Source: Clostridia bacterium
Lineage (GTDB): Bacteria; Bacillota; Clostridia; Christensenellales; QALW01
Direction of reading: 5' to 3'
Length of the DNA: 64,000 bases
Assembly: GCA_045591115.1 (NCBI GenBank)
Contig: JAZNSH010000014.1
Coordinates: forward strand, 14,769-78,768
Position numbers and translations under genes: made by a program
The notes under the pieces: model-generated
Told to the model about the DNA's origin: nothing
The model's input: only the letters and a program-made list of their open reading frames with translations
Databases searched by the model: none
In this document: positions 1 through 64,000 of the stretch, one piece after another
Numbering within the stretch: position 1 is the first letter of the stretch
How the letters are laid out: each line of letters opens with the position of its first letter

Positions 1-1374
1 TGATTTAACCATAGATGCACGTCTACGAACTTCTTCATGGGGAACAAGCTCACTTCTCTTAACAAAATCATCCCATTCAAGGCAACCATCCATATTAAAG
101 CCTACGGAAATAACGTTTCTCAAGAAAGGCAATGCTTTTGAATAAAGTGGTTTACCCGGTTCTGTATTCTTAAGCTCAGGACAAAGCTCTTCAATGATTG
201 CCTTATAATTTGAATCCTTACAATCCTCTATCATCACAAGAGTATGTGTATCTGACTGCCTTAAAAGATACTCTGCCTCGTGAATTTTATAGGCAGTATT
301 TACAGTTACCAAAACTGCACCAATCTTAACCGTTGCCCAGAAAGTCAAAAACCACTGAGGAACGTTCGTTGCCCATATTGCAACGTGATGACCCGGCTTT
401 ACACCCATTGAAATAAGAGCTGCCGCAACATTATCAACGTCATCACGGAACTCGGAATACGTCCTTGTATAATCAAGAGTCGTGTATTTAAAAGCATACT
501 GATCTGGGTATCTTTCGACCATAGTATCAAGAACCTCGGAAAAGGTTATATCAAGAACATCATATTTTTTCCAAGGAAAGGTTCCTGTTTTTGCGCGGTT
601 ATAATAAATTTCCTGCTGTTTTTTTGCCTCGCTGTTTTCCATAAAGCTGACAAAATGAGTTAATACAATATCGGGATCAAGAATTTCATCATTCCACAAA
701 GCACAAACGTAGCCATCATAATTAAGGCTTTTGAGCGCATTTACAAAATCCTTTACAGGAAGCTCGCCCTCGCCCATAAGGACATTTTTATCGCCCTTTT
801 TATCGCCTATACGAACGTATTGTATATACGCGCCTAAGGTTTGTATAGTCGTATCTGCCGCCTCGTTTGCGTTAAAATATGTTTCACGGATATTCCAGGA
901 AACACCGATAACTGCATTACTGAAAATGTTTATAACCTCAAGCACCTTTTTTGTGTCAGAAAGAACGCCATCTGTTTCAACAAGAATTGAAACGTTATAT
1001 TTTTCAGCAACTTCAATAGCAGGCGCAAAAATATCTTTTATTTTGTCTTCTTCAAAGATATTTTCAAAAGACACGCATACTGCAGGTATGCCCGCCATTG
1101 AAGCCATTTCAACGGTTTTTTTAAGCATCTGAGCATCAGTATTTTCATTAACCTTTTCAGAAATCGAAATTACACTTACACCGATATGTCGATTTACAAG
1201 CTTACGCTTTGAAGCGTTTACAGTTGCAGAGTGAAATAAACTGTCCTCGAAATGTTTTTTATCGAAAAAAGCATCAAAAATCTCAAAGCCGTGAAAACAG
1301 TATTGGCTTGTTATATTACAATATTCCAAAAACGAATTTGCCGTTACGTTTTTAGTTGAAAAAGCAAGTTTCAT
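1..1374 (-). CDS. Partial CDS running off the left edge. It fuses an N-terminal xylose-isomerase-like TIM barrel (sugar phosphate isomerase/epimerase family) to an AMP-dependent synthetase/ligase domain.
   Basis: ATG at 1374, one nt after the stop of the upstream gene. My translation reads MKLAFSTKNVTANSFLEY...GEGELPVKDFVNALKSLNYDGYV (TIM-barrel style), then YPDQYAFKYTTLDYTRTYSEF...GVKPGHHVAIWATNVPQW...VNTAYK (acyl-CoA synthetase N-terminal motifs). Open to position 1; absent from the ORF track because it is incomplete. Confidence 0.6.
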   Translation of the reverse strand, partial: MKLAFSTKNVTANSFLEYCNITSQYCFHGFEIFDAFFDKKHFEDSLFHSATVNASKRKLVNRHIGVSVISISEKVNENTDAQMLKKTVEMASMAGIPAVCVSFENIFEEDKIKDIFAPAIEVAEKYNVSILVETDGVLSDTKKVLEVINIFSNAVIGVSWNIRETYFNANEAADTTIQTLGAYIQYVRIGDKKGDKNVLMGEGELPVKDFVNALKSLNYDGYVCALWNDEILDPDIVLTHFVSFMENSEAKKQQEIYYNRAKTGTFPWKKYDVLDITFSEVLDTMVERYPDQYAFKYTTLDYTRTYSEFRDDVDNVAAALISMGVKPGHHVAIWATNVPQWFLTFWATVKIGAVLVTVNTAYKIHEAEYLLRQSDTHTLVMIEDCKDSNYKAIIEELCPELKNTEPGKPLYSKALPFLRNVISVGFNMDGCLEWDDFVKRSELVPHEEVRRRASMVKS

Positions 1375-1375
1375 A

Positions 1376-2740
1376 TTAATTTTCCTCGTAAACGATTTTA
1401 TTAAGCGCATTAACATATGCACGGATACAAGCACCTACAATATCTGTAGAAACACCGTTGCCCGAATAAAGCTTGCCGTCAGCACGAAGGCGGATAATTG
1501 ATGAACCAACTGCTTCTCTGCCTTTTGTCACGGATTCAACCTTGAAATCATCAAGCTCATAATGATGACCGATAATCTGTTCAATAGCGTGGAATGAAGC
1601 ATCAATAGGACCATCCCCCGTAGCAACACCGGAAAGCTTTTCTCCGTCTTTTTCAAGAATAATACTTGCAGTTGCAGTAATAACATTACCGTTGTTAACT
1701 ACATAGCTTACAAGATGATATGTTGAAGGAACCTGCATAGCACTCGTTGCAATAATTGCTTCAAGCTCTTTTGCACCAATCAAACCGCGTTTTTTTGAAA
1801 CACGCATAAACTCTTCATAAACCTTGCCGTTGTCTTCGCTTGAAAGCTCATAGCCGAGCTTCTGTGCAGCATTCTTAATATCATCTATCGTGGCATTTTC
1901 ATCAAGGCCGGATATAAGCTTTTCTTCTATATTGATTTCCTGAAGGTTTTCACTTTTCTTATTAATTTCGGCAACAGTTCTGTGAATTTTTGTGATATCA
2001 AGACCGGACATAATGCCAAAATCATTTCCTCTTGCTCTGATAATATCTGCAAGCACATCAGCCCTGAGCCATAATCCAACATTTGAGGTAACAATGCCTT
2101 CAGCTCCTGCTTTAATAGCTTCAACAGCACAAGCTGCCGCCATTTTAAGGGCATCAGATGGCTGAACCATTACGGAAATAATCTCTTTAAGTTCCGAAAC
2201 AATATCAAAAATTTCGTTAGGAAAAGCAATGCCTGCATCATCAACAATGGTAATTGCCTTTGCTCCCGCTTTCTGCGATGCTAACGCGCATTCTTTTAAA
2301 AAACCATTCTCTGCACGGGTAGCGTCCTTTAATGTAATATAAACTTCATCTGTATATTTCTTTGCTTCCGCAATAATCAATGAAATTTTATCAAGCATTT
2401 TATTTGCTTTAAGATGATACTGATATTCCATCTGCACCGTCGAAACAGGTACAACAACTTGAATTGCTACGCTTTTACCGTCCTTAACAGAGTTATATGC
2501 ACTTTCAACACCATTAACATCGTTAACAGAAACAGTAACCTTTGCATTTTCAACGCTTGTTGCGATAGTACGATATACGATAGCGTTTTCTTTTTCATTT
2601 AGTAACGCAGGTAGAATAATATTATCAAAGCCCGCGCCATCAATTGATGCGGCAATATTAAGCCTCTCTCTGAATGTGAGTGTTGCCTTTTCTTCAGCAA
2701 CAGCAAAAAGTGTGTTGTCAAAAACTGCAATTTTCTTCAT
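1376..2740 (-). CDS. 2-isopropylmalate/citramalate synthase (LeuA) family paralog. The catalytic motifs are degenerate but the C-terminal LeuA-dimer regulatory domain is retained.
   Basis: 454 aa. N-terminus FDNTLFAVAEE sits where LeuA has DTTLRDGEQ. SVMVQPSDALKMAAA sits where LeuA has HxHNDxGxAxAN. The C-terminus GDGPIDASFHAIEQI...GREAVGSSIIRLRADGKLYSGNGVSTDIVGACIRAYVNALN is a typical LeuA allosteric domain. Confidence 0.6.
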   Translation of the reverse strand: MKKIAVFDNTLFAVAEEKATLTFRERLNIAASIDGAGFDNIILPALLNEKENAIVYRTIATSVENAKVTVSVNDVNGVESAYNSVKDGKSVAIQVVVPVSTVQMEYQYHLKANKMLDKISLIIAEAKKYTDEVYITLKDATRAENGFLKECALASQKAGAKAITIVDDAGIAFPNEIFDIVSELKEIISVMVQPSDALKMAAACAVEAIKAGAEGIVTSNVGLWLRADVLADIIRARGNDFGIMSGLDITKIHRTVAEINKKSENLQEINIEEKLISGLDENATIDDIKNAAQKLGYELSSEDNGKVYEEFMRVSKKRGLIGAKELEAIIATSAMQVPSTYHLVSYVVNNGNVITATASIILEKDGEKLSGVATGDGPIDASFHAIEQIIGHHYELDDFKVESVTKGREAVGSSIIRLRADGKLYSGNGVSTDIVGACIRAYVNALNKIVYEEN

Positions 2741-2754
2741 AAAACTGCCTCCTT

Positions 2755-3005
2755 AAAAAAATAAACCCGCAAAGATACATTATATCTTCGCGGGATGATC
2801 AACAAATTTTTTGACCACGGTACCACCCGTATTGCTCAAATTTTGAGCCACTCAATAAGGTTCAAACAAACCCTTGTTCTGTTACGGGAACTCCCGAAGC
2901 CTCTTACTGAAATTCCGAGGCCCTGCTCCGATACGAGACAACGAATATACCGCCTATCGTTTTACACCAACCAACGACTCTCTAAAAGCGCAAAATACAT
3001 ACGTT
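2755..3005 (-). promoter_or_regulatory. T-box riboswitch leader (tRNA-sensing antiterminator) upstream of the LeuA-like gene
   Basis: The minus strand carries AGAGAG (2978-2983), GGTGTAAAA, and the T-box sequence AATACGGGTGGTACCGTGG (2815-2828 region). A terminator hairpin CCCGCGAAGATATAATGTATCTTTGCGGG (2766-2794) plus T-run follows, then the RBS AAGGAGG and the ATG at 2740. Tentative specifier CUC (Leu) at 2937-2935. Confidence 0.75.
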
Positions 3006-3161
3006 TAATATCCTCATAGCATTTGCCATTTAATTTTTTTATAATAATATAACAAAATGCCCCATCTGTCAAACGATTTTTATAATATTTTTCTAAAAAT
3101 TTCTCATTTTTTCTATGAATATGAGATAAAAAGTTGTATAATACAAAAAGGAGATGATTTT

Positions 3162-4028
3162 GTGATTAAAAAAACAAAAATAAAAAAAAGGCATATAGTT
3201 TTATGTGTTTTTGCCATTTTACTTATCGTAGTTATAATATGGATCACTTGGGGAAATAAGGCTCTTGAGTTAAATAATTTTTCTGTATTTTATGAAAATC
3301 TGCCTGAAAATTTTGACGGTTTCCGCATTGCCCACGTTTCAGACCTGCACAACACAAAATTCGGCAAAAATAACGAAAAACTTATTTCTATGCTAAAAAA
3401 TGCAAAACCCGATATTATTGCCATTACAGGTGATATCATTGATTCCTACAACACCGATATTTCCGTTGCAGTAGATTTTGCAAAAGAAGCAGTAAAAATT
3501 GCACCTTGCTATTACGTTACGGGTAATCATGAATCGCGAATAGATGAATTTGATGCTTTAAAAAAAAGTTTGACCGATTCAGGCGTTATATTTCTTGATG
3601 ATGAGAAGGCGGTAATTGAAAGATCAGGTGAATATATTACAATTATTGGCGTAAATGATCCAAGTTTTCAAACCGACTATCTGATGGGCGATTCAAAAAC
3701 TGTTATGGAAAACACACTAAAAAATTTTGAAACCGATTCCTTTACACTTTTATTATCACATCGACCTGAACTTTTTGACGTTTACGTTGAAAATGGTATT
3801 GATCTTGTTTTATCGGGACACGCTCACGGCGGACAGTTCAGATTGCCGTTTTTCGGTGGCGTGTTTGCCCCAAATCAAGGCGCCTTTCCTGAATACGACA
3901 GCGGTATTTATACAAAAAACGAAACTAACATGTGCGTCAGCCGAGGTATTGGAAACAGTATAATTCCTTTCCGTATAAATAACCGTCCCGAAATAATTCT
4001 AATAGAACTAAAAACTCCGCAGAATTAG
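3162..4028 (+). CDS. Membrane-anchored metallophosphoesterase (calcineurin-like, YkuE-type)
   Basis: Probable GTG start at 3162 behind AAAGGAG (3147-3153); the track ORF from 3057 is likely over-extended. One N-terminal TM helix. Motifs HVSDLH, GDIID, GNHE and GHAHGG. Confidence 0.7.
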   Translation: MIKKTKIKKRHIVLCVFAILLIVVIIWITWGNKALELNNFSVFYENLPENFDGFRIAHVSDLHNTKFGKNNEKLISMLKNAKPDIIAITGDIIDSYNTDISVAVDFAKEAVKIAPCYYVTGNHESRIDEFDALKKSLTDSGVIFLDDEKAVIERSGEYITIIGVNDPSFQTDYLMGDSKTVMENTLKNFETDSFTLLLSHRPELFDVYVENGIDLVLSGHAHGGQFRLPFFGGVFAPNQGAFPEYDSGIYTKNETNMCVSRGIGNSIIPFRINNRPEIILIELKTPQN

Positions 4029-4048
4029 TTTTCTGCGGAGAATTTTTT
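4015..4048 (+). terminator. Rho-independent terminator, probably bidirectional
   Basis: CTCCGCAGAA-ttagtt-TTCTGCGGAG followed by a T-run. It lies between convergent genes. Confidence 0.7.
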
Positions 4049-4611
4049 ATAAAGTTTTTGCAGTTTCTAAAATAATATTGACAACTTGCTTTGCGCAAGC
4101 ATCAATCCCTTTTTCCGTTAAATGTATCTTATCGCTTTCAAGAATGTACTCTTCAATATTGGGATAAACAAGAGAATGTAAGTCGTTTATAATAACTCCC
4201 ATATCCTTTAATATAGGAACTATTGCATCGTTATATTCCTTAATAAGTTCATTATCTGTATCAGGATTATCGAAACGGACGGGAGTTATAGTTGCGAAAA
4301 TAACCTTGTCAGCCTTTTTTAAAAGAACCTTTGCAATACGCGTCATATTCTCAACATATTCGTTTATGGGGGGTTAATGGTCCGTCACCCCAGTTGTTTC
4401 CAACATCCCAAAGACCGTTGTTCCAATGAATAATCCGTGAGCCTTCCATATCACTTTGCCAAGCTCTTATTGCTTGCAGAGTATATTTAGAAAATCTGCA
4501 GTTTTCTACAGGTTGATAAACTTCAAATTCTTCACCTAAAAGTGCGGGAACTTTTGTACCGTAACCGATCTGTCTGATTGAATCACCTAACAAAGTAATT
4601 TTCATCTTCAA
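4047..4611 (-). pseudogene. SGNH/GDSL hydrolase split into two ORFs by a frameshift in a C6 (plus-strand G6) homopolymer
   Basis: ORF 4351-4611 carries GDS (block I) and NNGLWD (block III). ORF 4047-4346 carries DKIHLT (block V). Removing one C from the run at about 4368-4373 reads ...PLTPINEYVENMTRIAKVL... across the gap. Confidence 0.65.
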
Positions 4612-5402
4612 ATCTCCTTCAATAAATATAACGCATTTTTATATGCGATTTTTTCTTTTTGGGAATAAGTAAGGTCAAGCTCCATAAAGGCTTCTGCCTC
4701 TTTTTTAGGATCCCAAATGGGAAAATCGCTGCCGAAAAGCACACGGTCTGCCCCATATCCGTTGATATAATATTCCATTTTGCCTTTTTCCATAAACATA
4801 TGGCTTGAACAGATATCAACAAAGCAATTTGTATTTTTCAAAAGTTCCAATGCCTCATCAAAAAGCATCCAACCGCCTAAATGTGCGCCGATTGCCGTTA
4901 ATTTGGGGAAATTATCTAAAACTCTTTTTAATCTTCTTGGATGGGAATAGTCATATCTGGGATCACCGCAATGGATCATTATAGGCAGTTTACCTGAAAT
5001 TTCTTCATACATCGGAAAAAGACGTTCATCATCAATGTTAAAACGCTGTGTATCAGGATGAATCTTAACGCCTTTAAGTTTTTTATCTTTTATAAACTCA
5101 ATTTCACCTAAAATATCGGGCATATCAATATGAATGGTGCCAAAGCCGTAGAGCTCTTTATGAATTTCAAGTTCGTGTAACGCGGCTTCGTTTACGTGGC
5201 GGACAGTTTCAGCCTTTAATGCAACGGGCAGAATAACAAAATTTTCAATGCCCGCTTCTTTTCCGCAGGCAATAAGCACCTCGCTTGTGCCCACCATTCC
5301 GCCTAAGCCTTCTTTTAGACCGTAAAAGCCAATAACGTTTTCCGTTGCCTTTTGTGCAATTTTTTGGGGATATACGTGTGTGTGAAAGTCAATTATCTTC
5401 AT
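4608..5402 (-). CDS. Amidohydrolase-2 family metal-dependent TIM-barrel hydrolase
   Basis: 264 aa. The N-terminus IIDFHTHVYP is typical of this family. There are 4-nt overlaps with both neighbours. Confidence 0.55.
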   Translation of the reverse strand: MKIIDFHTHVYPQKIAQKATENVIGFYGLKEGLGGMVGTSEVLIACGKEAGIENFVILPVALKAETVRHVNEAALHELEIHKELYGFGTIHIDMPDILGEIEFIKDKKLKGVKIHPDTQRFNIDDERLFPMYEEISGKLPIMIHCGDPRYDYSHPRRLKRVLDNFPKLTAIGAHLGGWMLFDEALELLKNTNCFVDICSSHMFMEKGKMEYYINGYGADRVLFGSDFPIWDPKKEAEAFMELDLTYSQKEKIAYKNALYLLKEI

Positions 5403-6205
5403 AAGTTAATCTCTTTAAAACCGTTTAAAGTAAGAATGCTTCTTTTTTTGAAACCTATTTTTTTAGCCAAAGTTTCGGCATCAGAAAAATAGCAATTCAA
5501 AAAGTCTTTATTGTGGCAATCGCTGGTAAAAATAATTTTGCCGTTTTTATTTTTTATCATCTGTAAAATATTTTCAGATGGATATGGTGTTGTTCTGTAA
5601 CCGCGGGCAATGGCACCGGTATTTATTTCAAAAGGAATATCATATTTAACAAGCTTATTTACGGCATCTTCTGCAAAATACAGATATTTATCGCTTTCTT
5701 TAATATTTTTGCGCTCAAAGTTTTTTGAAATAAGGTCAAAATGCCCGATTATCTGACAGTTTGTTTTATCAACAACCGTTTTTACGTTTTCAAAATATTC
5801 TTCGGCAAACTTAAGAAACTCACCTTTATAAATTTCATTTACAACAAAATCAAACTCTTCCATAGACCCGTCAACGTTATAGAATTTATTATCTTTAATA
5901 ACGTAATGGGTTGAGCCGATAGCATAGTCAAAATAACCGATATCATCATCGGAAATAATATCCTGCTCAATTCCGCAAAGAATTTCGATCTTATCTTTAT
6001 ATTTTTCTTTTAGCGCGGTAATTTCCGAAAAATATTTTTTTGTGTTTTCAGGTGACATACAGTACGAACTTTCCTTCCTTGTATGCCCGTGTCCCGAAAA
6101 TCCCAAATAATCAAAATTAAGTTCAATAGCTTTTAAAACCATTTCTTCGGGAGAATTTTTACCGTCGCAAAAATGAGTGTGTGTATGATAATTTTCTTTT
6201 ATCAT
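5399..6205 (-). CDS. hisJ: Histidinol-phosphatase, PHP (HisJ/HisK) family
   Basis: 268 aa. YHTHTHFCDG N-terminus and GFSGHGH. Located at the end of the his operon and overlaps hisIE by 4 nt. Confidence 0.7.
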   Translation of the reverse strand: MIKENYHTHTHFCDGKNSPEEMVLKAIELNFDYLGFSGHGHTRKESSYCMSPENTKKYFSEITALKEKYKDKIEILCGIEQDIISDDDIGYFDYAIGSTHYVIKDNKFYNVDGSMEEFDFVVNEIYKGEFLKFAEEYFENVKTVVDKTNCQIIGHFDLISKNFERKNIKESDKYLYFAEDAVNKLVKYDIPFEINTGAIARGYRTTPYPSENILQMIKNKNGKIIFTSDCHNKDFLNCYFSDAETLAKKIGFKKRSILTLNGFKEINL

Positions 6206-6849
6206 TGCATTTTTTCCTGTTTAACCTTATGGTCAATTATGTGACGTGAGCCAAGTTCTTTCTGAATATCTTTAACGGAAATGCCCATATCTACCATCAA
6301 AACCATTACGTGGTATGCAAGGTCGGCAATTTCGTAAATGGTTTCCGCCTTATCGTCAGCCTTACCTCCAATAATAACTTCGGTGCTTTCTTCGCCAACT
6401 TTTTTCAATATTTTATCTCTGCCCTTTGAGAAAAGATACGTTGTATAAGAACCTTCGGGCATATCTTTTTTTCTGCCTTCAAGGAGTTTATATAAACCTT
6501 CCATTGAAAATTCTTCTTTATCTTCAGCATGATAAACTTCGTTAAAGAAGCAGGAATCTTCGCCCGTATGACAAGCAGGGCCTTCCTTTTCAACAACAAC
6601 CGTTAAAGCATCATTATCGCAATCGGCAGTAATGGAAACAATGTTTTGAAAATTTCCGCTTGTTTCGCCTTTGCGCCAAAGTTCTTGACGTGAACGTGAG
6701 AAAAAGCAAGTTCTTCCCTCTTTCATAGAAATTTCAAGGCTTTCCTTATTCATATAAGCAACAGTAAGCACTTTTTTAGAAAAAGCGTCAACAACAACTG
6801 CAGGAATAAGCCCCTTTTCATCAAATTTAAGTTCATTTATATCAACCAT
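6202..6849 (-). CDS. hisIE: Bifunctional phosphoribosyl-AMP cyclohydrolase / phosphoribosyl-ATP pyrophosphatase
   Basis: 215 aa. GLIPAVVVD...FFSRSRQELWRKGETSG...DCDNDAL (HisI) followed by a HisE-like C-terminus. Confidence 0.9.
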   Translation of the reverse strand: MVDINELKFDEKGLIPAVVVDAFSKKVLTVAYMNKESLEISMKEGRTCFFSRSRQELWRKGETSGNFQNIVSITADCDNDALTVVVEKEGPACHTGEDSCFFNEVYHAEDKEEFSMEGLYKLLEGRKKDMPEGSYTTYLFSKGRDKILKKVGEESTEVIIGGKADDKAETIYEIADLAYHVMVLMVDMGISVKDIQKELGSRHIIDHKVKQEKMQ

Positions 6850-6851
6850 TT

Positions 6852-7610
6852 TTAAAGCCTCACTTCAATGTTATTTTTCTTTAAGTCTTTTTTAAGATCC
6901 AAAATATCAATTTCTCCGAAATGGAACACAGATGCCGCAAGACCTGCACTTATCTTGGGAACTTTTTTAAACAGATCAATAAAATCTTCCGTTTTACCTG
7001 CGCCGCCTGATGCAATTACGGGAACATTTACAAGATCACAAATTTTCTCAAGCATTTCAAGATCAAAGCCTTGTTTAACACCATCAGTATCAATGGAGTT
7101 TACTACCACTTCGCCTGCACCCATATCAACACCGCGCTTTACCCATTCTAAAGCATCAATATTTGTGTTATCTCTGCCACCGCGTGCAAAAACTTTAAAT
7201 TTGCCGTCAACACGCTTAATATCGGCAGATAAAACAACACATTGACTGCCGTAACGCTTTGCCGCATCTTCAATAATTTGAGGATTTCTTATTGCCCCTG
7301 AATTTACGCTTACTTTATCGGCACCGCAATTAAGAACTCTTTCAAAATCATCTATCGTGTTGATTCCGCCGCCTACCGTAAGGGGAATAAAAATATTTTT
7401 TGCGCACTCTTTTAAAATGTCGGTAAAAATCTTTCTACCGTCACTGGAAGCGGTAATATCGTAAAAAACAAGTTCATCCGCACCTGATGAAGAATAAAAT
7501 TTTCCAAGTTCAACTGGTGAGGAAACATCCCTTAACCCCTCAAAATTTACGCCTTTAACAACTCTGCCGTCACGAACGTCAAGACAGGGAATAATTCTTT
7601 TTGTCAGCAT
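6852..7610 (-). CDS. hisF: Imidazole glycerol phosphate synthase cyclase subunit
   Basis: 252 aa. KRIIPCLDV..GRVVKG, ADELVFYDI and GGGI motifs. Confidence 0.92.
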   Translation of the reverse strand: MLTKRIIPCLDVRDGRVVKGVNFEGLRDVSSPVELGKFYSSSGADELVFYDITASSDGRKIFTDILKECAKNIFIPLTVGGGINTIDDFERVLNCGADKVSVNSGAIRNPQIIEDAAKRYGSQCVVLSADIKRVDGKFKVFARGGRDNTNIDALEWVKRGVDMGAGEVVVNSIDTDGVKQGFDLEMLEKICDLVNVPVIASGGAGKTEDFIDLFKKVPKISAGLAASVFHFGEIDILDLKKDLKKNNIEVRL

Positions 7611-8320
7611 CCTGATACCTCCAACGCCTTTTTAAGGTCTATTGCGCCGGTATAATAAGCTTTGCCGATTATTGCGCCATAAAGATTCATTTCCTTTAAA
7701 GCGATAATATCATCAATGGAATTTACTCCGCCTGAAGCGACAATATCAATTTTAAACTTTTGGGAAAGGTCTTTATACATTTGCCGATTTGTGCCAAGCA
7801 TTGTGCCGTCCTTTGAAATATCTGTGCAGATAACTGTCTGAACGCCAAGATTTTCAAGCTTTTTGAAAAAATCATCGCAAGTTAAATCTGCAGTTTCCGT
7901 CCAACCTTTAATTGCAACGTTACCGTTTAAAATATCAGCACCAACCGCAACTCTTTCGCCGAATTTTTTAACGGCTTCTTCTAAAAACACGGGATCCTTT
8001 ACCGCCGCAGTACCTAAAATAACACGCATAACGCCTGCATCAAGATACTTTTCAACAGTTTCCATTGAGCGTACTCCCCCGCCGATTTCGGCTTTAAGTC
8101 CCGATTCCTTAACAATTCTCTTTACGGTTTCTATATTGGGAGTATCACCGTTTTTTGCTCCTTCAAGATCAACAATGTGAATATATTCACACCCTGCATC
8201 TTTAAATTTCTTTGAAACCTCCCAAGGTTCTTTGGAATAAACGGTCATTTCTTCATACTTGCCCTTATAAAGGCGAACTGCCTTACCTTCAAAAAGGTCG
8301 ATAGCAGGAAAAATCAACAT
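7604..8320 (-). CDS. hisA: ProFAR isomerase
   Basis: 238 aa. IFPAIDL..GKAVRL, and position between hisH and hisF. Confidence 0.9.
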   Translation of the reverse strand: MLIFPAIDLFEGKAVRLYKGKYEEMTVYSKEPWEVSKKFKDAGCEYIHIVDLEGAKNGDTPNIETVKRIVKESGLKAEIGGGVRSMETVEKYLDAGVMRVILGTAAVKDPVFLEEAVKKFGERVAVGADILNGNVAIKGWTETADLTCDDFFKKLENLGVQTVICTDISKDGTMLGTNRQMYKDLSQKFKIDIVASGGVNSIDDIIALKEMNLYGAIIGKAYYTGAIDLKKALEVSGC

Positions 8321-8330
8321 AAAATAAACC

Positions 8331-8942
8331 TCACTTAACTAAAGCAAAACTTTTTAAAATCTTAAGTCCCACGTCTCCGCTTTTTTCGGGATGGAACTGA
8401 CAGCCGAACACGTTATCTTTCTCTACTGCGGCAGTAAATTCAATGCCGTAATCAGACGTTGCAATAACGTTCTTTTTATCGCAATCGGCAAAATAAGAAT
8501 GAACAAAATATACGTAATCGCCATTATTAAGATCTTTAAATATAGGCGAGTCGTTATATAACTTCAATGAGTTCCAACCTATTTGAGGAATCCGCAAGTC
8601 TTTATCTATTCTGCCCGCAAAGGGAACTATTGAGCCTTTTATTAGTCCAAGCCCCTTGTGAACACCAAACTCATAACTTTCATCGAACAAAAGTTGCATA
8701 CCAAGACAGATTCCCATTACGGGCTTTCCTTTTTTTACTTCATTAAACAAAACTTCTTGCATACCGCTTTCATTTAACTTTTTTGCCGCATCGCCAAATG
8801 CGCCTACACCGGGAAGAATGATCCTATCACAGCCATCAATTATTTTTTCATCATTGGTAACTATAGCATCTTCGCCTATCGCCTTAAAAGACGATTTTAA
8901 GGAAAACAGATTTCCAACGCCGTAATCAATTATTGCTATCAT
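8331..8942 (-). CDS. hisH: Imidazole glycerol phosphate synthase glutamine amidotransferase subunit
   Basis: 203 aa. IAIIDYGVGNL, PGVGAF, GICLGMQ and FHPEKS. Confidence 0.92.
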   Translation of the reverse strand: MIAIIDYGVGNLFSLKSSFKAIGEDAIVTNDEKIIDGCDRIILPGVGAFGDAAKKLNESGMQEVLFNEVKKGKPVMGICLGMQLLFDESYEFGVHKGLGLIKGSIVPFAGRIDKDLRIPQIGWNSLKLYNDSPIFKDLNNGDYVYFVHSYFADCDKKNVIATSDYGIEFTAAVEKDNVFGCQFHPEKSGDVGLKILKSFALVK

Positions 8943-9529
8943 TATAAAACACCTTTAGTTGATGGAATTTCGTCCTTAAAATCTTCGTTAATTTTTACAG
9001 CCTGAGCCATTGTCCGTGCAAAAGACTTAAAAATACCTTCAATTATATGATGCGTATTTGTACCATCAAGTTTTTTAATATGTAACGTTAAATTTGCATG
9101 GCGAACAAATGCGTAGAAAAATTCTTCGCAAAGCTCAGTATCAAAATCGCCAACGCGTCTTTGAGGCATTTTAACGTCAAAATTGAGGTATGCTCTGCCT
9201 GAAATATCAACAGCAGTTAAAATAAGCGATTCATCCATAGGAAGAATTGTGCTGCCGTAACGATAAATGCCTTTCATATCACCTAATGCTTCGGAGAAAG
9301 CCTTACCTAAGCAAATTGCAATATCTTCAACTGTGTGGTGATAATCAACAAAAGTATCCCCTATACAAGTAACCTCAAGATCAAATCTTCCGTGCTTCGC
9401 AAAAAGAGTAAGCATATGATCAAGAAATCCACAACCTGTATCGATTTTGCTTTCACCCTTGCCGTCAATATTTAATTTTAAGGTTATATCTGTTTCCTTT
9501 GTTTTTCGTTTAATAAATGAAGTTCTCAT
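8942..9529 (-). CDS. hisB: Imidazoleglycerol-phosphate dehydratase
   Basis: 195 aa. RKTKETDI..., GFLDHML and HHxxE motifs. Confidence 0.92.
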   Translation of the reverse strand: MRTSFIKRKTKETDITLKLNIDGKGESKIDTGCGFLDHMLTLFAKHGRFDLEVTCIGDTFVDYHHTVEDIAICLGKAFSEALGDMKGIYRYGSTILPMDESLILTAVDISGRAYLNFDVKMPQRRVGDFDTELCEEFFYAFVRHANLTLHIKKLDGTNTHHIIEGIFKSFARTMAQAVKINEDFKDEIPSTKGVL

Positions 9530-10584
9530 TTTTCCTCCAAAATCTCGGAAACTGCTTTAACTAAAGCATACATTTCCTCTAATGTACCGATAGTGATTCG
9601 GTTGAAATCTTTTATTCTTTCACTTGTAAAATGGCGAACTAAAATTCCGCGGTCTTTAAGTTTGAGATATAAATCTTCACCTGAAATTTTATCGCTTTTT
9701 ACAAAAATAAAGTTAGCATCTGATTTTAAAATGGTAAATCCCAAAAGTTCAAGCTCTTTAACTGTGCAATCGCGGTTTTTCATAATTGTTCGGCAATTAT
9801 TTTCATAATACTCGTTATCCATAAGAGAGGCTATACCTGCGATCTGGGTAAGGCGATTTACGTTGTATGGATTGGTTGAATATTTTATTTTTTCAAGATC
9901 ATTTATAATTTCTTTTGAAGCAAAAGCATAACCAAGCCTTGCCCCCGCCATTGATCTTGACTTTGAATAGGTGCGAACAACAAGAAGATTTTTGTACTTC
10001 TCAATTAAAGGAAGCACCGTTTTTCCGCCGAAATCAACATATGCTTCATCAATTAAAACAACGTTTTGGGGATTATTTTTTATAATTTCTTCAATTTTTT
10101 CTGTTTCCAAAGAAATCCCCGTAGGTGCATTGGGGTTTGCAATAACAATAAATTTATTTTTATTTAAAAACTTTTCGTAAGGAACGGAAAAATCTTCATT
10201 TAAAGGAATAATATCTGCTTCAATATTGTAAAGATCGGCAAAAACCTTATAAAAACCGTATGTGATATCATTAAAAACTGCACCGTTTTCGCCGTAAGCC
10301 ATAAATGCAAAATTAAGTATTTCGTCAGACCCGTTTGAAACAAAAACGTTTTCTTTCTTTACACCATATGTTTTTGCAAGTTCTTCTTTTAAAACCTTGC
10401 TTTCGGGATCCGAATATAGTTTTAGATTTTTTACCGCTTCTGCATTAACACACTCAACGACAATATCCGATGGCGGAAAAGGCGATTCGTTGGTATTTAA
10501 CTTAATATATTTTTTATCCTGCGGTTGTTCCCCGGGAGTGTATTCCTTTAAGGAATCATACTTTTTCGAAATAAAATTACTCAT
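9526..10584 (-). CDS. hisC: Histidinol-phosphate aminotransferase
   Basis: 352 aa class-II aminotransferase. LNTNESP and YSKSRSMAGARLGY (PLP lysine). Confidence 0.9.
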   Translation of the reverse strand: MSNFISKKYDSLKEYTPGEQPQDKKYIKLNTNESPFPPSDIVVECVNAEAVKNLKLYSDPESKVLKEELAKTYGVKKENVFVSNGSDEILNFAFMAYGENGAVFNDITYGFYKVFADLYNIEADIIPLNEDFSVPYEKFLNKNKFIVIANPNAPTGISLETEKIEEIIKNNPQNVVLIDEAYVDFGGKTVLPLIEKYKNLLVVRTYSKSRSMAGARLGYAFASKEIINDLEKIKYSTNPYNVNRLTQIAGIASLMDNEYYENNCRTIMKNRDCTVKELELLGFTILKSDANFIFVKSDKISGEDLYLKLKDRGILVRHFTSERIKDFNRITIGTLEEMYALVKAVSEILEEK

Positions 10585-11855
10585 TTTCTTGTCCTAATAA
10601 TCGCGCTGTTTGCGTGGGCGCCTAAGCCTTCCTTGTTTGCAAAATAGAAAACATCCTCAGCAACCTTTTCAAGTGCTGACTTGGTATAATAAGAATATTG
10701 CATTGTTTTAACAAAGTCCTCAACAGAAAGCGGACTTGAAAATCTTGCAGTTCCGCTGGTGGGAAGCGTATGATTAGGTCCTGCAAAATAATCTCCAAGC
10801 GCCTCAGGACAATATCTTCCCATAAACACACTCCCTGCGTGCTTAACACTATCAAGAAGACTGAATGGATCATCTACACAAAGCTCAAGATGCTCAGGTG
10901 CTATCTCATTTGCAATATCTATTGCATATTTGATATCAGGCGCAACGATTATCTTTCCATTATTATCGATAGATGCTCTTGCAATTTCCTGTCGCTCAAG
11001 CTTTGAAAGCTGAATCTCGATTTCTTTCTGAACTTCCTTTGCAAGCTCGTCGCTTTCCGTAACAAGAACTGCACTTGCATTTTTATCGTGTTCAGCCTGA
11101 GAAAGAAGATCTGCAGCAACGTAGGCCGCATTGCTTTTTCCATCCGCAACAACAAGGATCTCACTGGGACCTGCAATCATATCAATATCAACCATACCGT
11201 AGACCTGGCGCTTTGCTTCAGCAACAAAAGCGTTGCCCGGACCTACTATTTTATCAACCTTTGAAACAGTTTCAGTGCCATATGCAAGTGCCGCGACCGC
11301 CTGCGCTCCGCCAACCTTAAAAATTCTATCAACTCCCGCGATCTTGGCGGCCGCAAGAATAACGGGATTTACCTTTCCGTTTTTCATTGGCGGTGTTGTA
11401 ATCGCAATTTCACTGCATCCTGCGATCTTTGCAGGAATGGAATCCATTAAAACAGTTGAAGGATACGCTGCCGTACCACCAGGCACATAAAGACCAACCT
11501 TTTCAATGGGAAGAACCTTCTGACCTATCACAACGCCTTCTTTATTATTCAATATAAAGCTGTTTCGTTTTTGCAATGAGTGGAATTCTTTGATATTTTC
11601 AGCCGCATCCTTTAAAATGCGAATAAATTCAGGCTCAACAAGGTTAAATGCTTCATCTATTTCTTCTTCAGAAACTTCAATGCTATCAAGCTCTGCCCCA
11701 TCAAACTTTTGGGCATATTCCTTTAACGCTTTGTCACCGTTGTTTTTTACGTTTTCAATTATATCTTTTACAATATCAGAAACGTCACCCGTTGGATTGT
11801 TGCGGGCAAATATTTCATCATTGGAAACAGTTCCGTACTTAAAAATTTTAATCAT
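10581..11855 (-). CDS. hisD: Histidinol dehydrogenase
   Basis: The family is clear (GGAQA, IAGPSE, AEHD, HLE motifs). The preferred start is the ATG at 11855 (MIKIFKYG) behind GGAGAG, not the track start at 11870. Confidence 0.9.
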   Translation of the reverse strand: MIKIFKYGTVSNDEIFARNNPTGDVSDIVKDIIENVKNNGDKALKEYAQKFDGAELDSIEVSEEEIDEAFNLVEPEFIRILKDAAENIKEFHSLQKRNSFILNNKEGVVIGQKVLPIEKVGLYVPGGTAAYPSTVLMDSIPAKIAGCSEIAITTPPMKNGKVNPVILAAAKIAGVDRIFKVGGAQAVAALAYGTETVSKVDKIVGPGNAFVAEAKRQVYGMVDIDMIAGPSEILVVADGKSNAAYVAADLLSQAEHDKNASAVLVTESDELAKEVQKEIEIQLSKLERQEIARASIDNNGKIIVAPDIKYAIDIANEIAPEHLELCVDDPFSLLDSVKHAGSVFMGRYCPEALGDYFAGPNHTLPTSGTARFSSPLSVEDFVKTMQYSYYTKSALEKVAEDVFYFANKEGLGAHANSAIIRTRK

Positions 11856-12480
11856 TTTTGCTCTCCACAATTTGTTGTAATTTGTTCTTTATATCATTGA
11901 TCTTCTCTTGCTTAAAACCATATGATGACTTATTGGCAATAAGCCTTGCACTTATTTTAACAATATCTTCAATGGGCTCAAGTCCGTTTTCCAATAGCGT
12001 TTTTCCCGTTTCAACTATATCAACTATAACATCAGAAAGACCTAAGATAGGTGCAAGCTCAATGGAGCCGTTAAGATGGATAATATCAATATCTCTCGCC
12101 TTAAGCTGATAGTGCTTTGATGCAATATTGGAAAATTTAGTTGCAACGCGCAGAGTAGTTGCAGTATTATCTCTGAAGCCTTTAGGTGCGGCAACTGCCA
12201 TACGGCACTTACCCATATTAAGATCAAGAAGCTCATAAACATCAGGCTCGTATTCAAGTAAAATATCCTTGCCTGCAACGCCGATATCAGCGGCACCACG
12301 CTCAACATAAATCGAAACGTCCGATGGCTTCACCCAGAAGTATCTTATGCCTTTTTCGGGATTTTCAAAGGTAAGACGGCGATTGTTTTCTTTAATCGAT
12401 TCACATTCGTAGCCTGCTTTTTCAAAAAGATCGTAAACCTTTTCACCAAGCCTGCCTTTAGGAAGCGCAATATTCAGCAT
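11848..12480 (-). CDS. hisG: ATP phosphoribosyltransferase, short form
   Basis: 210 aa. LNIALPKGRL and DIVETGKTL. The short form is consistent with the adjacent hisZ. Confidence 0.9.
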   Translation of the reverse strand: MLNIALPKGRLGEKVYDLFEKAGYECESIKENNRRLTFENPEKGIRYFWVKPSDVSIYVERGAADIGVAGKDILLEYEPDVYELLDLNMGKCRMAVAAPKGFRDNTATTLRVATKFSNIASKHYQLKARDIDIIHLNGSIELAPILGLSDVIVDIVETGKTLLENGLEPIEDIVKISARLIANKSSYGFKQEKINDIKNKLQQIVESKND

Positions 12481-13559
12481 TATATCAGCTCCTTTCCGTA
12501 AACAAGGCGCTTATACTTAATTTTTTGCGGAACGCTCTTATAAACAAGAACGCTTTCACCGTTTTCAGAAAGCTTTTCAACTGCTTCCATTATTTTTTGC
12601 GGTTCATCAGTTTCGGGAATGAATAATATATCCACATCGTATTCTTGCGTTTTTGCATTTAAACGTTCAAAGCTGTCCATATACACGGCAAAGCCGATAG
12701 CACTGACATTTTTCTTTAATTTTTTCATTAAAGTGTCATACTGTCCACCTGAAAGAACGCCTGTGGGGATCCCCTCAATATAGCCCTTAAAAACAATGCC
12801 GCTATAATAACTCATATTATTTGCCAATGAAAAATTGATGCGCACCTTTTTATTTAAACCTAATGCTTTAAGAGTATCAAGAACTGCTTTAAATTCATTA
12901 AAAGCGGTCTGTGCTTTAGTTGTTGATACATTTAATTTGAACTGTGAAATATCGGAATAATCGCAAATAAGAGCATTGATAGCTTCAGCCTGATTTTCGG
13001 AAATCAATCCATCTTTTTGAAGCTTTAAAATTCCGCCCTGATTTTTAAGAGAAACAAACTCTCTTACAGTAGACAAAATTTCTTCAGGAATATTGTTTTC
13101 TTCAATTATCGCTTCAACAAATCCTGCGTGAGATATCTCAAGCTGATAGTTTTCATCGATCATTTCAAGACTTTTTACCGCAAGTGACGTAACTTCAGCA
13201 ATTTCATAAAGCCCGATATTCCCAACACATTCAAGGCCCGTTTGCATAATCTCCTTAAAGCGATGAGATTCACCTGAAACACGGTAAACATTTTCATTAT
13301 AATAGAGCTTTTGAATCTCCGAATTACCCAAGTGATTTATTATCGAAAGGGTTACGTCAGGTTTTAAAGCAAGAAGTTTTCCGTTTGTATCGGTAAAAGT
13401 GATCACCCTATCGGAAATAAGAAAATCTTTGTTTCTTACGTAAAGATCATATTCTTCAAACTTACTCATCTTATATTGAGTATAGCCATATTTTGAATAC
13501 AATGAACGAAGCTTGTAAACTGCAAGCTCTTCATTTTTCAAAAGAGCTTCATTAATCAT
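12480..13559 (-). CDS. hisZ: ATP phosphoribosyltransferase regulatory subunit (HisRS paralog)
   Basis: 359 aa, class-II aaRS-like. Its stop overlaps the hisG start (TAATG). Confidence 0.85.
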   Translation of the reverse strand: MINEALLKNEELAVYKLRSLYSKYGYTQYKMSKFEEYDLYVRNKDFLISDRVITFTDTNGKLLALKPDVTLSIINHLGNSEIQKLYYNENVYRVSGESHRFKEIMQTGLECVGNIGLYEIAEVTSLAVKSLEMIDENYQLEISHAGFVEAIIEENNIPEEILSTVREFVSLKNQGGILKLQKDGLISENQAEAINALICDYSDISQFKLNVSTTKAQTAFNEFKAVLDTLKALGLNKKVRINFSLANNMSYYSGIVFKGYIEGIPTGVLSGGQYDTLMKKLKKNVSAIGFAVYMDSFERLNAKTQEYDVDILFIPETDEPQKIMEAVEKLSENGESVLVYKSVPQKIKYKRLVYGKELI

Positions 13560-13846
13560 TTTTGATTCTCCAATCTGTCAATCACTGTTTTATAACCACC
13601 GTTTCCATATTTGATGCAACGATTAACACGACAAACAGTTGCTGTGCTTGCACCTGTTTCTGTGCTTATTTCAGTGTAAACTTTGCCCTCAATAAGCTTT
13701 TGTGCAACGTCAAAACGCTGAGCTATTGCTTCAAGCTCTTGAATTGTGCAAATATCATTAAAGAAGTTTTCACACTCTTCAACATTCTCAATAAGAAGAA
13801 TTGCCTTATAAAAATTTTCAAGTGCTTTTTTATCAAGTTTTTTCAT
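13556..13846 (-). CDS. yerC: YerC/YecD-family TrpR-like DNA-binding protein, the first gene of the his operon
   Basis: 96 aa. ...CTIQELEAIAQRFDVAQKL..G.Y.EISTETGASTATVCRVNRCIKYGNGGY. ATGA overlap with hisZ. Confidence 0.8.
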   Translation of the reverse strand: MKKLDKKALENFYKAILLIENVEECENFFNDICTIQELEAIAQRFDVAQKLIEGKVYTEISTETGASTATVCRVNRCIKYGNGGYKTVIDRLENQK

Positions 13847-13878
13847 TTAAAAACCGTCCATTTCATTTATTTTTTCAC

Positions 13879-13907
13879 ATTGTAGCACACTAAAGCGATA
13901 AAGTCAA
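13879..13907 (-). promoter_or_regulatory. Sigma-A type promoter of the yerC-his operon
   Basis: Minus strand reads TTGACT - 17 nt - (TGc)TACAAT, about 30 nt upstream of the yerC ATG. There is no room for an attenuator or T-box. Confidence 0.6.
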
Positions 13908-13924
13908 AGGCTTTTGCACTTTTT

Positions 13925-13963
13925 TTATAAAAAAATATAAAAACGCAGTAAAAAACTGCGTTT
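13925..13963 (-). terminator. Rho-independent terminator after metA
   Basis: AAACGCAG-loop-CTGCGTTT followed by a T-rich run on the minus strand. Confidence 0.6.
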
Positions 13964-13970
13964 AAATAAA

Positions 13971-14891
13971 TTATTCCTCATCTTTCGATATTTCGTAAGG
14001 TGTAACCTGATAAACATAATAGTTGAGCCAATTGGAATAAATTAAATTTGCGTGGCTTCTCCAGGAAACAAGGGGCTCGAGCGTATCATCATCATTTGGA
14101 AAGTAGTTTTTGGGAACCTTTATTTCAAGACCAAGATTTTTATCGCGCATATATTCTTTTTTAAGAGTATCGGGATCGTACTCGGAATGTCCGGTAATAA
14201 ATATTTGCTTACCTGAATCTGTGGCAAGAGCATAAATACCTGCTTCCTCACTTGTAGCCAAGATCCTTAATTCAGGCACCTTTTCAATATCTTCCCTTTT
14301 TACTTCCGTGTGGCGTGAATGAGGAACCATAAAAACATCGTCAGCACCGCGGAAAAGCATTGAGGAACGCCTTTCAACAATATGCGGAAATACACCAAAC
14401 ATCTTTTCTTTTAAAGGATATTTATTGATTCCGAAATGGTAATAAAGCCCTGCTTGCGCGCCCCAACAAATATGGAAGGTGCTTGTAACGTGAGTTTTTG
14501 TCCACTCCATTATTTCACAAAGCTCATCCCAATATTCAACCTCTTCAAAGGGCATTTTTTCAACGGGAGCACCGGTAATGATCATACCGTCATAATGGTT
14601 ATGCTTTATATCCTTAAATGTTTTATAGAATGCAAGCATATGCTCCTTTGAAACATTTTTTGATTCGTGAGTGCTTGTGTGAATAAGTTCGAGTTCCACC
14701 TGCAAGGGTGTGTTACCCAAAAGACGGGCAAGCTGAGTTTCCGTTTCAACTTTCGTGGGCATAAGATTTAAAAGCAAAATTTTTAAAGGTCTTATATCCT
14801 GAGAAAGAGCGCGGGTTTCCGTCATAACGAATATATTTTCACTCAAAAGCGTTTCCGTTGCAGGAAGCGCATTGGGTATTTTAATTGGCAT
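13971..14891 (-). CDS. metA: Homoserine O-acyltransferase (MetA family)
   Basis: 306 aa. MPIKIP..LPA...L..ENIF, ILNLMP and FHICWGAQA. Confidence 0.9.
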
Positions 14892-14901
14892 AAAATTCTC
14901 C

Positions 14902-16197
14902 TTATTTTAAAGTATTAAGCGCCTGATCAAGATCTTCAATAAGATCATCGGCATTTTCGATGCCAACCGAAAGACGAACAAGATCAGGTGAAACACCTGC
15001 GGCAACAAGTTCTTCATCGTTCATCTGACGGTGTGTTGCAGAAGCAGGATGCAAGCAACAAGTACGTGCATCGGCAACGTGAGTTTCGATTGAGCAAAGT
15101 TTTAACTCTTTCATAAAGGCTTCAGCAGCCTTTCTTCCGCCCTTAACACCGAAACTTACTACACCGCACTGACCTTTAGGAAGATACTTCATTGCAAGGT
15201 CATAATCCTTATCCCCTTCAAGACCTGAATATTTTACCCAAGAAATAAGGGGATGATTTTTTAAGAATTGTGCAATTTTAAGTGCGTTAGAAGAATGTCT
15301 TTCCATTCTAACGTGAAGGCTTTCAAGACCTAAGTTTAATAAAAATGCGTTCTGAGGTGACTGAATTGAACCAAAATCGCGCATAAGCTGTGCAGTTGCC
15401 TTTGTGATAAATGCGCCTTCCAAGCCAAAGCGTTCAGTATAAGTTACACCGTGATAACTGTCATCAGGAGTTGTAAGACCGGGGAATTTATCGGCATACT
15501 TATTCCAATCAAATTTACCGCTGTCAACGATACATCCGCCAACTGCGGCACCGTGACCGTCCATATACTTTGTTGTTGAGTGTGTTACGATGTCGGCACC
15601 GAACTCAAAGGGACGGCAAAGATAAGGTGTTGCAAAGGTATTGTCAATAATTAACGGAACACCGTGTGAATGTGCGGCTTTTGCAAAACGCTCAATATCA
15701 AGAACAACAAGAGCGGGGTTTGCAATGGTTTCACCGAAAACTGCCTTAGTGTTAGGCTTAAAGGCTGCTTCAAGCTCTTCATCTGTGCAATAAGGTGAAA
15801 CAAAAGTAAAATCAATGCCCATTTTCTTCATTGTAACAGAGAAAAGGTTAAAAGTTCCACCGTAAACAGTTGATGCGCAAACAACGTGATCGCCGCAGTT
15901 GGCAATATTAAATACTGCATAAAAATTTGCTGCCTGACCTGATGAAGTAAGCATTGCGGCAGTACCGCCTTCAAGTGCGGCTATTTTACCTGCAACATAA
16001 TCATTTGTGGGATTCTGCAATCTTGTATAAAAATATCCGCTGGCTTCAAGGTCAAAAAGCTTGCCCATATCCTCGCTTGTATCATACTTAAACGTAGTGC
16101 TCTGAACAATGGGAATCTGCCTTGGTTCACCGTTACCGGGAACATAACCCGCCTGGATACATTTAGTTTCAATTCTTGTTTCTTTCATGGTTTTCAC
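14902..16197 (-). CDS. metY: O-acetylhomoserine sulfhydrylase (PLP-dependent, Cys/Met metabolism family)
   Basis: 431 aa. [17 protein letters not shown] and [11 protein letters not shown] (PLP lysine). Confidence 0.88.
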
Positions 16198-16250
16198 CTA
16201 CTTAATTTTATTTATAGAGAATTATAACATTTAATTGTCGTGTTGTCAAT

Positions 16251-17984
16251 TTAAGGCGTAACTTTTATTGAAATTTCCACATTTTTTTCATCTTTTATTT
16301 CAATATATAAAGGCAATGTTGCAAATCCGCCTACAGGATTAAAGATTCTGTTCTTATAATAGCCTTCTCTGAAATTAATCTTTTTATTTGCCGAAACAAT
16401 AACATTATCAAAAGAAACTGTATTATCAGCAAGTTTAACTTCCCTATCGTATGCGCATACAATAGGTACCTGCAAAACACCGTTTCCTTTTGCCGTGATT
16501 TTTACAGTATCCTTCAAAAACGTGTATGATAACTGATATTCGCCTGAAGTCGAACCTGAAAAATTAGTTAGTTTTCCTTTTACTGTATAGGTATTATCAA
16601 TAACAGTTGTTTCCCCATCAAGACAAAGCATTGACGAAAACTCACCATTATCAATGCGAAGCGTCTGGCAGATGTCCTTGTACACATCATAAGGAATCTG
16701 CATATTGGCAGGCTCAACGCTTACATAGCGTTTGGCATTTGACACAAATAAAACACCGTAATTTTTATTATAAAGACAAGTTATGCTTCCGCCCGATATA
16801 GTTTGATTTGCATCAAACTTCAAAGATGTTGCAGACATTGTTCCACGGAAATCGCCGATAGAAACTAACGTTACTCCCGCACTTTCAAGTTTTTTGAATC
16901 CGTACTCTGCATCCTGAGGAATTGAAGTTCTTTCCTGTTTTTTAAATGGATTATCAACGACGTATGCCAATGTTTTTGCATGAGCAAAAGCATGGTGAAC
17001 ACAAGGTGCCATTTCCGCCTCTTTATACATTTTGCCGCCTGAAAGCAATCCGTCAAAAGTCATTTCATTCATTAAAAGCGTGTATCTTAAACACATTTCA
17101 TAAAACATAGGATCATAATCAGCAAGAATTCTAAATGCAAAATGCGAACCATCAGATGTTCTGCTTCCATAATATGTCCATTTAACCGCACGAGATCCCC
17201 AAGAGTTGTCCCATGCACCGTCAGGCAACATAAACTCTGCTGATTTTCTTAAAAGTTCAGCACAAATTTTCAAAATTTCTTCACGGTCAAGAAGTTTTGC
17301 ATAGAGGGCAAAATTTCCAATAGATTCTTCTACATTATAGCCAAGGTCAATGTTTTTATGGCCTTTTTCCGTACACCTCAACCCGCCTGCTTCACCGTAA
17401 AAATGACCATCCTCAGTTATCATTTCTAAAATATTATCTTCCTGAGCAATAGCTTCTGTTTCATATTTTTCATCACCTATAACTTTATATGCAACAGCCA
17501 TCGAAGTGAGATATGCTACAAGGTAATTTGTTGCTACAGTAGTGCCTTTTCGGTAAATAAACAGGGGCATCTTATAAATAGATTCCGTTACAGAAAAAAA
17601 GTCATCATACCATAAATTATAAATTTCTTCAGGGATAACATCTTTATGCGTTAAAAGTGTAAGTCCCAATGATATTTGATAAAACTCAGTTACACCATAC
17701 CAAGTATTAAAAGTGTCATTCATATTAAGGCCACTACTTCTTCTAACGTTATTTTTCTGCCAATAAAAAAGATTTTCGGCACATTTAAGATATTTTTCGT
17801 CTTTTGTTTTACTGTACATAGTAATCATCGGATATATAGCATCAGCACACCTGCCGTGAATATATCCGCAGGACTCACATAAAACACCGCCAAACAAACC
17901 TTTATGGTTGCGCTCAGTTATTTGCATTTCAACCATTTTATCACACCAAGTTTTCAAAAGGTCATAGCAAAGTTTATTTAACAT
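16251..17984 (-). CDS. Hypothetical protein. The N-terminal two-thirds look like an (alpha/alpha) toroid and the C-terminus is beta-rich; it may act on carbohydrates.
   Basis: 577-aa ORF with a coding-like composition. No motif that I can assign to a named family. Confidence 0.3.
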   Translation of the reverse strand: MLNKLCYDLLKTWCDKMVEMQITERNHKGLFGGVLCESCGYIHGRCADAIYPMITMYSKTKDEKYLKCAENLFYWQKNNVRRSSGLNMNDTFNTWYGVTEFYQISLGLTLLTHKDVIPEEIYNLWYDDFFSVTESIYKMPLFIYRKGTTVATNYLVAYLTSMAVAYKVIGDEKYETEAIAQEDNILEMITEDGHFYGEAGGLRCTEKGHKNIDLGYNVEESIGNFALYAKLLDREEILKICAELLRKSAEFMLPDGAWDNSWGSRAVKWTYYGSRTSDGSHFAFRILADYDPMFYEMCLRYTLLMNEMTFDGLLSGGKMYKEAEMAPCVHHAFAHAKTLAYVVDNPFKKQERTSIPQDAEYGFKKLESAGVTLVSIGDFRGTMSATSLKFDANQTISGGSITCLYNKNYGVLFVSNAKRYVSVEPANMQIPYDVYKDICQTLRIDNGEFSSMLCLDGETTVIDNTYTVKGKLTNFSGSTSGEYQLSYTFLKDTVKITAKGNGVLQVPIVCAYDREVKLADNTVSFDNVIVSANKKINFREGYYKNRIFNPVGGFATLPLYIEIKDEKNVEISIKVTP

Positions 17985-18126
17985 ACATATGTCCCCCCTT
18001 TTTTTTGATATATTCTAACATTTTTATGTTTTATTGTAAATATAAATATCACAAATTATTTGATATACAAAATTTGTCAACTGTGATATTATATAGATAA
18101 CAAAAAATACAAAGGTAGGCAAAATT

Positions 18127-18912
18127 ATGGATCTTTCGGTTTTACGCAATAAACAGAACTTTATTTGTGATATGGACGGTGTTATATATCACGGCAACGA
18201 GCTTATCCCCCACGTTAAGGAATTTATCGCTTGGCTTGAAGAGAATAATAAAAATTATCTTTTCTTAACTAACGGCTCAGGCAGATCTCCCCGCGAGCTT
18301 GCGCAGAAATTGGAGCGTATGGGTCTTAACGTTGGTGAAGAACATTTTTATACTTCTGCTCAGGCAACGGCAAGTTTTTTAAAAAGCCAATGTCCTAACG
18401 GCAGTGCATACGTTATCGGTGAGCCCGGTCTTACCTATGCAATGTATGAAGCAGGCTTTACAATGAACGATATCAATCCCGATTACGTTGTTTTTGGCTC
18501 AACAAAATCCCTTAACTATGAGCAAATCGAAAAAGCTTCACGCCTTGTTATGAACGGCGCCAAGCTTATCGGCACAAATAGCGACTTGACCGATCCTTCC
18601 GAGGATGGAATAATTCCTGCCTGCCGTGCTTTGATTTCTCCTATTGAGCTTACAACGGGCAGAAAAGCCTATTACGTTGGCAAGCCTAATCCTCTTATGA
18701 TGCGCCACGCATTAAAGAAGCTTAATTGCCACAGAATTGATGCGGCAATTATCGGTGACAGAATGGATACTGATATTATCGCAGGCATCGAAACGGAAAT
18801 GGATACGGTTTTGGTTCTTTCAGGCGTAACATGCGTTTCTGATCTTGATAAATTCCCCTACCGTCCCAAATATATCTTAAAAGACGTTGGCGTTATTGCA
18901 GGAATAGAGTAA
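18127..18912 (+). CDS. HAD-IIA family sugar phosphatase (NagD-like)
   Basis: 261 aa. DMDGVIY, LTNGS and GDRMDTDI. Confidence 0.8.
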   Translation: MDLSVLRNKQNFICDMDGVIYHGNELIPHVKEFIAWLEENNKNYLFLTNGSGRSPRELAQKLERMGLNVGEEHFYTSAQATASFLKSQCPNGSAYVIGEPGLTYAMYEAGFTMNDINPDYVVFGSTKSLNYEQIEKASRLVMNGAKLIGTNSDLTDPSEDGIIPACRALISPIELTTGRKAYYVGKPNPLMMRHALKKLNCHRIDAAIIGDRMDTDIIAGIETEMDTVLVLSGVTCVSDLDKFPYRPKYILKDVGVIAGIE

Positions 18913-18918
18913 AACTTA

Positions 18919-18951
18919 AGGCTCTCAAAAATGAGAGCCTCTAATTTTTTT
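18919..18951 (+). terminator. Rho-independent terminator
   Basis: AGGCTCTCA-aaaa-TGAGAGCCT followed by a T-run. Confidence 0.7.
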
Positions 18952-19189
18952 GTGTTTTATTTATGAAAATAATAATTTCACCAACAATAATTGGTGCTAT
19001 GCCTATAATTAACGAAACCACAAGCGCGCCAATGCATCTTTCAGATAACATCTCAAAAAAACTTGTATATTTCAGATTTCCAAATTCTTGCCACAGAGAA
19101 TATTGATTAAGTATTTCTGAACCAAGAATTATTAAGAAAAGCAAAATGCCTAAGCTGATCGCTATAATGCGTATAACTGATTTCTTCAT
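18941..19189 (-). CDS. Small membrane protein with two predicted TM helices
   Basis: 82 aa with hydrophobic segments at both ends. No family assigned. Confidence 0.4.
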   Translation of the reverse strand: MKKSVIRIIAISLGILLFLIILGSEILNQYSLWQEFGNLKYTSFFEMLSERCIGALVVSLIIGIAPIIVGEIIIFINKTQKN

Positions 19190-19357
19190 TTATTTCACCT
19201 CAAAAGTGATCTTATCATAATCAAAGTTAAAAGTCAATATAAAGAATACATATTTTTCCATAAACTGAGCAAAAATTACTATAAATGTATCAATTTTTAC
19301 TATTGATTTTAAAATAATTATTTGTTAGAATAATAAAAAAACAAAGGAGATTTTATT

Positions 19358-20407
19358 ATGGTACGCTCATTAAAAACAGGTGTTGCCTACCACGGTAACC
19401 GTATGCCTTCCCACGTTCAGGAGGATATGCGCCGTATTGCAAAAGCAGATATGGATATCGTTGTGCATATGTTCTCACATACCGACTGGGACAGACACAA
19501 CGTAATTATGAAAGATATTTTCAAGATCACCGAAGATAACGGCCTTGATGTTTGGGTTGATAACTGGGGTCTTGGAGGCCCTCCCGGAGATAAATCTCAC
19601 TTCCTTGCCTATCATCCCGAAGCACATATGTATTTAAGCAACGGCACAATGATGCCCGTTCACGCTTGCCTTAACAGTCCCGAATTTCGTACCTTTGTTA
19701 AAAACTGGATCGATGCAGTTCGCGAAGCAGGGGGAAAAACTTTAATGTGGGATGAGCCTAACATTCCTAAGCGCAAGGATGATGAAGGTCAGGAAGTTTA
19801 TGCTTGTTGTTGCCCAAGATGCAAAAAGCTTTTTGAAGAAAAGTACGGTCATCCAATGCCCCTTCGCCCCGATGAAGAAGTTGAACAGTTCCGCACAGAT
19901 ACTATCGTTGATTATTTGGATGATATCACAACCTATAGTGCTTCACTTGGCATGAACAACGTTGTTTGCGTTATGCTTGAGGCTGAACACGGCATTTATC
20001 TTGACGTTATTGACAGAATTTGTTGCCTTCCCAACATTCAAAACATCGGTTGCGATCCTTACTGGCATTCATCAAACCCCGTTGATCCTTATGAGCGCGT
20101 TTATAAAGGCGCAAAGAAAAATCTTGATATTTGCAAAAAATTCAATAAGGATCATAACGTTTGGATTCAGAGCTATTGCTTCAAAAAAGGCTACGAAGAA
20201 GAGATCATTCACGGTACTGAAGCCGCATATGATGCAGGCGCACGAACAATTATGGCTTGGAGTTATATGGGAGGTCAGTCCAATAACTATGCTTCACAAG
20301 ATCCACAGCGCACCTGGGATATTACCGTTGAAGCCTTCCGCAGAATCCGTTCTGTTGAGCGCGACCGCATTTGGGCAGATTATCGCAAGAAATTTATGGA
20401 TAAATAG
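19358..20407 (+). CDS. Hypothetical protein, possibly a glycoside-hydrolase-like TIM barrel
   Basis: 349 aa, with AAAGGAG 8 nt upstream. Contains WDEPN, reminiscent of the clan GH-A NEP motif. The assignment is tentative. Confidence 0.35.
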   Translation: MVRSLKTGVAYHGNRMPSHVQEDMRRIAKADMDIVVHMFSHTDWDRHNVIMKDIFKITEDNGLDVWVDNWGLGGPPGDKSHFLAYHPEAHMYLSNGTMMPVHACLNSPEFRTFVKNWIDAVREAGGKTLMWDEPNIPKRKDDEGQEVYACCCPRCKKLFEEKYGHPMPLRPDEEVEQFRTDTIVDYLDDITTYSASLGMNNVVCVMLEAEHGIYLDVIDRICCLPNIQNIGCDPYWHSSNPVDPYERVYKGAKKNLDICKKFNKDHNVWIQSYCFKKGYEEEIIHGTEAAYDAGARTIMAWSYMGGQSNNYASQDPQRTWDITVEAFRRIRSVERDRIWADYRKKFMDK

Positions 20408-20435
20408 CAAGAAATTTATGGATAGATAGCAAGAA

Positions 20436-20459
20436 ACCCGTCATAAGACGGGTTTTTTC
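20436..20459 (+). terminator. Rho-independent terminator
   Basis: ACCCGTC-ataa-GACGGGT followed by TTTTTT. Confidence 0.75.
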
Positions 20460-20466
20460 TACTATT

Positions 20467-21555
20467 TCAGCGTTTTTTTCCGCAGATTGCGTGATTATTA
20501 TCATTAAAGGTAACTTCAATATTATCATCATCAAATTTTATGCCACAACCAATAAATTTATCTTCATTTTCAAGCTTCATACACGGGTTTGATCCGAATA
20601 TTATTGGACAAGGCTGACCAAATTTATCGTGTTTGTGTCCGGGGTAGATCACCTCGGTTGTGTGATGATGCCCTGAAAGCATAAAATGTGGCTTAACTTC
20701 CCTTAAAAGTTCACACCAGCGCATATTAACATCACTGTCAACATCAAAGGGAGCATCATAAGCATACATAAAAGGTGTATGACAAACAACTATACGTTTT
20801 GTGATACCCTCTTTTTTATATTCGCCCGTTTCAACTATTCTTTCCAAAAAAGCAGTCTGCTTATGGCGATACTGTGTAAAGCAAACTACATTGCCATACA
20901 TGGGAAAATCATCAGGTCTGTCTTCTCCCCTATCAAGCACTACGCCCCAAAGGGAGCCAACTCTGAAAGAATAGAACAGTTTACCGTTTTGAGACGGCAT
21001 ATAAATATCAGCATCTTCTGCGCATTTGCCGCGATTATCGTGATTACCCCGTGCACAGACAACGGGAATATTTCCTTTTGTAACGCTTCCTGCAACGTTG
21101 TGGATTATATCAAATTCTTCGGGAGTATTAACATCATTTGGCATATCTCCGTTCAAAATGAGCAGATCCATATTTTTCATATATTCTGCCGCTTTTATTG
21201 GTGTTTCGGATTTACCGTGGCAATCGCATATATGATAAATATTTATTGTGCCGTCGCCTACTGGTTTAAAATCAAAATCAAAAGTTATTTCATCATCACA
21301 TTTTGAATAATATGCTAAACGCGCATTTACTTTTCTTAAAACAAGCGTGTATTTTTTACTTTTATCAAGAATTTCAACAGGCACCAACACTTTGTGTAGA
21401 TATTTACCTGAACGGATAATCCCATTTGATTCATCATAATATCTTTTACCGTCGATAATTACCGATACAAGCATTTCACATTTTGCCATAACGGTTATCT
21501 GATATTCATCGCCTACCGCATATACAGCAGGATAATTTTTAATAAGTTCAAACAT
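20467..21555 (-). CDS. Metallophosphoesterase (purple-acid-phosphatase-like)
   Basis: 362 aa. CDCHG, NGDMPND, GNHDNRG and SGHHH. Confidence 0.65.
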   Translation of the reverse strand: MFELIKNYPAVYAVGDEYQITVMAKCEMLVSVIIDGKRYYDESNGIIRSGKYLHKVLVPVEILDKSKKYTLVLRKVNARLAYYSKCDDEITFDFDFKPVGDGTINIYHICDCHGKSETPIKAAEYMKNMDLLILNGDMPNDVNTPEEFDIIHNVAGSVTKGNIPVVCARGNHDNRGKCAEDADIYMPSQNGKLFYSFRVGSLWGVVLDRGEDRPDDFPMYGNVVCFTQYRHKQTAFLERIVETGEYKKEGITKRIVVCHTPFMYAYDAPFDVDSDVNMRWCELLREVKPHFMLSGHHHTTEVIYPGHKHDKFGQPCPIIFGSNPCMKLENEDKFIGCGIKFDDDNIEVTFNDNNHAICGKKR

Positions 21556-21573
21556 ATTTTTCCCTCATAATTA

Positions 21574-22731
21574 TCAAATATATAAGCATACCGAAGCAAT
21601 ACGTTTTGCCGCTTCAGGCAGAGATCTTAACGTTGCATATTCTCTTAAAGTATGGATAAAATCACCTGCAACACCGATAGCATCAACACAAGGTATGCCT
21701 GCAACCGTTACCGCAGCCGCATCTGAACCGCCTAAACTGCCTCTTGCAGATAAAATGGGTATATGGCATTTTTCGTAAATCTCGTTTACTTTATCAAGAA
21801 GCTCAAAATTCTTTTCCGTTTTTTCCATTGCGGGACAGTATGATTCAACCTCCCACGAAGTATTTGTACCTTCAAGATATTGTTTACTTAAAATTTCCTC
21901 AAAAATCTTTTTTCCCTCTTCAAGTTGAGCCTGAGTGCTATAACGTATCTCCGCATTAAAAGTACAAAGATCGGGAACGGTATTTGCCAAAGTTCCACCT
22001 TTAACTATTCCGCAGTTAAAACTTAAACCATCAACATCTTTTGGATATTCTTCAAGTTTAATTATCTTGTATGCGGCTTCCTGAATGGCACTTACACCGC
22101 CTTCTGCGCACCGTGAGCCGTGAATGGATTTTCCTTTTACGGTTACTAAAAATCTCAAGCATCCCTTGCGCCAAAGAACCAACGTACCTTTTCTCGTGCT
22201 TTCGCAGTTAAGAAATGCAATGGAATCTGCGGCTTTTTGACAGATGTAATTTATGGTCGCCTTGTTACTGTACGCGCTTACGTTTTCTTCATCGCTTTGC
22301 AAAAGTAATCGAATTGGTCTTTCTATAAAAGAATGTGCTTTTAATGCTTTCATTGCAAGCATTGCGGCAACAAGTCCGCCCTTACAATCCATAACACCGG
22401 GGCCATAAATATTTTCTTCATCAATTTTTACTGCAGGTGTTCCGAAAGAGCCAACCTTATGGGCAGTATCCATATGCCCTGAAAGAGTTATGGGCGCATT
22501 TTTAACGCCCGAATTCATCGTAATGCACACAACGTTACCTACGATATCGTGCTTAAATCTTTCAATTTCCCAGCCTTCTTTTTCAGCATAGGAAGCGAAG
22601 TAATCGCCTACCGCATCAACGCCCGCTTTATAATTTGTGGGACTTTCAATATTGCCAACATCCTCCCAAAATTTAATAAATTCGGGTGTTAAATTGTCTA
22701 TTGTTTCAAAAACATCATTGTGAATAGCCAT
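21574..22731 (-). CDS. M20 family metallopeptidase / amidohydrolase (carboxypeptidase G2 / ArgE/DapE-like)
   Basis: 385 aa. SGHMDT, DCKGG and SDEE motifs. Confidence 0.75.
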   Translation of the reverse strand: MAIHNDVFETIDNLTPEFIKFWEDVGNIESPTNYKAGVDAVGDYFASYAEKEGWEIERFKHDIVGNVVCITMNSGVKNAPITLSGHMDTAHKVGSFGTPAVKIDEENIYGPGVMDCKGGLVAAMLAMKALKAHSFIERPIRLLLQSDEENVSAYSNKATINYICQKAADSIAFLNCESTRKGTLVLWRKGCLRFLVTVKGKSIHGSRCAEGGVSAIQEAAYKIIKLEEYPKDVDGLSFNCGIVKGGTLANTVPDLCTFNAEIRYSTQAQLEEGKKIFEEILSKQYLEGTNTSWEVESYCPAMEKTEKNFELLDKVNEIYEKCHIPILSARGSLGGSDAAAVTVAGIPCVDAIGVAGDFIHTLREYATLRSLPEAAKRIASVCLYI

Positions 22732-22792
22732 AAAATTTCCTCGTAAAAAAGTTATGTTTATATTTTACTACAATTTCTTTTTATTTTCAAGC

Positions 22793-23515
22793 CTATTGTT
22801 TTTTATACCGTGAGGGTGTTACCCCTGTATACCGTTTAAAAGATGTTGAAAAATACAGGCTATCTTTAAAGCCACACAAGTTTGCAATTTCGCTTATACT
22901 AAAAAAGGGATTTGCAAAAAGCAGTTCCTTTGCCCTTTCCATACGCAGATTGTTTAAATATACCGATGGTGAAAAAGAAGTATATTTTTTAAAAAGTCTG
23001 CGGAAATAATCAGGATTATAGCCCAACGAAACTATATATTCAGTTACCATAAAATCACTGTTCTCAATATTTTCTTTTAATTTATTTTTTATTACCCCTA
23101 TAATTGAGGGTACGTCTTCTTCTGCACTTGCTTTTTTTACGTAAAGACAAATAAGTTCGGTAAATTTTTCAGCAAAGCTTTCAAAGCCTTTTGGTTTTTC
23201 ATCACAAATTTTAAACAACATATTAAACAAATTACGTATGTTGCCATCAGTATCTTTTACTAAAAAAGGAAATGTCGGAAATTCATATTTTTTAAAAGAA
23301 ATCCACATATCCGTTATATATGTATCAGATTCTGTTCTGTGAACTGTTCCCGGAGGAATAACGATAACGTCACCCTCGGACATTTCAAACACATTATCTC
23401 CTGCAAAAGCTCGGGTTTTACCCATTGTTTGATATATAATCTCCCATGCGTTATGGCTGTGATTTTTACACGCATAAAATGGTTTTAACGCACGGCTGCA
23501 ATGACTGAAATTCAC
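22793..23515 (-). CDS. AraC family transcriptional regulator (cupin plus HTH)
   Basis: 240 aa. The C-terminus ...IANLCGFKDSLYFSTSFKRYTGVTPSRYKK is a typical AraC HTH. Confidence 0.85.
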   Translation of the reverse strand: MNFSHCSRALKPFYACKNHSHNAWEIIYQTMGKTRAFAGDNVFEMSEGDVIVIPPGTVHRTESDTYITDMWISFKKYEFPTFPFLVKDTDGNIRNLFNMLFKICDEKPKGFESFAEKFTELICLYVKKASAEEDVPSIIGVIKNKLKENIENSDFMVTEYIVSLGYNPDYFRRLFKKYTSFSPSVYLNNLRMERAKELLFANPFFSISEIANLCGFKDSLYFSTSFKRYTGVTPSRYKKQ

Positions 23516-23633
23516 ATAATCACCTCAAAAAAAGAATATCAAAAAAAGTCGGTTTAGTCAATAAAAAAGTCTGTTTCACATATGGCAGATATTTTTATTA
23601 CGTGGTAGAATGTAAAAAAAGGAGGAATATACA

Positions 23634-24503
23634 ATGAGCGAAATAATAAAAAACGAAGAACTTTTCCCAAGAACCACCGTAGGCGGACTTTCCCTTTCAA
23701 GAATGATTATGGGTATTAACTGGCTTTTCGGATACAGCCATAGAGGTCGTGCCGCAGATGCAGGCATAAAAGAAAAATATCAGAAGCCCGAAGACTTCTT
23801 CCCCGTATTCAAGGCATATCTTGACAGAGGTGTTGACACTATTATGGGTCCTTTCAGCGTTACACCTTTAGGTGTTGATGCCGTTAAGTACGCAGAGGAT
23901 AAATTAGGCAAAAAAATTATAATTGTTGACACCCCCAACATTAACGTTGAAGATTCTCCTGAAGGCAGACGTGAAGCAGAAATGCTTATTAAAAAGAGCC
24001 ACGATATAGGTGCATCTGTTACCTTGCTTTTCCACGCTTGCGTTGAAGCGCTTATGGATAAGCACAAGAGAGAAATACCGAGAGTATCAGACTATCTTTC
24101 GATGATTCGTGATGTTGGCAACGTACCCGGTCTTGGCGCACACGACCCTAACGTTGTGTTATTTGCCGACCAGAATGGTTATGACGTTGAAACGTATATT
24201 CAGATTTTCAACTGTATGGGATTTTTAATGCAGGTTGAGGTTGAAAGCATTGCGCGTATCATAAACAACGCTAAAAAACCCGTTATGACTATTAAGCCTA
24301 TGGCGGCAGGCAGATGCACCCCTTACGTTGGCTTTACTTTCGCTTGGAATGCAATTCGTGATTGTGATATGGTAACTGTCGGTGCAGGAAGCGCATTGGA
24401 AGCCATTGAAGATATTGAGCTTTCAAAGGCTATTCTTGAACGCCGTCACCCTGAAATCGGTGTAAGAAATTCACCTGTAAAACAGGGTGTTCTTGGACAC
24501 TAA
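23634..24503 (+). CDS. Hypothetical protein, unassigned and possibly a TIM-barrel enzyme
   Basis: 289 aa, RBS AAGGAGG. Appears co-transcribed with the downstream oxidoreductase. Confidence 0.3.
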   Translation: MSEIIKNEELFPRTTVGGLSLSRMIMGINWLFGYSHRGRAADAGIKEKYQKPEDFFPVFKAYLDRGVDTIMGPFSVTPLGVDAVKYAEDKLGKKIIIVDTPNINVEDSPEGRREAEMLIKKSHDIGASVTLLFHACVEALMDKHKREIPRVSDYLSMIRDVGNVPGLGAHDPNVVLFADQNGYDVETYIQIFNCMGFLMQVEVESIARIINNAKKPVMTIKPMAAGRCTPYVGFTFAWNAIRDCDMVTVGAGSALEAIEDIELSKAILERRHPEIGVRNSPVKQGVLGH

Positions 24504-24514
24504 AAGAGGTAAAT

Positions 24515-25639
24515 ATGGATTTTAGAAGAATTAAAACTGCAGTTATAGGTTGTGGTGAAATTAGTTACATTTATATGTTGAATTTCAAAAAGCTTGATAT
24601 AATAGATCTTGTAGGATGTTCAGATATTATTCCTGAAAGTGCTGAAAAGCGTGCTGTCGAATTTAATATTAAGGCAATGACCAATGAGGAAATTTTTTCA
24701 AGCAATGATATTGAGCTTGTAGTAATTACAACCACACCATTACATCATTATAATGTGGCAAAGGAAGCCTTACTTTCCGGCAAATCCGTTTATTGTGAAA
24801 AAACAATTTGTGTTACGTTAGATGAAGCCAAGGAGTTGAAACAAATCGCAAAAGAAAAAACTCTTTTCTTTGGCGGTGCTCCTGAAACTTTTTTCTCATC
24901 CGCAATGCAAATCGCAAGAAACATTCTTGATAGTGGTATTTTAGGCGTTCCCGTTATGGCGCAGGCATTTTTATCACGATCATATCGTCATCACCGCGAT
25001 TCTGCTAACAGTAGAAAACGTTTTGTTTACTGCGAGCACGGTGGAATTTTATATGATATGGGTGCTTATTATCTTACCGCAATGGTTTTCCTTTTAGGTG
25101 CAATAAAAAGGGTTATAGGATTTTCCGCTATCCGTGAACCTGAACGTATTTATCAAAATCCGCAAAATCCTAATTACGGGGAGAAAATGATTGTTGAAAG
25201 CACAAACACAGCAACAGGTAGTTTGCTCTTTGAAAATGGCGTGATGGGTACTTTTACAATGACCTCAGAAGGTACATTAAAAAATCATTTCTGCATTTAT
25301 TGTACAGACGGATATATTGATTTAGGCGACCCAAACGAATTTGAAAATACTATTCATATTTACAACAAAAACGGTGAAGAAAGTGTTATTACCTCACCTT
25401 TTGCTATCTGTGGAGATAATTTTAGAGGTTATGGTGTTGCTGAAGCGATGTATGCACATTTATCAGGCAAAAAAGCTCGTTGTAACAGTGAGCTTTGTAC
25501 TCACGTTTTAGAGGCGGCTTTAGGATTAAGTGCAAGTAGCGAAACAGGATGTGTTTATGATATGACTACTTCTGCAGAACGTCCGTTGCCTTTCAAACCG
25601 GGTTATTTTGAAAATCCTGAACTTTCGCTAAAATATTAA
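24515..25639 (+). CDS. Gfo/Idh/MocA family oxidoreductase
   Basis: 374 aa. IKTAVIGCGEIS Rossmann N-terminus and the EKT motif. Confidence 0.8.
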   Translation: MDFRRIKTAVIGCGEISYIYMLNFKKLDIIDLVGCSDIIPESAEKRAVEFNIKAMTNEEIFSSNDIELVVITTTPLHHYNVAKEALLSGKSVYCEKTICVTLDEAKELKQIAKEKTLFFGGAPETFFSSAMQIARNILDSGILGVPVMAQAFLSRSYRHHRDSANSRKRFVYCEHGGILYDMGAYYLTAMVFLLGAIKRVIGFSAIREPERIYQNPQNPNYGEKMIVESTNTATGSLLFENGVMGTFTMTSEGTLKNHFCIYCTDGYIDLGDPNEFENTIHIYNKNGEESVITSPFAICGDNFRGYGVAEAMYAHLSGKKARCNSELCTHVLEAALGLSASSETGCVYDMTTSAERPLPFKPGYFENPELSLKY

Positions 25640-25687
25640 AAAGAGATTTTTATAAAAAATTATAAAATCAAACTTAATTTTGATTCT

Positions 25688-25766
25688 TATAAAGATAAAG
25701 TTTATTCGTGTTGGATAGGTAAAAACATCAGTGGAACAATGGATACTCCCTACGAGTGCAAAAGAG
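25688..25766 (+). pseudogene. Short N-terminal fragment resembling an ADP-ribosylglycohydrolase-family gene
   Basis: Translates to YKDKVYSCWIGKNISGTMDTPYECKR, similar to the recalled ...CWIGKNIGGTxGxPYEG start of that family. It ends at the IS200 remnant junction. Confidence 0.3.
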
Positions 25767-25984
25767 GCGGTATTTTGGGGCAAATACAATATGGTACTTG
25801 CAATTCCATTTTGTGTGTGCTAAACTATTTGTGGTATTAGATGATTCATTCATTTTAATATCCTCCGATTGTTTTTTTGATTTCTGACTGGCAGGTCATA
25901 CTTTCATTATACACAATCGGAGTTTTCTTTTCAATCCTCACCGGTAAACCTTTACTGAACCACGCGACTATCGCGTGGTTTTTC
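25767..25984 (-). mobile_element. tnpA: IS200/IS605-family remnant: left end plus the first ~29 codons of the Y1 transposase tnpA
   Basis: The minus strand from ATG 25853 reads MNESSNTTNSLAHTKWNCKYHIVFAPKYR, then loses homology. The 10-bp inverted repeat CTCCGATTGT/ACAATCGGAG (25862-25871 / 25913-25922) pairs over the GGAGG RBS. A further hairpin, AACCACGCG-N-CGCGTGGTT, lies at 25959-25981. Confidence 0.65.
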
Positions 25985-26065
25985 TTTATATCAAAAAAAG
26001 ACACGCCTAAAAGACGTGTCATACCTACACATAACGTATAAGCTTTATAAACAGCTTAAAACTTT

Positions 26066-27265
26066 TTATTCTTCCGGAGCGTCTCCGAAATCAGGAACGT
26101 CAAGGGGCAAACCGCCCTGCATTGCCGAATCGTGTGCAACGATTCCCGGGATCGTATACCTTGCAGCCTGCCATGCATTTACATAAGGCATTTTACTTTC
26201 ATAAACGCATGTACAAAAATCGTTGATAAGAAGCTGATGAGACGCCATATGTCCGTTTCTATCAGATATATTTTTATAAGCTTCAGGGAGTTCTGCCACT
26301 TTCTCACTTTGTATAGGCGAAAAAGAATTCCATTGCCAGATGTGATTGGCAACCTTTTCTTTAAAAGCATCATCCGCCTTATTTTGTGTCATAGCAATAG
26401 GATTTATCTGCTCGCTTACGTCTTTAAGGTCAACGCCCTTTTCAGTTAGGCTCGTTACAAGGTGCTGTGCATTAGAAAATTGATAAGAGCCTTTTGTTCC
26501 GTAGAAGCCACTGATATATGATGAGGGGGCTTTATACCCTATACGTCTGCACTCAGATACCCTTGCAACACCGCCATTACTTAACTGCATAAGAGAAAAC
26601 TCATTTGAAAACTGATTATTCCAGGGATTATTTCCATCTTTATAACGTTCATCCTTATCACAAACACCGAATGCAGTAACCTTAGTAACGTATGCTCCCG
26701 TCGCATTAAGCATCATTGCCGTTGAGTGCGTCGGATAATAAAAGGGAGGAAGCGTGTAACAGTTTATATCATTTTGATAAACTTTGGGAAAATGTGAAAT
26801 GTCGTGAAAATACTGAGACTCACCATAGACAAAATCTCCAAAGAAGCCCTTCTCGTATTGCTCCTTACAAAACATTGAGCACGGATAGTACACACAGGTT
26901 TCACCCATCATATAAGTTTTTTTATTTCTTTTTACTGCTTCAATTATCTGATGGCATTCCTCAACCGAGCAAGCCATAGGTACTGCGCTGTATACGTGCT
27001 TTCCCGCATCAAGGGATTTTATAGCAAGTCGTGCGTGACTGTAACGCTCGGTAAAAATGGCAACACAGTTTATATCCTTTCTTGCAACGACTTCTTCAAA
27101 CGTCCCGATAATTTCAACTGAAAATTTTTCTTTATATTCCTGCGCCCGTTCATTTACAAGATCGCATACATAAACGTTTTCAACGTAGGGATGCTCCTGA
27201 AACAAGGGCACAAAATACCTTGCAAAATTGCCGCAACCTATAATTGCAACTTTGATTTTTTCCAT
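26066..27265 (-). CDS. Gfo/Idh/MocA family oxidoreductase
   Basis: 399 aa. IKVAIIGCGNFA N-terminus. Confidence 0.75.
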   Translation of the reverse strand: MEKIKVAIIGCGNFARYFVPLFQEHPYVENVYVCDLVNERAQEYKEKFSVEIIGTFEEVVARKDINCVAIFTERYSHARLAIKSLDAGKHVYSAVPMACSVEECHQIIEAVKRNKKTYMMGETCVYYPCSMFCKEQYEKGFFGDFVYGESQYFHDISHFPKVYQNDINCYTLPPFYYPTHSTAMMLNATGAYVTKVTAFGVCDKDERYKDGNNPWNNQFSNEFSLMQLSNGGVARVSECRRIGYKAPSSYISGFYGTKGSYQFSNAQHLVTSLTEKGVDLKDVSEQINPIAMTQNKADDAFKEKVANHIWQWNSFSPIQSEKVAELPEAYKNISDRNGHMASHQLLINDFCTCVYESKMPYVNAWQAARYTIPGIVAHDSAMQGGLPLDVPDFGDAPEE

Positions 27266-27393
27266 ATAATATAACCGCCTTTAATTTATATTTCCGTTAA
27301 ATTTTATATCAGATTTCGTTAATAATCAATATAGAAAACAAATCAAAAGCATAATAAAACAAAGAAGTACTACAGTATCTTAAAATATAAAAA

Positions 27394-27423
27394 GCCTGAC
27401 ACGTCAACCTCAACGTCTCAGAC
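27394..27423 (-). terminator. Probable terminator after nagB
   Basis: Imperfect hairpin GCCTGACACGT / ACGTCTCAGAC, followed by a T-run on the minus strand. Confidence 0.45.
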
Positions 27424-27468
27424 TTTTATATAAATATTTATTACAGCATCGCAAGCATTGCTTACTTA

Positions 27469-28254
27469 TTATTTTTCATCTTTATAGATCTCTTTAAAAT
27501 ACTTATAAGTATCAAGCTTCAACTCACCGCAGGCGGCTTCATCGCAGGCGATTATGCCGTCTTTATGAAGTTGAAGTGCGCTTATTGTCCAGGCGTGATC
27601 CACACCACCTTCAACACAATGGCGGAGAGCGCGTGCTTTATGATGACCGTTAATAAGCAAAATAACTTGCTTTGAATCACATACTGTTCCAACACCTACC
27701 GAAAGTGCGGTTTTGGGAACTTTATTGGGATCGTTATCAAAGAAACGTGAGTTAGCAATCAAGGTATCTTCTGTTAATGCGCGAACACCTGTACGGGAAG
27801 TTAATGAAGTAAAGGGTTCGTTAAATGCAATATGACCGTCAACACCGCAACCGCCAAGGAACAGATCAATTCCGCCCATAGATGCAATTTTATCTTCATA
27901 TCTTTGACATTCTGCTTCAGGATCGTCTGTCATACCATTTAAGATGTTTATATTCTCTTTAGGAATATCAATATGGTTAAAGAAATTATCGTGCATAAAA
28001 TACCAATAACTCTGGTCGTGCTCGTGAGGTAAACCAACGTACTCATCCATATTAAAGGTTACAACGTTTTTAAAGGTTACTTTACCTTCTTTGTTCATTT
28101 CAATAAGGCGCTTATAAACGCCAAGAGGTGATGAGCCGGTAGGAAGACCTAAAATAAAAGGTCTGTCTTCTTTATGGTTATTGATTGCATCAGCAATATG
28201 CTGTGCCGCCCATGCGCACATTTCATCATAGTTGTTTTTAATAATAAGTTTCAT
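27469..28254 (-). CDS. nagB: Glucosamine-6-phosphate deaminase
   Basis: 261 aa. [15 protein letters not shown] and [17 protein letters not shown] motifs. Confidence 0.9.
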
Positions 28255-28396
28255 TTTAAGATCAACATCCTTCTAAAAATATTTCTTATATATTATATCA
28301 CTTTTCACCGTTATTTGTCTATAATTTTTTAGCAACATTATAGATACTTATTGTAAGTATCTTCAAACGTAATAGTTTTTGTTACTTTCATTTTTT

Positions 28397-28492
28397 TCAT
28401 TGTAAAACTCTTTTCAAATTACAAAAAATATTGGACACATCGTTTAGGAAAAACCTAAAATAATGTGTCCGCTTTTTTATATTAAAATTATG
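28397..28492 (-). repeat. Repeat family A, copy 1. It carries the conserved-stem terminator hairpin (28431-28470) but lacks the gene-end core.
   Basis: About 90% identical by eye to 29924-30020. The hairpin TTGGACACAT...ATGTGTCC plus a minus-strand T-run sits just after the stop of the FAD oxidoreductase gene. Confidence 0.8.
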
Positions 28493-28520
28493 CAAGAGGT
28501 TAATTCATTTACCAATATTC

Positions 28521-29813
28521 TTATTTTGCATTTGGTAAATAGGCGCCAAGTTCTTTTAATTTTGTTTGTAATTCCTTTATATCTATACTACGAACGTTTG
28601 CATTTTCACAAGCAAGTGCTGCAGCAATTCCTGCCGCTTGTCCCGTAATAAAACACCCCGGCATAACTCGGATTGATGCCTGCATTTTTTGATCGGTACC
28701 AATACACCGCCCCGCCACCAAAGCATTTGATAATGAAACAGGAATCAGGCATCTGTACGGAATACCGTAAGATTCACCTTTTTTGTATTTTAAGCTTTCG
28801 TTATATTCTTTTTCAAAGCGCTCATATTCTTTCTTATCTGTATTCTTAACGTGAATATCAACGGGATAACAATATCGCCCGATTTCATCATCAAAAACAC
28901 TTCTGTTGATAAAATCATCCACATTAAGCATATAATCACAAGTAATTCTGCGAGATTCCCTTACGCCTAAAATCGATGCTGTTGCAAGAAGTTCCATATC
29001 TTCATAACCCTCAAAATACGTTTTAAAATATTTTTCGTATTCAAGCATCATTTTTCTTCCCTTTATCATCGCACCTGACAATGATTTTTCATCCGTAGGG
29101 TCAACATCAAAGGTATGCCCGATATTTCCTCTACCGATTCCCTTTACGTCATAAAAAAAACCAGGAATATGTCTGTCCTCATTGGAAAGCACTCCGTCTT
29201 TATATGCTTTTTCAACAAAAGCGTTTGGTGCATGCTTTACCTTACTCTTATCAATATTTGTCCAAAGACTGCAAAGAGTCTGCGGCATAACTACACCATT
29301 TTCATCGCCCTTTTGAAAATTCGCACCTGCATATGCGCACAAATCACCATCGCCGGTACAATCAATATAAACCTTTGCCTTCACAGAAAACAGACCGCTT
29401 TTCGCGCCAAGAATAACCGCTTCAATTTTATTATCGACAGTTACAACGTCGTAGACCGTTGTAAAAAAAGAAAAATCAACTCCTGCTTCGGTGATTATTC
29501 TATCGTACTCCCTTTTTAGTTCTTCTGCATTTATAGTCGTCCAATAAGAATCAAGGGAAAAATGCTTTGATACATTTTTTCTTATTTCGTATCCAATACC
29601 ACTTGCAAGAACGTTTATGCCGTCATCAAAAGGTGCAAAAGCAGGAACCATACCCGAAGTACCCAATCCACCGAAGCACCCCGTTGACTCTGCAAGGAAT
29701 ACCTTTTTTCCGCACCGTGCCGCCGCTACGCTTGCCGCAATACCCGCCGCACCACCACCGGCAACAAAGACATCGGTTTCATATTTCACAGTAAGATTTT
29801 TAAAAAAATTCAT
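28521..29813 (-). CDS. FAD-dependent oxidoreductase (GIDA/FAD_oxidored-like)
   Basis: The preferred start is the ATG at 29813 (MNFFKNLTVKYETDVFVAGGGAAGIAAS) behind GGAGAG. The track start at 29846 is upstream. Confidence 0.7.
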   Translation of the reverse strand: MNFFKNLTVKYETDVFVAGGGAAGIAASVAAARCGKKVFLAESTGCFGGLGTSGMVPAFAPFDDGINVLASGIGYEIRKNVSKHFSLDSYWTTINAEELKREYDRIITEAGVDFSFFTTVYDVVTVDNKIEAVILGAKSGLFSVKAKVYIDCTGDGDLCAYAGANFQKGDENGVVMPQTLCSLWTNIDKSKVKHAPNAFVEKAYKDGVLSNEDRHIPGFFYDVKGIGRGNIGHTFDVDPTDEKSLSGAMIKGRKMMLEYEKYFKTYFEGYEDMELLATASILGVRESRRITCDYMLNVDDFINRSVFDDEIGRYCYPVDIHVKNTDKKEYERFEKEYNESLKYKKGESYGIPYRCLIPVSLSNALVAGRCIGTDQKMQASIRVMPGCFITGQAAGIAAALACENANVRSIDIKELQTKLKELGAYLPNAK

Positions 29814-29923
29814 TTTTTCTCTCCAGAAATGCATCAAAAATTTCAAAATGAACTATACAAAAGTTAAAATTTTTAATTATTATAACATATTCTTTTTTTT
29901 CTTTCAACACTAAATTTATTGTT

Positions 29924-30129
29924 TTCATTGTGAAACTCTTTTCAAATTACAAAAAATATTGAACACATCGTTTAGGAAAAACCTAAAATGATATGTCCAA
30001 CTTTTTCACATTAAAATTTATGTTTTTTGGATTTTACAATCATCAAATAAAACGCAAAAGTCTTAAAAGCCTTGCAAAATCTTAGCCCTTCATTGCAACT
30101 TCGCAAGCAACTGCAACTGCAACGGACAT
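29924..30129 (-). repeat. Repeat family A, copy 2: hairpin (29959-30000) plus a 65-bp core identical to the stop-proximal end of the GGGtGRT gene
   Basis: 30065-30129 equals 45016-45080 with no mismatch in my alignment. This span covers the stop codon and the last 15 codons. Identity ends abruptly at 30130 (CCCCCCC...). Confidence 0.85.
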
Positions 30130-30178
30130 CCCCCCCAAGTAACACATTATATTTTTTCATTTTTACACAAAAATCAAA

Positions 30179-31060
30179 TTATTCTGAAGCACATTGTTGA
30201 TCATCGGAGTTTCTTTTGCAATACCTATTGTTTAGTAAATATTTATATGGGGTTGTACCCGTATATTTCTTAAAAATTTTGATAAAATAACTGACACTCG
30301 AAAATCCGCAATCAAATGAAACGTTAAGAATATTTTGATGATTTTCTGAAAGCAACTTTTTCGCGTGTTCAATACGGTAACGAATAATATATTCAGCAGG
30401 TGTTTGTCCTGTATATTTCTTAAAAAGACGTATGATATACGACTTGCTATAATGTGCAACGTCACAAAGAGAATCAAGTGTGATTTGTTCGTAAAAATGT
30501 GTGTGAATGTAATCGAAAAGCAGATGTTGGACATAAAAATTATGCTTTTCAATAGTATCGTTCTCTTTGTACTCCCCGAGTTCAAGAAAACGAGCAAACA
30601 AAGAGCAGAAAATAGACTTCAATCGAAATTCATATCCAAAAGGTTTCTCATTATAACAAGAGATAATTTCCTTCATATGTTTTATAACTTCGTTTCCAAG
30701 TTCACTATTCTTAGAAAAGAAATTAGAAAACTCAAGACTTTCAAACCACAATGCAAGTTCATTTCCTGTCCAAAATTCCGGATGAACTACTATGGCTGTT
30801 ACGGATTTTCCTAAATCAAGATGTAAAGAATGGAGTGCGCCACCACGTATCATTAATACATCATCCTTATTCAATATCAACTGTTCCCCATCGACCGTAC
30901 ATTGCGCACCGTCATTATTAGAAATCAAAAACTCGTACTCATCGTGCCAATGATAACTGACAAAAGATGATTTGTATATTTTTAAAGGTAAACTTCCGCT
31001 TCTGTGAATTACCGATTCTTTGTAAAGCGCGTCTTTTATCATTTTAGCCTCTTTGTTCAA
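30179..31060 (-). CDS. AraC family transcriptional regulator (cupin plus HTH)
   Basis: 293 aa. The C-terminus FDCGFSSVSYFIKIFKKYTGTTPYKY. Divergent from the GH31 gene. Confidence 0.85.
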   Translation of the reverse strand: MNKEAKMIKDALYKESVIHRSGSLPLKIYKSSFVSYHWHDEYEFLISNNDGAQCTVDGEQLILNKDDVLMIRGGALHSLHLDLGKSVTAIVVHPEFWTGNELALWFESLEFSNFFSKNSELGNEVIKHMKEIISCYNEKPFGYEFRLKSIFCSLFARFLELGEYKENDTIEKHNFYVQHLLFDYIHTHFYEQITLDSLCDVAHYSKSYIIRLFKKYTGQTPAEYIIRYRIEHAKKLLSENHQNILNVSFDCGFSSVSYFIKIFKKYTGTTPYKYLLNNRYCKRNSDDQQCASE

Positions 31061-31171
31061 TATAATTATATTTTTAGCAAATATAATGATAGTAATCGTT
31101 ATATTCTTACGATATAATTATATTATAATTAAATTCCAAAGTCAACAAGGTAAATCAGGAGGTTACTAAAT

Positions 31172-33499
31172 ATGCTACAAACAAGTGCAATTATCAATAA
31201 AGACTATGTTCGTGAAAACGTTGTATCAGTTACACTTTCCGATGTTAAAGAGAACAGTTTACTATTTAAAGCAAATGCAGTTATAAAAAACTTTTCAAAA
31301 GTATCATCAGGCGACGATGAGATGTTTGATCGTATTAAAGAATCAACACAAGGAGATTTTACAACCGGAAGACTACTCATAGAGTTATTTAAGCAAGACT
31401 GCTTACGTGTACGATTCTTTATGGGTGAAGAAGTCGCTAAAAACGATACACCTATGGTATCAGGAAGCCTTGATGCCGGCACAGATATGCAGGTAAATGA
31501 AGATAATAATATCGTTACGGCTTGTTGTGGCAATCTTATCATTACAGTAACACTAAGTCCCTACAGTCTTAACGTATATAATATATCCACGGGCAAAAGT
31601 GTAAAGGTTGGCGGTTTTGAAAAAAATTTTTTTAACGTTCGAGATTCGCTTAATACAGGTCTTTGCTATATAAAAGGGGAATCTGTGCCTATTGCAACCG
31701 AAAATTTTGCACTTTCTCCCCACGAAGCTATATATGGCTTTGGTGAAAAATTTATCAAACTCAATAAGGTCGGTCAAACCATTGAATTTGATACTCAGGA
31801 CGGAATCGGCATAGGAACTCCCCGAACATACAAGAATATACCTTTCTATGTTTCAACAAACGGCTACGGAGTTTTTTTCAATCATTCTTCTCATATGACC
31901 TTCTTTGTAGGAAGTATGTATGCCGGTGATATTCAAGCAGCAATTCATGACGACTTCCTTGATTATTACATTTTCACCGGTAGCATAAAGGACATCATCG
32001 GCAACTACACTTTACTTACCGGAAGGTCTTCTATGCCTTCAAAATGGAGTTTTGGCTATTGGCAAAGCAAAATAACCTATCACAGTGCCGAGGAAATTTT
32101 AGACATCGTATGTAATATGCGTAAAAAGCAAATTCCTATGGACGTTATACATATCGACACACATTGGTTTAAAACTAATTGGTTCTGCGACTATGAGTTT
32201 GATAAGGAGAGATTTCCCGATCCAATGGGTTTAGTAAAGGAGCTTTCAGAACAAGGTGTTCACCTTTCACTGTGGCAGTTACCCTACGTACGCTTTGGTT
32301 CAAAAGCATTTGACGAATTCAAAAAGGTTGACGGCTTTGTAAAAAACAAAGACGGTGAGATGTACGACCTTCGAACCCTTGGCGTGATTCTATGTAATTC
32401 TCCTGACCCTGTTGGAATTATAGATTTCACAAACCCCAAGGCAATAGAAGCTTATAAAAACGTACTCAGAAGACTTTTTGATATAGGTGTAAGCGTTATA
32501 AAAACTGATTTTGGTGAGGCTGCCCCTTCGGACGGTGTTTATTATGACGGAACACCGGGATATAAAATGCACAACCTCTATCCCCTGCTTTATAACAAAG
32601 TCGTGTATGAATTAACCTCTGAATACTTCGGCAACGAAGCAATAGTTTGGGGAAGATCTGCCTACGCAGGTAACCAACGTTACCCTCTTTATTGGGGCGG
32701 TGATAACAGCCCGAATTTTGAAAATATAATCCCTCAGCTTGTTGGTGGTTTATCCTTTGGTATGTGCGGATTCCCATTTTGGAGTCAAGACGTTGGCGGT
32801 TTTATTGGACTTACCAATAACAAGTTGTTAATTCGTTGGATGCAGTTCAGCATTCTTATGTCGCACATAAGAATACACGGAAGTGGTGATCGAGAGTTAT
32901 ATAAATATAGTGATGAGTGCATTGAAATTTGCAAAAAATACCTCGATATGAGATACTCAATTCTGCCTTATCTGTGGGCACAAGCAAGAAAATGCTGTAA
33001 GGATGCGCTTCCTCTAACCAGAGCCTTGGTTATTGAGTATCAAAATGATCCAAACGTATGGAATATCGAAGATGAATATATGTCGGGTGACTCTCTGCTC
33101 GTTGCACCAATATACACTGAAGATAACAAACGTAGCGTTTATCTGCCCGAGGGTGTTTGGACTGACTGGCATACAGGCGAACGCATTGTTGGCGGAAAAT
33201 GGATGGATATAATTGCACCTTTAGACGTGCTTCCGCTATACGTAAAAGAAGGTGCCGTAATTCCTATCGGCACACGAATGAATTACGTTAACGAAAAGAG
33301 TATCGACATTTTAGAAATCAGAGTATATCCATTTGAACGTGATGGCAAAACGCAAATTGATGCTGAAACCTTTGATACGGTAATTCCTATAGTATACGAA
33401 GCAAAAAACGGGAATCACACCGTCTATATTCCTAAAACCAATATAAATTTAACGGTTAAATGTATGAATAATTCAATCATTAAAGTAGTTAAAAACTAA
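31172..33499 (+). CDS. Glycoside hydrolase family 31 (alpha-xylosidase / alpha-glucosidase type)
   Basis: 775 aa. GFGEKF, WQSK, IHIDTHW, KTDFGE and YWGGDN motifs. Confidence 0.85.
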   Translation: MLQTSAIINKDYVRENVVSVTLSDVKENSLLFKANAVIKNFSKVSSGDDEMFDRIKESTQGDFTTGRLLIELFKQDCLRVRFFMGEEVAKNDTPMVSGSLDAGTDMQVNEDNNIVTACCGNLIITVTLSPYSLNVYNISTGKSVKVGGFEKNFFNVRDSLNTGLCYIKGESVPIATENFALSPHEAIYGFGEKFIKLNKVGQTIEFDTQDGIGIGTPRTYKNIPFYVSTNGYGVFFNHSSHMTFFVGSMYAGDIQAAIHDDFLDYYIFTGSIKDIIGNYTLLTGRSSMPSKWSFGYWQSKITYHSAEEILDIVCNMRKKQIPMDVIHIDTHWFKTNWFCDYEFDKERFPDPMGLVKELSEQGVHLSLWQLPYVRFGSKAFDEFKKVDGFVKNKDGEMYDLRTLGVILCNSPDPVGIIDFTNPKAIEAYKNVLRRLFDIGVSVIKTDFGEAAPSDGVYYDGTPGYKMHNLYPLLYNKVVYELTSEYFGNEAIVWGRSAYAGNQRYPLYWGGDNSPNFENIIPQLVGGLSFGMCGFPFWSQDVGGFIGLTNNKLLIRWMQFSILMSHIRIHGSGDRELYKYSDECIEICKKYLDMRYSILPYLWAQARKCCKDALPLTRALVIEYQNDPNVWNIEDEYMSGDSLLVAPIYTEDNKRSVYLPEGVWTDWHTGERIVGGKWMDIIAPLDVLPLYVKEGAVIPIGTRMNYVNEKSIDILEIRVYPFERDGKTQIDAETFDTVIPIVYEAKNGNHTVYIPKTNINLTVKCMNNSIIKVVKN

Positions 33500-33526
33500 A
33501 TATTATGTTACGTTTCTAATATAAAA

Positions 33527-33647
33527 AAAGATGGACACCTCATTAAAGATTTCTCTAAAATGATGTGTCCAATTTTTTATGTTTTAAATTTTATAATAGG
33601 TCTTTTTATTAGCCCTTCATTGCAACGACCCAAGCAACTGCAACTGC
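33527..33647 (-). repeat. Repeat family A, copy 3: hairpin (33532-33571) plus a degenerate 39-bp core
   Basis: 33609-33647, TTAGCCCTTCATTGCAACgacCCAAGCAACTGCAACTGC, differs from 45033-45071 at 3 positions. Confidence 0.8.
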
Positions 33648-33719
33648 TTTTTATATTAAATTCAAATTCACTGTTCTGTATAGCGATTCAAAGATCATTT
33701 GATTACACGATGTATGTTT

Positions 33720-34535
33720 CTATTTTTGACATAAGCACATTTTTCTATATTCCGTAGGCGATAATCCGGTAAACTTTTTAAATTGTCGGCTGAAGTGATA
33801 TTCATCGTAAAAGCCCAAACTAAATGAAATATCTATTATTTTCATCTGTGGATAGTATTCAAGGCAGAATTTTGCGCTCTCGACTTTCTGTATCAGCTGA
33901 TATTGATGTATAGTCATACCGCAACACTCTTTAAAGGTTGTTTCTACCGTTCTTACACCCACGTTCAACATCTGCGCAATTTCTTTATTTGAAAAGTTTT
34001 TATGGACCGATGTGGTGAGTATCTTTTTAACATTGGATACCAATGCATATTTTGACTTATCGGATATAGTGCTTTCTGAAAGCTCGCATAAAAGTATGTT
34101 TAAATAAGATGAAGCCTTTAAATCATTACCTTTTGCGTGTTCTTCTATAGTTTTTACAAGCGTTTTTTTGATTTCGGGATTGTTCTTTGTCTCTACAATA
34201 GTGTTTATGTATATACAACTTCCATCGGTTTTGTATGACTGTGTATTTATATGTTTATCACCCGGCGCAACAGAAAAATGCACGAACATAGTATGTGTAC
34301 CCGCAGGACAGTCCTTGAGTCCAATGTGCGCAATTTCAGCAGGTTGTATAAATACATAGTCTTTTTCTGCATTTATAATTTCGCCACCTATGTCCAACTT
34401 CCAACTGCCTTTTAAAACATACGATATAATATGCTCATTCAGTGTCCTTGACGGATGTTTGACAGGTGATATAAATACGTTATGACTCGCGATTATAATT
34501 CGCCTGTTAGCATTTAAGTTAAAAATATTACCCAT
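33720..34535 (-). CDS. AraC family transcriptional regulator (cupin plus HTH)
   Basis: 271 aa. The C-terminus ISFSLGFYDEYHFSRQFKKFTGLSPTEYRK. Confidence 0.85.
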   Translation of the reverse strand: MGNIFNLNANRRIIIASHNVFISPVKHPSRTLNEHIISYVLKGSWKLDIGGEIINAEKDYVFIQPAEIAHIGLKDCPAGTHTMFVHFSVAPGDKHINTQSYKTDGSCIYINTIVETKNNPEIKKTLVKTIEEHAKGNDLKASSYLNILLCELSESTISDKSKYALVSNVKKILTTSVHKNFSNKEIAQMLNVGVRTVETTFKECCGMTIHQYQLIQKVESAKFCLEYYPQMKIIDISFSLGFYDEYHFSRQFKKFTGLSPTEYRKMCLCQK

Positions 34536-34660
34536 ATTATCACCTGCGTTTTTTGCGTTATTTTACATCATTATACTGAAAAGGTGCTTTTTTGTCAATT
34601 CACATTAAAACCTCTTTTTGATATGATTAATTTAGCAATATCAAAAAAGGAGGTGTGGTT

Positions 34661-35089
34661 ATGCTAAAAGGAATACCAAGTATTATTTCACCGGAGCTTT
34701 TAAAAATCTTAATGGAAATGGGACATGGAGATGAGATAGTAATAGGCGACGGAAATTTCCCGGGTCAGAGTATGAACGCAAGATGTGTGCGTTGCGATGG
34801 ACACGGCGTACCCGAAGTAATGGAAGCAATTTTAAAGCTTATGCCGTTGGACACATACGCAAAGCCTGCATTTATTATTCAAAAAATTCCCGGAGATAAT
34901 GTAGAAACCCCCATCTGGGATGTTTTTGATAAAATTATAAAAGAGCATACAGATGAAAAAATTGAACAAATTGAACGCTTTGCCTTTTATGAAAGAGCAA
35001 AGAAAGCTTATGCGGTTGTTATGACAGGCGAAACAGCACTTTACGGTTGTATAATTCTTAAAAAAGGTGTAATTAAAGAGGTGAAATAA
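34661..35089 (+). CDS. RbsD/FucU family sugar mutarotase
   Basis: MLKGIPSIISPELLKILMEMGHGDEIVIGDGNFP. ATG at 34661 behind AAGGAGG. Confidence 0.8.
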   Translation: MLKGIPSIISPELLKILMEMGHGDEIVIGDGNFPGQSMNARCVRCDGHGVPEVMEAILKLMPLDTYAKPAFIIQKIPGDNVETPIWDVFDKIIKEHTDEKIEQIERFAFYERAKKAYAVVMTGETALYGCIILKKGVIKEVK

Positions 35090-35091
35090 TT

Positions 35092-35637
35092 ATGGAAAAG
35101 AAAGTTTATATAGGAAACGACACAGCAGGATATTATTTGAAATCAAAGTGTATTGAATATTTAGAGGGCAAAGGCATTCCTTACGTTGATTGCGGTTCTG
35201 ATGACGACCCTGATATTGAAACAACAAGATATCCATTCTTTGCTGCAAAGGTTGCAAAAGCCGTAGCAAGCGGTGAAGCAAGATGCGGACTTTTAATTTG
35301 CGGTTCAGGTATCGGTATTTCGATTGCGGCAAATAAATTCAAAGGAGTTCGTGCGGCACTTGTTAACAGTACGTATTTGGCAAGAATGACACGCAGACAT
35401 AATGATGCTAACATTCTTTGTATGGGAGGAAAAATAATCGGTGAGTGGGAAGCCATTGACATTTTGGAAACTTTCCTTAATACTGAATATGACGGTTTGT
35501 TCCATGACGGTTCATTAGAGCTTATCAAAGAAGCAGAAAACTATATGATGAACGATAACGTATGGTGTGAAGAACCGAGAAAAATTTCAACGGGACCTTT
35601 GGCAGATGCAGAAATCTTTGACAGAAGCAAGGGTTGA
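35092..35637 (+). CDS. RpiB/LacA/LacB family sugar-phosphate isomerase
   Basis: 181 aa. GLLICGSGIGISIAANKFKGVRAA motif. Confidence 0.8.
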   Translation: MEKKVYIGNDTAGYYLKSKCIEYLEGKGIPYVDCGSDDDPDIETTRYPFFAAKVAKAVASGEARCGLLICGSGIGISIAANKFKGVRAALVNSTYLARMTRRHNDANILCMGGKIIGEWEAIDILETFLNTEYDGLFHDGSLELIKEAENYMMNDNVWCEEPRKISTGPLADAEIFDRSKG

Positions 35638-35652
35638 TAAAGGAGTAAAAAT

Positions 35653-36600
35653 ATGTATAAAAAAATTACCGAAAAATATTCATTTGTAAAAGGATTTAAT
35701 ATTCAGCCCGACTGGGGCAGAACGGGCACTCAGATATGGCTCAACTTTGACGCGGAGCGTTACGAAATGTTTATTAAGATTGGCAAAGAACGTTTTCCGT
35801 CTATGAATACCTTAAGAATTTGGTTGTCCTTTGAAGCGTATATGGAGGACAGAGTGACATATCTTGAAAACGTTAAAAAAGCATGTGATATTCTCACAAA
35901 AGAAGATATTTACATTATTCCTACGTACTTTAACGGATGGGTTGGAATGCCTTGCTTTGGCGCGTTTACAATGGAAAACATCGAAGAAAGCAAAAGACCT
36001 GCATATATTAAGTGCCTTCGCGAAACAGTTGAAGCAATAAAAGACTCAAAGATACTAATGCACGACATTGCAAACGAGCCATACAACAATGCTTTCGTTC
36101 ATAAGGTATATTTTGATAAGGTTACAGACTTTTTACTTCGTATGACAGAAGAACTTAGGAAAATCGACTCAAGACCAATAACAATCGGCTCTCAAAGTTA
36201 CCTCAGTGACGACAAAGACTTGTGCGATATGGACGTTTTAGCACCTTATGAGGATGTAATTACGCTTCATCCGTACAATCAGAAGAATAAACCTGTGGAA
36301 GAATTTGAAAAAGATTTTTGCAAAATTCTTGATTATTTGGTGCAGTTTGACAAGCCAATAATCATTACCGAATGTTGCTGGGCAGCTCCTACAGCAGAAG
36401 AAAGAAAGCATTATTTAGAAAGCGAACTTTCCGTATACAAAAAACACGGTGTAGGATATCTGGCTCAAGGGCTTATAACGTCTCCTGTTGCCGATTTACA
36501 TCCTATTGAGGAGAGTTATTTGGAAAAAGGTCTGTATATGGCATTTTTAGACCGCGATTTCAACATAAGGCCTTATCACGATATATTTAATAAAATTTAG
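35653..36600 (+). CDS. Clan GH-A TIM-barrel glycoside hydrolase (GH5-like)
   Basis: 315 aa. HDIANEP (acid/base NEP motif) and ITECCW (candidate nucleophile Glu). Confidence 0.45.
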   Translation: MYKKITEKYSFVKGFNIQPDWGRTGTQIWLNFDAERYEMFIKIGKERFPSMNTLRIWLSFEAYMEDRVTYLENVKKACDILTKEDIYIIPTYFNGWVGMPCFGAFTMENIEESKRPAYIKCLRETVEAIKDSKILMHDIANEPYNNAFVHKVYFDKVTDFLLRMTEELRKIDSRPITIGSQSYLSDDKDLCDMDVLAPYEDVITLHPYNQKNKPVEEFEKDFCKILDYLVQFDKPIIITECCWAAPTAEERKHYLESELSVYKKHGVGYLAQGLITSPVADLHPIEESYLEKGLYMAFLDRDFNIRPYHDIFNKI

Positions 36601-36763
36601 TGGTAGTTTTTTAACAAGACAAAGAGCACCCGATAAAACCTTTTGCTTCCTTAGTTACATTATCACCCACGACTGCATAAAGATATGCCGGAAACTGATA
36701 TTTGTCTTGAATGACGTTATCGGCTGTTTTATCATACAATTAAAAAATTAGAGGTATGCCATT

Positions 36764-38218
36764 ATGTTTTTTAAAAACTTAAACATTTTTTCAGAAGGCG
36801 AAGCAACGTTAAAAGTGGTTGACGATACACTGACTGTTACAGACCGTAAATTTAGTTACAGCTCGCCTGCAGTAAGGCTTGATGGTAAAAACGATTATAC
36901 CGTTGAATACTTAATAAAAAGCAAAAAGGAAGTAATTCATCTTACTGCATATTTTAAGATTACTTACATGCTAAATGGTGAAGAAGACGTCTCCTATATT
37001 CATGGTGAAATGGCTGTAATTACGCCCGATAAATATACTCAAGTAACCGCAACTCTCAATTTGTGGGATAAACTTGAAATCAAAGAGGTTATATCCTATA
37101 TCATTCAAAATGCAAACGAGCCTTTTGACGATTATTTTCTTTCCTCCTATATAATAAAGGATGAGGAACACTTGCCTTTTGAAAAGGAAAATAATTCTTT
37201 TCCTGATAAGTGCCCCATAGGCGCCATTCGTTGGGATGCATATTTTTCAGTTGAAAATACGTTAAGCAACGTTTCAAGGCAGGTATCAAAAACACTTTCA
37301 CCCAATATGTTCCATAGCCACGCGCCCTTCTTCGCAAAGGCAGTTGATAAAGATAAGCTTATTTTTTCAGAGCCCACTCAAGAGCAGTTTGATAAGGAAT
37401 GTGAGCTTGCCGTTGACGCGGGTATTGATTATTTTGCATATTGCTGGTACGGGAATAACGATCCTATGTGCTATGCAAGAAGACAGCATACCAAATCTAT
37501 TTGGCGCGATAAAATTAAAATGTGCGCCATAATAGGCGTTACTTATCTTAACGATGACAGCATTGACGAGCTTGCCTTGACCTGTAAGGAAGATTTTTAT
37601 TTAAAAATTCTTAACCGCCCTGCCATATTCGTTTGTTACGCTATGAAATTTAATAAAGATTATATTGACCTTATTAGAACGCGTATTATGGAAAAGGGAA
37701 ATCCAAACCCATACTTTATTGCTTTGGGAGATTCCGTCGCTGATGCTTTTACCTTTGGTTTAAGAGGATATCAAGCAATTTCATCATACAGTTACTTTCC
37801 TCGTGCTGAAGGCTGGTCCTATAAACAACTTGTTGAAAAGGTTGAAAATCGCAACGTAATGTTTCATAGTTCAAAGGATATCATTGACACCGTGCCTCTA
37901 ATTATCTGCGGTCTTGATTTTAGACCTCGCGCATTAAATCCTGTATCGTGGATGAGTGGCAAAAACTTTGCCTATACAGGCACAAGTGAAGAAATCTATA
38001 TGCACGCAAAAACCACCTTAAATGGTGCAAAAAACGTTCCCGCCGTGCTTATGTACGCTTGGAATGAGCATGATGAGGGTGGCTGGTGCTGTCCCACCTT
38101 AACCGTTGACGAAAACGGAAACACCGTTACTGATGAAAATGGCAATAACGTTATGGACAGAAGCCATCTTGATGCTATAAAAAAGGCAATAAAGGAATAT
38201 AAAAATGACCTATCTTAA
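36764..38218 (+). CDS. Uncharacterised protein, intracellular paralog of the next gene. It has an N-terminal beta-sandwich-like region and a C-terminal domain ending in a WNEHDEGGW motif.
   Basis: 484 aa. It shares IGAIRWDAYF, SNVS(R/Q)QV(S/A)K(T/A)LSP, G(I/L)DYFAY.WY and YAWNEHDEGGW.CPT...DENGN with 38260-40149. Confidence 0.5.
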   Translation: MFFKNLNIFSEGEATLKVVDDTLTVTDRKFSYSSPAVRLDGKNDYTVEYLIKSKKEVIHLTAYFKITYMLNGEEDVSYIHGEMAVITPDKYTQVTATLNLWDKLEIKEVISYIIQNANEPFDDYFLSSYIIKDEEHLPFEKENNSFPDKCPIGAIRWDAYFSVENTLSNVSRQVSKTLSPNMFHSHAPFFAKAVDKDKLIFSEPTQEQFDKECELAVDAGIDYFAYCWYGNNDPMCYARRQHTKSIWRDKIKMCAIIGVTYLNDDSIDELALTCKEDFYLKILNRPAIFVCYAMKFNKDYIDLIRTRIMEKGNPNPYFIALGDSVADAFTFGLRGYQAISSYSYFPRAEGWSYKQLVEKVENRNVMFHSSKDIIDTVPLIICGLDFRPRALNPVSWMSGKNFAYTGTSEEIYMHAKTTLNGAKNVPAVLMYAWNEHDEGGWCCPTLTVDENGNTVTDENGNNVMDRSHLDAIKKAIKEYKNDLS

Positions 38219-38259
38219 GTTTGACGGTAAAAAATAATTAACCATTAAGGAGACTATGT

Positions 38260-40149
38260 ATGAGAAAATTTGTTTCACTATTACTTGCATTCATTTTTTT
38301 GTTTAGCGGAGTACATCTTACCGTTTTTGCTGATAATGAAGAAAACACAAACCTGCTTTCCGAAGCAGATTCCACTTTTGAAAGCGGTGAAACAAACTGG
38401 AATATTTTTACGGCAGGTGAACTCTCCTTTGTTGATAATCCCAAAGGTGAAGGCAAGGTTATGAAGTATCAGGTAGATACCAACGCCTATACCGAAAAAA
38501 AGAATACTTGGCAAAGCTGTATTATTGATCTTAAACCTTTCATAAAGGAAGCAAATACCCTCTATATTGCTATGGACATTTTCTGCGAGGACGCATTTAA
38601 TGTTCAAATTATGATCAGATCCAAGAAAGAGCATCTTGATTTTGCAATGGAAAAGGATAGCGAATACATATGTTTAGGCAATATTTCAGGCGAATCCGAG
38701 TGGGCACACGGTGTGTTCTCTTTTGAAATAACCGATGAGGATATTGAAAGGACCGAGGGCAAGTGGGAGCTTTGCTTTGACCGTTTACCCACTATCCGTA
38801 AAGATCTTGTCATTTACGTTGATAACGTCTATGTTGGCTTTGAGGAGCCTGAAGAACCTGAAAAGGAAATAATTGAACTGCCTGAAATCAATGCAATTAC
38901 AAAGCAAGAAAATACTTTAATCGGTGCAATTCGTTGGGATGCCTACTTTGAAACCGACAGTAAAAAAAGCAACGTTTCACAACAGGTAGCAAAGGCACTT
39001 TCGCCAAGTGAATTTCATTGGCGTGCACCCTTTTTCAGCAACATCGATGATGCAGGCAACGTAACCTTCCCGGGCTATTCACTGGAGATTATTGAAAAGG
39101 AAATTGACTATGCAAAAGCAGGCGGTCTTGATTATTTTGCATATCTTTGGTACGAAACAACCGACCCTATGTCGGACCCCAGAAAACTTCATTTGCAAAG
39201 TGAAAAGAAAAATGATGTTTTGATGTGTGGCATACTTGAAACCATTCGTTCAAAAAAGACGATGAACGAGCTTTTTGAGGCAATGAAGGATGAATGTTAC
39301 GTTAGAATTGATAATCGTCCCGTTGTGTTCTTATATCAATATGATAGCAAGTGGACACAAAAAATGATTGATGAACTTCGTCAGGCTGCTGTTAAAGCCG
39401 GCGTAACGGAAGCACTTTATATAGTTGGTATGATTAGCTCGAAAGATATCATTCTTAATAATGCAAGCATAAAAAATGGAGTGGAAGCATTTTCGTGGTA
39501 TGCAATAGAACCTAAAAAAGCAGGCGGTATCGAATACGTTGAGTTTGCCGATTATTGCAGAAGCAAAACAGAAGAGTTCGGCACAATGTCACGTGCTCGC
39601 GGTTATAGTCTTATACCTTGTGTTTTAACAGGCTATGATATCCGTCCCCGTCTTAAAAATCCCGTTAGCTGGGTAGGTGGCGATATAACAAACCCTGACA
39701 AGTCAAAATGGCCTTACGGCAACAAGTTTACTTTTGATGCTTCACCGGAAGAAATCGGTGAATTATTAAAGTCTACCCTTGATTACGTTAAAGAAAATTC
39801 CAACAACTCAAAGGCAAATATGGTGCTTACTTATGCTTGGAACGAGCACGATGAAGGCGGTTGGATTTGCCCCACCGTAAAATGCGATGAAAACGGCAAC
39901 GTTATTTATAATGAGGATGGCACAGTACAAGTAGATACTCAGCGTATTGATGCTTACAGAAAAGTAATTGATGCTTACAGAGAGATCGAGCATACTGAAA
40001 TTACACCTTCCCCTGAAGCAACCGCACAACCTATTGATGACGAAATTACGCCCCAAAATAATATTTTGACTTATATTATATCAGGTGTATTAGTGTTAGC
40101 CGTTGCCATCGGTATAATCGTTGTAGTTATAGTAAAAAAGAAAAAATAA
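38260..40149 (+). CDS. Uncharacterised surface-anchored paralog: signal peptide, extra N-terminal CBM-like domain, the shared catalytic-like domain, a Pro/Glu linker and a C-terminal TM anchor
   Basis: 629 aa. Signal peptide MRKFVSLLLAFIFLFSGVHLTVFA; C-terminus ILTYIISGVLVLAVAIGIIVVVIVKKKK. Confidence 0.5.
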   Translation: MRKFVSLLLAFIFLFSGVHLTVFADNEENTNLLSEADSTFESGETNWNIFTAGELSFVDNPKGEGKVMKYQVDTNAYTEKKNTWQSCIIDLKPFIKEANTLYIAMDIFCEDAFNVQIMIRSKKEHLDFAMEKDSEYICLGNISGESEWAHGVFSFEITDEDIERTEGKWELCFDRLPTIRKDLVIYVDNVYVGFEEPEEPEKEIIELPEINAITKQENTLIGAIRWDAYFETDSKKSNVSQQVAKALSPSEFHWRAPFFSNIDDAGNVTFPGYSLEIIEKEIDYAKAGGLDYFAYLWYETTDPMSDPRKLHLQSEKKNDVLMCGILETIRSKKTMNELFEAMKDECYVRIDNRPVVFLYQYDSKWTQKMIDELRQAAVKAGVTEALYIVGMISSKDIILNNASIKNGVEAFSWYAIEPKKAGGIEYVEFADYCRSKTEEFGTMSRARGYSLIPCVLTGYDIRPRLKNPVSWVGGDITNPDKSKWPYGNKFTFDASPEEIGELLKSTLDYVKENSNNSKANMVLTYAWNEHDEGGWICPTVKCDENGNVIYNEDGTVQVDTQRIDAYRKVIDAYREIEHTEITPSPEATAQPIDDEITPQNNILTYIISGVLVLAVAIGIIVVVIVKKKK

Positions 40150-40165
40150 ATCAGAAGGCAAAAAT

Positions 40166-40396
40166 ACCGCGGAAAGATCCGCGGTCAGTCTGCTGGCAAA
40201 GTCAGCAGACTGTCAGAGTTCGAGAAACCCTTGCAAGCCAAGGCGCTGAACTTGCAAAAAAGGGAGTTTACATAGACGTAAATGACCGCATTTTGCAAGT
40301 GAAATGCAACGACGGAAATAGCACCCTGCAAAAATTTTGCAGGGTGCTATGTTTGTAAGGGTTTGTCAGTGCTCTGACCGCGGAAAGATCCGCGGT
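40166..40396 (+). mobile_element. Element B copy 1: a 191-bp non-coding insertion (40186-40376) flanked by a duplicated 20-bp terminator stem-loop
   Basis: ACCGCGGAAAGATCCGCGGT occurs at 40166-40185 and again at 40377-40396; only the second copy is followed by the T-tract. The insert is near-identical to 57558-57748. Confidence 0.8.
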
Positions 40397-40435
40397 ATTT
40401 TTTAGTTCACATTTATTCAAAGGTCTGAAAACTTT

Positions 40436-40873
40436 TTATTTCATTGCAACTTCGCAAGCAACTGCAACTGCAACGGACATACCAACCATGGGGTTGTTAC
40501 CTGCGCCGATTAAGCCCATCTTCTCAACGTGAGCAGGAACTGAAGATGAACCTGCAAACTGAGCGTCACCGTGCATACGGCCCATTGTATCGGTCATACC
40601 GTAGGAAGCGGGACCTGCAGCAGCGTTATCGGGGTGAAGTGTTCTGCCTGTGCCGCCACCGGAAGCAACTGAGAAATACTTAACACCGTTTTCGATAGCC
40701 CACTTCTTATAGGTACCTGCAACGAAAGGCTTTTCTTTACCCTGAATAGGTGTAATATTATAAAGCCAATTCTTGATAGGTGCAGAGAAGTCAAGACCAA
40801 GGAAACGCGCACGCTTCATTTCAGGTGCAAAGCTGGGTACGTTTGTTGCAGCAATACCGCCTTCGCCCTGCAT
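40436..40873 (-). pseudogene. Displaced 3' fragment of a GGGtGRT-family gene fused to unrelated upstream sequence (chimeric ORF)
   Basis: 40440-40734 aligns to 45040-45334 at a constant offset of 4600, with 8 mismatches in 295 bp and no indels. The region upstream of VAGTYKKW has no similarity to the intact protein. Confidence 0.8.
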
Positions 40874-40983
40874 AAGAAATTTTATGATTTCCAGAAGAAG
40901 TGTGTTGAAGAAAGAGACTTTGAGGCTTTGGAGATGTACGTTATGGAATTGCTTATGGGAATTAAATAATCCTAAAAAAAGTA

Positions 40984-41012
40984 TTTACACACAACGATAG
41001 ATGTGATATAAT
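40984..41012 (+). promoter_or_regulatory. Sigma-A type promoter
   Basis: TTTACA - 17 nt - TATAAT, 47 nt upstream of the ATG at 41059. Confidence 0.55.
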
Positions 41013-41058
41013 ATTAAACAAGATATGAGAATTTTATAAACTTGTTAACAAGCAAAAA

Positions 41059-41847
41059 ATGAAAATTGTGTTTTGTGCGTTGGTAGTTGTTGTAATGGCT
41101 ATTATGTGCACTACACTTTGCGCCAAAGAAGCGTATGAGAAATACGCTGTCAACGATCTGCCCAAGGTGCGTGATTACGGATTTTTCGGGCTTCACTACG
41201 TTGACGAATTGACGTCAGAGCCGATTTTGCCCTGCTATCACCCAAAGCATCCCGCAAACAGAACCGAATCGGAGGAATCATACAGAAAGATCGCAAAGCT
41301 GTGTAAGGAAATATTTGGCGGCTTTCAGTCTGAGTTGTGGATGGATTATATGAATTCCGACGTGGATTACATTATGTATACCTCATTCAAAGGGCGTCAT
41401 CCGTCGGGGGATAATAAGCTTTTTGACGATTACATTCCTTTATGGCAGCTTGTTTATCACGGAATAGTGCTATCCTCTGTAAGCTCGTCTACTATAAATT
41501 ATACGCTGAAGGATGCAAGCACACGCTTGCATTATGTTGAATTTGGCGGACGTCCCATAATGTATTTGTTCAGCAAGTTTGGCGAACGCAAAAACTGGAT
41601 GGGTGACATAGATCTTCGTCTTGTGTCCGAGGATGATTTGGACGGTGTGATAAAAGTGCTCCTTGGGGCACACGAAGAATATCAACAGCTAAAACATCTG
41701 CAATACGAGTTTATGGAAAACCACGAAAAAATAGGCGACGACCTTTACAAAGTAACCTACTCGGACGGAACGGTAATAACCGTTGATTATATCGGTTGTC
41801 GCTATACAGTTCAAAAGGACGGCGTTTCTCGCACGGTGAAATTTTAA
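41059..41847 (+). CDS. Hypothetical secreted protein, possibly the C-terminal part of a larger glycoside-hydrolase-like protein
   Basis: 262 aa. The N-terminus MKIVFCALVVVVMAIMCTTLCA is signal-peptide-like. The IPLWQLVYHG motif recalls GH31-like/DUF families. Confidence 0.4.
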   Translation: MKIVFCALVVVVMAIMCTTLCAKEAYEKYAVNDLPKVRDYGFFGLHYVDELTSEPILPCYHPKHPANRTESEESYRKIAKLCKEIFGGFQSELWMDYMNSDVDYIMYTSFKGRHPSGDNKLFDDYIPLWQLVYHGIVLSSVSSSTINYTLKDASTRLHYVEFGGRPIMYLFSKFGERKNWMGDIDLRLVSEDDLDGVIKVLLGAHEEYQQLKHLQYEFMENHEKIGDDLYKVTYSDGTVITVDYIGCRYTVQKDGVSRTVKF

Positions 41848-41861
41848 ATCAGGAGGCAGTT

Positions 41862-43466
41862 ATGATAAATTACAGCAAATTTTCCAATACCGAAAACCAC
41901 GCCTTTAACTTATATAACGCAATAAAGTATTGTAAGGATAATAACGAAAACGGCATTGTCTTTGACAAGGGCGTATACGATTTTTATCCCGAAATGGCGT
42001 GCGAGGATGCCTTGTGCGTTTCAAACCACGATATGTACGGCTTTTACAGAATTGCATTCTTGCTTAAGAATATGAAGGGTTTCACCATTGACGGCGGCGA
42101 CAGTGAATTTGTCTTTCACGGCAGTATAACTCCCATCGTTATTGAAAATTGCGAAAATATCACAATTAAAAACCTTTCGATTGATTACAAGGAAACAATG
42201 ACTCTTGACACCGAGGTCGTAGGCGTGGGAGAAGTCTTTTTCGACCTTCGTGTCGTGAATGACGACAAGTATAAGATTCACGGCAATATGCTGTATTATT
42301 ACAACGAATACAGAAACGAGGATATTTTCCATTACTTTTGCTTAAGAAGTCTTGGTGACGATAAGAGCTTTATCCCCGAAACAACCGACGAGTTCCGTGT
42401 GTTCAATCCCAAAATCCGCTTTGACGATCTTGGCGACAAGAAAATACGCGTATATAATTCGGGCATAAAGGTAAAGGTCGGTATGCACGTTCTTACAAGA
42501 GGCGCCGAAAGATTTGCCTGCAATATCCTTGCCACCAACAGTAAGGATATATTCGTGGAAAACGTAACCATGTACAAAAGCTACGCAATGGGGCTTATTG
42601 CGCAAAAGACCGAGAACGTTTTTGTTGACAATATGACCGTCAAGGCAAAGGACGACGCTCTCTTTTCACTCAACTGCGACGCCACCCACTTCGTTCACTG
42701 CAAGGGACTTGTAAAGGTTACAAATTCCACCTTCTCCGAACAGCAGGACGATGCCTTAAACATCCACGGCATATTTACGAGAATTATTGACAAAACCGAC
42801 GATTATATAATTATCAAGTATATGCACAAGAGCGCAAAGGGGCTTGATATTTATAAAAAAGGCGACGAGATTGCGGTTCTCAACCCCAAGACCTTGATTC
42901 CAAGCGGTCACTATAAGATTTCCGACGTTGAAATTATCAATATGAACTACACCAAGCTCTATATAGAGGGCGGAACCGAAAATATAAGCGTAGGTGACGA
43001 CGTTGAGGATCTGACCTGGAGTTGTGACTTGATTTTTGAAAACAACAGAGTATTTAACAACAGAGCAAGAGGAATGCTTATTGCCGCCAAAGGAAAGGTT
43101 GAGATAAGAAATAATTATTTCAACACCCCCGGTGTTGCTATCCTTTTTGAAAGTGACGGCGCAAAGTGGTATGAGTCGGGCGGAACTACCGACGTGAGAA
43201 TAACCAACAATATTTTTGAACATTGCAAGTACGTAAACAGCAGAACCTGGGGAAGCCACGTTATAGAGGTGAAGCCCAGAGAGGAATTTAACGAGGGCAA
43301 TTATTATCACCAATATATAAGCGTTGCGGACAACGAGTTCAAAAATTGTCCTGTCCCCCTTATTTACGCAGACAACGTGCAAACGGTTGAATTTAGGGGC
43401 AACAAGATACAAGACAGCAACGAAGATCTGCTTTTCAAAAACTGCGGTGAAATAATAAGAGGATAA
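41862..43466 (+). CDS. Right-handed parallel beta-helix (pectin-lyase fold) protein, a probable glycoside hydrolase
   Basis: The preferred start is the ATG at 41862 behind AGGAGG. Repeats of the NxxIxN / hxNxxh type (ITIKNLSI, VENVTMY, ITNNIFEHC). Confidence 0.6.
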   Translation: MINYSKFSNTENHAFNLYNAIKYCKDNNENGIVFDKGVYDFYPEMACEDALCVSNHDMYGFYRIAFLLKNMKGFTIDGGDSEFVFHGSITPIVIENCENITIKNLSIDYKETMTLDTEVVGVGEVFFDLRVVNDDKYKIHGNMLYYYNEYRNEDIFHYFCLRSLGDDKSFIPETTDEFRVFNPKIRFDDLGDKKIRVYNSGIKVKVGMHVLTRGAERFACNILATNSKDIFVENVTMYKSYAMGLIAQKTENVFVDNMTVKAKDDALFSLNCDATHFVHCKGLVKVTNSTFSEQQDDALNIHGIFTRIIDKTDDYIIIKYMHKSAKGLDIYKKGDEIAVLNPKTLIPSGHYKISDVEIINMNYTKLYIEGGTENISVGDDVEDLTWSCDLIFENNRVFNNRARGMLIAAKGKVEIRNNYFNTPGVAILFESDGAKWYESGGTTDVRITNNIFEHCKYVNSRTWGSHVIEVKPREEFNEGNYYHQYISVADNEFKNCPVPLIYADNVQTVEFRGNKIQDSNEDLLFKNCGEIIRG

Positions 43467-43468
43467 AT

Positions 43469-44668
43469 ATGTTTACATCTGAAGAAAAAGAGAAGATAAG
43501 AGAATATTACGAAGCGGTGCAAAAACGTATAAAAGAAAAGCATATAAACTGCTTTAAGGGACACGAAAAGCCGGTTTTTCTGATTTCAGATACATATCCC
43601 GGAGTTTGGCTTGAGCACGCTTACGATTCGCTTTTTTACGCCAAGCTTGACGGTAAATATCTTGATATCGCAAAAAACACTTTAAATCTGTTTCTTGATA
43701 AACAAAAGGAAAACGGTCAGCTTCCTTGCTTTGTTATTGATATGAACAAAGCCCCAAGATGGCAAGAGGTCGGATATTCCCAAATTCAGGAGTGCGTTTC
43801 ATTTTCAAGACTTTGCTATGAGTATTACGAAATGTCGAAGGACAAGGAATTTTTGAAAAAGGCATACGATAAGTGCGTGAAGTGGGAGAATTGGTACGAA
43901 ACCTACCGCAAGCCAAGTGGCAAAGGATTGATTGAGATCTTTTGCGGTCACGATACGGGGCACGATGGCTCGGCTCGCAAAGAGGGAATGACCTACGACC
44001 GTTGCGCCAAGGACAACGACGCCACGGTATACCCCGAAGGCGACGACGTTCTTCCGATGATTACCCCTGATAATAACGCAGTATATTACGGCACGTTGAT
44101 TGCTCTTTCCAATATGGCAAAGGAGCTTGGTGAGAATGCGGAGCATTGGGAAAAGAAAGCGGAAGCGGTGAGGGAAAAGCTTTTTGAAATTTGTTATGAC
44201 GGCAACGACGATTTCTTCTATGACGTTGACAAAAACGGCAACAGACGAAAGTACCTTTCTATTTCCATAACCAACGTGTTCGCGGAGTGCCTTTTGACGC
44301 AAAGTGAATTTGACGTTATTTACAACAAACACATGAAAAATCCCGACGAGTTCTGCACCGAATATCCATTTCCGTCAATGGCAAAATCAGATCCGAGCTT
44401 TAGGCAAAACGCAAGCGGAAACTCCTGGGGATTTTATTCGCAGGCTTTAACGATTCTCCGCTGTACGCGTTGGATGGACTATTACGGAAAATCGGAGGAT
44501 TTTGACGGGATACTTGAAAAATGGGTAAGACAGTTGACGTTTGGGAATGATATAATGTTCGGTCAGGAATTACATCCACTGACGGGCAAGCTATCTGACT
44601 GCTCCGAGTGGTATTCAAGCTGTATGCTTGTTTATCTGTATGCTGTAGAACGGTTGAAATTAATCTAA
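43469..44668 (+). CDS. (alpha/alpha)6-barrel glycoside hydrolase (GH63/GH37/MGH1-like)
   Basis: 399 aa. YPGVWLEHAYDS, GHDTGHDGS and the amphipathic-helix repeat pattern. Confidence 0.5.
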   Translation: MFTSEEKEKIREYYEAVQKRIKEKHINCFKGHEKPVFLISDTYPGVWLEHAYDSLFYAKLDGKYLDIAKNTLNLFLDKQKENGQLPCFVIDMNKAPRWQEVGYSQIQECVSFSRLCYEYYEMSKDKEFLKKAYDKCVKWENWYETYRKPSGKGLIEIFCGHDTGHDGSARKEGMTYDRCAKDNDATVYPEGDDVLPMITPDNNAVYYGTLIALSNMAKELGENAEHWEKKAEAVREKLFEICYDGNDDFFYDVDKNGNRRKYLSISITNVFAECLLTQSEFDVIYNKHMKNPDEFCTEYPFPSMAKSDPSFRQNASGNSWGFYSQALTILRCTRWMDYYGKSEDFDGILEKWVRQLTFGNDIMFGQELHPLTGKLSDCSEWYSSCMLVYLYAVERLKLI

Positions 44669-44720
44669 AAAGAGGGTATAACTATGGAACGAACCATATT
44701 GGAGAAAATTTATAATCAAA

Positions 44721-44861
44721 TCAAGACACCGTACAAATATAGAACTGTGTGTAGCTTTGCCGGTAATGTCCGATAGTGCCCTCTCTTAAATTTCTTTGTC
44801 GACAATTCTCCAAATACCTATTGCAGCCTTCCTCAAAAGTGAGCGTTACACCTCTTGACAT
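44721..44861 (-). pseudogene. Truncated tyrosine recombinase/integrase gene; only the N-terminal SAM-like domain (46 codons) remains
   Basis: From the ATG at 44861: MSRGVTLTFEEGCNRYLENCRQRNLREGTIGHYRQSYTQFY, then a stop. It lies about 170 bp from the stop of the intact GGGtGRT gene. Confidence 0.6.
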
Positions 44862-44894
44862 TTTGATCTTTTTCACCTTGTAAATCCTCCCTAA

Positions 44895-45032
44895 AAATAA
44901 AAAAATATTGGACACATCACAAGCGGAAATACGTTTATGATGTGTCCAACTTTTTAATTTATGATTTTGGGCGAAATGAGAATTTCGATGATTTCTAAAA
45001 ATCAAGAAAGCCTCAAAAAGCCTTGCAAAATC
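44895..45032 (-). terminator. Repeat family A, copy 4: the native 3' UTR and Rho-independent terminator (hairpin 44908-44949) of the GGGtGRT gene
   Basis: TTGGACACATCA-loop-TGATGTGTCCAA with a T-run on the minus strand. Homologous to copies 1-3. Confidence 0.8.
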
Positions 45033-46034
45033 TTAGCCCTTCATTGCAACTTCGCAAGCAACTGCAACTGCAACGGACATACCAACCATGGGGTTGTTAC
45101 CTGCGCCGATTAAGCCCATCATCTCTACGTGAGCAGGAACTGAAGATGAGCCTGCAAACTGAGCGTCACCGTGCATACGACCCATTGTATCGGTCATACC
45201 GTAGGATGCGGGACCTGCAGCAGCGTTATCGGGGTGAAGTGTTCTGCCTGTGCCGCCACCGGAAGCAACTGAGAAATACTTAACACCGTTCTCAATAGCC
45301 CACTTCTTGTAGGTACCTGCAACGGGATGCTGGAAACGTGTGGGGTTAGTTGAGTTACCGGTAATGGAAACACCAACGTTTTCTTTTCTCATAATAGCAA
45401 CGCCTTCAGAAACGTCGTTAGCGCCATAGCACTTAACCTTTGCTCTGTCGCCTGTTGAGAAAGCCTTTTCATATACAGTTTCAAGCTCGCCTGTATAGTA
45501 ATCATACTTTGTTTCAACATAAGTGAAGCCGTTGATTCTTGAAATGATATAAGCGGCATCCTTACCTAAACCGTTAAGAATAACGCGAAGAGGATTCTTA
45601 CGAACCTTATTTGCGTTAAGAGCGATCTTAATTGCGCCTTCAGCAGCAGCAAAGCTTTCGTGACCTGCAAGGAAGCAGAAGCACTCTGTTTCTTCACTTA
45701 AAAGCATTGATGCAAGGTTACCGTGACCAAGACCAACCTTTCTCTGATCGGCAACTGATCCGGGGATACAGAAAGCCTGAAGTGCTACACCGATTTCCTT
45801 TGCGGCATCAGCAGCAGTTTTGCAACCTTTTTTAAGTGCAAGAGCAGCACCTAAAGTATATGCCCAGCAAGCATTCTCAAATGCGATGGGCTGAGTTTCT
45901 CTAACGATTGTTTCAGCGTCAACGCCCTTACTAAGAGCGAATTCCTTTGCTTCATCAAGATCCTTAAAGCCATACTCCTTAAGGACAACGTTGATCTGAT
46001 CAATTCTTCTTGAATAACTTTCAAAATTTGCCAT
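45033..46034 (-). CDS. GGGtGRT-family conserved protein of unknown function
   Basis: 333 aa. Contains the name-giving SGGGTGRT motif (VASGGGTGRTLHPDN). Confidence 0.8.
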   Translation of the reverse strand: MANFESYSRRIDQINVVLKEYGFKDLDEAKEFALSKGVDAETIVRETQPIAFENACWAYTLGAALALKKGCKTAADAAKEIGVALQAFCIPGSVADQRKVGLGHGNLASMLLSEETECFCFLAGHESFAAAEGAIKIALNANKVRKNPLRVILNGLGKDAAYIISRINGFTYVETKYDYYTGELETVYEKAFSTGDRAKVKCYGANDVSEGVAIMRKENVGVSITGNSTNPTRFQHPVAGTYKKWAIENGVKYFSVASGGGTGRTLHPDNAAAGPASYGMTDTMGRMHGDAQFAGSSSVPAHVEMMGLIGAGNNPMVGMSVAVAVACEVAMKG

Positions 46035-46048
46035 ATTCTTCGTCCTCC

Positions 46049-46741
46049 TTATTTCTTTCTGGGGTCAATAACAGTCTTTGCTTCAGCAAATCTGCCATAA
46101 GTACCGATGTTCTTTTCGTAAGCTTCCTTAGGATCTACGCCCTTCTTGATAGCTTCCATCATCTTTCCGAGGTGAACGAACTTATAACCGATAACTTCGT
46201 TGTTCTCATCAAGACCTTCTTCTAAAATATAACCTTCAGCCATTTCAAGGTATCTAACACCCTTTGCGGCAGTTGAATACATTGTACCAACCTGTGAACG
46301 AAGACCCTTACCTAAGTCTTCCATACCTGCGCCGATGGGAAGTCCGCCTTCAGAGAAAGCAGTCTGTGTTCTGCCGTAAGCGATCTGAAGGAAAAGTTCA
46401 CGCATTGCAACGTTGATAGCATCACAAACAAGGTCAGTATTAAGAGCCTCTAAAACTGTTTTGCCGGGAAGAACTTCTGCTGCCATAGCTGCAGAGTGTG
46501 TCATACCTGAGCAACCGATAGTTTCAACAAGTGCCTCCTGAATAATGCCTTCCTTAACGTTAAGGGTAAGCTTGCATGTGCCCTGCTGAGGTGCGCACCA
46601 ACCGATACCGTGGGTAAGACCTGAAATATCCTTAACTTCCTTTGAAGCCACCCAAGCGCCTTCTTCGGGAATAGGAGCAGGATCGTGCTTAGCACCCTTT
46701 GCAACACAAATCATTTCTTCTACTTCATGTGAGTATTGCAT
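46049..46741 (-). CDS. NifU/IscU N-terminal-domain-like protein, the usual partner of GGGtGRT proteins
   Basis: 230 aa. Cysteines in WCAPQQGTCKL and GCSGMTH contexts. There is a 14-nt gap to the downstream gene. Confidence 0.6.
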   Translation of the reverse strand: MQYSHEVEEMICVAKGAKHDPAPIPEEGAWVASKEVKDISGLTHGIGWCAPQQGTCKLTLNVKEGIIQEALVETIGCSGMTHSAAMAAEVLPGKTVLEALNTDLVCDAINVAMRELFLQIAYGRTQTAFSEGGLPIGAGMEDLGKGLRSQVGTMYSTAAKGVRYLEMAEGYILEEGLDENNEVIGYKFVHLGKMMEAIKKGVDPKEAYEKNIGTYGRFAEAKTVIDPRKK

Positions 46742-46775
46742 AATATATATCCTCCTAAATATTATTTTCCTTTTT

Positions 46776-46803
46776 ATTATACAACTTTTTTGAAATTTAG
46801 CAA
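46776..46803 (-). promoter_or_regulatory. Sigma-A type promoter of the NifU-like/GGGtGRT operon
   Basis: Minus strand reads TTGCTA - 16 nt - TATAAT, about 35 nt upstream of the RBS AGGAGG. Confidence 0.55.
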
Positions 46804-46907
46804 CCGAAATGTTTTATTTTTTTGGATTAAATCATATATTATAAAAAAATGTTTGGACTTTATCTTTTTTTTATGTTATACTAAGCAAAAATTAAGGAGG
46901 AATTTTT

Positions 46908-47708
46908 ATGATTACCTGGTGGCAATCAATAATTCTCGGCATTATACAAGGACTTGCTGAATTCTTACCCATTTCATCAAGCGGTCATTTAGAATTATTT
47001 GAAAATATTTTAGGTGTTGAAGGTCTTCCCCGACTTTTTGACGTTTGCTTACATATCGGAACTCTTCTTGCAGTATTTATAATATTTTGGAAGGATATCT
47101 GGTCAATAATCAGACATCCGAAACAAAAGCTCACATATATGATCATTGCGGCTACAATACCAACCGTAATAATTGCAGTTCTGCTTGAAGCCTTACTTCC
47201 CGATACTTTTTCTGCTAATTTCCTTGGCTTTGGCTTTATTATAACCGGTATCGTTCTTTACAGTATGGAAATGGTTTCAAAAAAATATGCAAGAAAAGGT
47301 CTTGAGGATATTACTGCAAAGGATGCATTTAAAGTAGGTTGTGTGCAAGGTATTGCAACAATATCCGGCATCTCCCGTTCAGGCTCAACCATCGCAGGCG
47401 GTGTATTCTTTGGAATGGACAGAAAGTTTTTAGCGCGTTTTTCGTTCTTAATGAGTATTCCCGCGATCTTAGGCGCTTTTTGTTGGGATGTTCTTAAGCT
47501 TATCAAAGAGGAAGAACCACCAACTGTTGAAATTTCCTGGTTTGCAACAATTCTTGGTATGATTGCGGCGTTTATCGTAGGATTTTTAGCTATCAAATAT
47601 ATGCTTCATTTGATAAAGAACAAATCCTTTAAGCCCTTTGCTATTTACACTTTTATTTTAGGTATTTACGTTTGTCTTGATAAATTTGTTTTTAATTTAA
47701 TTTTTTAA
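46908..47708 (+). CDS. uppP: Undecaprenyl-diphosphate phosphatase
   Basis: 266 aa. GIIQGLAEFLPISSSGHL and ISRSGSTI motifs. Confidence 0.92.
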   Translation: MITWWQSIILGIIQGLAEFLPISSSGHLELFENILGVEGLPRLFDVCLHIGTLLAVFIIFWKDIWSIIRHPKQKLTYMIIAATIPTVIIAVLLEALLPDTFSANFLGFGFIITGIVLYSMEMVSKKYARKGLEDITAKDAFKVGCVQGIATISGISRSGSTIAGGVFFGMDRKFLARFSFLMSIPAILGAFCWDVLKLIKEEEPPTVEISWFATILGMIAAFIVGFLAIKYMLHLIKNKSFKPFAIYTFILGIYVCLDKFVFNLIF

Positions 47709-47714
47709 AAAATT

Positions 47715-47745
47715 ATACCGCAGATTTTTTCTGCGGTATTTTTTA
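47715..47745 (+). terminator. Bidirectional Rho-independent terminator
   Basis: ATACCGCAG-attttttt-CTGCGGTAT followed by a T-run. It lies between convergent genes. Confidence 0.75.
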
Positions 47746-47746
47746 T

Positions 47747-49591
47747 TTATTTAATTTTCAACCAAGCAGCGCAACGTGACTCATCCGTCCATGTTTTGCC
47801 TGCTGAAGCATAATCAATAAGCCTTACCTTTTCACCTGATTCAAGAGGAACCTCAAAACATATATGTGCTTCTTTTATTTCGGGGCAATAAACTTCTTTA
47901 CCCTCAACATAACCGTTCTCATCACAAGCGATCTGAAGAACACTGTCAGGATCACAGATACGCTTATCAGCCGCTAAAACGAGAGGTCCAAACATATAGG
48001 CTGCAAATTCATCTGCATTAACTTGATCAGCATCAGGGAGGATTCGCTTAATCTGCATTTCAAGATCAACAAAGATCTCATCACCGTTTTTCCAGATATT
48101 ATTTAATTTAAAGTAGCCTTTTTCAGCCTTATTGTTATTCACATAAGCATTATCGCACCATTCAGGAATTCTGACACAAATATCAAAATTTTCTTCCTTT
48201 TCAAGTTCAAGTGCTAATTTGATTTTACCATTATAGGGATATTCTGTATCCATCGTAATCTTCAGATCTTTTCCTGAAGGTGTTTTTGTTGTTATCTCGC
48301 CTTTTTCATAATAGTTAATTGTGATACCGTTTTTATTTTTCATTAAAGCGATTTCGGGAATAACGCCCGCGCCTGCCGCACCGATGCAAGCACAACAACC
48401 GTAGAATGTTTTATCGGGGAAAGAGTTGTAACCACCGGTCTGTCTGCCGCGTCTGTCGGCAACAAGAGGTGCATAACTGTCATAAGGCAATACCTGAGGC
48501 ACATCCCCATTACCACGCTGGAATGTTGCACGCTCAGTATTAAATGCACCCATATAGGCATTATAGAATGACTGTTCAATTTTATCTGCATAGATACTTT
48601 CCCCTGAAAGTTCAAGCAATGCAGAGGCAAATTTCATCCAGGTAACGGTAACGCAGGTTTCTTGGATAATACCTTCATAATCGGTTTGTGTCTGTCTTAC
48701 TCGCGTATGGTCAAAAAGCTCGTGAGTGCAACCGCTGCAACCGATAATACTTAATTCTTCCTTGATAATATTCTTGCCTAAATTAAGAAGGGCGGTTTTA
48801 TGCTTTTCGATGCCTGTAAGATAATAATACTGCAACAAGCCTTCAAAGCAGGACATCATCTCATAAGCCTTAACAACGGGGAACTTATGAGGTGCAATGT
48901 CTTTATAAGCAAGCTCGATAATATTATCCGACTGAATAAATCCCGTTGAAATAATATATTCGGCAAATTCAAGATATTTTTTATTGTTTGTAAGGCGGTA
49001 TAAGCGCACGATAGGCTCTAAGATTGAGCAGGAATTCATACCCTCCCAATTTTTTGAGCAGGTGCGGATATCAAGCTTATTCTCCCCTATACGCTCAATA
49101 ATGTAATCTGCCTGACGGCACATTGAAGCAATAAGCTCTTTGTTAAGCTCATCATCCTTGGAGATTTCCATAAAATACATCATACCGAGCATAACGTATT
49201 TTCTGCCCCAAAGATCCCAACGCTGAAATTCTTCTTCAACAGAATATCCCGAAATTCTGCCTAAATCATCTTCGGCTGTAAGCATATCGCGAACGCTGTC
49301 TTCAAGAATTCTATACATATCTTCATCACGGGTATAGCGCACTACCATTGAAGCTCCGCGCATCATTTTACCCCAATATTCGCTTCGCCAACTTACCCAA
49401 ACTTCGCCACAACCATCTTTTCCCCAACGAAAAAGATCAACGAACTTTCTCCATAAACCGACCTCACATATCTGATTGCGCTCTGCAAATCTAACTGCTT
49501 CTTTTAATAAGCCATCGAAATTCATTAAAATTTCGCTTTCTTTATTAAGCACGCGTAAATTATCAATCTCTTTAACTTTTTTGTTTACCAT
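47747..49591 (-). CDS. DUF1680 / GH127-like glycoside hydrolase (beta-L-arabinofuranosidase family)
   Basis: The preferred start is the ATG at 49591 (MVNKKVKEID) behind GGAGG. (alpha/alpha)6-like N-terminal half, a Cys-rich FYGCCACIGAAG segment and a beta-rich C-terminus. Confidence 0.5.
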   Translation of the reverse strand: MVNKKVKEIDNLRVLNKESEILMNFDGLLKEAVRFAERNQICEVGLWRKFVDLFRWGKDGCGEVWVSWRSEYWGKMMRGASMVVRYTRDEDMYRILEDSVRDMLTAEDDLGRISGYSVEEEFQRWDLWGRKYVMLGMMYFMEISKDDELNKELIASMCRQADYIIERIGENKLDIRTCSKNWEGMNSCSILEPIVRLYRLTNNKKYLEFAEYIISTGFIQSDNIIELAYKDIAPHKFPVVKAYEMMSCFEGLLQYYYLTGIEKHKTALLNLGKNIIKEELSIIGCSGCTHELFDHTRVRQTQTDYEGIIQETCVTVTWMKFASALLELSGESIYADKIEQSFYNAYMGAFNTERATFQRGNGDVPQVLPYDSYAPLVADRRGRQTGGYNSFPDKTFYGCCACIGAAGAGVIPEIALMKNKNGITINYYEKGEITTKTPSGKDLKITMDTEYPYNGKIKLALELEKEENFDICVRIPEWCDNAYVNNNKAEKGYFKLNNIWKNGDEIFVDLEMQIKRILPDADQVNADEFAAYMFGPLVLAADKRICDPDSVLQIACDENGYVEGKEVYCPEIKEAHICFEVPLESGEKVRLIDYASAGKTWTDESRCAAWLKIK

Positions 49592-49667
49592 ATCAAAAAA
49601 CCTCCGCAAAACAAGTTCCTGATAGATTATACAAAAATTTTTCTCATTTGTCTATAGCAAAACGAAA

Positions 49668-51509
49668 TTAATATTTAAAAATTACGGATGAGCGTTTTTC
49701 ATTTAAAACAATATTAAGCGTTTTTGTTTTCATTTTTTCGCACGTGTCAAGATTCAAAATTTCATATTCTTTTTCAAAATCAACGCAAAAAGTATCAAAG
49801 GGCGAATTTTCGCGACGGAAAGCCATAATAATTCCTTCATCTTTTTCATCATCGTGGAATCGCCACACCGTCCAAGACGTCATATCTAATACATCAGATG
49901 CTAAATTGTAAAAGTTTTTGGAAAAAAATTTTCGAATAGATTTATATTCTTCCAAAATTTCAGAAACGGAATCAAGTTCAGAATCTGTCATATTCTGAAA
50001 ATATGCGTTATAGAATGCACCGCCAAAGCTTGAAGAATATGCACTTCTTACAGAGTATTTATCGTGCATTTTCGTTGTGCAACCAAGAAGTGGAAAATAC
50101 TTCTGTGCCCCTGAATTATGCACCTGCAAAACTTCTGCGGTAAGGTTAAATTCGCACTGATAATCACTGCGAAAGAAAACTATGGCACGTTTAAGCATTT
50201 CAATATCAATTCGTCTGCCTCCCGAAGAACAGTTGTCAATTAAGAGGTGCGGATATTTTTGATGGAGTTCATCAAAAAGGCGGTACACACCCATTATATG
50301 CTTAATTTCTGTAATACCTTGTCTGTTTTCTTCATCATTTTTTTCAAAATAATCTGTGAGTTTTACATTAAAGTCCTGGCGGTAGCAAGCCATATTAAAT
50401 TTTTCAACGTAGGATGAAATCAAATCAAACACATACTTATATGCTTCTTCAATGCCGTAATAGACAATAAAATTATTATTTTCATCAGATTTCAAAAGCC
50501 ATTCAGGGTGTTCTTTTACAATAGGCACATCAGGACAAGCGCGTTCAGGCTCCAGCCAAAACATAAGCGGTGCACCCATTTCTTTTGCTGTATCGGCAAC
50601 GTCTTTTAATCCATTTGGGTGTACTTTAAGATTGACATTCCACTCCCCCGTATGGCCGGACCAATCGCCATTAAAAGGATCGATACAGTTTTCACATTGT
50701 CCATACCAGCCTGCATCTATCCACGTCTGTTCAAACTTAACGTTATGCTTTTTTAATCGTGCCATTCGGTTAAGCATTTCTTCTGTTGGAAGTCCGCCCC
50801 AAAGTTCATAGGCACATAGTCCTTCCGGTTCTTCGTTTTTAATGTGTGAATAATGCTTATAAAAAAGTTTTCTGAACTTATTAAAATGATCCTCACCTTT
50901 TTCGTAATTCATAATCAAAGTTGAGGACGTGCGCACTTTTTCGCCTTTTTTAAGATAAAAGTGAGTTTTTGATAATCCGGTTGTAACAAGCACACCATCG
51001 TTACACTCTAAAAACTCGGCTTTCCACGATCCCGTCCAACCGATTGCAACCATTGCGCCACATTCATCTGCACAAACATCAAAAAATGGCATCATAACGT
51101 CACTTGAACGTGCACCGAGATTTTCAAAAGTCTTTTTTTGACCTTTTCTTAAAAACTCCTGATGGCGTGAAAATTCAGTTGCACTTAATGTATCGTTTTC
51201 AGTATAAGCGTAGCCATCAACCATACCTGCCATCGTAAAAACGCTTCTTGATTTTTTTGGTGGAATATATGCAGTTGTGGTGCTTTCAATTTGGGGAAGT
51301 TCTATTACATAATTGCAATCGGAAATATCTGAAATAATATCAGTATCTTCTTCACCGATATTTTCAAAATACAACAGCCACTCTTTTGCAGAAAACTCAC
51401 TATATTCCTTTAATTCAAGGGTTACAAGAAGATTGTCTATATTAAGCTTATTATTTTTAAAATCTTTTAAAGAATATTCTCTGTTTCCGTAATTAAATTT
51501 AAAATCCAT
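49668..51509 (-). CDS. GH36-family alpha-galactosidase-like glycoside hydrolase
   Basis: 613 aa. WIDAGWY, YRQDFN and DNCSSGGRRID motifs, corresponding to the GH36 KWD and CxxGGGR regions. Confidence 0.6.
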   Translation of the reverse strand: MDFKFNYGNREYSLKDFKNNKLNIDNLLVTLELKEYSEFSAKEWLLYFENIGEEDTDIISDISDCNYVIELPQIESTTTAYIPPKKSRSVFTMAGMVDGYAYTENDTLSATEFSRHQEFLRKGQKKTFENLGARSSDVMMPFFDVCADECGAMVAIGWTGSWKAEFLECNDGVLVTTGLSKTHFYLKKGEKVRTSSTLIMNYEKGEDHFNKFRKLFYKHYSHIKNEEPEGLCAYELWGGLPTEEMLNRMARLKKHNVKFEQTWIDAGWYGQCENCIDPFNGDWSGHTGEWNVNLKVHPNGLKDVADTAKEMGAPLMFWLEPERACPDVPIVKEHPEWLLKSDENNNFIVYYGIEEAYKYVFDLISSYVEKFNMACYRQDFNVKLTDYFEKNDEENRQGITEIKHIMGVYRLFDELHQKYPHLLIDNCSSGGRRIDIEMLKRAIVFFRSDYQCEFNLTAEVLQVHNSGAQKYFPLLGCTTKMHDKYSVRSAYSSSFGGAFYNAYFQNMTDSELDSVSEILEEYKSIRKFFSKNFYNLASDVLDMTSWTVWRFHDDEKDEGIIMAFRRENSPFDTFCVDFEKEYEILNLDTCEKMKTKTLNIVLNEKRSSVIFKY

Positions 51510-51657
51510 TTTCTACCTCACACAAGACAAATTAAAACAAGTTGTTCCGCTGATAACACCTATCAACTGAATAAGTCTGATTTTTCTCAAAACAAAAAAT
51601 TAAAATATTGAGCACAGACCAAGAGCAATTTCATTTATCAACGAAAAAAGCTCTGTT

Positions 51658-52614
51658 TTAATTTACTATATTAGTTGGTTTTTTGTCTAAATACGCTTTA
51701 ACATTATTAATGGCAAAGGTCGCAAGCCTCTGTCTGCCCTCAACAGCAGTCCAGCTTATATGCGGAGTAATAAAACAATTCCTTGCTTTTAGCAATGGAT
51801 TATCTTCACTGATCGGTTCATTGCGCACTGCATCAAGGCCTGCCGCATAGATTTTACCACTATTTAAAGCATCTGCCAAAGCCTGCTCATCAATCAATGC
51901 TCCGCGACTGTTATTGATAAGGATGACACCGTCCTTCATTTTCGCAATAGATTGAGCGTTTATCATATTTTCTGTTTCAGGAAATAAAGGACAATGAAGC
52001 GATATAACATCGGATTTATCAAGCAACTCATCTAAATCGCAATATTTGAAAGTATCGCTTACTAAATCTGCATTTTTAAAAGTATCATATGCTAACACTT
52101 TCATTCCAAAGGCTTGCGCACCTCTTGCCATTATCTGACCGATTCTGCCTGCTCCTATTATACCCATAGTCTTATTTTCAAGCTCAATTGAAGGATAATC
52201 CCAAAAACACCAATCCTCAGGTCCTGCTTTTCTCAGCTTTCTAACCTCGGCATCGTGATAGCCTACGTGATTTGTAATTTCCATAAGCAATGCAAACGCG
52301 TGTTGACCGATACCTTCCGTGCCATAGGAAGGTACGTTAGCAACGGGAATATTCATTTCTTTTGCCGCAACAACATCAACTGTATTGTAGCCTGTTGCAA
52401 TAACAGAAATAAATTTTAAGTTTTTGCATTTCTCTAAAATTTCTCTTGTAAGATTTGATTTGTTTAAAAGCACAATATCGGCATCTTCAATATGCTCTAA
52501 TATTTCATTTTGAGGCACGCGGTCATTCATTTCAACGTCGCCCAATTCATAAAGTGCAGACCAATCAATTTCTCCGGGATTTTCGCGTGGTTTATCTAAA
52601 ACTACTATTTTCAT
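51658..52614 (-). CDS. D-isomer-specific 2-hydroxyacid dehydrogenase (glycerate dehydrogenase / hydroxypyruvate reductase type)
   Basis: 318 aa. GIIGAGRIGQ NAD-binding site and the NNSRG...D...PHISW catalytic region. Confidence 0.8.
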   Translation of the reverse strand: MKIVVLDKPRENPGEIDWSALYELGDVEMNDRVPQNEILEHIEDADIVLLNKSNLTREILEKCKNLKFISVIATGYNTVDVVAAKEMNIPVANVPSYGTEGIGQHAFALLMEITNHVGYHDAEVRKLRKAGPEDWCFWDYPSIELENKTMGIIGAGRIGQIMARGAQAFGMKVLAYDTFKNADLVSDTFKYCDLDELLDKSDVISLHCPLFPETENMINAQSIAKMKDGVILINNSRGALIDEQALADALNSGKIYAAGLDAVRNEPISEDNPLLKARNCFITPHISWTAVEGRQRLATFAINNVKAYLDKKPTNIVN

Positions 52615-52619
52615 AATAT

Positions 52620-53384
52620 TTACTCCATTTCTGCTAATGAATCAAATACTTGATTATAGCCTCTTAAAAATAATACGTTATCGGTACAAGCCCAAAGTAC
52701 GTTAGCCCCCATCTCTCTGTATTTTTTAGAAAGAATTTCATCATCGCAGAATATACCGCAAGACATATTGTAATCTTTACAGATATCAAAAACCTTTTGA
52801 ACGGCAGCAATCATAACTTCGCTTCTAATCTGGAACGGTGTTCCGAGCATAACTGACATATCGTAAGGCCCTATCATAATAGCAGCAATTTCATCACCGT
52901 ACTTTTCTAAAATTTGCGGAAGAATATCTATACCGGGCTGAGATTCAATCTGAACGAAAAGATAGCGACTCTTTTGGAAGCCTTCATAGCCTTCTCCTTT
53001 ACGGAACTGACCGTGTCCGCCACAGCCTGTTCTTCCAACAGGGGCAAAACGAAGCGATTCGACTGCTTCCTGCACTTGTTCCAAGGTTTCAGTTCTTGGA
53101 AGCATAATACCATCCGCACCCAAATCAATAGCTCGGGCGATCAAGTGATATTTGCAATCGGGAATACGCACAAAAGACGGAAGTCCAATAAGACGGCAAA
53201 CCTGCAAAGCAGGGATAAGATTTTCATTATTAAATATACCGTGTTCAGCATCAAAAAGAATGAAATCCAAATCATCACGATTCATTTTTTCAATAATGAG
53301 TGGACTGTTTATCATTGACATTGTTGTGCCGAGAACCTTTTCTCTTTTGGCTAATTTTTGCTCTAAAATTTCATACTTGCTCAT
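52620..53384 (-). CDS. HpcH/HpaI family aldolase (2-keto-3-deoxy-acid aldolase type)
   Basis: 254 aa. DFILFDAEHG, VRIP and GADGIMLPR motifs. Confidence 0.75.
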   Translation of the reverse strand: MSKYEILEQKLAKREKVLGTTMSMINSPLIIEKMNRDDLDFILFDAEHGIFNNENLIPALQVCRLIGLPSFVRIPDCKYHLIARAIDLGADGIMLPRTETLEQVQEAVESLRFAPVGRTGCGGHGQFRKGEGYEGFQKSRYLFVQIESQPGIDILPQILEKYGDEIAAIMIGPYDMSVMLGTPFQIRSEVMIAAVQKVFDICKDYNMSCGIFCDDEILSKKYREMGANVLWACTDNVLFLRGYNQVFDSLAEME

Positions 53385-53408
53385 TGTTGTTTACTCCTTG
53401 ATATCTTT

Positions 53409-54398
53409 TTATTTTTGAAGATCGAGCCATAAGACCTCTTCGGTACTCAATTCAATATCTGCTGCTGCAACATTTTCTTTTATTTGTTTTTCGTTCACAG
53501 GGCTTGTAAGCAAAAACGTATTAAGCGGATTATTAAAAATCCAAGCTAAAGCAATCTGAGCAACGCTTACGTTCTTCTTTTCTGCTAATATTTCCGCTCT
53601 TTTCAATCTTTCTAAATTACTTTCACAGAAATAACCTTTAATTCCCGCTTCATCAAGTATCTGTTTTGCTTTTTGAGGTTCATTACTCTTAAACGCCCCT
53701 GAGAAGAACCCTCTGGCTAAAGCAGAGTAAGCAAAAACAGGTATATTATTATCAAGATACCATTTTCTTGCGTCTTTGTTTTCAGGTCCCGATAGTGTAA
53801 CGCACTGTCCAACCCAGGGGTTGTTCACTTGCTCAGCAAGGCCAAAGTTAGGACTTGACACAGTAAATGGAATAAGATTATGTTTAGCCGCATATTCATT
53901 AGCTTCTTCAATCCGTTGATGTGTCCAGTTAGAGCCACCGAAAGCACCGATTTTACCTTCATCAAAAAGTCGATTCATAGTATCTACAATAATGCACACA
54001 GGAACATCCGGATTATCACGATGAAGCATATAAATGTCTATATAATCTGTTCGCAATTTTTTTAGCGCATTATGTATATCGTAAAGAATATCAAAATCTG
54101 TTACGCGATCACGCCATTTATTAGGATGTGCACATTTTGAAAATATAACTGTTTTATCCCTAATCTCCCTAAGTTCTATCCATTCGCCTAAAATTTCTTC
54201 TCCATAATGGTCGGAGCAATCAAAACAATTTATTCCGTTTTTAAATACGTCATCCAAAAGTTTGAAAGCCTTTTGCCTACACTCTTCAACGTCCGGGCGT
54301 TCTGTTTCAATAGCATCAAATAATATGGGCGTTGCCGTTCCAAAAACTATTGGTGAAATCATTTTTTTAACATATGGTATTTTTTTATAATTCATCAC
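53409..54398 (-). CDS. Aldo/keto reductase
   Basis: 329 aa. DCSDHYGE, DIYMLHRD and LAWI motifs. Confidence 0.8.
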   Translation of the reverse strand: MMNYKKIPYVKKMISPIVFGTATPILFDAIETERPDVEECRQKAFKLLDDVFKNGINCFDCSDHYGEEILGEWIELREIRDKTVIFSKCAHPNKWRDRVTDFDILYDIHNALKKLRTDYIDIYMLHRDNPDVPVCIIVDTMNRLFDEGKIGAFGGSNWTHQRIEEANEYAAKHNLIPFTVSSPNFGLAEQVNNPWVGQCVTLSGPENKDARKWYLDNNIPVFAYSALARGFFSGAFKSNEPQKAKQILDEAGIKGYFCESNLERLKRAEILAEKKNVSVAQIALAWIFNNPLNTFLLTSPVNEKQIKENVAAADIELSTEEVLWLDLQK

Positions 54399-54455
54399 TA
54401 AAACCCTTTCTATAATATTAAGTTTACTATTGAATTCTAAAGCAATATCGTAATG

Positions 54456-55451
54456 CTATACCTCTATCATGCTTTTTGTTTTAAGTTTAAATTCTGTATA
54501 TGAATTCTTTTCGATCTGCTGATCTTTTAAAATATTCATACATAAACCGTGAAAGGCAAAATATGCTTGTCCTGAAATATTTTGATCAATAGTCATATCA
54601 ATAATGTTATCAGAAAAATATTGATTAAGTTCTTTAAAAGTATCTGTGCATACAAGCGTTATATTTTTCTGTTTTTTTCTCAAAAATTCGCACAGAGAAA
54701 GAGAATTTCCGCTTGTTATATAGATACCGTCAATATCGTCAGTTATAAGTTTTTCCACGTTTTCTTCTAAATATTTTTCGTCATCTCGCATATCAAAAAC
54801 GCCTTTAATGTTAAATTTGCTCTTCTCTAAAAAAACTTCTTTTGCATTTAAGTGGAGATAACTTTCTTGATTACCCGTAAAAAGAAAAACGTTTTTACAC
54901 TTGGCTGAAAAAAGAAAATCAGATGCACACTCTGCCGCAAGACACTCATTATGCTTTGATGCAAAAAGATATGGTATTTCCTCATTTACTGTCTGCAAAA
55001 AAACAAGTTTTGGAATTTCAAATTTTTTTAGCGTTTCAGCAAAACGTTTATCGCCCATACCTGAAATTATTATACCGTCAAATTTTTCAAACTTTAGCAA
55101 AGCTTTTTCCAAGTCTTTTTCTGCATCAGCATTGCGAAGGGCATCAATAGCAATTACTTCATAGTAAATTTTGTAATCATAAAGATTAAAAAACGCTTCT
55201 TTAAATCCTGCTATCATTTCTTCTTCAATGCGCTTTGTTCTTGATACGAGAATGCAACCAATTTTAATTTCACCTTTACTCATTCTTGAAGCAAACTTAT
55301 TTGGTGCAAAATTATATTTTTGAGCAAGTTCAATTACTTTTTTTCGCTTATCTTCGCTGACTTTGCCTTTTTCAGAAAGTGCTCTACTCACCATCGAAGG
55401 TGTGTATCCAAGTTCTTCTGCAATAGAATATATCGTTACTTTTTTATCCAT
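54456..55451 (-). CDS. LacI family transcriptional regulator
   Basis: 331 aa. The N-terminal HTH VTIYSIAEELGYTPSMVSRAL. Confidence 0.85.
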   Translation of the reverse strand: MDKKVTIYSIAEELGYTPSMVSRALSEKGKVSEDKRKKVIELAQKYNFAPNKFASRMSKGEIKIGCILVSRTKRIEEEMIAGFKEAFFNLYDYKIYYEVIAIDALRNADAEKDLEKALLKFEKFDGIIISGMGDKRFAETLKKFEIPKLVFLQTVNEEIPYLFASKHNECLAAECASDFLFSAKCKNVFLFTGNQESYLHLNAKEVFLEKSKFNIKGVFDMRDDEKYLEENVEKLITDDIDGIYITSGNSLSLCEFLRKKQKNITLVCTDTFKELNQYFSDNIIDMTIDQNISGQAYFAFHGLCMNILKDQQIEKNSYTEFKLKTKSMIEV

Positions 55452-55462
55452 ATTTCCTCCTG

Positions 55463-55476
55463 TGCAACCGATTGCA
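55463..55476. promoter_or_regulatory. Candidate LacI-family operator palindrome
   Basis: TGCAACCGATTGCA (half-sites TGCAA/TTGCA), 12 nt upstream of the lacI-family start codon. Confidence 0.4.
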
Positions 55477-55634
55477 CTAATTCTATCACCTGTTTATAAA
55501 ATTGTCAAGATCAATTTTTGCTTCGCTGAATTTCAAAATCTTTAATTTTGCAACTTTTAATGCAGAATCAATGCAAAATAAATGAAAACATAATGAATTT
55601 TGAATAAATTTTGTTTATATCCTTCAAAATATTC

Positions 55635-55663
55635 TTGCCAAATATAGGGATTTCGGATATAAT
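55635..55663 (+). promoter_or_regulatory. Sigma-A type promoter of the PEPCK gene
   Basis: TTGCCA - 17 nt - TATAAT. Confidence 0.6.
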
Positions 55664-55749
55664 TTATTTAAGAAAATTAAATTGGCGAGGTTTAGGACTT
55701 AATAACCTATACGTGCCTTATTTCTAATAATTTAAGGAGGTCATTAACA

Positions 55750-64000: not shown

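Follow-up and report, generated by a model that had tools for sequence, protein, structure and literature searches.

A LeuA paralogue lacking the catalytic residues is paired with an acyl-CoA ligase behind a leucine-specifier T-box leader

Overview

We identified a two-gene module in a Clostridia bacterium (GCA_045591115.1, contig JAZNSH010000014.1) in which a T-box leader with a leucine specifier precedes a paralogue of the leucine biosynthetic enzyme LeuA that has lost its catalytic residues, followed one nucleotide downstream by a fusion of a sugar-epimerase-like TIM barrel with an acyl-CoA ligase. The window analyzed is a 64-kb stretch of this contig, and all features described here are on its minus strand. 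In related uncultured gut and rumen Clostridia the gene pair sits in a cluster that most likely rebuilds leucine, isoleucine and valine from branched short-chain fatty acids. We found no description of the combination in the papers searched.

A first-pass annotation of the sequence had reported the T-box leader, the loss of LeuA catalytic residues, and the tight coupling to a TIM-barrel/adenylating fusion, and all three observations were confirmed. Its interpretation, an amino-acid-starvation-induced pathway in which the LeuA-derived protein is a sensor or scaffold for an adenylating enzyme, is supported only in part: the induced pathway fits everything found, whereas the sensor or scaffold role is still an inference, and the pathway itself could not be seen from that sequence alone.

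The T-box leader

The only Rfam hit in the window was RF00230 at 2788-3026, which scored 105.7 bits against a gathering score of 93 (E 2.6e-22) and covered the full model (positions 1-219 of 219), including Stem I with its K-turn and specifier loop, Stem II, IIA/B, Stem III, and the antiterminator. The leader is 93-94% identical in nucleotide sequence to those of two related loci, designated L003 and L004. Absence of a foldable specifier loop or antiterminator had been named in advance as grounds for rejecting the assignment, but both elements are present. The 3' side of the specifier loop, UUGUCUCG, was read as CUC (Leu, 2937-2935) plus the purine G2934, followed by a 4-bp helix and the K-turn strand, in agreement with the tentative first-pass reading of this codon. 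The same CUC was read at the equivalent place in 71 of 74 related genome loci and in 48 of 49 metagenome loci with a T-box motif, and CUC plus purine is conserved in related loci, although about a quarter of the metagenome loci have no detectable T-box.

The conserved T-box sequence GGGUGGUACCGUGG lies at 2828-2815 and forms the 5' strand of the antiterminator, with the bulge that pairs with the tRNA acceptor end. An intrinsic terminator (2756-2794) consists of a 13-bp hairpin at 2794-2766 plus a U-tract, and its 5' arm overlaps the 3' strand of the antiterminator, sharing the CCCG strand (minimum free energy -35.4 kcal/mol, z = -4.9). Read-through in response to uncharged tRNA was not assayed. 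A promoter-like site, TTGACA-17-TATTAT, lies just upstream of the leader at 3072-3044; it is the best site in 2600-3200 and matches 11 of 12 consensus positions, but is a consensus match only. A ribosome-binding site, AAGGAGG (2748-2754), is 7 nt before the ATG at 2740.

The LeuA-like protein

The first gene (1376-2740) encodes a 454-residue protein matching the Pfam families HMGL-like (E 2.9e-20) and LeuA_dimer (E 1.1e-29, positions 4-130 of 131), and thus has the domain organization of 2-isopropylmalate synthase (IPMS). It is far below every NCBIfam LeuA cut-off, the best score being 209.6 bits against 532 (NF002086), with 192.4 against 598.7 for TIGR00973. The AlphaFold2 model had a pLDDT of 83.7, and its best PDB neighbors were M. 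tuberculosis LeuA (3HPZ, leucine-bound 3FIG, and 1SR9) and truncated IPMS, with an rmsd of 1.7-2.0 Å to truncated IPMS barrels (1.7 Å to 3EWB).

Alignments to the solved IPMS structures 3EWB and 3RMJ and to E. coli LeuA were used to ask, as had been proposed beforehand, whether the catalytic Asp/His/His were merely offset. They were not: LRDGEQ is replaced by LFAVAEE and VHTHDD by VQPSDA, as the first-pass annotation had claimed. Relative to E. coli LeuA, and likewise to 3EWB and 3RMJ, the metal ligands are changed (D14 to V/A, H202 to Q, H204 to S). In addition, R13 is replaced by F, H106 by Q, the Glu of EDA (E141) by K and the Thr of DTVG (T171) by D, there is a 5-residue gap at GERAGN, and a deletion of about 30 residues removes AFAHSSGIHQDG, so that the linker following the barrel lacks the HxSGIHxDG subdomain.

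The degenerate DRE-TIM barrel (1955-2740, residues 1-262) had a mean column conservation of 0.59 in 80 orthologues. The LeuA-type regulatory domain (1379-1780, residues 321-454) is the best-conserved part of the protein, at 0.80. The GDGPIDA motif and the Gly aligned to E. coli G462 are invariant. The allele leuA(G462D) is used to remove leucine feedback (PMC6345581).

The coupled TIM-barrel ligase

The LeuA-like gene ends with TAA at 1378-1376 and the next gene begins with ATG at 1374-1372, giving a 1-nt spacer, with GAGGA at 1387-1383 inside the end of the LeuA-like gene. The spacer is 1-3 nt in most of the 80 related loci (median 1). The LeuA-like gene is directly followed by the TIM-ligase gene in all 80 genome loci for which downstream sequence was available and in 69 of 69 metagenome loci found from the TIM domain of the ligase, so that the pairing is obligate in both directions.

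The downstream reading frame runs off the window, which contains 458 of its residues. The N-terminal barrel (625-1374, residues 1-250) matches AP_endonuc_2 (E 8.7e-12, 45.7 bits against a cut-off of 31.1) and resembles xylose isomerases and ketose 3-epimerases. Its AlphaFold2 model had a pLDDT of 94 and a pTM of 0.90, and Foldseek matched UlaE and ketose 3-epimerases with TM scores of 0.75-0.82, UlaE being the best hit (TM 0.80). Of the canonical Glu-Asp-His-Glu metal site at the ends of strands 4-7, only the first Glu (E133) is retained in alignments to MJ1311 and within the family; the Asp position is an invariant Asn161, the His position is mostly Arg188, and the last Glu position is variable. 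Identity is low, and one register error cannot be excluded. Divergence of this barrel and that of the LeuA-like protein co-varies (r = 0.88), more than either does with the other domain of its own protein, although the correlation could come from both being fast-evolving or from one recombination tract.

The acyl-CoA ligase domain of the ANL family begins at residue 270 or so (1-565) and matches AMP-binding (E 8e-25) and NCBIfam PRK12583 (E 1e-43). Only its first 190 or so residues lie in the window, which leaves undecided whether this copy has the complete set of core motifs; motifs A3, A5, A7, A8 and A10 are all intact in 66 full-length orthologues of 812-824 residues, and conservation of the ligase is 0.89. 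The nearest solved relatives of the TIM-ligase are feruloyl-, fatty-acyl- and malonyl-CoA synthetases, which say nothing about isovalerate.

The cluster in related loci

In the closest relatives the pair heads a cluster containing an Ile T-box before one HTH-cupin-ligase gene and a Val T-box before a second, followed by genes for the transaminase IlvE, a P-loop NTPase, and a VorB-type 2-oxoacid:ferredoxin oxidoreductase (VOR). The specifiers were read as AUC in 27 of 27 cases and as GUA or GUC in 22 of 24, and each T-box has its own strong promoter match. IlvE (PRK13357, 469.8 bits against 307) and VorB (NF005507, 555.8 against 399) are above their equivalog or subfamily cut-offs, and the beta, gamma and delta subunits are also present. 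The two additional ligases score best to MbcS and to MacsMa (3ETC, E 2e-187). MbcS activates 2-methylbutyrate and isobutyrate but activates isovalerate poorly (PMC10026030), and MacsMa prefers 2-methylbutyrate (PMC10455477).

The downstream cluster is not inside our window, and its presence in this genome is inferred from synteny. The window's flanks are 92-99% identical in protein sequence to those of L003 and L004, which carry the cluster as far as their sequence extends (L003 through the start of VorB; L004 ends inside the first HTH-cupin ligase). In some Christensenellaceae loci (L009 and L058) the same pair, with IlvE and VOR but no other ligase nearby, is preceded by a Leu T-box followed by an Ile T-box, and the ligase may therefore not be leucine-specific. 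Some loci have a second T-box without Stem I, and in others (L154-L162) no VOR gene lies within 6 kb of the pair.

Proposed function

The best reading of these data, to which we assign a probability of about one half, is starvation-induced synthesis of branched-chain amino acids by reductive carboxylation of branched fatty acids. A branched short-chain fatty acid, ATP and CoA would give the acyl-CoA, ferredoxin-dependent reductive carboxylation would give the 2-oxo acid, and transamination would give the amino acid. The pair in the window would be the leucine branch, at the start of a transcription unit switched on when tRNA-Leu is uncharged, with an active AMP-forming ligase that activates isovalerate. 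The LeuA paralogue, no longer able to perform Claisen condensation, would bind leucine through its regulatory domain and tune (most simply, feedback-inhibit) the ligase, probably through contact between the two degenerate barrels. It would then play the same role in this salvage route that the regulatory domain of LeuA plays in the standard route.

The cluster-level reading is well supported. Our analysis demonstrates the leader, the residue losses, the pairing, the composition of the cluster and its three specifiers, whereas the direction of flux, isovalerate as the substrate, leucine binding and a physical complex are inferred. Neither an experiment nor a complex prediction links the LeuA-like protein physically to the ligase, leucine binding and flux from isovalerate to leucine were not measured, and whether these genomes lack leuABCD and ilv genes was not examined. 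In the three-T-box arrangement IlvE and VOR lie behind the Val T-box, so that leucine starvation alone would not obviously induce them. Support for the sensor or scaffold role comes from the obligate pairing, the conservation of the regulatory domain and its ligand loop, and the co-varying barrels, and is only indirect.

A more far-reaching possibility, which is compatible with the evidence but which we consider less likely than not, is that each ligase of the cluster carries its own end-product sensor. For leucine this would be a two-part module of the dead LeuA, whose regulatory domain binds leucine, and the dead epimerase-like barrel fused to the ligase, in which the former metal ligands have become conserved Asn and Arg that may bind a carboxylate. 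For isoleucine and valine it would be the HTH-cupin module fused to the ligase, which might also bind DNA as BirA does. This would be a previously unrecognized class of allosterically gated ANL ligases, and a first case of a LeuA-derived pseudoenzyme acting as a regulatory subunit, layered on top of amino-acid-specific T-box control.

Alternative explanations

The cluster could also work as proposed with the LeuA-like protein as a structural partner only, which stabilizes or dimerizes the ligase or docks it onto the oxidoreductase so that isovaleryl-CoA is handed over, without sensing leucine. The obligate pairing, tight coupling and co-varying barrels would be consistent with this, and DRE-TIM aldolases form channelling complexes with partner enzymes; the aldolase-dehydrogenase complexes 1NVM and 4JN6 are among the structural neighbors of the LeuA-like protein. 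We consider this unlikely, given that the strongest constraint is on the regulatory domain, with an invariant GDGPIDA and G462-equivalent Gly, which is hard to explain for a pure scaffold, and that the pair occurs in the loci without a nearby VOR gene.

It is more doubtful that the two barrels are not dead but together form a new active site, performing a different reaction on a leucine-pathway intermediate before or after adenylation. Both barrels keep several invariant polar residues: D8, R24, E105, H109, K111, D139, R142, D167 and the P194-S195 pair that replaces HxH in the LeuA-like protein, and E31, E133, N161, R163, E171 and D191 in the ligase barrel, where the former metal ligands are replaced by conserved Asn and Arg rather than by random residues. 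However, the LeuA-like protein has lost both metal His, the Asp, the Arg, the catalytic Glu, GERAGN and the whole HxSGIHxDG subdomain, and its former LRDGEQ loop is variable within the family. Most of the remaining invariant residues are also conserved in real LeuA and so may be structural, and the barrels are the fastest-evolving parts.

A catabolic direction, from amino acid to 2-oxo acid to acyl-CoA to fatty acid, is very unlikely even though IlvE and VOR are reversible and VOR-type enzymes serve amino acid fermentation in other anaerobes, because T-boxes switch genes on when the cognate tRNA is uncharged and the amino acid is scarce, AMP-forming ligases consume two ATP equivalents to activate acids and are not used in energy-conserving catabolism, and each ligase carries the specifier of the amino acid that its expected substrate would yield.

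Significance and comparison with known systems

Rumen and gut anaerobes grow better with, or require, isobutyrate, 2-methylbutyrate and isovalerate, and carboxylate these acids to valine, isoleucine and leucine, as has been recognized since the 1960s. The genes are still poorly defined, and isoacid feed supplements are used empirically. This cluster provides a concrete and widely distributed gene set in uncultured Christensenellaceae, Oscillospiraceae and Acutalibacteraceae, in which the three T-box specifiers act as built-in labels predicting which ligase serves which amino acid. The pair would also add a clear example of a pseudoenzyme kept for its ligand-sensing domain. These genes are at risk of annotation as 2-isopropylmalate synthase, as two JGI records already are, which would falsely credit the genomes with the first step of the standard leucine pathway.

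Reductive carboxylation of 2-methylbutyrate has been described as the probable route to isoleucine in a rumen methanogen, M. ruminantium (PMC2812497). The enzymes expected for such a route, acyl-CoA ligase, VOR-type oxidoreductase and IlvE, are clustered in the related loci described here, which come from rumen and hindgut organisms. The physiology is known, but in the papers searched we found no gene-level description with T-box control for each amino acid and a dead-LeuA partner.

The LeuA-like protein shares the two-domain fold of LeuA and the GxGPxDA loop of its regulatory domain, but scores less than half of every NCBIfam LeuA cut-off and is always paired with a ligase rather than with leuBCD. 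The proposed logic is that of HisZ-HisG, in which a catalytically dead histidyl-tRNA synthetase paralogue is the regulatory subunit of ATP phosphoribosyltransferase. In each case a dead paralogue of an enzyme that recognizes the end-product amino acid would be reused as the allosteric subunit of the first committed, ATP-consuming enzyme of a pathway to that amino acid, although the complex and ligand binding have not been shown for the present pair, and the fold, the partner enzyme and the pathway all differ.

The leader has all of the structural elements of T-box leaders with a Leu specifier, including terminator/antiterminator competition, but the genes controlled are not a tRNA synthetase, a standard biosynthetic operon or a transporter, and in relatives three T-boxes with Leu, Ile and Val specifiers stand in series in one cluster. 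The substrates of MbcS (S. aureus) and MacsMa (M. acetivorans), 2-methylbutyrate and isobutyrate, match the Ile and Val specifiers of the two downstream ligases in related loci. These ligases differ in carrying an N-terminal HTH_19 plus Cupin_2 module and in falling below the MbcS equivalog cut-off (444-447 bits against 850), whereas the ligase in the window belongs to a different, PRK12583-like branch and carries a TIM barrel instead.

The T-box leader and its transcription unit

A covariance model search of the 64-kb window against Rfam gave one match, a T-box leader at 2788-3026 on the minus strand, which scores 105.7 bits against a gathering score of 93 (E 2.6e-22) and covers the full model; no other riboswitch or leader reached an Rfam gathering score anywhere in the window. 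The first-pass annotation had proposed covariance modelling to test its tentative reading of a CUC specifier, and had conceded that a leader without a foldable specifier loop and antiterminator would count against it. In the model alignment the 3' side of the specifier loop reads UUGUCUCG, placing CUC (2937-2935, Leu) directly before a purine, a 4-bp helix and the K-turn strand. A 13-bp hairpin with a U-tract lies at 2794-2756 and shares its CCCG strand with the antiterminator, and the region folds far better than shuffled sequences (z = -4.9). A promoter match, TTGACA-17-TATTAT (11/12), lies at 3072-3044.

AAGGAGG precedes the ATG at 2740. The ORF at 1376-2740(-) encodes 454 aa with HMGL-like and LeuA_dimer domains. 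The next ORF starts one base after the stop (TAA 1378-1376, ATG 1374), with GAGGA at 1387-1383, and runs off the window; its 458 residues carry an AP_endonuc_2 TIM barrel and the beginning of an AMP-binding domain. The three observations of the first-pass annotation, a T-box leader, a LeuA paralogue without catalytic residues and its coupling to a TIM-barrel/ligase fusion, are therefore confirmed. Its interpretation, a starvation-induced pathway with the LeuA derivative as sensor or scaffold, is only partly supported: a starvation-induced pathway fits everything found, but the role of that protein is an inference.

The surrounding region is biosynthetic. At 6202-16197(-) a complete his operon ends in a PHP-type histidinol phosphatase and an Amidohydro_2 gene, followed by metA and a Cys/Met PLP enzyme. 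At 4047-4611(-), a GDSL-like hydrolase gene that is a single 185-aa ORF in L001 (7641-8198), one of the related loci described below, is split into two ORFs of 86 and 99 aa in different frames, as a result of either a frameshift or an assembly error.

The LeuA paralogue

The LeuA paralogue cannot be an isopropylmalate synthase. It scores less than half of every NCBIfam LeuA cut-off. It had been stipulated in advance that the claim of lost catalytic residues would fall if a proper alignment recovered the Asp/His/His at an offset. Alignments to solved IPMS barrels and to E. coli LeuA instead show LRDGEQ replaced by LFAVAEE, with R13 and D14 lost, and VHTHDD replaced by VQPSDA, with both metal His lost. 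In addition, H106 is replaced by Q, E141 by K and T171 by D, there is a 5-residue gap at GERAGN, and the AFAHSSGIHQDG subdomain is removed by a deletion of ~30 residues. The former LRDGEQ loop is variable among family members, which fits a loss of constraint at that site.

The fold is nevertheless kept in the predicted structure. The AF2 model has a mean pLDDT of 83.7, and its best PDB neighbours are M. tuberculosis LeuA, including the leucine-bound entry 3FIG, across both domains, while truncated IPMS barrels superpose at 1.7-2.0 A. The regulatory domain is the best-conserved part of the protein, with a mean column conservation of 0.80 against 0.59 for the barrel in 80 orthologues. A phmmer search of PDB with this domain alone found nothing, so it was compared by the fold search and by alignment to E. 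coli LeuA, with which it shares the GxGPxDA loop and the glycine at E. coli position 462, which is G412 in the window's protein. The leuA(G462D) allele is used to abolish leucine feedback (PMC6345581). The possibility that the gene is a decaying pseudogene is rejected, since it is an intact ORF in all 80 genome loci, with a strongly conserved C-terminal domain.

The partner ligase

In 66 full-length orthologues of the downstream protein (812-824 aa), the adenylation domain is very conserved (0.89), with intact YTSGTTGFPKG, YGQTE, GWLHTGD, GRLKDMIIRGGENIYP and PMNAAGKILK motifs. We take this to indicate an active ANL ligase, although the window itself carries only the beginning of the domain. 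PDB relatives of the adenylation domain give no clue to the substrate. The N-terminal barrel is modelled with pLDDT 94 and resembles ketose 3-epimerases such as UlaE (TM about 0.8). Of the canonical Glu-Asp-His-Glu metal site only the first Glu is kept; the Asp position is an invariant Asn, the His position is mostly Arg, and the last Glu position is variable.

Pairing of the two genes

An exact-sequence search with the LeuA-like protein of the window found no contig, so the DNA left of the window was not examined, and related loci were used instead. Starting from the LeuA-like protein, every one of the 80 genome loci that extends downstream of it has the TIM-ligase directly downstream, with a median spacer of 1 nt. 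These loci are one found by exact-protein look-up and GTDB species representatives, all uncultured Clostridia from human, ruminant and other animal guts. Starting from the ligase's TIM domain, 69 of 69 metagenome loci with enough upstream DNA carry the LeuA-like gene directly upstream. The pair is thus obligate. Its most divergent branch, in human gut metagenomes (loci L154-L162; TIM barrel 31% and LeuA-like 42% identical), still has the Leu T-box (L154 4306-4546, 117 bits), but none of the other genes of the cluster described below lies within 6 kb downstream.

Pairwise divergence of the two barrels correlates at r = 0.88, more than either barrel correlates with the other domain of its own protein. 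Relative to the related loci L003 and L004, whose T-box leader and his-operon flanks are 92-99% identical to those of the window, both window barrels (625-1374(-) and 1955-2740(-)) are only 73-75% identical, while the regulatory and adenylation domains are 92-96% identical. The barrels are closer (82-87%) to those of L002, whose flanks are more distant. This co-variation is weak evidence, as a single recombination tract spanning both, or simply two fast-evolving segments, could produce it.

Genomic setting

A survey of the gene neighbourhoods of homologues, which had been suggested beforehand as a check, gives the pathway. In the closest relatives (L001-L005) the Leu T-box, LeuA-like gene and TIM-ligase are followed by a T-box and an HTH_19-Cupin_2-ligase, by another T-box and a second HTH_19-Cupin_2-ligase, and then by IlvE, a CbiA/NUBPL-like P-loop NTPase, a ferredoxin-like delta subunit, VorB, and the beta and gamma subunits. 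This downstream cluster lies outside the window. IlvE and VorB pass their curated cut-offs (469.8 against 307, and 555.8 against 399). The NTPase (L008 14914-15585 and equivalents between IlvE and the VOR delta subunit) is conserved inside the cluster and matches no NCBIfam family; it may be an iron-sulfur cluster carrier for the oxidoreductase. In Christensenellaceae-type loci, such as L008, the pair is followed directly by IlvE, the NTPase and VOR. A tblastn search with E. coli LeuA and LeuB, which covered the window and the ±10 kb neighbourhoods but not whole genomes, found no genuine leuA or leuB there.

The additional T-boxes were found with Rfam, and the three best promoter matches in 10 kb of L001 each sit just before one T-box. 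The specifier before the LeuA-like gene reads CUC (Leu) in 71 of 74 loci, that before the first HTH-cupin ligase reads AUC (Ile) in 27 of 27, and that before the second reads GUA or GUC (Val) in 22 of 24. Automated reading of the specifier missed loci with unusual K-turn strands (L040 and L061), which were read by eye as CUC.

The two HTH-cupin ligases (L001 14165-16432 and 16773-19073, with equivalents in about 30 loci) have the architecture of a small-molecule-binding transcription factor fused to an adenylating enzyme, reminiscent of BirA. They score best to MbcS and to MacsMa 3ETC (E 2e-187). MbcS activates 2-methylbutyrate and isobutyrate and handles isovalerate poorly (PMC10026030), and MacsMa prefers 2-methylbutyrate (PMC10455477). 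The enzyme affinities and the riboswitch labels therefore agree for Ile and Val, which leaves isovalerate and Leu for the distinct TIM-ligase.

Not all leaders fit this scheme neatly. In L009 (4475-4691 and 4793-5002) and L058 (about 9400-9990), a Leu (CUC) T-box is followed by a promoter and an Ile (AUC) T-box, both preceding the LeuA-like/TIM-ligase/IlvE/VOR genes, so that the ligase may accept more than one acid there. Many Christensenellaceae-type loci (L008, and also L014, L015, L019, L021, L026, L027, L030, L031 and L033) carry tandem leaders upstream of the LeuA-like gene. In these a full Leu (CUC) T-box with its own terminator (L008 9466-9675) is followed by a strong promoter match and a second T-box (L008 9791-9949, 50 bits) that keeps Stem IIA/B, Stem III and the antiterminator but has no recognisable Stem I or specifier; it is not obvious how such a leader would select a tRNA. 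Sixteen of 65 metagenome loci (L096, L117, L123, L127, L131, L133, L151 and 9 others) have no T-box motif upstream of the pair, and the 11 of these that were scanned have no Rfam T-box at gathering score, so another form of control must operate in these lineages. In the three-T-box arrangement, IlvE and VOR lie behind the Val T-box.

Proposed mechanism

We propose that when tRNA-Leu is uncharged the leader reads through and the pair is made. The ligase would convert isovalerate to isovaleryl-CoA, the VOR-type enzyme would carboxylate this reductively to 2-ketoisocaproate, and IlvE would make leucine, with the same logic applying to the Ile and Val branches. The dead LeuA would supply leucine feedback to the first, ATP-consuming step. 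The leader, the residue losses, the pairing, the cluster composition and the specifiers are shown, whereas the direction of flux, the substrate, leucine binding and the complex, for which no structure prediction was run, are inferred. The pathway at the level of the cluster is well supported, isovalerate as the substrate is somewhat more likely than not, and the role of the LeuA-like protein as a leucine-sensing subunit is tentative; for the combined statement we estimate a probability of about 0.5. A catabolic direction is rejected on T-box logic and on the use of AMP-forming ligases.

Comparison with known systems

Literature searches for a description of this operon, the triple T-box arrangement or a LeuA-derived pseudoenzyme found none, although they returned papers on the related enzymes and physiology, including MbcS, MacsMa and M. 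ruminantium. The pathway itself is known physiology, being the classical rumen route. It is cited as the probable source of Ile in M. ruminantium (PMC2812497). The leader is an ordinary member of RF00230. The LeuA-like protein has the LeuA fold but fails the defining catalytic features, and should not be filed as LeuA, as some sources already do in naming homologues 2-isopropylmalate synthase. Its proposed role as a source of leucine feedback to the ligase would be analogous to that of HisZ with HisG.

Follow-up and report, generated by a model that had tools for sequence, protein, structure and literature searches.

Probable tandem accretion of integrase-less sugar-utilisation modules at the stop-proximal end of the GGGtGRT gene in gut Clostridia

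ICESt1 and the CIME elements of Streptococcus thermophilus are an example of the tandem accretion of ICEs, IMEs and CIMEs. The accretion of ICEs and IMEs together with decayed CIMEs at the 3′ end of a target gene is treated in a review of IMEs (PMC5704250) and its references 79 and 80. The array analysed here, a 17.6-kb row of sugar-utilisation modules each edged by a copy of the end of the GGGtGRT gene and/or a hairpin, is built along similar lines: a tyrosine integrase lies beside the 3′ end of the target gene, an end that the element restores; direct repeats of it stand on both sides of each element; decay gives integrase-less elements that retain attL and attR; and newcomers enter the att site holding the gene end, which leads to tandem arrays (PMC5704250). 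It differs from them in its target (GGGtGRT), its hosts (uncultured gut Oscillospirales and other Clostridia), its carbohydrate-utilisation operons as cargo, and its length of 4-5 units, which is greater and comes with decay of all its integrases. In a further difference, genes for conjugation or mobilisation were recognised neither in the window, i.e. the whole 64-kb stretch of DNA analysed, nor in a complete 11-kb element from elsewhere.

The ssrA-specific islands of Dehalococcoides are another close parallel. Many of them stand in tandem downstream of a single-copy gene whose 3′ end recurs as a direct repeat bounding every island; their number and content differ among strains, about half are without an integration module and have been proposed to be cis-mobilizable, and their catabolic cargo is niche-adaptive (PMC3146451). 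There, however, the target is tmRNA, the repeat measures 20 bp and the enzyme is the serine recombinase DsiB (PMC3146451), whereas here the target is protein-coding, the repeats span 39-295 bp and the recombinases are tyrosine recombinases of at least three families. The tycheposons of Prochlorococcus share with our locus repeated integration at one site that pushes older cargo elements deeper into the island, partial target copies and fragmented integrases scattered within it, and nutrient-acquisition cargo (bioRxiv 10.1101/2020.12.28.424599), but they target tRNA genes and carry characteristic replication modules; here the target is a protein gene and no such module was seen. Integrons (IntI, attI, attC) likewise line up small gene units, promoter-poor or self-regulated, in one orientation, with palindromic sites between them whose outer arms are conserved and whose centre varies, and rely on a short, Xer-like tyrosine recombinase that has no arm-binding domain. 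In contrast to integrons, the units here span 1-7 kb and are operons with regulators of their own, an attI/Pc platform is absent, and complete elements recombine at the gene-end core rather than at the hairpin, because their far junction lacks a hairpin. As an integron integrase, the family-A integrase was rejected (53.7 bits against a model cut-off of 265).

The features of the array, listed from the intact gene outward, are as follows.

45033-46034, minus strand: intact GGGtGRT gene (333 aa), the integration target
45016-45088, minus strand: attL-like core beside GGGtGRT, with the last ~55 nt of the coding sequence, the stop codon (45033-45035) and 17 nt downstream
44890-44965 (stem-loop 44908-44949), minus strand: terminator hairpin of module a, bidirectional and element-borne (fold)
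44721-44861, minus strand: family-A tyrosine-integrase stub, 46 N-terminal codons followed by out-of-frame sequence and a stop
41059-44668, plus strand: module a cargo, a DUF5696 C-terminal fragment, a beta-helix/GLAA-B protein and an MGH1-like (alpha/alpha)6 glycoside hydrolase (Pfam)
40735-40897, minus strand: distal arm of module a, an aminotransferase (Aminotran_5/DegT-like) gene present as two fragments and fused to scar 4 (blastn)
40440-40734, minus strand: scar 4, the terminal 295 bp of GGGtGRT (codons ~234-331) in a displaced or imported copy that has an ending of its own (AMK and stop)
40150-40439, minus strand: module b proximal arm, with a CCGCGG terminator hairpin and a stop context of its own
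33648-40149, plus strand: module b cargo, AraC (minus strand), FucU/RbsD, RpiB/LacAB, a GH5-like protein, a 484-aa protein and a 629-aa WbsX-like paralog (Pfam)
33520-33647, minus strand: scar 3, a hairpin (33527-33585) separated by a short spacer from the stop-containing last 39 nt of the gene (33609-33647)
30138-33499, plus strand: module c cargo, AraC (minus strand) and a GH31 alpha-glucosidase-type hydrolase (Pfam)
29915-30137, minus strand: scar 2, the last ~55 nt and stop (30082-30137), a 62-nt spacer and a hairpin (29948-30019)
28521-29846, minus strand: module d cargo, an FAD-dependent oxidoreductase (FAD_oxidored; PF12831, E 2.3e-95)
28335-28491, minus strand: scar 1, a hairpin (28420-28491; fold z -5.9) and a ~22-codon integrase stub
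27469-28254, minus strand: probable module e cargo, a glucosamine-6-phosphate isomerase/deaminase-like (nagB-like) gene (PF01182, E 6e-23)
27437-27457, minus strand: probable terminal (fifth) scar, a degenerate gene-end remnant adjoining the host flank
26066-27265: host flank, a GFO_IDH_MocA gene

The preliminary description of this DNA had placed the end of the GGGtGRT gene at 45033 and a hairpin at 44908-44949, and both assignments hold: the protein matches PF14057 over profile positions 1-325 of 327 (E 1.4e-190), and the hairpin GGACACAT...ATGTGTCC (44910-44947) folds with -25.7 kcal/mol and z -6.05, flanked by an A-run and, on the opposite side, a U-run. Repeat comparison and a core probe also recovered all four copies of the gene end and/or hairpin that had been listed, each in the same orientation (40440-40734, 33527-33647, 29948-30129 and 28420-28491), and the module contents delimited by these copies agree with the Pfam assignments. 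The 32-nt core probe has four matches in the window and none in 100 shuffles, while the hairpin pattern has two exact matches against none in shuffles. The hairpin copies themselves (repeat family D3) lie at 33520-33591, 29948-30019 and 28420-28491; no other significant copy of core or hairpin was found elsewhere in the 64-kb window.

The scars retain different lengths of the gene end. Scar 4 (40440-40731) is 96% identical to 45040-45331 over 292 nt and covers PF14057 positions 234-325; its 8 mismatches all fall in the 205 nt beyond a mismatch-free 81 nt. Being at least 88 nt from the stop, they leave the stop-proximal 81 bp identical, a block that agrees with the 82-nt repeat of the 11-kb element. 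In scar 3 the core matches over 39 bp (33609-33647), with 3 mismatches in the 32-nt probe segment (33616-33647), and the hairpin folds with z -5.3 on the minus and -6.3 on the plus strand. In scar 2, 30065-30129 is 100% identical to 45016-45080, the hairpin fold has z -4.0, and the first bases of the integrase start are kept (29915-29947); its segment 29915-30006 is 90% identical to 28387-28478 in scar 1 (repeat family D5). Scar 1 has not retained the gene-end core; it carries a second integrase stub (MKKMKVTKTITFEDTYNKYL and stop, 28335-28400) that weakly matches the L029 integrase (E 0.009, tblastn). Finally, 27437-27457 is 81% identical to the intact core (repeat family D8) and agrees by alignment count with the intact core of L107 at 17 of 21 positions, with equal placement relative to the conserved GFO flank. 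It is probably a degenerate fifth gene-end remnant, a case that is weak on its own. If so, the nagB-like gene between it and scar 1, which is absent from the equivalent L107 position, would be a fifth module.

The truncated tyrosine-integrase gene reported beside the gene end (44721-44861) is borne out as well: in tblastn it is 62-65% identical to two full-length integrases, that of L029 (residues 7-61, E 1e-17) and that of L006 (residues 3-51, E 2e-18). An identical stub is present in L002. There is no intact integrase in the 64-kb window, so present mobility of its modules is nowhere demonstrated. Integrase stubs elsewhere fall into more than 120 protein clusters of 37-72 aa with differing truncation points; integrase decay is common and independent.

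Intact integrase-bearing elements do adjoin GGGtGRT orthologs in other genomes. In L029 and L006, full-length relatives of the integrase lie 102-145 bp past the GGGtGRT stop; L020 has a frameshifted relative there. Proteins identical to the integrases P0111 and P0005 were examined in 12 places and in all 12 directly follow GGGtGRT on its downstream side, at a distance of 100-150 bp, with upstream flanks from at least four host backgrounds, and about 40 of 60 IMG/VR contigs carry an integrase-bearing element next to a GGGtGRT ortholog. The same hairpin occupies the interval between stop and integrase in L029, L006, L020, L021 and L089-L100. The post-stop sequence of the window (CAAGGCTTTTTGAGGCTTTC) agrees with that of L029 (CAAGGCTTTTTGAAGCTTTC) at 19 of 20 positions, and the 17 nt downstream of the stop in the attL-like core are element-derived. 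Four other assemblies encode an identical GGGtGRT protein and have four different downstream sequences, each diverging at the stop codon.

L089 and L090 contain the complete 11-kb element between direct repeats of 82-86 nt, located about -89/-93 to -8 relative to the stop. Its gene-side junction has element-specific last codons, a stop and the hairpin, whereas the far junction has the host's own ending and terminator and no hairpin. A second-family integrase heads a 7.4-kb island edged by a 67-nt repeat in L075, and one 46-kb IMG/VR contig has a tailed prophage between a full GGGtGRT gene and a 109-codon fragment. Integrases of at least three families, phage integrases among them, demonstrably use the GGGtGRT site, and the attachment region is the last ~40-90 bp of the gene. 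Searches of the JGI metagenome and IMG/VR collections returned no circular (attP) junction of the 11-kb element, a weak negative. Sugar genes are absent from all the complete integrase-bearing elements found; therefore, the link between integrase elements and sugar modules stands on the stubs, the hairpins and the module-specific arms. The nearest case to a sugar-carrying integrase element is an integrase-less HTH and GH28 island between repeats in L051.

Related strains show the modules in another order. L101 reads b-d-(Metallophos)-c-a where the window reads a-b-c-d-e, with orientation kept. The module a block with its stub, hairpin and core takes a different array position there, and the module d block (28392-30006) is 98% identical to L101:6881-8498 with different neighbours. 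Homology to the gene at the distal end always stops at -38 in module b and at -55 in module c, and the partners across these ends vary (c, d, a or host flank). The distal boundary of module b, TTTTTATATT at 33648, is identical in L101, L102, L103 and L107 while its partner on the other side varies; that of module c (...CCA/AGTAAYACATT at 30137/30138) recurs unchanged in L101, where it faces module a and not module d. In L107, module b (98% identical) meets a GFO flank of only 78% identity through a core, and in L105 it adjoins a GGGtGRT gene that is only 72% identical. Going by these invariant module-specific ends, changed order and diverged host flanks, the modules behave as units. Module b combines Pfam matches to AraC, RbsD_FucU, LacAB_rpiB and a GH5-like protein with two paralogs, one of which has a WbsX-like match; two of the five units (b and c) have their own AraC regulator. 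A 191-bp repeat element unrelated to the scars (40186-40376, second copy at 57558-57748) interrupts the module b proximal arm, which is present without it in L101, L103 and L104.

Overall, the serial integration into the 3′ end of GGGtGRT put forward in the preliminary description is supported by repeat-flanked complete elements and integrases at the same spot elsewhere. We give a probability of roughly 80% to a reading in which several tyrosine-integrase families use the GGGtGRT end as attB, and serial integrations followed by integrase loss left CIME-like units. The attB for these families in gut Clostridia would be the last ~40-90 bp of the coding sequence. The distal arm of an incoming circular element would be a short copy of the GGGtGRT end, and its proximal arm, beyond the crossover point, would bring the integrase gene together with replacement last codons, a stop codon and a strong terminator hairpin active in both directions; GGGtGRT would therefore stay intact and properly terminated after integration. 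We infer that the crossover lies ~8 to 38 nt from the end of the stop codon, within the segment that all repeats share. Each integration would shift the previous gene end and all behind it one step downstream, and in this genome this would have happened at least four times, probably five if the degenerate 27437-27457 is counted, against the earlier estimate of about four. Each module presumably came with its own integrase. The integrases would then have been deleted, with deletions ending at or just within the integrase start, leaving five integrase-less CIME-like carbohydrate-utilisation units, each edged by a gene-end core and/or hairpin. Later reshuffling may have relied on an integrase supplied in trans, on homologous recombination between scars, or on both.

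The strongest alternative, which we nevertheless regard as unlikely, holds that one or two true integrations were followed by RecA-type recombination, unequal crossing-over or transformation-driven allelic exchange, which multiplied the scars and permuted the modules; the 40-190-bp repeated cores, hairpins and integrase starts would be portable homology and most events integrase-free. It draws on the breakpoints between the window and L101, which fall within the hairpin (30006/8498) and three codons into the integrase start (28392/6881), on hairpin and integrase-start repeats that are 90% identical over 92 nt, and on the lack of an integrase in the window. Core sequences are, moreover, mosaics of TTCG and GACC variants with a varying copy number of the GCAACT unit, and core-less junctions exist, also elsewhere (two of four hairpins in L113). 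Scar 4 and its aminotransferase fragments resemble a tandem-duplication or circle junction: 40709-40867 matches L001:11399-11241 at 93.7% and 40858-40897 matches L001:10683-10644 at 92.5% (blastn), an order circularly permuted relative to L001 that a simple attP arm would not predict. The history of scar 4 is more complicated than such an arm. Each module, however, has its own extent of gene homology (about -27, the least certain value, -38, -55 and -301) and its own post-stop sequence, which is the mark of separate attP sites and not of one scar copied repeatedly; the use of the site by at least three integrase families, phage included, and the exact meeting of module b with a 78%-identical host flank at a core also argue for serial integration. 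The L101 breakpoints and core-less junctions fit homologous recombination between scars at least as well as integrase action, and the former may contribute as much as the latter to present-day module reshuffling.

Far less probable is an assembly artefact, i.e. a repeat-caused chimera of MAGs or contigs joining modules of different strains. The comparison sequences are mostly metagenome contigs or MAGs, in which repeats can produce chimeric joins; the L101, L103 and L104 contigs end within or just past the scar-4 core, and the d/c junction of the window was not reproduced in the other assemblies examined. Against this, the junction of module a with the gene and scar 4 recur in L002 (95% over 7.1 kb), the c/b junction in L102, the b/scar 4 junction in L101, L103 and L104, and the block from scar 1 through module d to its hairpin in L101. 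Arrays of the same design occur in the unrelated assemblies L113-L115 and L109-L112, those of L113-L115 with four hairpins and gene fragments. That hairpin and core are a generic REP-like or terminator repeat resembling the GGGtGRT end by chance is largely refuted: the hairpins are good intrinsic terminators and another small repeat in the window does target terminators, but the repeat is not scattered, with no window copy outside 27.4-45.1 kb, 0 matches in 2.9 million viral contigs and, across ~0.5 Mb on each side of 80 species-level loci, nine hairpins downstream of GGGtGRT or of its repeated end against none upstream (integrases, seven against none), and the core copies the GGGtGRT coding end verbatim with a hairpin always linked to an integrase start.

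The array is a case of tandem accretion of integrative elements that have decayed to integrase-less islands, in itself a known phenomenon. The use of GGGtGRT as an integration site appears to be without previous report. In gut Clostridia, mobile elements that carry integrases, and phages, dock at the stop-proximal end of this conserved gene.

The GGGtGRT gene is full length at 45033-46034 on the minus strand (PF14057 profile positions 1-325 of 327, E 1.4e-190) and is preceded by a gene of 230 aa with a weak NifU-like match. In the direction of the gene, i.e. towards lower coordinates, its stop codon is followed by 17 nt that recur in the region, a spacer, a hairpin, a ribosome-binding site and an ORF start ('MSRGVTLTFEEGCNRYLENCRQRNLREGTIGHYRQSYTQFY') that is broken off after 46 codons. 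The hairpin is preceded by an A-run and followed by a U-run, and has a folding energy of -25.7 kcal/mol (z -6.05). Downstream lie cargo units, here called modules, separated by scars that consist of copies of the gene end, the hairpin or both; the copied stop-proximal gene end is referred to as the core.

Features of the array, in gene direction
45033-46034, minus strand: intact GGGtGRT gene
44908-44949: hairpin behind the intact gene
44721-44861, minus strand: integrase stub of 46 codons
41059-44668: module a
40440-40734: scar 4
33648-40149: module b
33520-33647: scar 3, hairpin copy at 33520-33591
30138-33499: module c
29915-30137: scar 2, hairpin copy at 29948-30019
28521-29846: module d
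28335-28491: scar 1, hairpin copy at 28420-28491
27469-28254: module e (probable)
27437-27457: probable terminal remnant of a core

The repeats listed in the preliminary description are all real. The segment 45040-45331 is copied at 40440-40731 with 96% identity, 45016-45080 at 30065-30129 without a mismatch, and the last 39 nt of GGGtGRT at 33609-33647, with 3 mismatches in a 32-nt probe inside this copy. Core and hairpin probes gave no such matches in shuffled sequence, and every gene-end or hairpin copy has the orientation of GGGtGRT. Pfam searches bore out the gene contents described for the modules between the copies, namely an FAD oxidoreductase; AraC and GH31; AraC, FucU/RpiB/GH5-like genes and two paralogs; and a secreted protein, a beta-helix protein and an (alpha/alpha)6 glycoside hydrolase. 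Rfam and tRNA scans over the array region found nothing; the site is therefore not a tRNA or tmRNA site and the hairpin does not belong to a known RNA family. The sole Rfam match in the window is a T-box leader (RF00230, 2788-3026 on the minus strand, 105.7 bits). GC content is 0.34-0.44 throughout, slightly higher in module a, and does not set the modules apart.

The only trace of an integrase at the window junction is the 46-codon stub, and there is no intact integrase in the window. Apart from integrase stubs, Pfam searches of the window modules detected no recombinase or transfer genes. Modules a, b and c have cores at both sides and lack integration and transfer genes, as is characteristic of cis-mobilizable elements (CIMEs). 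Two side observations concern the module proteins. The DUF5696 ORF at 41059-41847 (262 aa, the same length in L002, an assembly with an identical GGGtGRT protein) covers only profile positions 381-605 of 612 and resembles the last third of some longer protein. The genes at 36764-38218 and 38260-40149 are adjacent paralogs with 70% identity over 117 nt; the latter has a weak WbsX-like Pfam match that its neighbour does not share, and neither has an NCBIfam match.

One genome per species was scanned for GGGtGRT and 80 loci were kept. Integrase-profile matches lie downstream of the gene in seven cases (531 kb) and upstream in none (511 kb, a similar amount). The reading of the stub as a truncated tyrosine integrase held up: its full-length relatives in L029 (327 aa) and L006 (315 aa), at 62-65% identity and E 1e-17 to 2e-18, start 102-145 bp past the GGGtGRT stop, and L020 carries a frameshifted copy. 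The preliminary description also proposed a search for intact integrase-bearing elements next to orthologs of the gene, and full-length integrases with PF00589 and SAM-like N-terminal domains do occupy the same position in L029, L006, L075 and L089-L100. The family of the stub, family A, comprises short Xer-like recombinases with the domains Phage_int_SAM_5 and Phage_integrase, which score under every NCBIfam equivalog cut-off. It has 2,726 relatives at E <= 1e-20, the best 120 of which are all 94-100% identical to the query. For two exact family-A proteins, the gene directly upstream was GGGtGRT in 12 of the 12 places shown, and the flanks farther upstream represent at least four host backgrounds. 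Family B, the second one, has proteins of 430-490 aa with a SAM_3 domain at the N-terminus and is found 0.1-1.8 kb from the stop in L075, L021, L042 and L068.

A comparison of strains, likewise suggested beforehand, revealed variation exactly at this point: four assemblies with one identical GGGtGRT protein (L001-L004) each continue differently downstream, with the divergence setting in at the stop. In L001 and L003 the gene is followed by a plain terminator, with neither hairpin nor integrase. In L004 a phrog_14112-matching gene (L004:1371-1655, E 2.5e-25) lies 40 bp past the stop with no hairpin or integrase between.

Tailed prophages are found at the site as well. Sixty IMG/VR contigs carry GGGtGRT itself or a piece of its C-terminal part, in most cases the final 50-110 codons, and about 40 of the 60 have an integrase roughly 0.1-0.8 kb downstream, either family A-like, family B-like or from a third family of about 405 aa. 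One 46-kb contig reads from full GGGtGRT through a 314-aa integrase and tape measure, Dit and tail proteins to a 109-codon gene fragment. Virion and packaging genes were not found by Pfam in the window array, and a phage is recognisable at the same site only elsewhere. Viral contigs, when first searched for close relatives of family A, yielded distant recombinases only, and a stricter pattern of the conserved hairpin had 0 matches there; the hairpin-bearing family-A subfamily therefore looks non-phage. Prophages do contain related integrases, but these lack the hairpin. Three IMG/VR contigs (L167, L168, L171) carry a 50-56-codon GGGtGRT fragment with a minus-strand integrase upstream and a plus-strand integrase downstream, which suggests that two elements with integrases, possibly phages, lie in tandem at the gene end. 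Overall, the survey identifies the 3′ end of GGGtGRT as an attachment site widely used in gut Clostridia by at least three integrase families, tailed prophages included.

How such an element uses the site can be read from complete examples. An 11-kb family-A element follows GGGtGRT in L089 and L090; it encodes the integrase, a PARG/cytidylyltransferase protein, a 462-aa protein without assignment, Sel1, a resolvase, an HTH protein and Macro. It is closed by a direct repeat of 82-86 nt that extends from about -89/-93 to -8, counted from the end of the stop codon, and direct repeats of 67-86 nt surround the complete elements in L075, L089, L090 and L098. At the far junction the element-specific '...CTGATTCAGAGTGC' directly abuts the gene homology, beyond which lie what appear to be the host's original last codons and terminator, without a hairpin. 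The gene-side junction has element-specific sequence that is the same in different hosts: two or three final codons, the stop, 'AAGGCTTTT...GGCTTTTTAAAGCTTTCG' and the hairpin. The aligned junctions, with the host ending on the far side and the element ending on the gene side, thus indicate that the element swaps the end of the gene and provides its terminator, in line with the earlier proposal that the islands bring a replacement 3′ end. The crossover bounds derived from junctions of different hosts are ambiguous, and pattern scans of JGI metagenomes and IMG/VR for the attachment-site (attP) junction of this element gave 0 matches. In the window, scar 4 matches the intact gene perfectly over the 81 nt next to the stop, and the following 205 nt contain 8 mismatches; the mismatch-free block covers the same span as the 82-nt repeat in the 11-kb element.

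Other islands at the gene end differ in cargo and in completeness. L075 has a family-B integrase at the head of a 7.4-kb island closed by a 67-nt gene-end repeat, while integrase-less islands between gene-end repeats carry HTH and GH28 genes (L051) or Ku, ligase and a Y-family polymerase (L052). Neither the window modules nor the 11-kb element gave a recognisable Pfam, PHROG or NCBIfam match to a type IV secretion system, coupling protein or relaxase. The label ICE or IME was set aside for want of a conjugation module or relaxase/oriT, although a novel relaxase is possible.

Decay of the integrase, as had been supposed for the window, is widespread. A search with the 41-aa stub retrieved more than 120 protein clusters, all of 37-72 aa and 66-97% identical, a result that may favour short proteins and from which the number of intact integrases cannot be derived. 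For the same reason, a candidate collection possibly biased to short proteins, the search was not accepted as proof of a lack of close relatives of full length. The 25 stub proteins retrieved break off after '...REGT', '...YTQFY', '...KFFDP' or later; since the end points differ, integrase loss by deletion is frequent and independent. Comparable arrays exist elsewhere: in L113-L115 four hairpins and gene fragments lie between modules with AraC, GH42 and GDSL-lipase genes, and in L109-L112 a 31-codon gene fragment is followed by hairpin, stub and a module with a proton pyrophosphatase, AraC and an FAD oxidoreductase.

Eight related contigs (L101-L108) encode the exact RpiB protein of module b; they were mapped onto the window and their junctions aligned. 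In gene direction, each unit consists of its own post-stop sequence and terminator, sometimes with an integrase stub, the cargo, and gene homology of a unit-specific length. Module b has a proximal arm GGTCTGAAAA(A)CTTTTTATTTCATTGCAAC... and a distal arm ...GCAACTGC|TTTTTATATT, and its gene homology always stops at -38 beside 'TTTTTATATT' (window, L101, L102, L103 and L107); that of module c stops at -55 beside 'AGTAAYACATT' (window and L101). The partner beyond the core varies. The core of module b is followed by module c in the window and L102, by module d in L101 and by a host GFO_IDH_MocA flank in L107; that of module c is followed by module d in the window and by module a with stub and hairpin in L101. 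The order in L101 is accordingly ...-b-d-(Metallophos gene)-c-a, compared with a-b-c-d-e in the window, in the same orientation. Module b of L107 is 98% identical to that of the window while the joined host flank is only 78% identical, and in L105 module b adjoins a GGGtGRT/NifU-like pair that is only 72% identical. These varied partners and orders, together with the diverged backgrounds of module b, point to horizontal movement of modules into the same locus.

The L107 junction also bears on the far end of the array. A degenerate 21-nt core remnant at 27437-27457 occupies the same place relative to the GFO flank; it agrees with the L107 junction at 17 of 21 positions by manual count and with the intact core at 81% identity. 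On the basis of this remnant and of the hairpin and weak second stub at 28335-28491, the nagB-like gene is probably a fifth and oldest module. Exact-protein look-ups of GH31 and the FAD oxidoreductase found no record, that of DUF5696 found only the contig already known, and the distal arm of module b had 0 matches in a metagenome scan. L106, a single short-read contig, joins window positions 61291-61344 (L106:1-54) directly to module b at 33679. The joined stretch is intergenic, between the minus-strand ORFs 60537-60992 and 61430-62011, and the homology with L001, to a fumarase-region gene, stops at about 61341; the join reflects either a further rearrangement or a chimeric assembly.

Homologous recombination between the repeated scars is compatible with the reshuffling of the modules and is inseparable from integrase action in trans. 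Excision or transfer of the integrase-less units by the integrase of a neighbouring or incoming element is supported indirectly, in that identical modules with constant ends are present at other array positions and in other hosts. Several details of the array fit it. Scar 4 runs on at 40735-40897 into two aminotransferase fragments that are fused in frame with the 295-bp GGGtGRT fragment (ORF 40436-40873). L001 has an aminotransferase gene 2.2 kb downstream of GGGtGRT, and the window order, aminotransferase and then gene end, is circularly permuted relative to it, which suggests a tandem-duplication or circular-intermediate junction in the history of scar 4 rather than a minimal attP arm. Scar 1 lacks a core, and hairpin-only junctions occur elsewhere, too. 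The breakpoints between window and L101 lie inside the hairpin and three codons into the integrase start. Finally, the cores are mosaics of two sequence variants in which a 6-nt unit varies in copy number.

The hairpin invites a comparison with integrons. In L029, L006, L020, L021, L089-L100 and L109-L112 it separates the integrase start from the GGGtGRT stop or from a copy of the gene end; it belongs to the elements and is specific to the GGGtGRT locus. Among 23 distinct variants, from the window copies and about 20 loci in many species, the outer stem of 10 bp, GGACACATCA/TGATGTGTCC, hardly varies and its main change is compensated (AGACAC with GTGTCT), while inner stem and loop vary freely with complementarity kept. 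The conservation of the outer stem exceeds what a terminator needs and, judged by this pattern of substitution, the stem may be a protein-binding site. A role as the crossover site is ruled out by the far junction of complete elements, which has no hairpin. Unlike in integrons, complete elements recombine here at the gene-end core and not at a palindrome, and the family-A integrase scores far below the IntI cut-offs (TIGR02249, 53.7 bits against 265; NF011946, 36.4 against 435); with the core and not the hairpin as the repeat, identity with an integron is excluded. A scattered REP-like or terminator repeat, the alternative named at the outset, is at odds with the distribution, since there are no further significant core or hairpin copies in the 64 kb outside the array, no matches to the hairpin pattern in viral contigs, and 9 hairpins downstream of the gene against none upstream over the 80 species loci.

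Neighbouring DNA is variable as well. The stretch 16251-27265, between a Cys/Met-metabolism gene (14902-16197) and the array, is also unshared with L001, which carries SASA, aminotransferase and GFO_IDH genes at this place; the variable region thus extends beyond the array that the scars delimit. Across GGGtGRT from the array, a segment of about 7.9 kb (47747-55451) separates BacA from PEPCK; L001 lacks it and has the two genes about 110 bp apart. This second strain-variable sugar-gene insertion holds a GH127 beta-L-arabinofuranosidase-like gene and no core or hairpin copies. A 191-bp repeat is present at 40186-40376 and 57558-57748 (92% identity), each copy inside an intrinsic terminator and flanked by a duplicated whole terminator hairpin (ACCGCGGAAAGATCCGCGGT at the first site, AAGGCAGATGCAAAAAGCATCTGCCTT at the second). 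Both insertions are absent from the related L101, L103, L104 and L001, and by its layout the repeat resembles a small mobile element, non-coding and directed at terminators.

The observation that same-orientation gene-end copies delimit the modules is confirmed, and its interpretation as a site-specific integration hotspot at the GGGtGRT end, with an accreted and decayed array, is supported. The phenomenon itself is known. Site-specific tandem accretion and decay to cis-mobilizable elements have been described for streptococcal ICEs and IMEs (PMC5704250), and similar arrays for the tandem ssrA islands of Dehalococcoides (PMC3146451) and the tycheposon islands of Prochlorococcus (10.1101/2020.12.28.424599). 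The GGGtGRT array differs in its target, a protein gene without a known function, in its hosts, in its cargo of sugar-utilisation operons, and in that several integrase families, including those of phages, share the site. Full-text searches found no paper that treats GGGtGRT/PF14057 as an integration site; new here is this conserved gene as a previously unreported protein-gene integration target.

A more far-reaching idea, to which we would give rather long odds, is that gene end and hairpin form an integron-like cassette platform for carbohydrate-utilisation operons, with integrase-less modules of core and hairpin being excised, exchanged and re-inserted in trans by resident or visiting family-A integrases. 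If true, the 3′ end of a protein gene would serve as the base of a functional analogue of integrons that handles entire sugar operons.

The integration hotspot, unsurprising in principle, is useful for work on mobile elements and the gut microbiome. The gene end and the hairpin can serve as markers to find and delimit mobile cargo in metagenome-assembled genomes and to explain contig breaks at this locus, and the abundant, near-identical 312-aa integrase with its defined target of about 80 bp is a candidate for use in inserting DNA site-specifically into these organisms. Integrations at GGGtGRT give rise to an island of glycoside-hydrolase and sugar-isomerase operons that varies between strains, and thereby provide a concrete route for the turnover of carbohydrate-utilisation genes in uncultured Oscillospirales-type bacteria.

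Follow-up and report, generated by a model that had tools for sequence, protein, structure and literature searches.

What places 191 bp of non-coding DNA between the stem-loop of a transcription terminator and its T-tract, and leaves a copy of the stem-loop on each side? This arrangement occurs twice in the 64-kb window (the whole stretch of Clostridia DNA that we analysed), as the initial annotation had described, and the sequences and positions that it gave for both copies were exact. The flanking hairpins are identical to each other at each site, with 20 bp at copy 1 and 27 bp at copy 2, which lies at a different terminator (Table 1). A T-tract follows the distal hairpin only (ATTTTTT at copy 1 and TTTTTT at copy 2). 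The two inserts differ at 15 positions, 9 of which lie within one internal hairpin. The window contains no further copies, and the number of matches expected there by chance is 0.

Table 1. Positions of the two element copies, their parts, and the neighbouring features within the window.
Feature	Position	Strand	Description
Upstream gene, copy 1	38260..40149	+	629 aa, WbsX-like glycosyltransferase domain; its terminator is the target of copy 1; the L034 ortholog has an unoccupied terminator
Proximal target hairpin, copy 1	40166..40185		ACCGCGGAAAGATCCGCGGT, 8-bp stem and 4-nt loop; without a + strand T-tract; single in the empty site L034
Element copy 1	40186..40376	+	191 bp, non-coding, 5'-CAGTCTGCTG...GTCAGTGCTCTG-3'; missing from the sister genome L034
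H1 terminal hairpin	40186..40212	+	27 nt, 12-bp stem; two CAGnnnnCTGACAAA motifs back to back; helix 1 is 98.5% paired
P2 closing stem, 5' arm	40214..40237	+	CAGAGTTCGAGAAACCCTTGCAAG; partner 40353-40376; helix 2 has 22 pairs, 2 with double compensatory changes
Central hairpin domain	40238..40317	+	Apical loop accommodates large inserts
Hv internal hairpin	40318..40350	+	15-bp hairpin, then TGTTTGTA; helix 7 has double changes at 5 of 15 pairs and is 100% paired
P2 3' arm and element 3' terminus	40353..40376	+	TTGTAAGGGTTTGTCAGTGCTCTG; third terminal motif, in inverted orientation
Distal target hairpin of copy 1 and original T-tract	40377..40403		Hairpin 40377-40396, T-tract 40397-40403; functional + strand terminator
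Convergent ORF 3' of copy 1	40436..40873	-	145 aa, a fragment that corresponds to the C-terminal third of a GGGtGRT protein; the full-length paralog is at 45033-46034
Upstream gene, copy 2	55750..57525	+	GTP-dependent PEP carboxykinase (PEPCK); its terminator is the target of copy 2; single-hairpin orthologous loci L021 and L026
Proximal target hairpin, copy 2	57531..57557		AAGGCAGATGCAAAAAGCATCTGCCTT, 27 bp, without a T-tract; single in the empty site L026
Element copy 2	57558..57748	+	191 bp, 92.1% identity to copy 1; Hv at 57690-57722, version CAAACCCC
Distal target hairpin of copy 2 and T-tract	57749..57781		Hairpin 57749-57775
Element end sequences			CAGTCTGCTGACAAAG and CAGAGCACTGACAAAC

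Both duplications in the window are real target-site duplications. At the locus L034, where the homolog of the 629-aa protein is 94% identical, the 20-bp hairpin of copy 1 is present once, and across the ~85 bp that we read on each side, the flanks match the window save for single-base differences. Similarly, at L026 (PEPCK 97% identical), the 27-bp hairpin of copy 2 is present once and is followed by its T-tract. These are exact empty sites, so we are looking at insertions and not at tandem terminators. Furthermore, because the empty sites show a single hairpin, the flanking hairpins derive from the target and not from the donor. The orthologous hairpin is single at L021 as well, and other single hairpins are found at L020 and L025. 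The exact proteins of the window's flanking genes are not on record, and these comparisons went via homologs. We also considered a paralogous empty site for copy 1 beside the full GGGtGRT gene, but that duplication comprises the coding 3' end only, without a terminator.

We found 27 copies or fragments, in the window, in four MAGs, and in one ENA contig; the 191-bp element occurs in a small group of gut Clostridia. A hairpin adjoins 22 of the 23 visible 5' junctions and all 15 visible 3' junctions. Where both junctions are visible, the same hairpin is present on both sides in 11 of 12 copies, with a length of 20-29 bp. Given that terminator-like sites are so few (about 41 strand-specific sites in 64 kb, by a loose criterion), chance cannot explain why nearly every 5' junction is at a hairpin. 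Exact duplications of 20, 22, 23, 25, 26, and 27 bp, and near-exact ones of 22 to about 29 bp, bear out the proposal, made from the window's two copies, that the length of the duplication follows the target hairpin.

How is the target chosen? The insertion point is the 3' foot of a GC-rich stem-loop, ahead of the T-tract. The sequences of the target hairpins are mutually unrelated, and the left flanks have just the terminal T in common. Every duplication has the form 5'-A...T-3' and ends 1-3 bp past the last G:C pair of the stem. With such unrelated targets and such regular ends, structure-directed targeting at the base of a hairpin, as the initial annotation had suggested, is the best fit. 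The genes upstream of the targets are unrelated too: they encode PEPCK, a WbsX-like protein, RpoC, RF-1, a fucosidase, a serine dehydratase, and others. The duplication need not be the entire palindrome: at L007 it is off-centre, with 22 bp out of a 30-bp palindrome, and the palindrome can be extended past the duplication at 5 of 8 sites. As for orientation, at least 14 copies are sense to the terminated gene and about 4 are antisense (p about 0.03). Several sequence subfamilies coexist in one genome, at 83-98% identity, which indicates repeated bursts of activity. In two copies, L001 and L035, the flanking hairpins do not match each other. Elements break MAG assemblies, and chimeric joins can result, as in these two.

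The element itself is highly folded. Copy 1 folds at -98.7 kcal/mol (z = -11.7), and the whole unit of element plus flanking hairpins reaches z = -14.0. The minus strand folds at -79 kcal/mol, which is 20 kcal/mol poorer, and the + strand has three fixed G:U pairs. Across the family, the covariation score is 0.114, as compared to 0.052 in shuffled alignments (reached in 0 of 500), and 99% of cells are paired. The motif CAGnnnnCTGACAAA occurs three times: two adjoin each other back to back within the 5' hairpin, and the third is at the 3' end. It makes for imperfect terminal inverted repeats, with about 10-11 of 15 positions common to both ends. The long internal stem starts 28 nt from the 5' end. 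The loop of H1 is found in both orientations among the family members in the alignment. The lower stem of Hv is hypervariable, and its versions are fully compensated; by the loose criterion, Hv is terminator-like on the + strand. In the long variant (L009, L008, L001, and L015), ~280 bp are inserted in the apical loop of the central hairpin domain, and in a divergent copy (L008 2759-2947), a different self-complementary sequence takes the place of the central stem sequence. We asked if Hv might be a capturer of target terminators or a guide to the choice of target, but within a given copy, Hv and the target are dissimilar. A free-standing look-alike of Hv at L004 runs into the 3' arm of the element, so it is a relic copy.

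We think it probable that this element is a MITE (a non-autonomous DNA transposon), 191 bp long but with longer, insert-bearing variants, that is specific for the hairpins of intrinsic terminators and is mobilised in trans at the feet of extruded hairpins. Like other MITEs, it is shorter than ~1 kb and non-coding, its dispersed copies are present or absent between related genomes, and it makes a target-site duplication. Its ORFs are only 27-75 aa and have no homologs, save for a spurious one that was called on another element copy. A transposase that acts in trans would recognise the element ends (motif CAGnnnnCTGACAAA) and would attack the target hairpin at both feet, with one strand transfer on each strand. 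The two feet would be adjacent only if the palindrome were extruded as a cruciform. Gap repair would then copy the whole hairpin, so that the duplication would have the length of the hairpin instead of a fixed number of base pairs. Since a palindrome repeated in direct orientation is at the same time repeated in inverted orientation, each insertion would gain terminal inverted repeats that are perfect and specific to its site, and the element with its two hairpins could fold as one rod.

Several observations count against this explanation. No transposase turned up in our screens (see below), the element's own terminal inverted repeats are poor for recognition by a classic transposase, and a symmetric cruciform target would not predict the bias towards the sense orientation. 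The off-centre duplication at L007 and the unlike flanking hairpins of L001 and L035 do not fit well either. Also, the better fold of the + strand and the fixed G:U pairs hint at a single-stranded intermediate or at selection at the level of RNA.

There is a mechanistic analogy in CRISPR adaptation. During spacer integration by Cas1-Cas2, two strand transfers, staggered and placed at either border of a partly palindromic repeat, lead to duplication of the repeat in full on the two sides of the inserted DNA. It is an analogy only: the spacer is short and has no specific ends, the length of the repeat is fixed in each system, and nothing ties our element to Cas1.

Where is the enzyme? We take the element to be non-autonomous because there was no transposase among the 51 ORFs of the window or the 20 ORFs beside copies in the MAG loci; these 71 ORFs include neither an IS30-type gene nor a Y1/HUH gene. 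In the 228 kb that we examined, there is no IS-like architecture (inverted repeats that enclose an ORF), and there are no excision footprints or tandem identical hairpins. A scan of 185,579 species genomes with the element's 33-nt 5' end found 19 loci in three MAGs, all of them miniature, and no coding relative; the scan required near-exact ends, so a diverged parent would escape it. Searching 5.8 billion proteins with a peptide tag from an element-internal ORF gave one match, which is another miniature copy. Two metagenome scans gave no matches, and viral contigs gave none and then seven chance matches that failed the element profile. In plasmids and phages, the whole element and the insert of the long variant were unmatched, and the ends alone gave only noise. 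Thus, with near-exact ends required, the metagenome, viral, plasmid, and phage collections yielded no cognate autonomous IS with matching ends, and no protein-coding relative turned up in any collection that we searched. One candidate within the window was a ~57-bp direct repeat around a 441-aa ORF (28405-29990), but this ORF codes for an FAD-dependent oxidoreductase, and the repeat is an intergenic module that recurs elsewhere.

Comparison with known elements suggests an IS30-type DDE enzyme as the leading candidate, because the closest documented behaviour is that of IS1630, an IS30-family element of Mycoplasma fermentans. Hairpin-length target duplication reportedly first became known from IS1630, in 1999. 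The initial annotation's premise that no bacterial IS is known to behave this way is mistaken: IS1630 duplicates the inverted repeats of terminators, with a variable length of 19-26 bp (PMC2853133), and in strain M64, it has 27-bp inverted ends and duplicated junctions of 16, 23, 25, and 26 bp (PMC3317919). Similar behaviour is reported for ISMhom-1 of M. hominis (PMC7648426). In common with these two, our element is directed to inverted repeats or terminator hairpins 3' of genes, whose length and sequence vary, and duplicates them whole. The size of the duplication varies over about the same range in IS1630 (19-26 bp, and 16-26 bp in strain M64) and in our element (20-29 bp). On the other hand, IS1630 is an autonomous element of 1.2-1.4 kb that encodes an IS30-type transposase and has terminal inverted repeats of 27 bp, while ours is a non-coding element of 191 bp from gut Clostridia, with poor terminal repeats and an elaborate conserved fold.

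Other elements share some of these features. IS1272 of staphylococci (IS1182 family) targets inverted repeats of 22-30 bp just 3' of genes, and because the sequences of these targets differ, recognition appears to be structural (PMC5678879). However, IS1272 replaces the target inverted repeat without any duplication (PMC5678879), whereas our element keeps the hairpin and duplicates it. RUP, BOX, Correia/NEMIS, ERIC, and SPRITE are, like our element, small, non-coding, highly folded, and present in many copies. Classical bacterial MITEs and SPRITE are enriched 3' of genes and between convergent genes and are co-transcribed with their neighbours (PMC3049150, PMC10969869). But the duplications of classical MITEs are short and fixed (for example TA) or none are known, and duplication of a whole terminator hairpin is reported for none of them; for SPRITE, no duplication could be established (PMC3049150). 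A 2024 review of MITEs does not mention IS30 (PMC10969869). As far as we have found, then, duplication of a whole hairpin is rare, was documented earlier for IS1630, and has not been described in the literature for a miniature element.

The enzyme might also be one that reads the shape of DNA and not its sequence. Under this explanation, a new or unrecognised enzyme attacks the four-way junction of the terminator cruciform, the architecture of the element is part of the mechanism, and the fold is also active as RNA in 3' UTRs. The terminal hairpin made of two end motifs, the long closing stem, and the flanking palindromes could together form a junction-like substrate. We view this as possible but rather unlikely.

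We are more doubtful of a single-strand mechanism, in which an HUH-type enzyme (similar to the TnpA of IS200/IS605 or to RAYT) or another enzyme specific for single-stranded DNA would act on the folded hairpins of the element (H1 and Hv) and on the target hairpin, for example in the lagging-strand template, and would insert one strand at the 3' foot. The stability of the + strand and its fixed G:U (or G:T) pairs fit with this, as do the hairpins at or near both ends of the element, which resemble the subterminal hairpins of IS200/IS605, and the insertion side, which is always the 3' side of the hairpin. Also, genes in Firmicutes are co-oriented with replication, and the orientation bias could mirror the direction of replication. 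Group IIC introns, IS200/IS605, and REP/RAYT elements all insert at or beside stem-loops, including terminators, by way of hairpins in single-stranded nucleic acid. But they do not duplicate the target, and the empty sites prove duplications of 20-29 bp here. The insertion points of IS200/IS605 and REP/RAYT elements lie 3' of a conserved sequence of four or five nucleotides; IS200/IS605 requires this sequence, and it is missing from our sites, where the left flanks share only one nucleotide. Group IIC introns have ribozyme domains, while our element has no Rfam match. The ORFs that we screened did not include a Y1/HUH gene, and we know of no single-strand pathway that explains the copying of a whole target hairpin.

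It is about as doubtful that the element is primarily a functional structured RNA (a 3'-UTR stabiliser, a terminator insulator, or a small RNA) that spreads because it benefits the host, with mobility being secondary. The extreme folding of the element and of the whole unit, the covariation and near-complete pairing across the family, and the strand asymmetry of the G:U pairs are what we would expect from such an RNA, and the sense orientation relative to the upstream gene predominates. Furthermore, 3' relics (L004 and L015 1201-1265) persist exactly at sites that need a terminator, and the element is tolerated 3' of essential genes such as rpoC. Nevertheless, the element lacks a promoter of its own, and the antisense copies do not fit. 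Rfam searches with the whole window, with copy 1, and with the long variant gave nothing above the gathering score, and the strongest hits below it are only noise (group-II-D1D4-1 scored 13.5 bits, where 35 would be needed). Hairpin loops have opposite orientations in different copies (in H1 and in the flank at L019), which is a signature of DNA-level template switching in palindromes. Since such switching also yields “compensatory” changes in the arms, selection on RNA is not required to account for them. Finally, sister genomes lack the element at the same sites, and a beneficial RNA would not explain the geometry of insertion, although a role as RNA is compatible with the element being a MITE.

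The initial annotation had raised a third possibility, a retro-element or template switching during replication, in which either RNA from read-through or a nascent strand of DNA would be copied into another terminator. Terminators are also targets of group IIC introns, and the element is probably transcribed by read-through. But a copied read-through transcript would bring the donor's hairpin with it, while the empty sites show that the flanking hairpins are the target's. Also, the ends are sharp and constant in all copies, there is no poly-A and, save for rare relics, no pattern of variable 5' truncation, and signatures of introns, reverse transcriptases, and retrons are absent. So this proposal is unsupported, and we consider it very improbable. 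Lastly, tandem terminators are known in general, but we found nothing in favour of a pre-existing tandem into which 191 bp landed, or of an assembly artefact, and we give these almost no credence: both copies have exact single-hairpin empty sites, the 228 kb contain no tandem identical hairpins, and the same geometry recurs at 11 independent sites with different hairpins.

If the element is a MITE that inserts at terminators, what does it do to transcription? With the U-tract gone from the first hairpin, transcription of the upstream gene is predicted to continue into the element and to end, probably, at the internal hairpin or at the second one. The suggestion that the element is probably transcribed as a 3'-UTR extension of the upstream gene fits the arrangement of the sense copies, where an ORF on the same strand ends just before the first hairpin, and not that of the antisense ones, which are antisense to the only gene that is terminated there. 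At copy 1, the proximal hairpin retains its upstream A-tract, so that all parts of a minus-strand terminator are still in place. The insertion therefore split one bidirectional terminator into two unidirectional ones. At such a site, convergent transcripts would overlap across the element.

We know of no account of how two strand transfers are placed 16-29 bp apart at the edges of arbitrary palindromes. Our element is only 191 bp long, has multiple copies and clean empty sites, and uses many natural targets, so that it is a simple substrate on which the mechanism becomes testable. It also extends this behaviour past the Mollicutes and to a non-autonomous form.

With each insertion, the 3' end of a gene becomes longer by about 210-220 nt of very stable structure; the genes concerned include rpoC, a prfA-like gene, and genes of central metabolism. 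Effects on read-through, on mRNA stability, and on antisense interference are plausible. And if the enzyme does read shape and the fold is active as RNA, then a selfish element would be at work in a lineage of gut Clostridia, systematically altering housekeeping genes at their 3' ends.

The 191-bp element is present twice in the window, behind the 629-aa WbsX-like gene (copy 1) and behind the PEPCK gene (copy 2). The initial annotation gave coordinates for both copies and for the duplicated hairpins around them, and reading the window sequence confirmed all of these (see table). At both copies, only the distal hairpin is followed by a T-tract. The copies are 92.1% identical, with 9 of their 15 differences inside one internal hairpin, and there are no further copies in the window. 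The proximal hairpin of copy 1 has kept its upstream A-tract and scores as a complete minus-strand terminator, while the distal hairpin scores as a terminator on the plus strand, so a bidirectional terminator between convergent genes is now split in two.

Features of the element, its targets, and its relatives (window coordinates unless a locus is named; L001, L008, L009, L015, and L018 are other loci with copies)
Feature	Position	Length or strand	Remarks
Element copy 1	40186-40376	191 bp	flanked by identical 20-bp hairpins
Target hairpin of copy 1, ACCGCGGAAAGATCCGCGGT	40166-40185 and 40377-40396		two identical copies
Element copy 2	57558-57748	191 bp	flanked by identical 27-bp hairpins
Target hairpin of copy 2, AAGGCAGATGCAAAAAGCATCTGCCTT	57531-57557 and 57749-57775		two identical 27-bp copies
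H1		27 nt	terminal hairpin
P2			long closing stem
Hv		15 bp	internal hairpin, then TGTTTGTA
~280-bp insert	L009 3725-4020; L008 ~1-204; L001 ~5645-5752; L015 ~1-201		substitutes for AAGTGA
Degenerate relative	L018 7779-7923	-	starts directly after stop codon

Sister genomes, which we located through homologs of the window's flanking proteins, contain the corresponding empty sites. A MAG whose PEPCK is 97% identical (L026, GCA_054288805.1) has a single 27-bp hairpin with the T-tract directly after it. In a MAG whose homolog of the 629-aa protein is 94% identical (L034, GCA_053312615.1), the 20-bp hairpin is single, and within the ~85 bp read per side its flanks differ from those of the window only at single bases. 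Among other relatives, the orthologous hairpin in L021 is also single but carries changes, and L020 and L025 have a single hairpin of a different kind. The main alternative, a tandem terminator that predated the insert, is removed by the single hairpins in L026 and L034: the element was inserted, and the target duplication is genuine. Also, a second bidirectional terminator hairpin (AAAACACCTGAAAAATCAGGTGTTTT, 57792-57817) lies unoccupied 17 bp past the distal hairpin of copy 2, and it is found in L026 as well. PEPCK is directly behind BacA in L021, L022, and L026; the window has an extra ~8-kb block in between (47747-55451; GH127, melibiase, dehydrogenase, aldolase, aldo-keto reductase, and a LacI regulator), part of which is common to other relatives (L020).

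The window has other repeats. A GGGtGRT-family gene (full copy at 45033-46034) has 3'-end fragments at ~30062-30135, ~33609-33650, and 40436-40730 (about 290 bp, 97% identical), each adjoining a different sugar-utilisation cassette. This looks like serial cassette insertion at one gene's 3' end, each with a long target duplication. An intergenic module of ~90 bp, with a long terminator hairpin (GGACACAT...ATGTGTCC plus T-tract), recurs at 28395-28490, 29923-30020, and 44905-44960; two of its copies bracket a FAD-dependent oxidoreductase gene (28521-29846), with no transposase involved. Upstream of a LeuA-like gene (1376-2740), the minus strand has a T-box leader at 2788-3026 (RF00230, 105.7 bits).

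An exact 33-nt pattern from the element's 5' end, run against 185,579 species genomes, matched at 19 loci, all of them in three MAGs labelled "Clostridia bacterium". A profile search of these loci added divergent, long, and truncated copies, and a peptide tag search added one more, in an ENA metagenome contig (L035). JGI metagenomes, viral contigs, plasmids, and phages yielded no copy. Counting over 27 copies or fragments, a hairpin adjoins 22 of the 23 visible 5' junctions (the exception is a 5'-truncated relic) and comes next at all 15 visible 3' junctions. Given that even a loose criterion finds only about 41 terminator-like sites, strand-specific, in the window, this adjacency cannot be due to chance. 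Where both junctions are visible, the same hairpin is on both sides in 11 of 12 copies. The flanking hairpins differ in L001 and L035; the downstream hairpin of L001 matches the upstream hairpin of L010, so its mismatch is likely due to a chimeric assembly or to recombination between copies.

Exact duplications are of 20, 22, 23, 25, 26, or 27 bp, and near-exact ones range from 22 to about 29 bp; the latter depart from identity by a mismatch, by an indel in the loop, or, at L019, by a loop that is flipped. The targets are unrelated sequences behind unrelated genes (PEPCK, WbsX-like, rpoC, release factor 1, fucosidase, serine dehydratase, and others). Every duplication begins with A, finishes with T, and ends 1-3 bp past the stem's last G:C pair, and at 5 of 8 sites it stops there although the palindrome could be extended further. 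The duplication at L007 is off-centre.

The element has no ORF with homologs, no promoter-like site, and no Rfam match. It folds into four parts: H1, P2, a central hairpin domain, and Hv. The folding energy is -98.7 kcal/mol on the plus strand (z = -11.7) and -79 kcal/mol on the minus strand, and there are three fixed G:U pairs on the plus strand and no fixed A:C pairs. The terminal motif CAGnnnnCTGACAAA occurs three times: two back to back make up H1, and the third is inverted at the 3' end. Because any palindrome that is repeated directly also forms an inverted repeat, the whole unit with both flanking hairpins folds as a single rod in which the duplicated palindromes pair together (-134.5 kcal/mol, z = -14.0). 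In the 11 complete copies taken together, the paired fraction of cells is 99.0%, and double compensatory changes occur at eight pairs, of which Hv holds five. Covariation scores 0.114, versus 0.052 in shuffles (reached by 0 of 500) and 0.007-0.021 with slid partners. Nevertheless, template switching within palindromes copies changes from arm to arm, so the compensatory pattern shows that the hairpin is maintained, not that an RNA is under selection. Flipped loops are the hallmark that intrastrand template switching leaves in palindromic DNA (quasipalindrome mutagenesis). The H1 loop is found in both orientations (ACAAAGT and ACTTTGT), and the duplication at L019 has TTTTT as the loop of one copy and the flipped form, AAAAA, in the other; both cases indicate template switching at the DNA level.

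Some copies carry additional structured non-coding inserts. The ~280-bp insert, in the apical loop of the central domain, has its own 24-bp inverted ends (ATACTATAGCGCRCGCAAAGGAGT) and matches no Rfam family or plasmid; it may be a second small mobile element nested in the first. A third kind of insert, of ~125 bp, follows element nt 54 in L035 (~404-529, minus-strand reading). A divergent copy in L008 has a central stem of different sequence that is still self-complementary. The degenerate relative in L018 lacks the 5' hairpin and the flanking duplication and has another compensated version of Hv (AATCCCCGAAAAC...GTTTTCGGGGATT); it could represent an ancestral form or else an old copy that has become immobile. 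Relics with only Hv and the 3' arm lie directly behind stop codons (L004 ~200-262 and L015 1201-1265), which suggests that they are occasionally reused as gene terminators.

The element is mobile and non-autonomous; it selects targets by structure, and the sequence duplicated is precisely the target hairpin. Structure-directed targeting, as initially proposed, is the best-supported mechanism, given that duplication length tracks the hairpin while the targets have unrelated sequences. A transposase acting in trans would join both element ends to opposite strands at the hairpin's two feet, which are 20-29 bp apart in linear DNA but would come together where an extruded cruciform forms its four-way junction. 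Gap repair would then duplicate the hairpin. This would explain why duplication length follows the hairpin and why the duplication stops about where the stable G:C stem ends. This model does not predict the strand asymmetry of the fold, the off-centre duplication at L007, or the orientation bias: at least 14 copies are sense to the ORF that ends just before the proximal hairpin, versus about 4 that are antisense only (p about 0.03). With these three observations, a single-strand mechanism stays in contention as a rival, although we know of no single-strand pathway that duplicates its target. Neither the 51 ORFs of the window nor the 20 ORFs adjoining other copies include a transposase or recombinase, and 228 kb contain no IS-like architecture and no doubled-hairpin excision footprints.

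A hairpin without a U-tract is a poor intrinsic terminator, so we expect weak termination at the proximal hairpin. Hv scores as terminator-like by the loose criterion, and read-through from the upstream gene probably extends across the element as far as Hv or the distal hairpin. Convergent transcription from the minus strand at copy 1 would be expected to cross the element in antisense as far as the proximal hairpin, giving overlapping 3' ends. The suggestion that the element extends the 3' UTR of the upstream gene is plausible for most copies, which are sense, but not for the antisense-only ones.

The initial annotation knew of no IS or MITE that behaves this way, but there is precedent: IS1630, an IS30-family element of Mycoplasma fermentans, is the closest in behaviour and duplicates hairpins likewise. 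Calcutt et al. reportedly found that its targets are rho-independent terminators. IS1630 is described as having 27-bp inverted ends, with duplicated junctions of 16, 23, 25, and 26 bp in strain M64 (PMC3317919), and ISMhom-1 is described as similar (PMC7648426). IS1272, of the IS1182 family, also targets inverted repeats behind genes (22-30 bp) but is reported to replace them, with no duplication (PMC5678879), whereas our element's hairpin is duplicated. Classical MITEs and SPRITE resemble the element in being small, folded, and associated with gene 3' ends, but they are not described as duplicating hairpins (PMC3049150). The element has the features of a MITE, save clear terminal inverted repeats and an identified parent; the distinguishing features of IS1182, IS200/IS605, and group II introns were not found in it. 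A 2024 MITE review makes no mention of IS30 (PMC10969869). Assignment to the IS30 family would rest on the enzyme; the likeness to IS1630 is one of behaviour. Here, hairpin duplication of the IS1630 type is seen with a miniature element of gut Clostridia that is non-coding and highly structured.

Follow-up and report, generated by a model that had tools for sequence, protein, structure and literature searches.

The Correia/NEMIS, ERIC, RUP and REPIN/BIME repeats are bounded by short fixed-length duplications (e.g. TA) or by none, and their partner transposases are known or inferred. To our knowledge, IS1272-type elements, which delete the stem-loop, are the only ones known to be directed into terminators by structure. 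IS1272 and TnSha1, members of the IS1182 family from staphylococci, insert into terminator hairpins in a structure-directed manner (PMC5678879, PMC4923244). Duplication of a whole stem-loop has been drawn only as the hypothetical pathway b in PMC5678879. In Helitrons and IS91-type elements, a subterminal 3' hairpin acts as an end-definition signal (PMC4778049).

Here we analysed a MITE-like dispersed repeat of 191 bp with the termini 5'-CAG...CTG-3', which we call element B, and an internal palindrome of it, which we call H. Two copies of the element lie in the window, that is, the whole stretch of 64,000 nucleotides under analysis (Table 1). The source genome (G000 in the coordinates below) holds about 60 copies (some 59 left ends and 65 right ends); its assembly comprises 2.69 Mb in 103 contigs, and many element-B ends coincide with contig ends. 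Of 20 sister species, six carry 15-25 matches each and a seventh carries one, while 0 of 40 genomes outside the genus showed a real match. Among the genomes searched, element B is confined to one genus of gut Clostridia.

Neither an ORF nor an internal promoter-like site was found inside the element. In the whole window, Rfam 15 at the gathering score gave no family matching element B, and at permissive E-values the element and eight long variants returned only chance-level matches. RsmY, SAM and snoRNA identities were rejected, their Rfam scores being far under threshold. The sole gathering-score match in the window was a T-box leader at 2788-3026 on the - strand (105.7 bits). Terminal inverted repeats are present: the left CAGAGTTCGAGAAACCCTTGCAAG pairs with the right end, whose reverse complement is CAGAGCACTGACAAACCCYTRCAAA, in an interrupted stem of 22 bp. 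Element B is thus small, non-coding and multi-copy, with inverted-repeat ends and a target-site duplication relative to the empty site, as is characteristic of MITEs. As a separate observation, the gene end downstream of copy 1 (window 40440-40724) is repeated about 4.6 kb further on, at 45040-45324 (285 bp, 97% identity); this repeat probably corresponds to the duplicated gene-end scars of the preliminary description.

Table 1. Positions of element B, its parts and its flanking hairpins in the window.
Feature	Position	Strand	Sequence or remark
Element B, copy 1 (191 bp, 5'-CAG...CTG-3')	40186..40376	+	without ORF or promoter-like site
Left duplicated host terminator hairpin, copy 1	40166..40185	+	ACCGCGGAAAGATCCGCGGT; A-tract kept; called as a - strand terminator
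Terminal 5' hairpin (12-bp stem, 3-nt loop)	40186..40212	+	5' foot is the left end of the element
Left inverted repeat	40214..40240	+	CAGAGTTCGAGAAACCCTTGCAAGCC; pairs with the right end; fixed G.U pairs on the + strand
Middle long hairpin	40243..40308	+	same fold, other sequences in sister subfamilies
H, copy 1	40319..40349	+	internal palindrome of element B; class TAGCACCC; TAGCACCCTGCAAAA-A-TTTTGCAGGGTGCTA
Right end (27 nt)	40350..40376	+	TGTTTGTAAGGGTTTGTCAGTGCTCTG; inverted copy of the left repeat; with H, the 58-nt solo module
Right duplicated terminator hairpin, copy 1	40377..40396	+	T-tract kept; scored as a + strand terminator
Element B, copy 2 (191 bp)	57558..57748	+	3 differences from copy 1 over ~133 positions 5' of H
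Left duplicated terminator hairpin, copy 2 (27 bp)	57531..57557	+	empty site in G013 (locus L090)
H, copy 2	57691..57721	+	internal palindrome of element B; class CAAACCCC; CAAACCCCTGCAAAA-T-TTTTGCAGGGGTTTG
Right duplicated terminator hairpin, copy 2	57749..57775	+	T-tract directly after

The right end of element B forms the 3' foot of a large fold closed by both inverted repeats. Overall, 98.1% of the cells of the consensus fold are paired, and 22 of its 66 pairs are changed on both sides; the stem of the terminal 5' hairpin covaries too (pairs 3/25, 4/24 and 5/23). The middle hairpin exists in three unrelated sequence versions of one fold and is separated from H by a linker closing in GGAAA. 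It accepts nested inserts of 200-450 nt, which give rise to variants of 390-650 nt. Folding favours the + strand over the - strand in all 47 copies (mean difference 17.6 kcal/mol) because the long-range stems bear fixed G.U pairs, and since these pairs are common by descent, the strand bias amounts to one observation, not 47. Unlike the long-range stems, both H and the terminal 5' hairpin are Watson-Crick perfect on either strand.

Several derivatives of the element were seen. The long variants contain nested non-coding modules (L078, G000:C16:1-420; L077 and L080, G000:C47; L081, G000:C77:10850-11450) with inverted-repeat ends of their own, for example TATACTATAGCGCG...CGCGTGCTATAGTAT and CGAAGGGAATCGAACCC...GGGTTCGGCTCCCTTCG. 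A variant of about 470 nt, present in at least 10 copies, is the source of many contig breaks. There are also two mini derivatives: one of 96 nt (G000:C89, - strand, end 17003), in which the left repeat runs straight into the palindrome and the hairpin duplication, of 23 bp, is still matched, and one of 38 nt (G000:C20:9605-9642), which is made up of the terminal hairpin and the final 13 nt and has a different terminator on either side.

Well-resolved copies of element B are all flanked on both sides by a host stem-loop of 16-32 bp, repeated in direct orientation and different from one element copy to the next, with an A-run before the left hairpin and a T-run after the right one. The resolved target stems are mutually unrelated in sequence; what they have in common is the form, namely A-tract, hairpin and T-tract. 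Matched flanking hairpins of 16-32 bp were found in about 31-34 of 48 copies. In sister species, the locus of copy 1 is empty in G011 and G012 (L099, L100), and that of copy 2 is empty in G013; each of these sites has a single hairpin and no element, in flanks up to 99% identical to the filled loci. From these one-hairpin empty sites, it follows that element B is a mobile insertion, placed at the feet of terminator stem-loops, and that its target-site duplication is the entire terminator stem-loop. The length of the duplication is set by the target hairpin, which is atypical for a MITE.

About a quarter to a third of the copies have flanking hairpins that do not match, e.g. G000:C78:23009-23205 and loci L042, L044, L046, L047 and L051. 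For one of them, the partner hairpin lies on a different contig (C78 left with C39 right). Such cases reflect either inter-copy recombination or chimeric joins of short-read MAGs across the 191-bp repeat. The two host hairpins of one duplication are sometimes unlike each other, in that the loop is inverted (TTTTT vs AAAAA) or a stem pair has changed in a compensated way (C-G to T-A), as at L045 (G011:C26:24188-24520), G000:C8:7354-7550, G000:C78:46834-47025 and G000:C20:1482-1673. These differences suggest template switching or an ongoing constraint on both copies.

Between the two window copies, the arms of H differ at four positions (arm positions 1, 3, 4 and 5). All four differences are compensated on the opposite arm, and both copies are perfect palindromes with 15-bp arms. 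The predicted folding energy of H is -22.8 kcal/mol for copy 1 and -21.6 kcal/mol for copy 2, and it falls to -14.8 and -13.2 kcal/mol in arm-swapped chimeras of the two, a loss of 7-9 kcal/mol. The compensated changes and the perfect stems had been pointed out in the preliminary description and are borne out by the window sequence and by folding. The near-identity of the first ~130 nt, also claimed there, was found as well, with 3 differences over the ~133 positions 5' of H.

The covariation persisted when the comparison was widened. In 40 distinct full-length copies from 7 species, the H helix is 98.5% paired as against 86.3% in column shuffles, with 0 of 500 shuffles reaching the observed value, and 70 cells are changed on both sides as against 20.9 expected. 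Structures slid by 1-3 columns are merely 36-58% paired. The five outer pairs each take 2-4 Watson-Crick states (135/168: UA24 CG13 UG3; 137/166: AU23 GC11 UA6; 138/165: AU25 CG10 UA3; 139/164: CG21 AU15 GC2 UA1; 140/163: CG35 UA5), which means at least nine compensated switches, and an additional compensated pair (CCATGC/GCATGG) is private to one copy (C77:11391). Perfect stems occur in 117 of 148 copies, and the other 31 have mismatches.

The stem sequences fall into at least 10 classes, including CAAACCCC, CAAATCCC, TAGCACCC, TAATGCCC, TATACCCC, TAAAATCC, TAATCTCC, TAAACCCC and CAACCCCACTGTAA. Some of them are partly species-specific (TATACCCC in G015, TAAAATCC in G005/G016). The inner stem CC(C)TGCAA is conserved and the central base switches between A and T within classes, while variability within the element peaks in the outer 7 pairs (pi 0.335 vs 0.05-0.13 elsewhere, in one subfamily). 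Divergent relatives carry unrelated hairpins, TACCCCC/GGGGGTA or TAACACC/GGTGTTA, at the position of H, between GGAAA and TG(T/G)TTG. Taken together, H is a real stem-loop of which the shape is conserved and the sequence is not. A requirement for H as paired copies of the transposase-binding motif of the inverted repeats was considered and rejected, because in most classes the outer stem of H is unlike the repeats and because the hairpins of the divergent relatives lack the CCTGCAA core.

The distribution of the classes bears on how the two window copies came to differ. Classes TAGCACCC and CAAACCCC are each found on two or three middle-domain backgrounds, and arm-swapped recombinant hairpins exist (C68:248). 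The shuffling of classes against middle domains and the arm-swapped recombinants indicate that the window copies are recombinants of old classes. Thus the contrast between 3 changes in ~130 nt and 8 in H is no sign of fast compensation: no other part of the element varies as much as the outer stem, and old classes plus recombination explain the contrast instead.

At which level does the constraint act? Differences between propagated classes are all compensated. Twelve stem haplotypes occur at two or more loci, 11 of them perfect and one with a single U.G, and the haplotypes with a non-wobble mismatch are all singletons (20 of 20). Singleton substitutions in the H stem are uncompensated and as dense as elsewhere (0.36 per column vs 0.31 overall), which means that individual loci are not under selection. 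If selection is at work, its targets are the copied lineages rather than the resident copies. The preliminary description had argued for selection on the structure and against neutral decay. That is supported for lineages of the element, whose propagated classes are paired, and is not supported for resident copies, whose private changes go uncompensated. Similarly, stem changes left uncompensated at the element-wide rate, which it had named as contrary evidence, were seen for private substitutions and not between propagated classes. The lack of per-locus constraint on H argues against a local benefit, such as terminating host transcripts, and favours a cis role in mobility. By itself, the lack of mismatched classes among the propagated ones has little statistical power, because 21% of copies are imperfect and 8-12 clean classes would arise by chance with p ~0.15. 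A strand bias among private transitions in H was also considered and rejected (11 G.U vs 7 A.C, not significant).

Covariation alone cannot separate selection from palindrome-specific mutation. H might have no function at all, its symmetry being produced by template switching or arm-to-arm conversion together with inter-copy recombination; we consider this improbable. Such processes would account for the loop inversions in duplicated host hairpins (L045, C8:7354, C78:46834-47025) and for the compensated double changes within one duplication (C20:1482, C78:46834-47025). The A/T flips of the central base, the private compensated pair, the arm-swapped recombinants, the shuffling of classes against middle subfamilies and the high variability of the outer stem also agree with it. 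However, the 31 copies with unresolved mismatches imply that symmetrisation is slow relative to copy age, and the different hairpins at the exact position of H between conserved flanks call for retention of a hairpin, not mere symmetry. In addition, an unselected 31-bp palindrome should often be lost, yet it is kept in every multi-copy variant, including those of 390-650 nt. A general caution follows for other repeat families: copies may covary because the propagating lineage is under selection, even where resident copies are left to neutral decay.

Besides its place inside the 191-bp element, H marks the boundary of a smaller unit. Together with the 27-nt right end, it stands alone as a 58-nt module at six loci of the source genome and at two in other MAGs. 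These solo modules always start exactly at the 5' foot of H, after an A-rich stretch, and mostly adjoin another terminator, lying just upstream of it. The 5' foot of H is therefore an element boundary at at least eight loci. One solo locus is empty in G011 and G012, which reveals a clean 58-nt insertion at the 5' foot of a terminator without hairpin duplication. Alternatively, the solo modules could derive from full copies by deletions that end at hairpin feet. After spo0A in the source genome (G000:C73:36267-36340), a solo H with a decayed right end is the only hairpin. The 3' hairpin of spo0A (L101-L109) has a wholly different sequence in almost every species of the genus, and the coding ends are 78-87% identical; terminator stem-loops seem to turn over by replacement.

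The spo0A locus also speaks for another explanation, which we regard as unlikely: H would be an intrinsic, probably bidirectional, terminator or an RNA-stabilising hairpin, with the outer pairs serving as an extension of the A-tract and U-tract. The only hairpin available to spo0A is a solo H where sister species have unrelated terminators, and solo copies of H stand directly after stop codons. H is built accordingly: GGAAA forms an A-rich flank, the GC-rich stem folds at -22 to -25 kcal/mol, the loop has 1-3 nt and UGUUUG comes next; if the basal A-U pairs open, the tail reads UUUGUGUUUG, and UUUGUUUCC on the reverse strand. Perfect Watson-Crick pairing on both strands is expected of a bidirectional terminator, and the better folding of the + strand suggests that a single-stranded form is relevant. 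Nevertheless, a consensus terminator scan called both flanking duplicated hairpins and did not call H, of which the basal stem is A/U-rich. Termination by H is also dispensable, because in each direction the distal duplicated host hairpin keeps its T-tract. The U-rich tail belongs to the conserved right inverted repeat, so that its conservation is not independent evidence. Furthermore, a host terminator would be at odds with the lack of purifying selection on the stem in resident copies and with the random orientation of element B relative to its neighbour genes (among 22 copies, the upstream gene end is co-oriented in 17 and the downstream gene end convergent in 17). Between a recognition hairpin and a terminator, we lean towards the former on anatomical grounds, since the 5' foot of H is a boundary.

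An IS1182-family IS resident in the source genome (L085, G000:C54:1690-3418, with G000:C95:1-150) encodes a 509-aa transposase with DUF772 and DDE_Tnp_1_6. Further ends of this family lie at G000:C37:10442, C59:1976, C34:118040, C72:99-142 and C75:90-139. The IS has at least four copies, and each of its ends is a 31-nt hairpin, AGGCTGTCTCAC-TAACTAA-GTGAGGCAGCCT. In one element-B copy, the centre of H has been replaced by this IS. Its other sites are always between an A-run and a T-run, a context that looks like stem-loop replacement as in IS1272. H-like hairpins serve, moreover, as the duplicated target for other copies of element B. In the cell, H behaves as a hairpin target as well as an end.

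As the driver of element B, the resident IS was rejected because the two do not co-occur across the genus: only G000 and G005 have the IS1182-type transposase, three other genomes have fragments of it, and the element-B-rich G011, G013, G015 and G018 lack it. Its 12-nt terminal arm matches the element-B arm at 9 of 12 positions with one gap, and the IS ends of G005 are no nearer to those of element B. An IS with element-B ends (CAGTCTGCTGAC...GTCAGTGCTCTG) was found in none of the source genome, the 20 sister genomes and the 79 public loci, though the genomes searched are short-read MAGs, which are prone to dropping repeats and make the absence of a partner weak evidence. Pairing left and right ends within 6 kb in the source genome yielded only elements of 68-470 bp; left ends lacking right ends were truncations or, in one case, an IS insertion. 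Self-BLAST of the ORFs of the source genome gave no multi-copy ORFs, and the 79 public loci bearing the right end gave no long element.

The same searches weigh on a further explanation, that H is the relic terminator of a lost transposase gene and that its classes descend from different autonomous parents. Many IS carry the terminator of the transposase gene just inside one end, and H, 27 nt inside the right end with its U-rich tail pointing outward, matches that place; the partial species specificity of classes such as TATACCCC and TAAAATCC would fit separate parents. We find this origin very improbable, given that no autonomous parent turned up in any genome or locus searched, that the longer variants hold nested non-coding modules rather than ORF remnants, and that a single genome has the same H classes on more than one background. 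Three other assignments, to IS200/IS605, to Helitron/IS91 elements and to group II introns, were rejected on account of the long target duplication. An IS200/IS605-derived PATE was likewise rejected, since element B has long duplications and variable left flanks as opposed to no duplication and a fixed tetra- or pentanucleotide.

The explanation that we tentatively prefer, at a little under even chances, is that H is a cis-acting, structure-only mobility hairpin of a non-autonomous element, which also resembles a bidirectional terminator. Under this explanation, the machinery of element B would read hairpin geometry, not sequence, at both donor and target. The mover would probably be a DDE-type enzyme working on extruded hairpins or cruciforms, as has been proposed for the IS1182 family. 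A shape-reading activity of this kind might join the element ends to the feet of extruded stem-loops, and the nearest model is the hypothetical 5'-foot pathway b of Wan et al. H would be one of the hairpins that define a movable unit. Lineages with a paired H would be copied, their outer stem drifting through paired states, while resident copies decay. Because of its resemblance to a bidirectional intrinsic terminator, H would be the kind of object that element B targets, and it may replace the terminator of a gene.

A more far-reaching form of the idea, which we hold to be doubtful, is that hairpin feet are the only address for the element's own ends and for its targets, with an undescribed activity that cuts or switches strands at the bases of stem-loops. 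If so, that activity would be either a new transposase clade or a template-switching route of replication. A mobile unit would then be specified by any perfect hairpin that precedes the 27-nt right end: the terminal hairpin would give the 191-bp element and H the 58-nt module. Insertion at an extruded terminator would leave two copies of the entire stem-loop. The compensated changes of H would be the trace of a transposon end that is read purely by shape, and the fast turnover of terminators between sister species, e.g. after spo0A, would be driven by such elements.

The element-B family offers dozens of natural hairpin variants in which only the pairing is kept. Its nested mobile unit starting at H and its clean pairs of filled and empty sites provide material for testing a shape-defined transposon end. 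The family also allows one to ask whether the terminators and 3' UTRs of abundant gut Clostridia are reshaped by elements of this kind.

Compared with known systems, element B shares several features with the small repeats. Like Correia/NEMIS, ERIC, RUP and REPIN/BIME, it is small, ORF-less, multi-copy, intergenic, self-complementary and probably co-transcribed into 3' UTRs; it differs from them in its hairpin-length duplication and in that no partner was found. H resembles the Helitron/IS91 hairpin as a palindrome some tens of nucleotides inside one end, with the structure kept and the sequence free. By contrast, Helitron/IS91 elements make no target duplication and use fixed di- or tetranucleotide sites, whereas element B has long duplications and inverted-repeat ends. 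With bidirectional intrinsic terminators, H has in common an A-rich flank, a GC-rich perfect stem, a short loop, a U-rich flank and solo occurrence after stop codons; it departs from them in lying within a mobile element, in its interrupted U-tract (UGUUUG) and in not being called by the consensus scan. As for IS1272/TnSha1, the targets of these elements and of element B alike are stem-loops (terminators for the most part), entered in either orientation and irrespective of primary sequence, and the ends of both are able to form hairpins. The co-resident IS1182-family IS behaves like IS1272 and struck H itself. Unlike IS1272, element B encodes nothing and has no co-occurring IS1182-type transposase. 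IS1272 deletes or replaces the stem-loop without any duplication, whereas element B duplicates the whole stem-loop.
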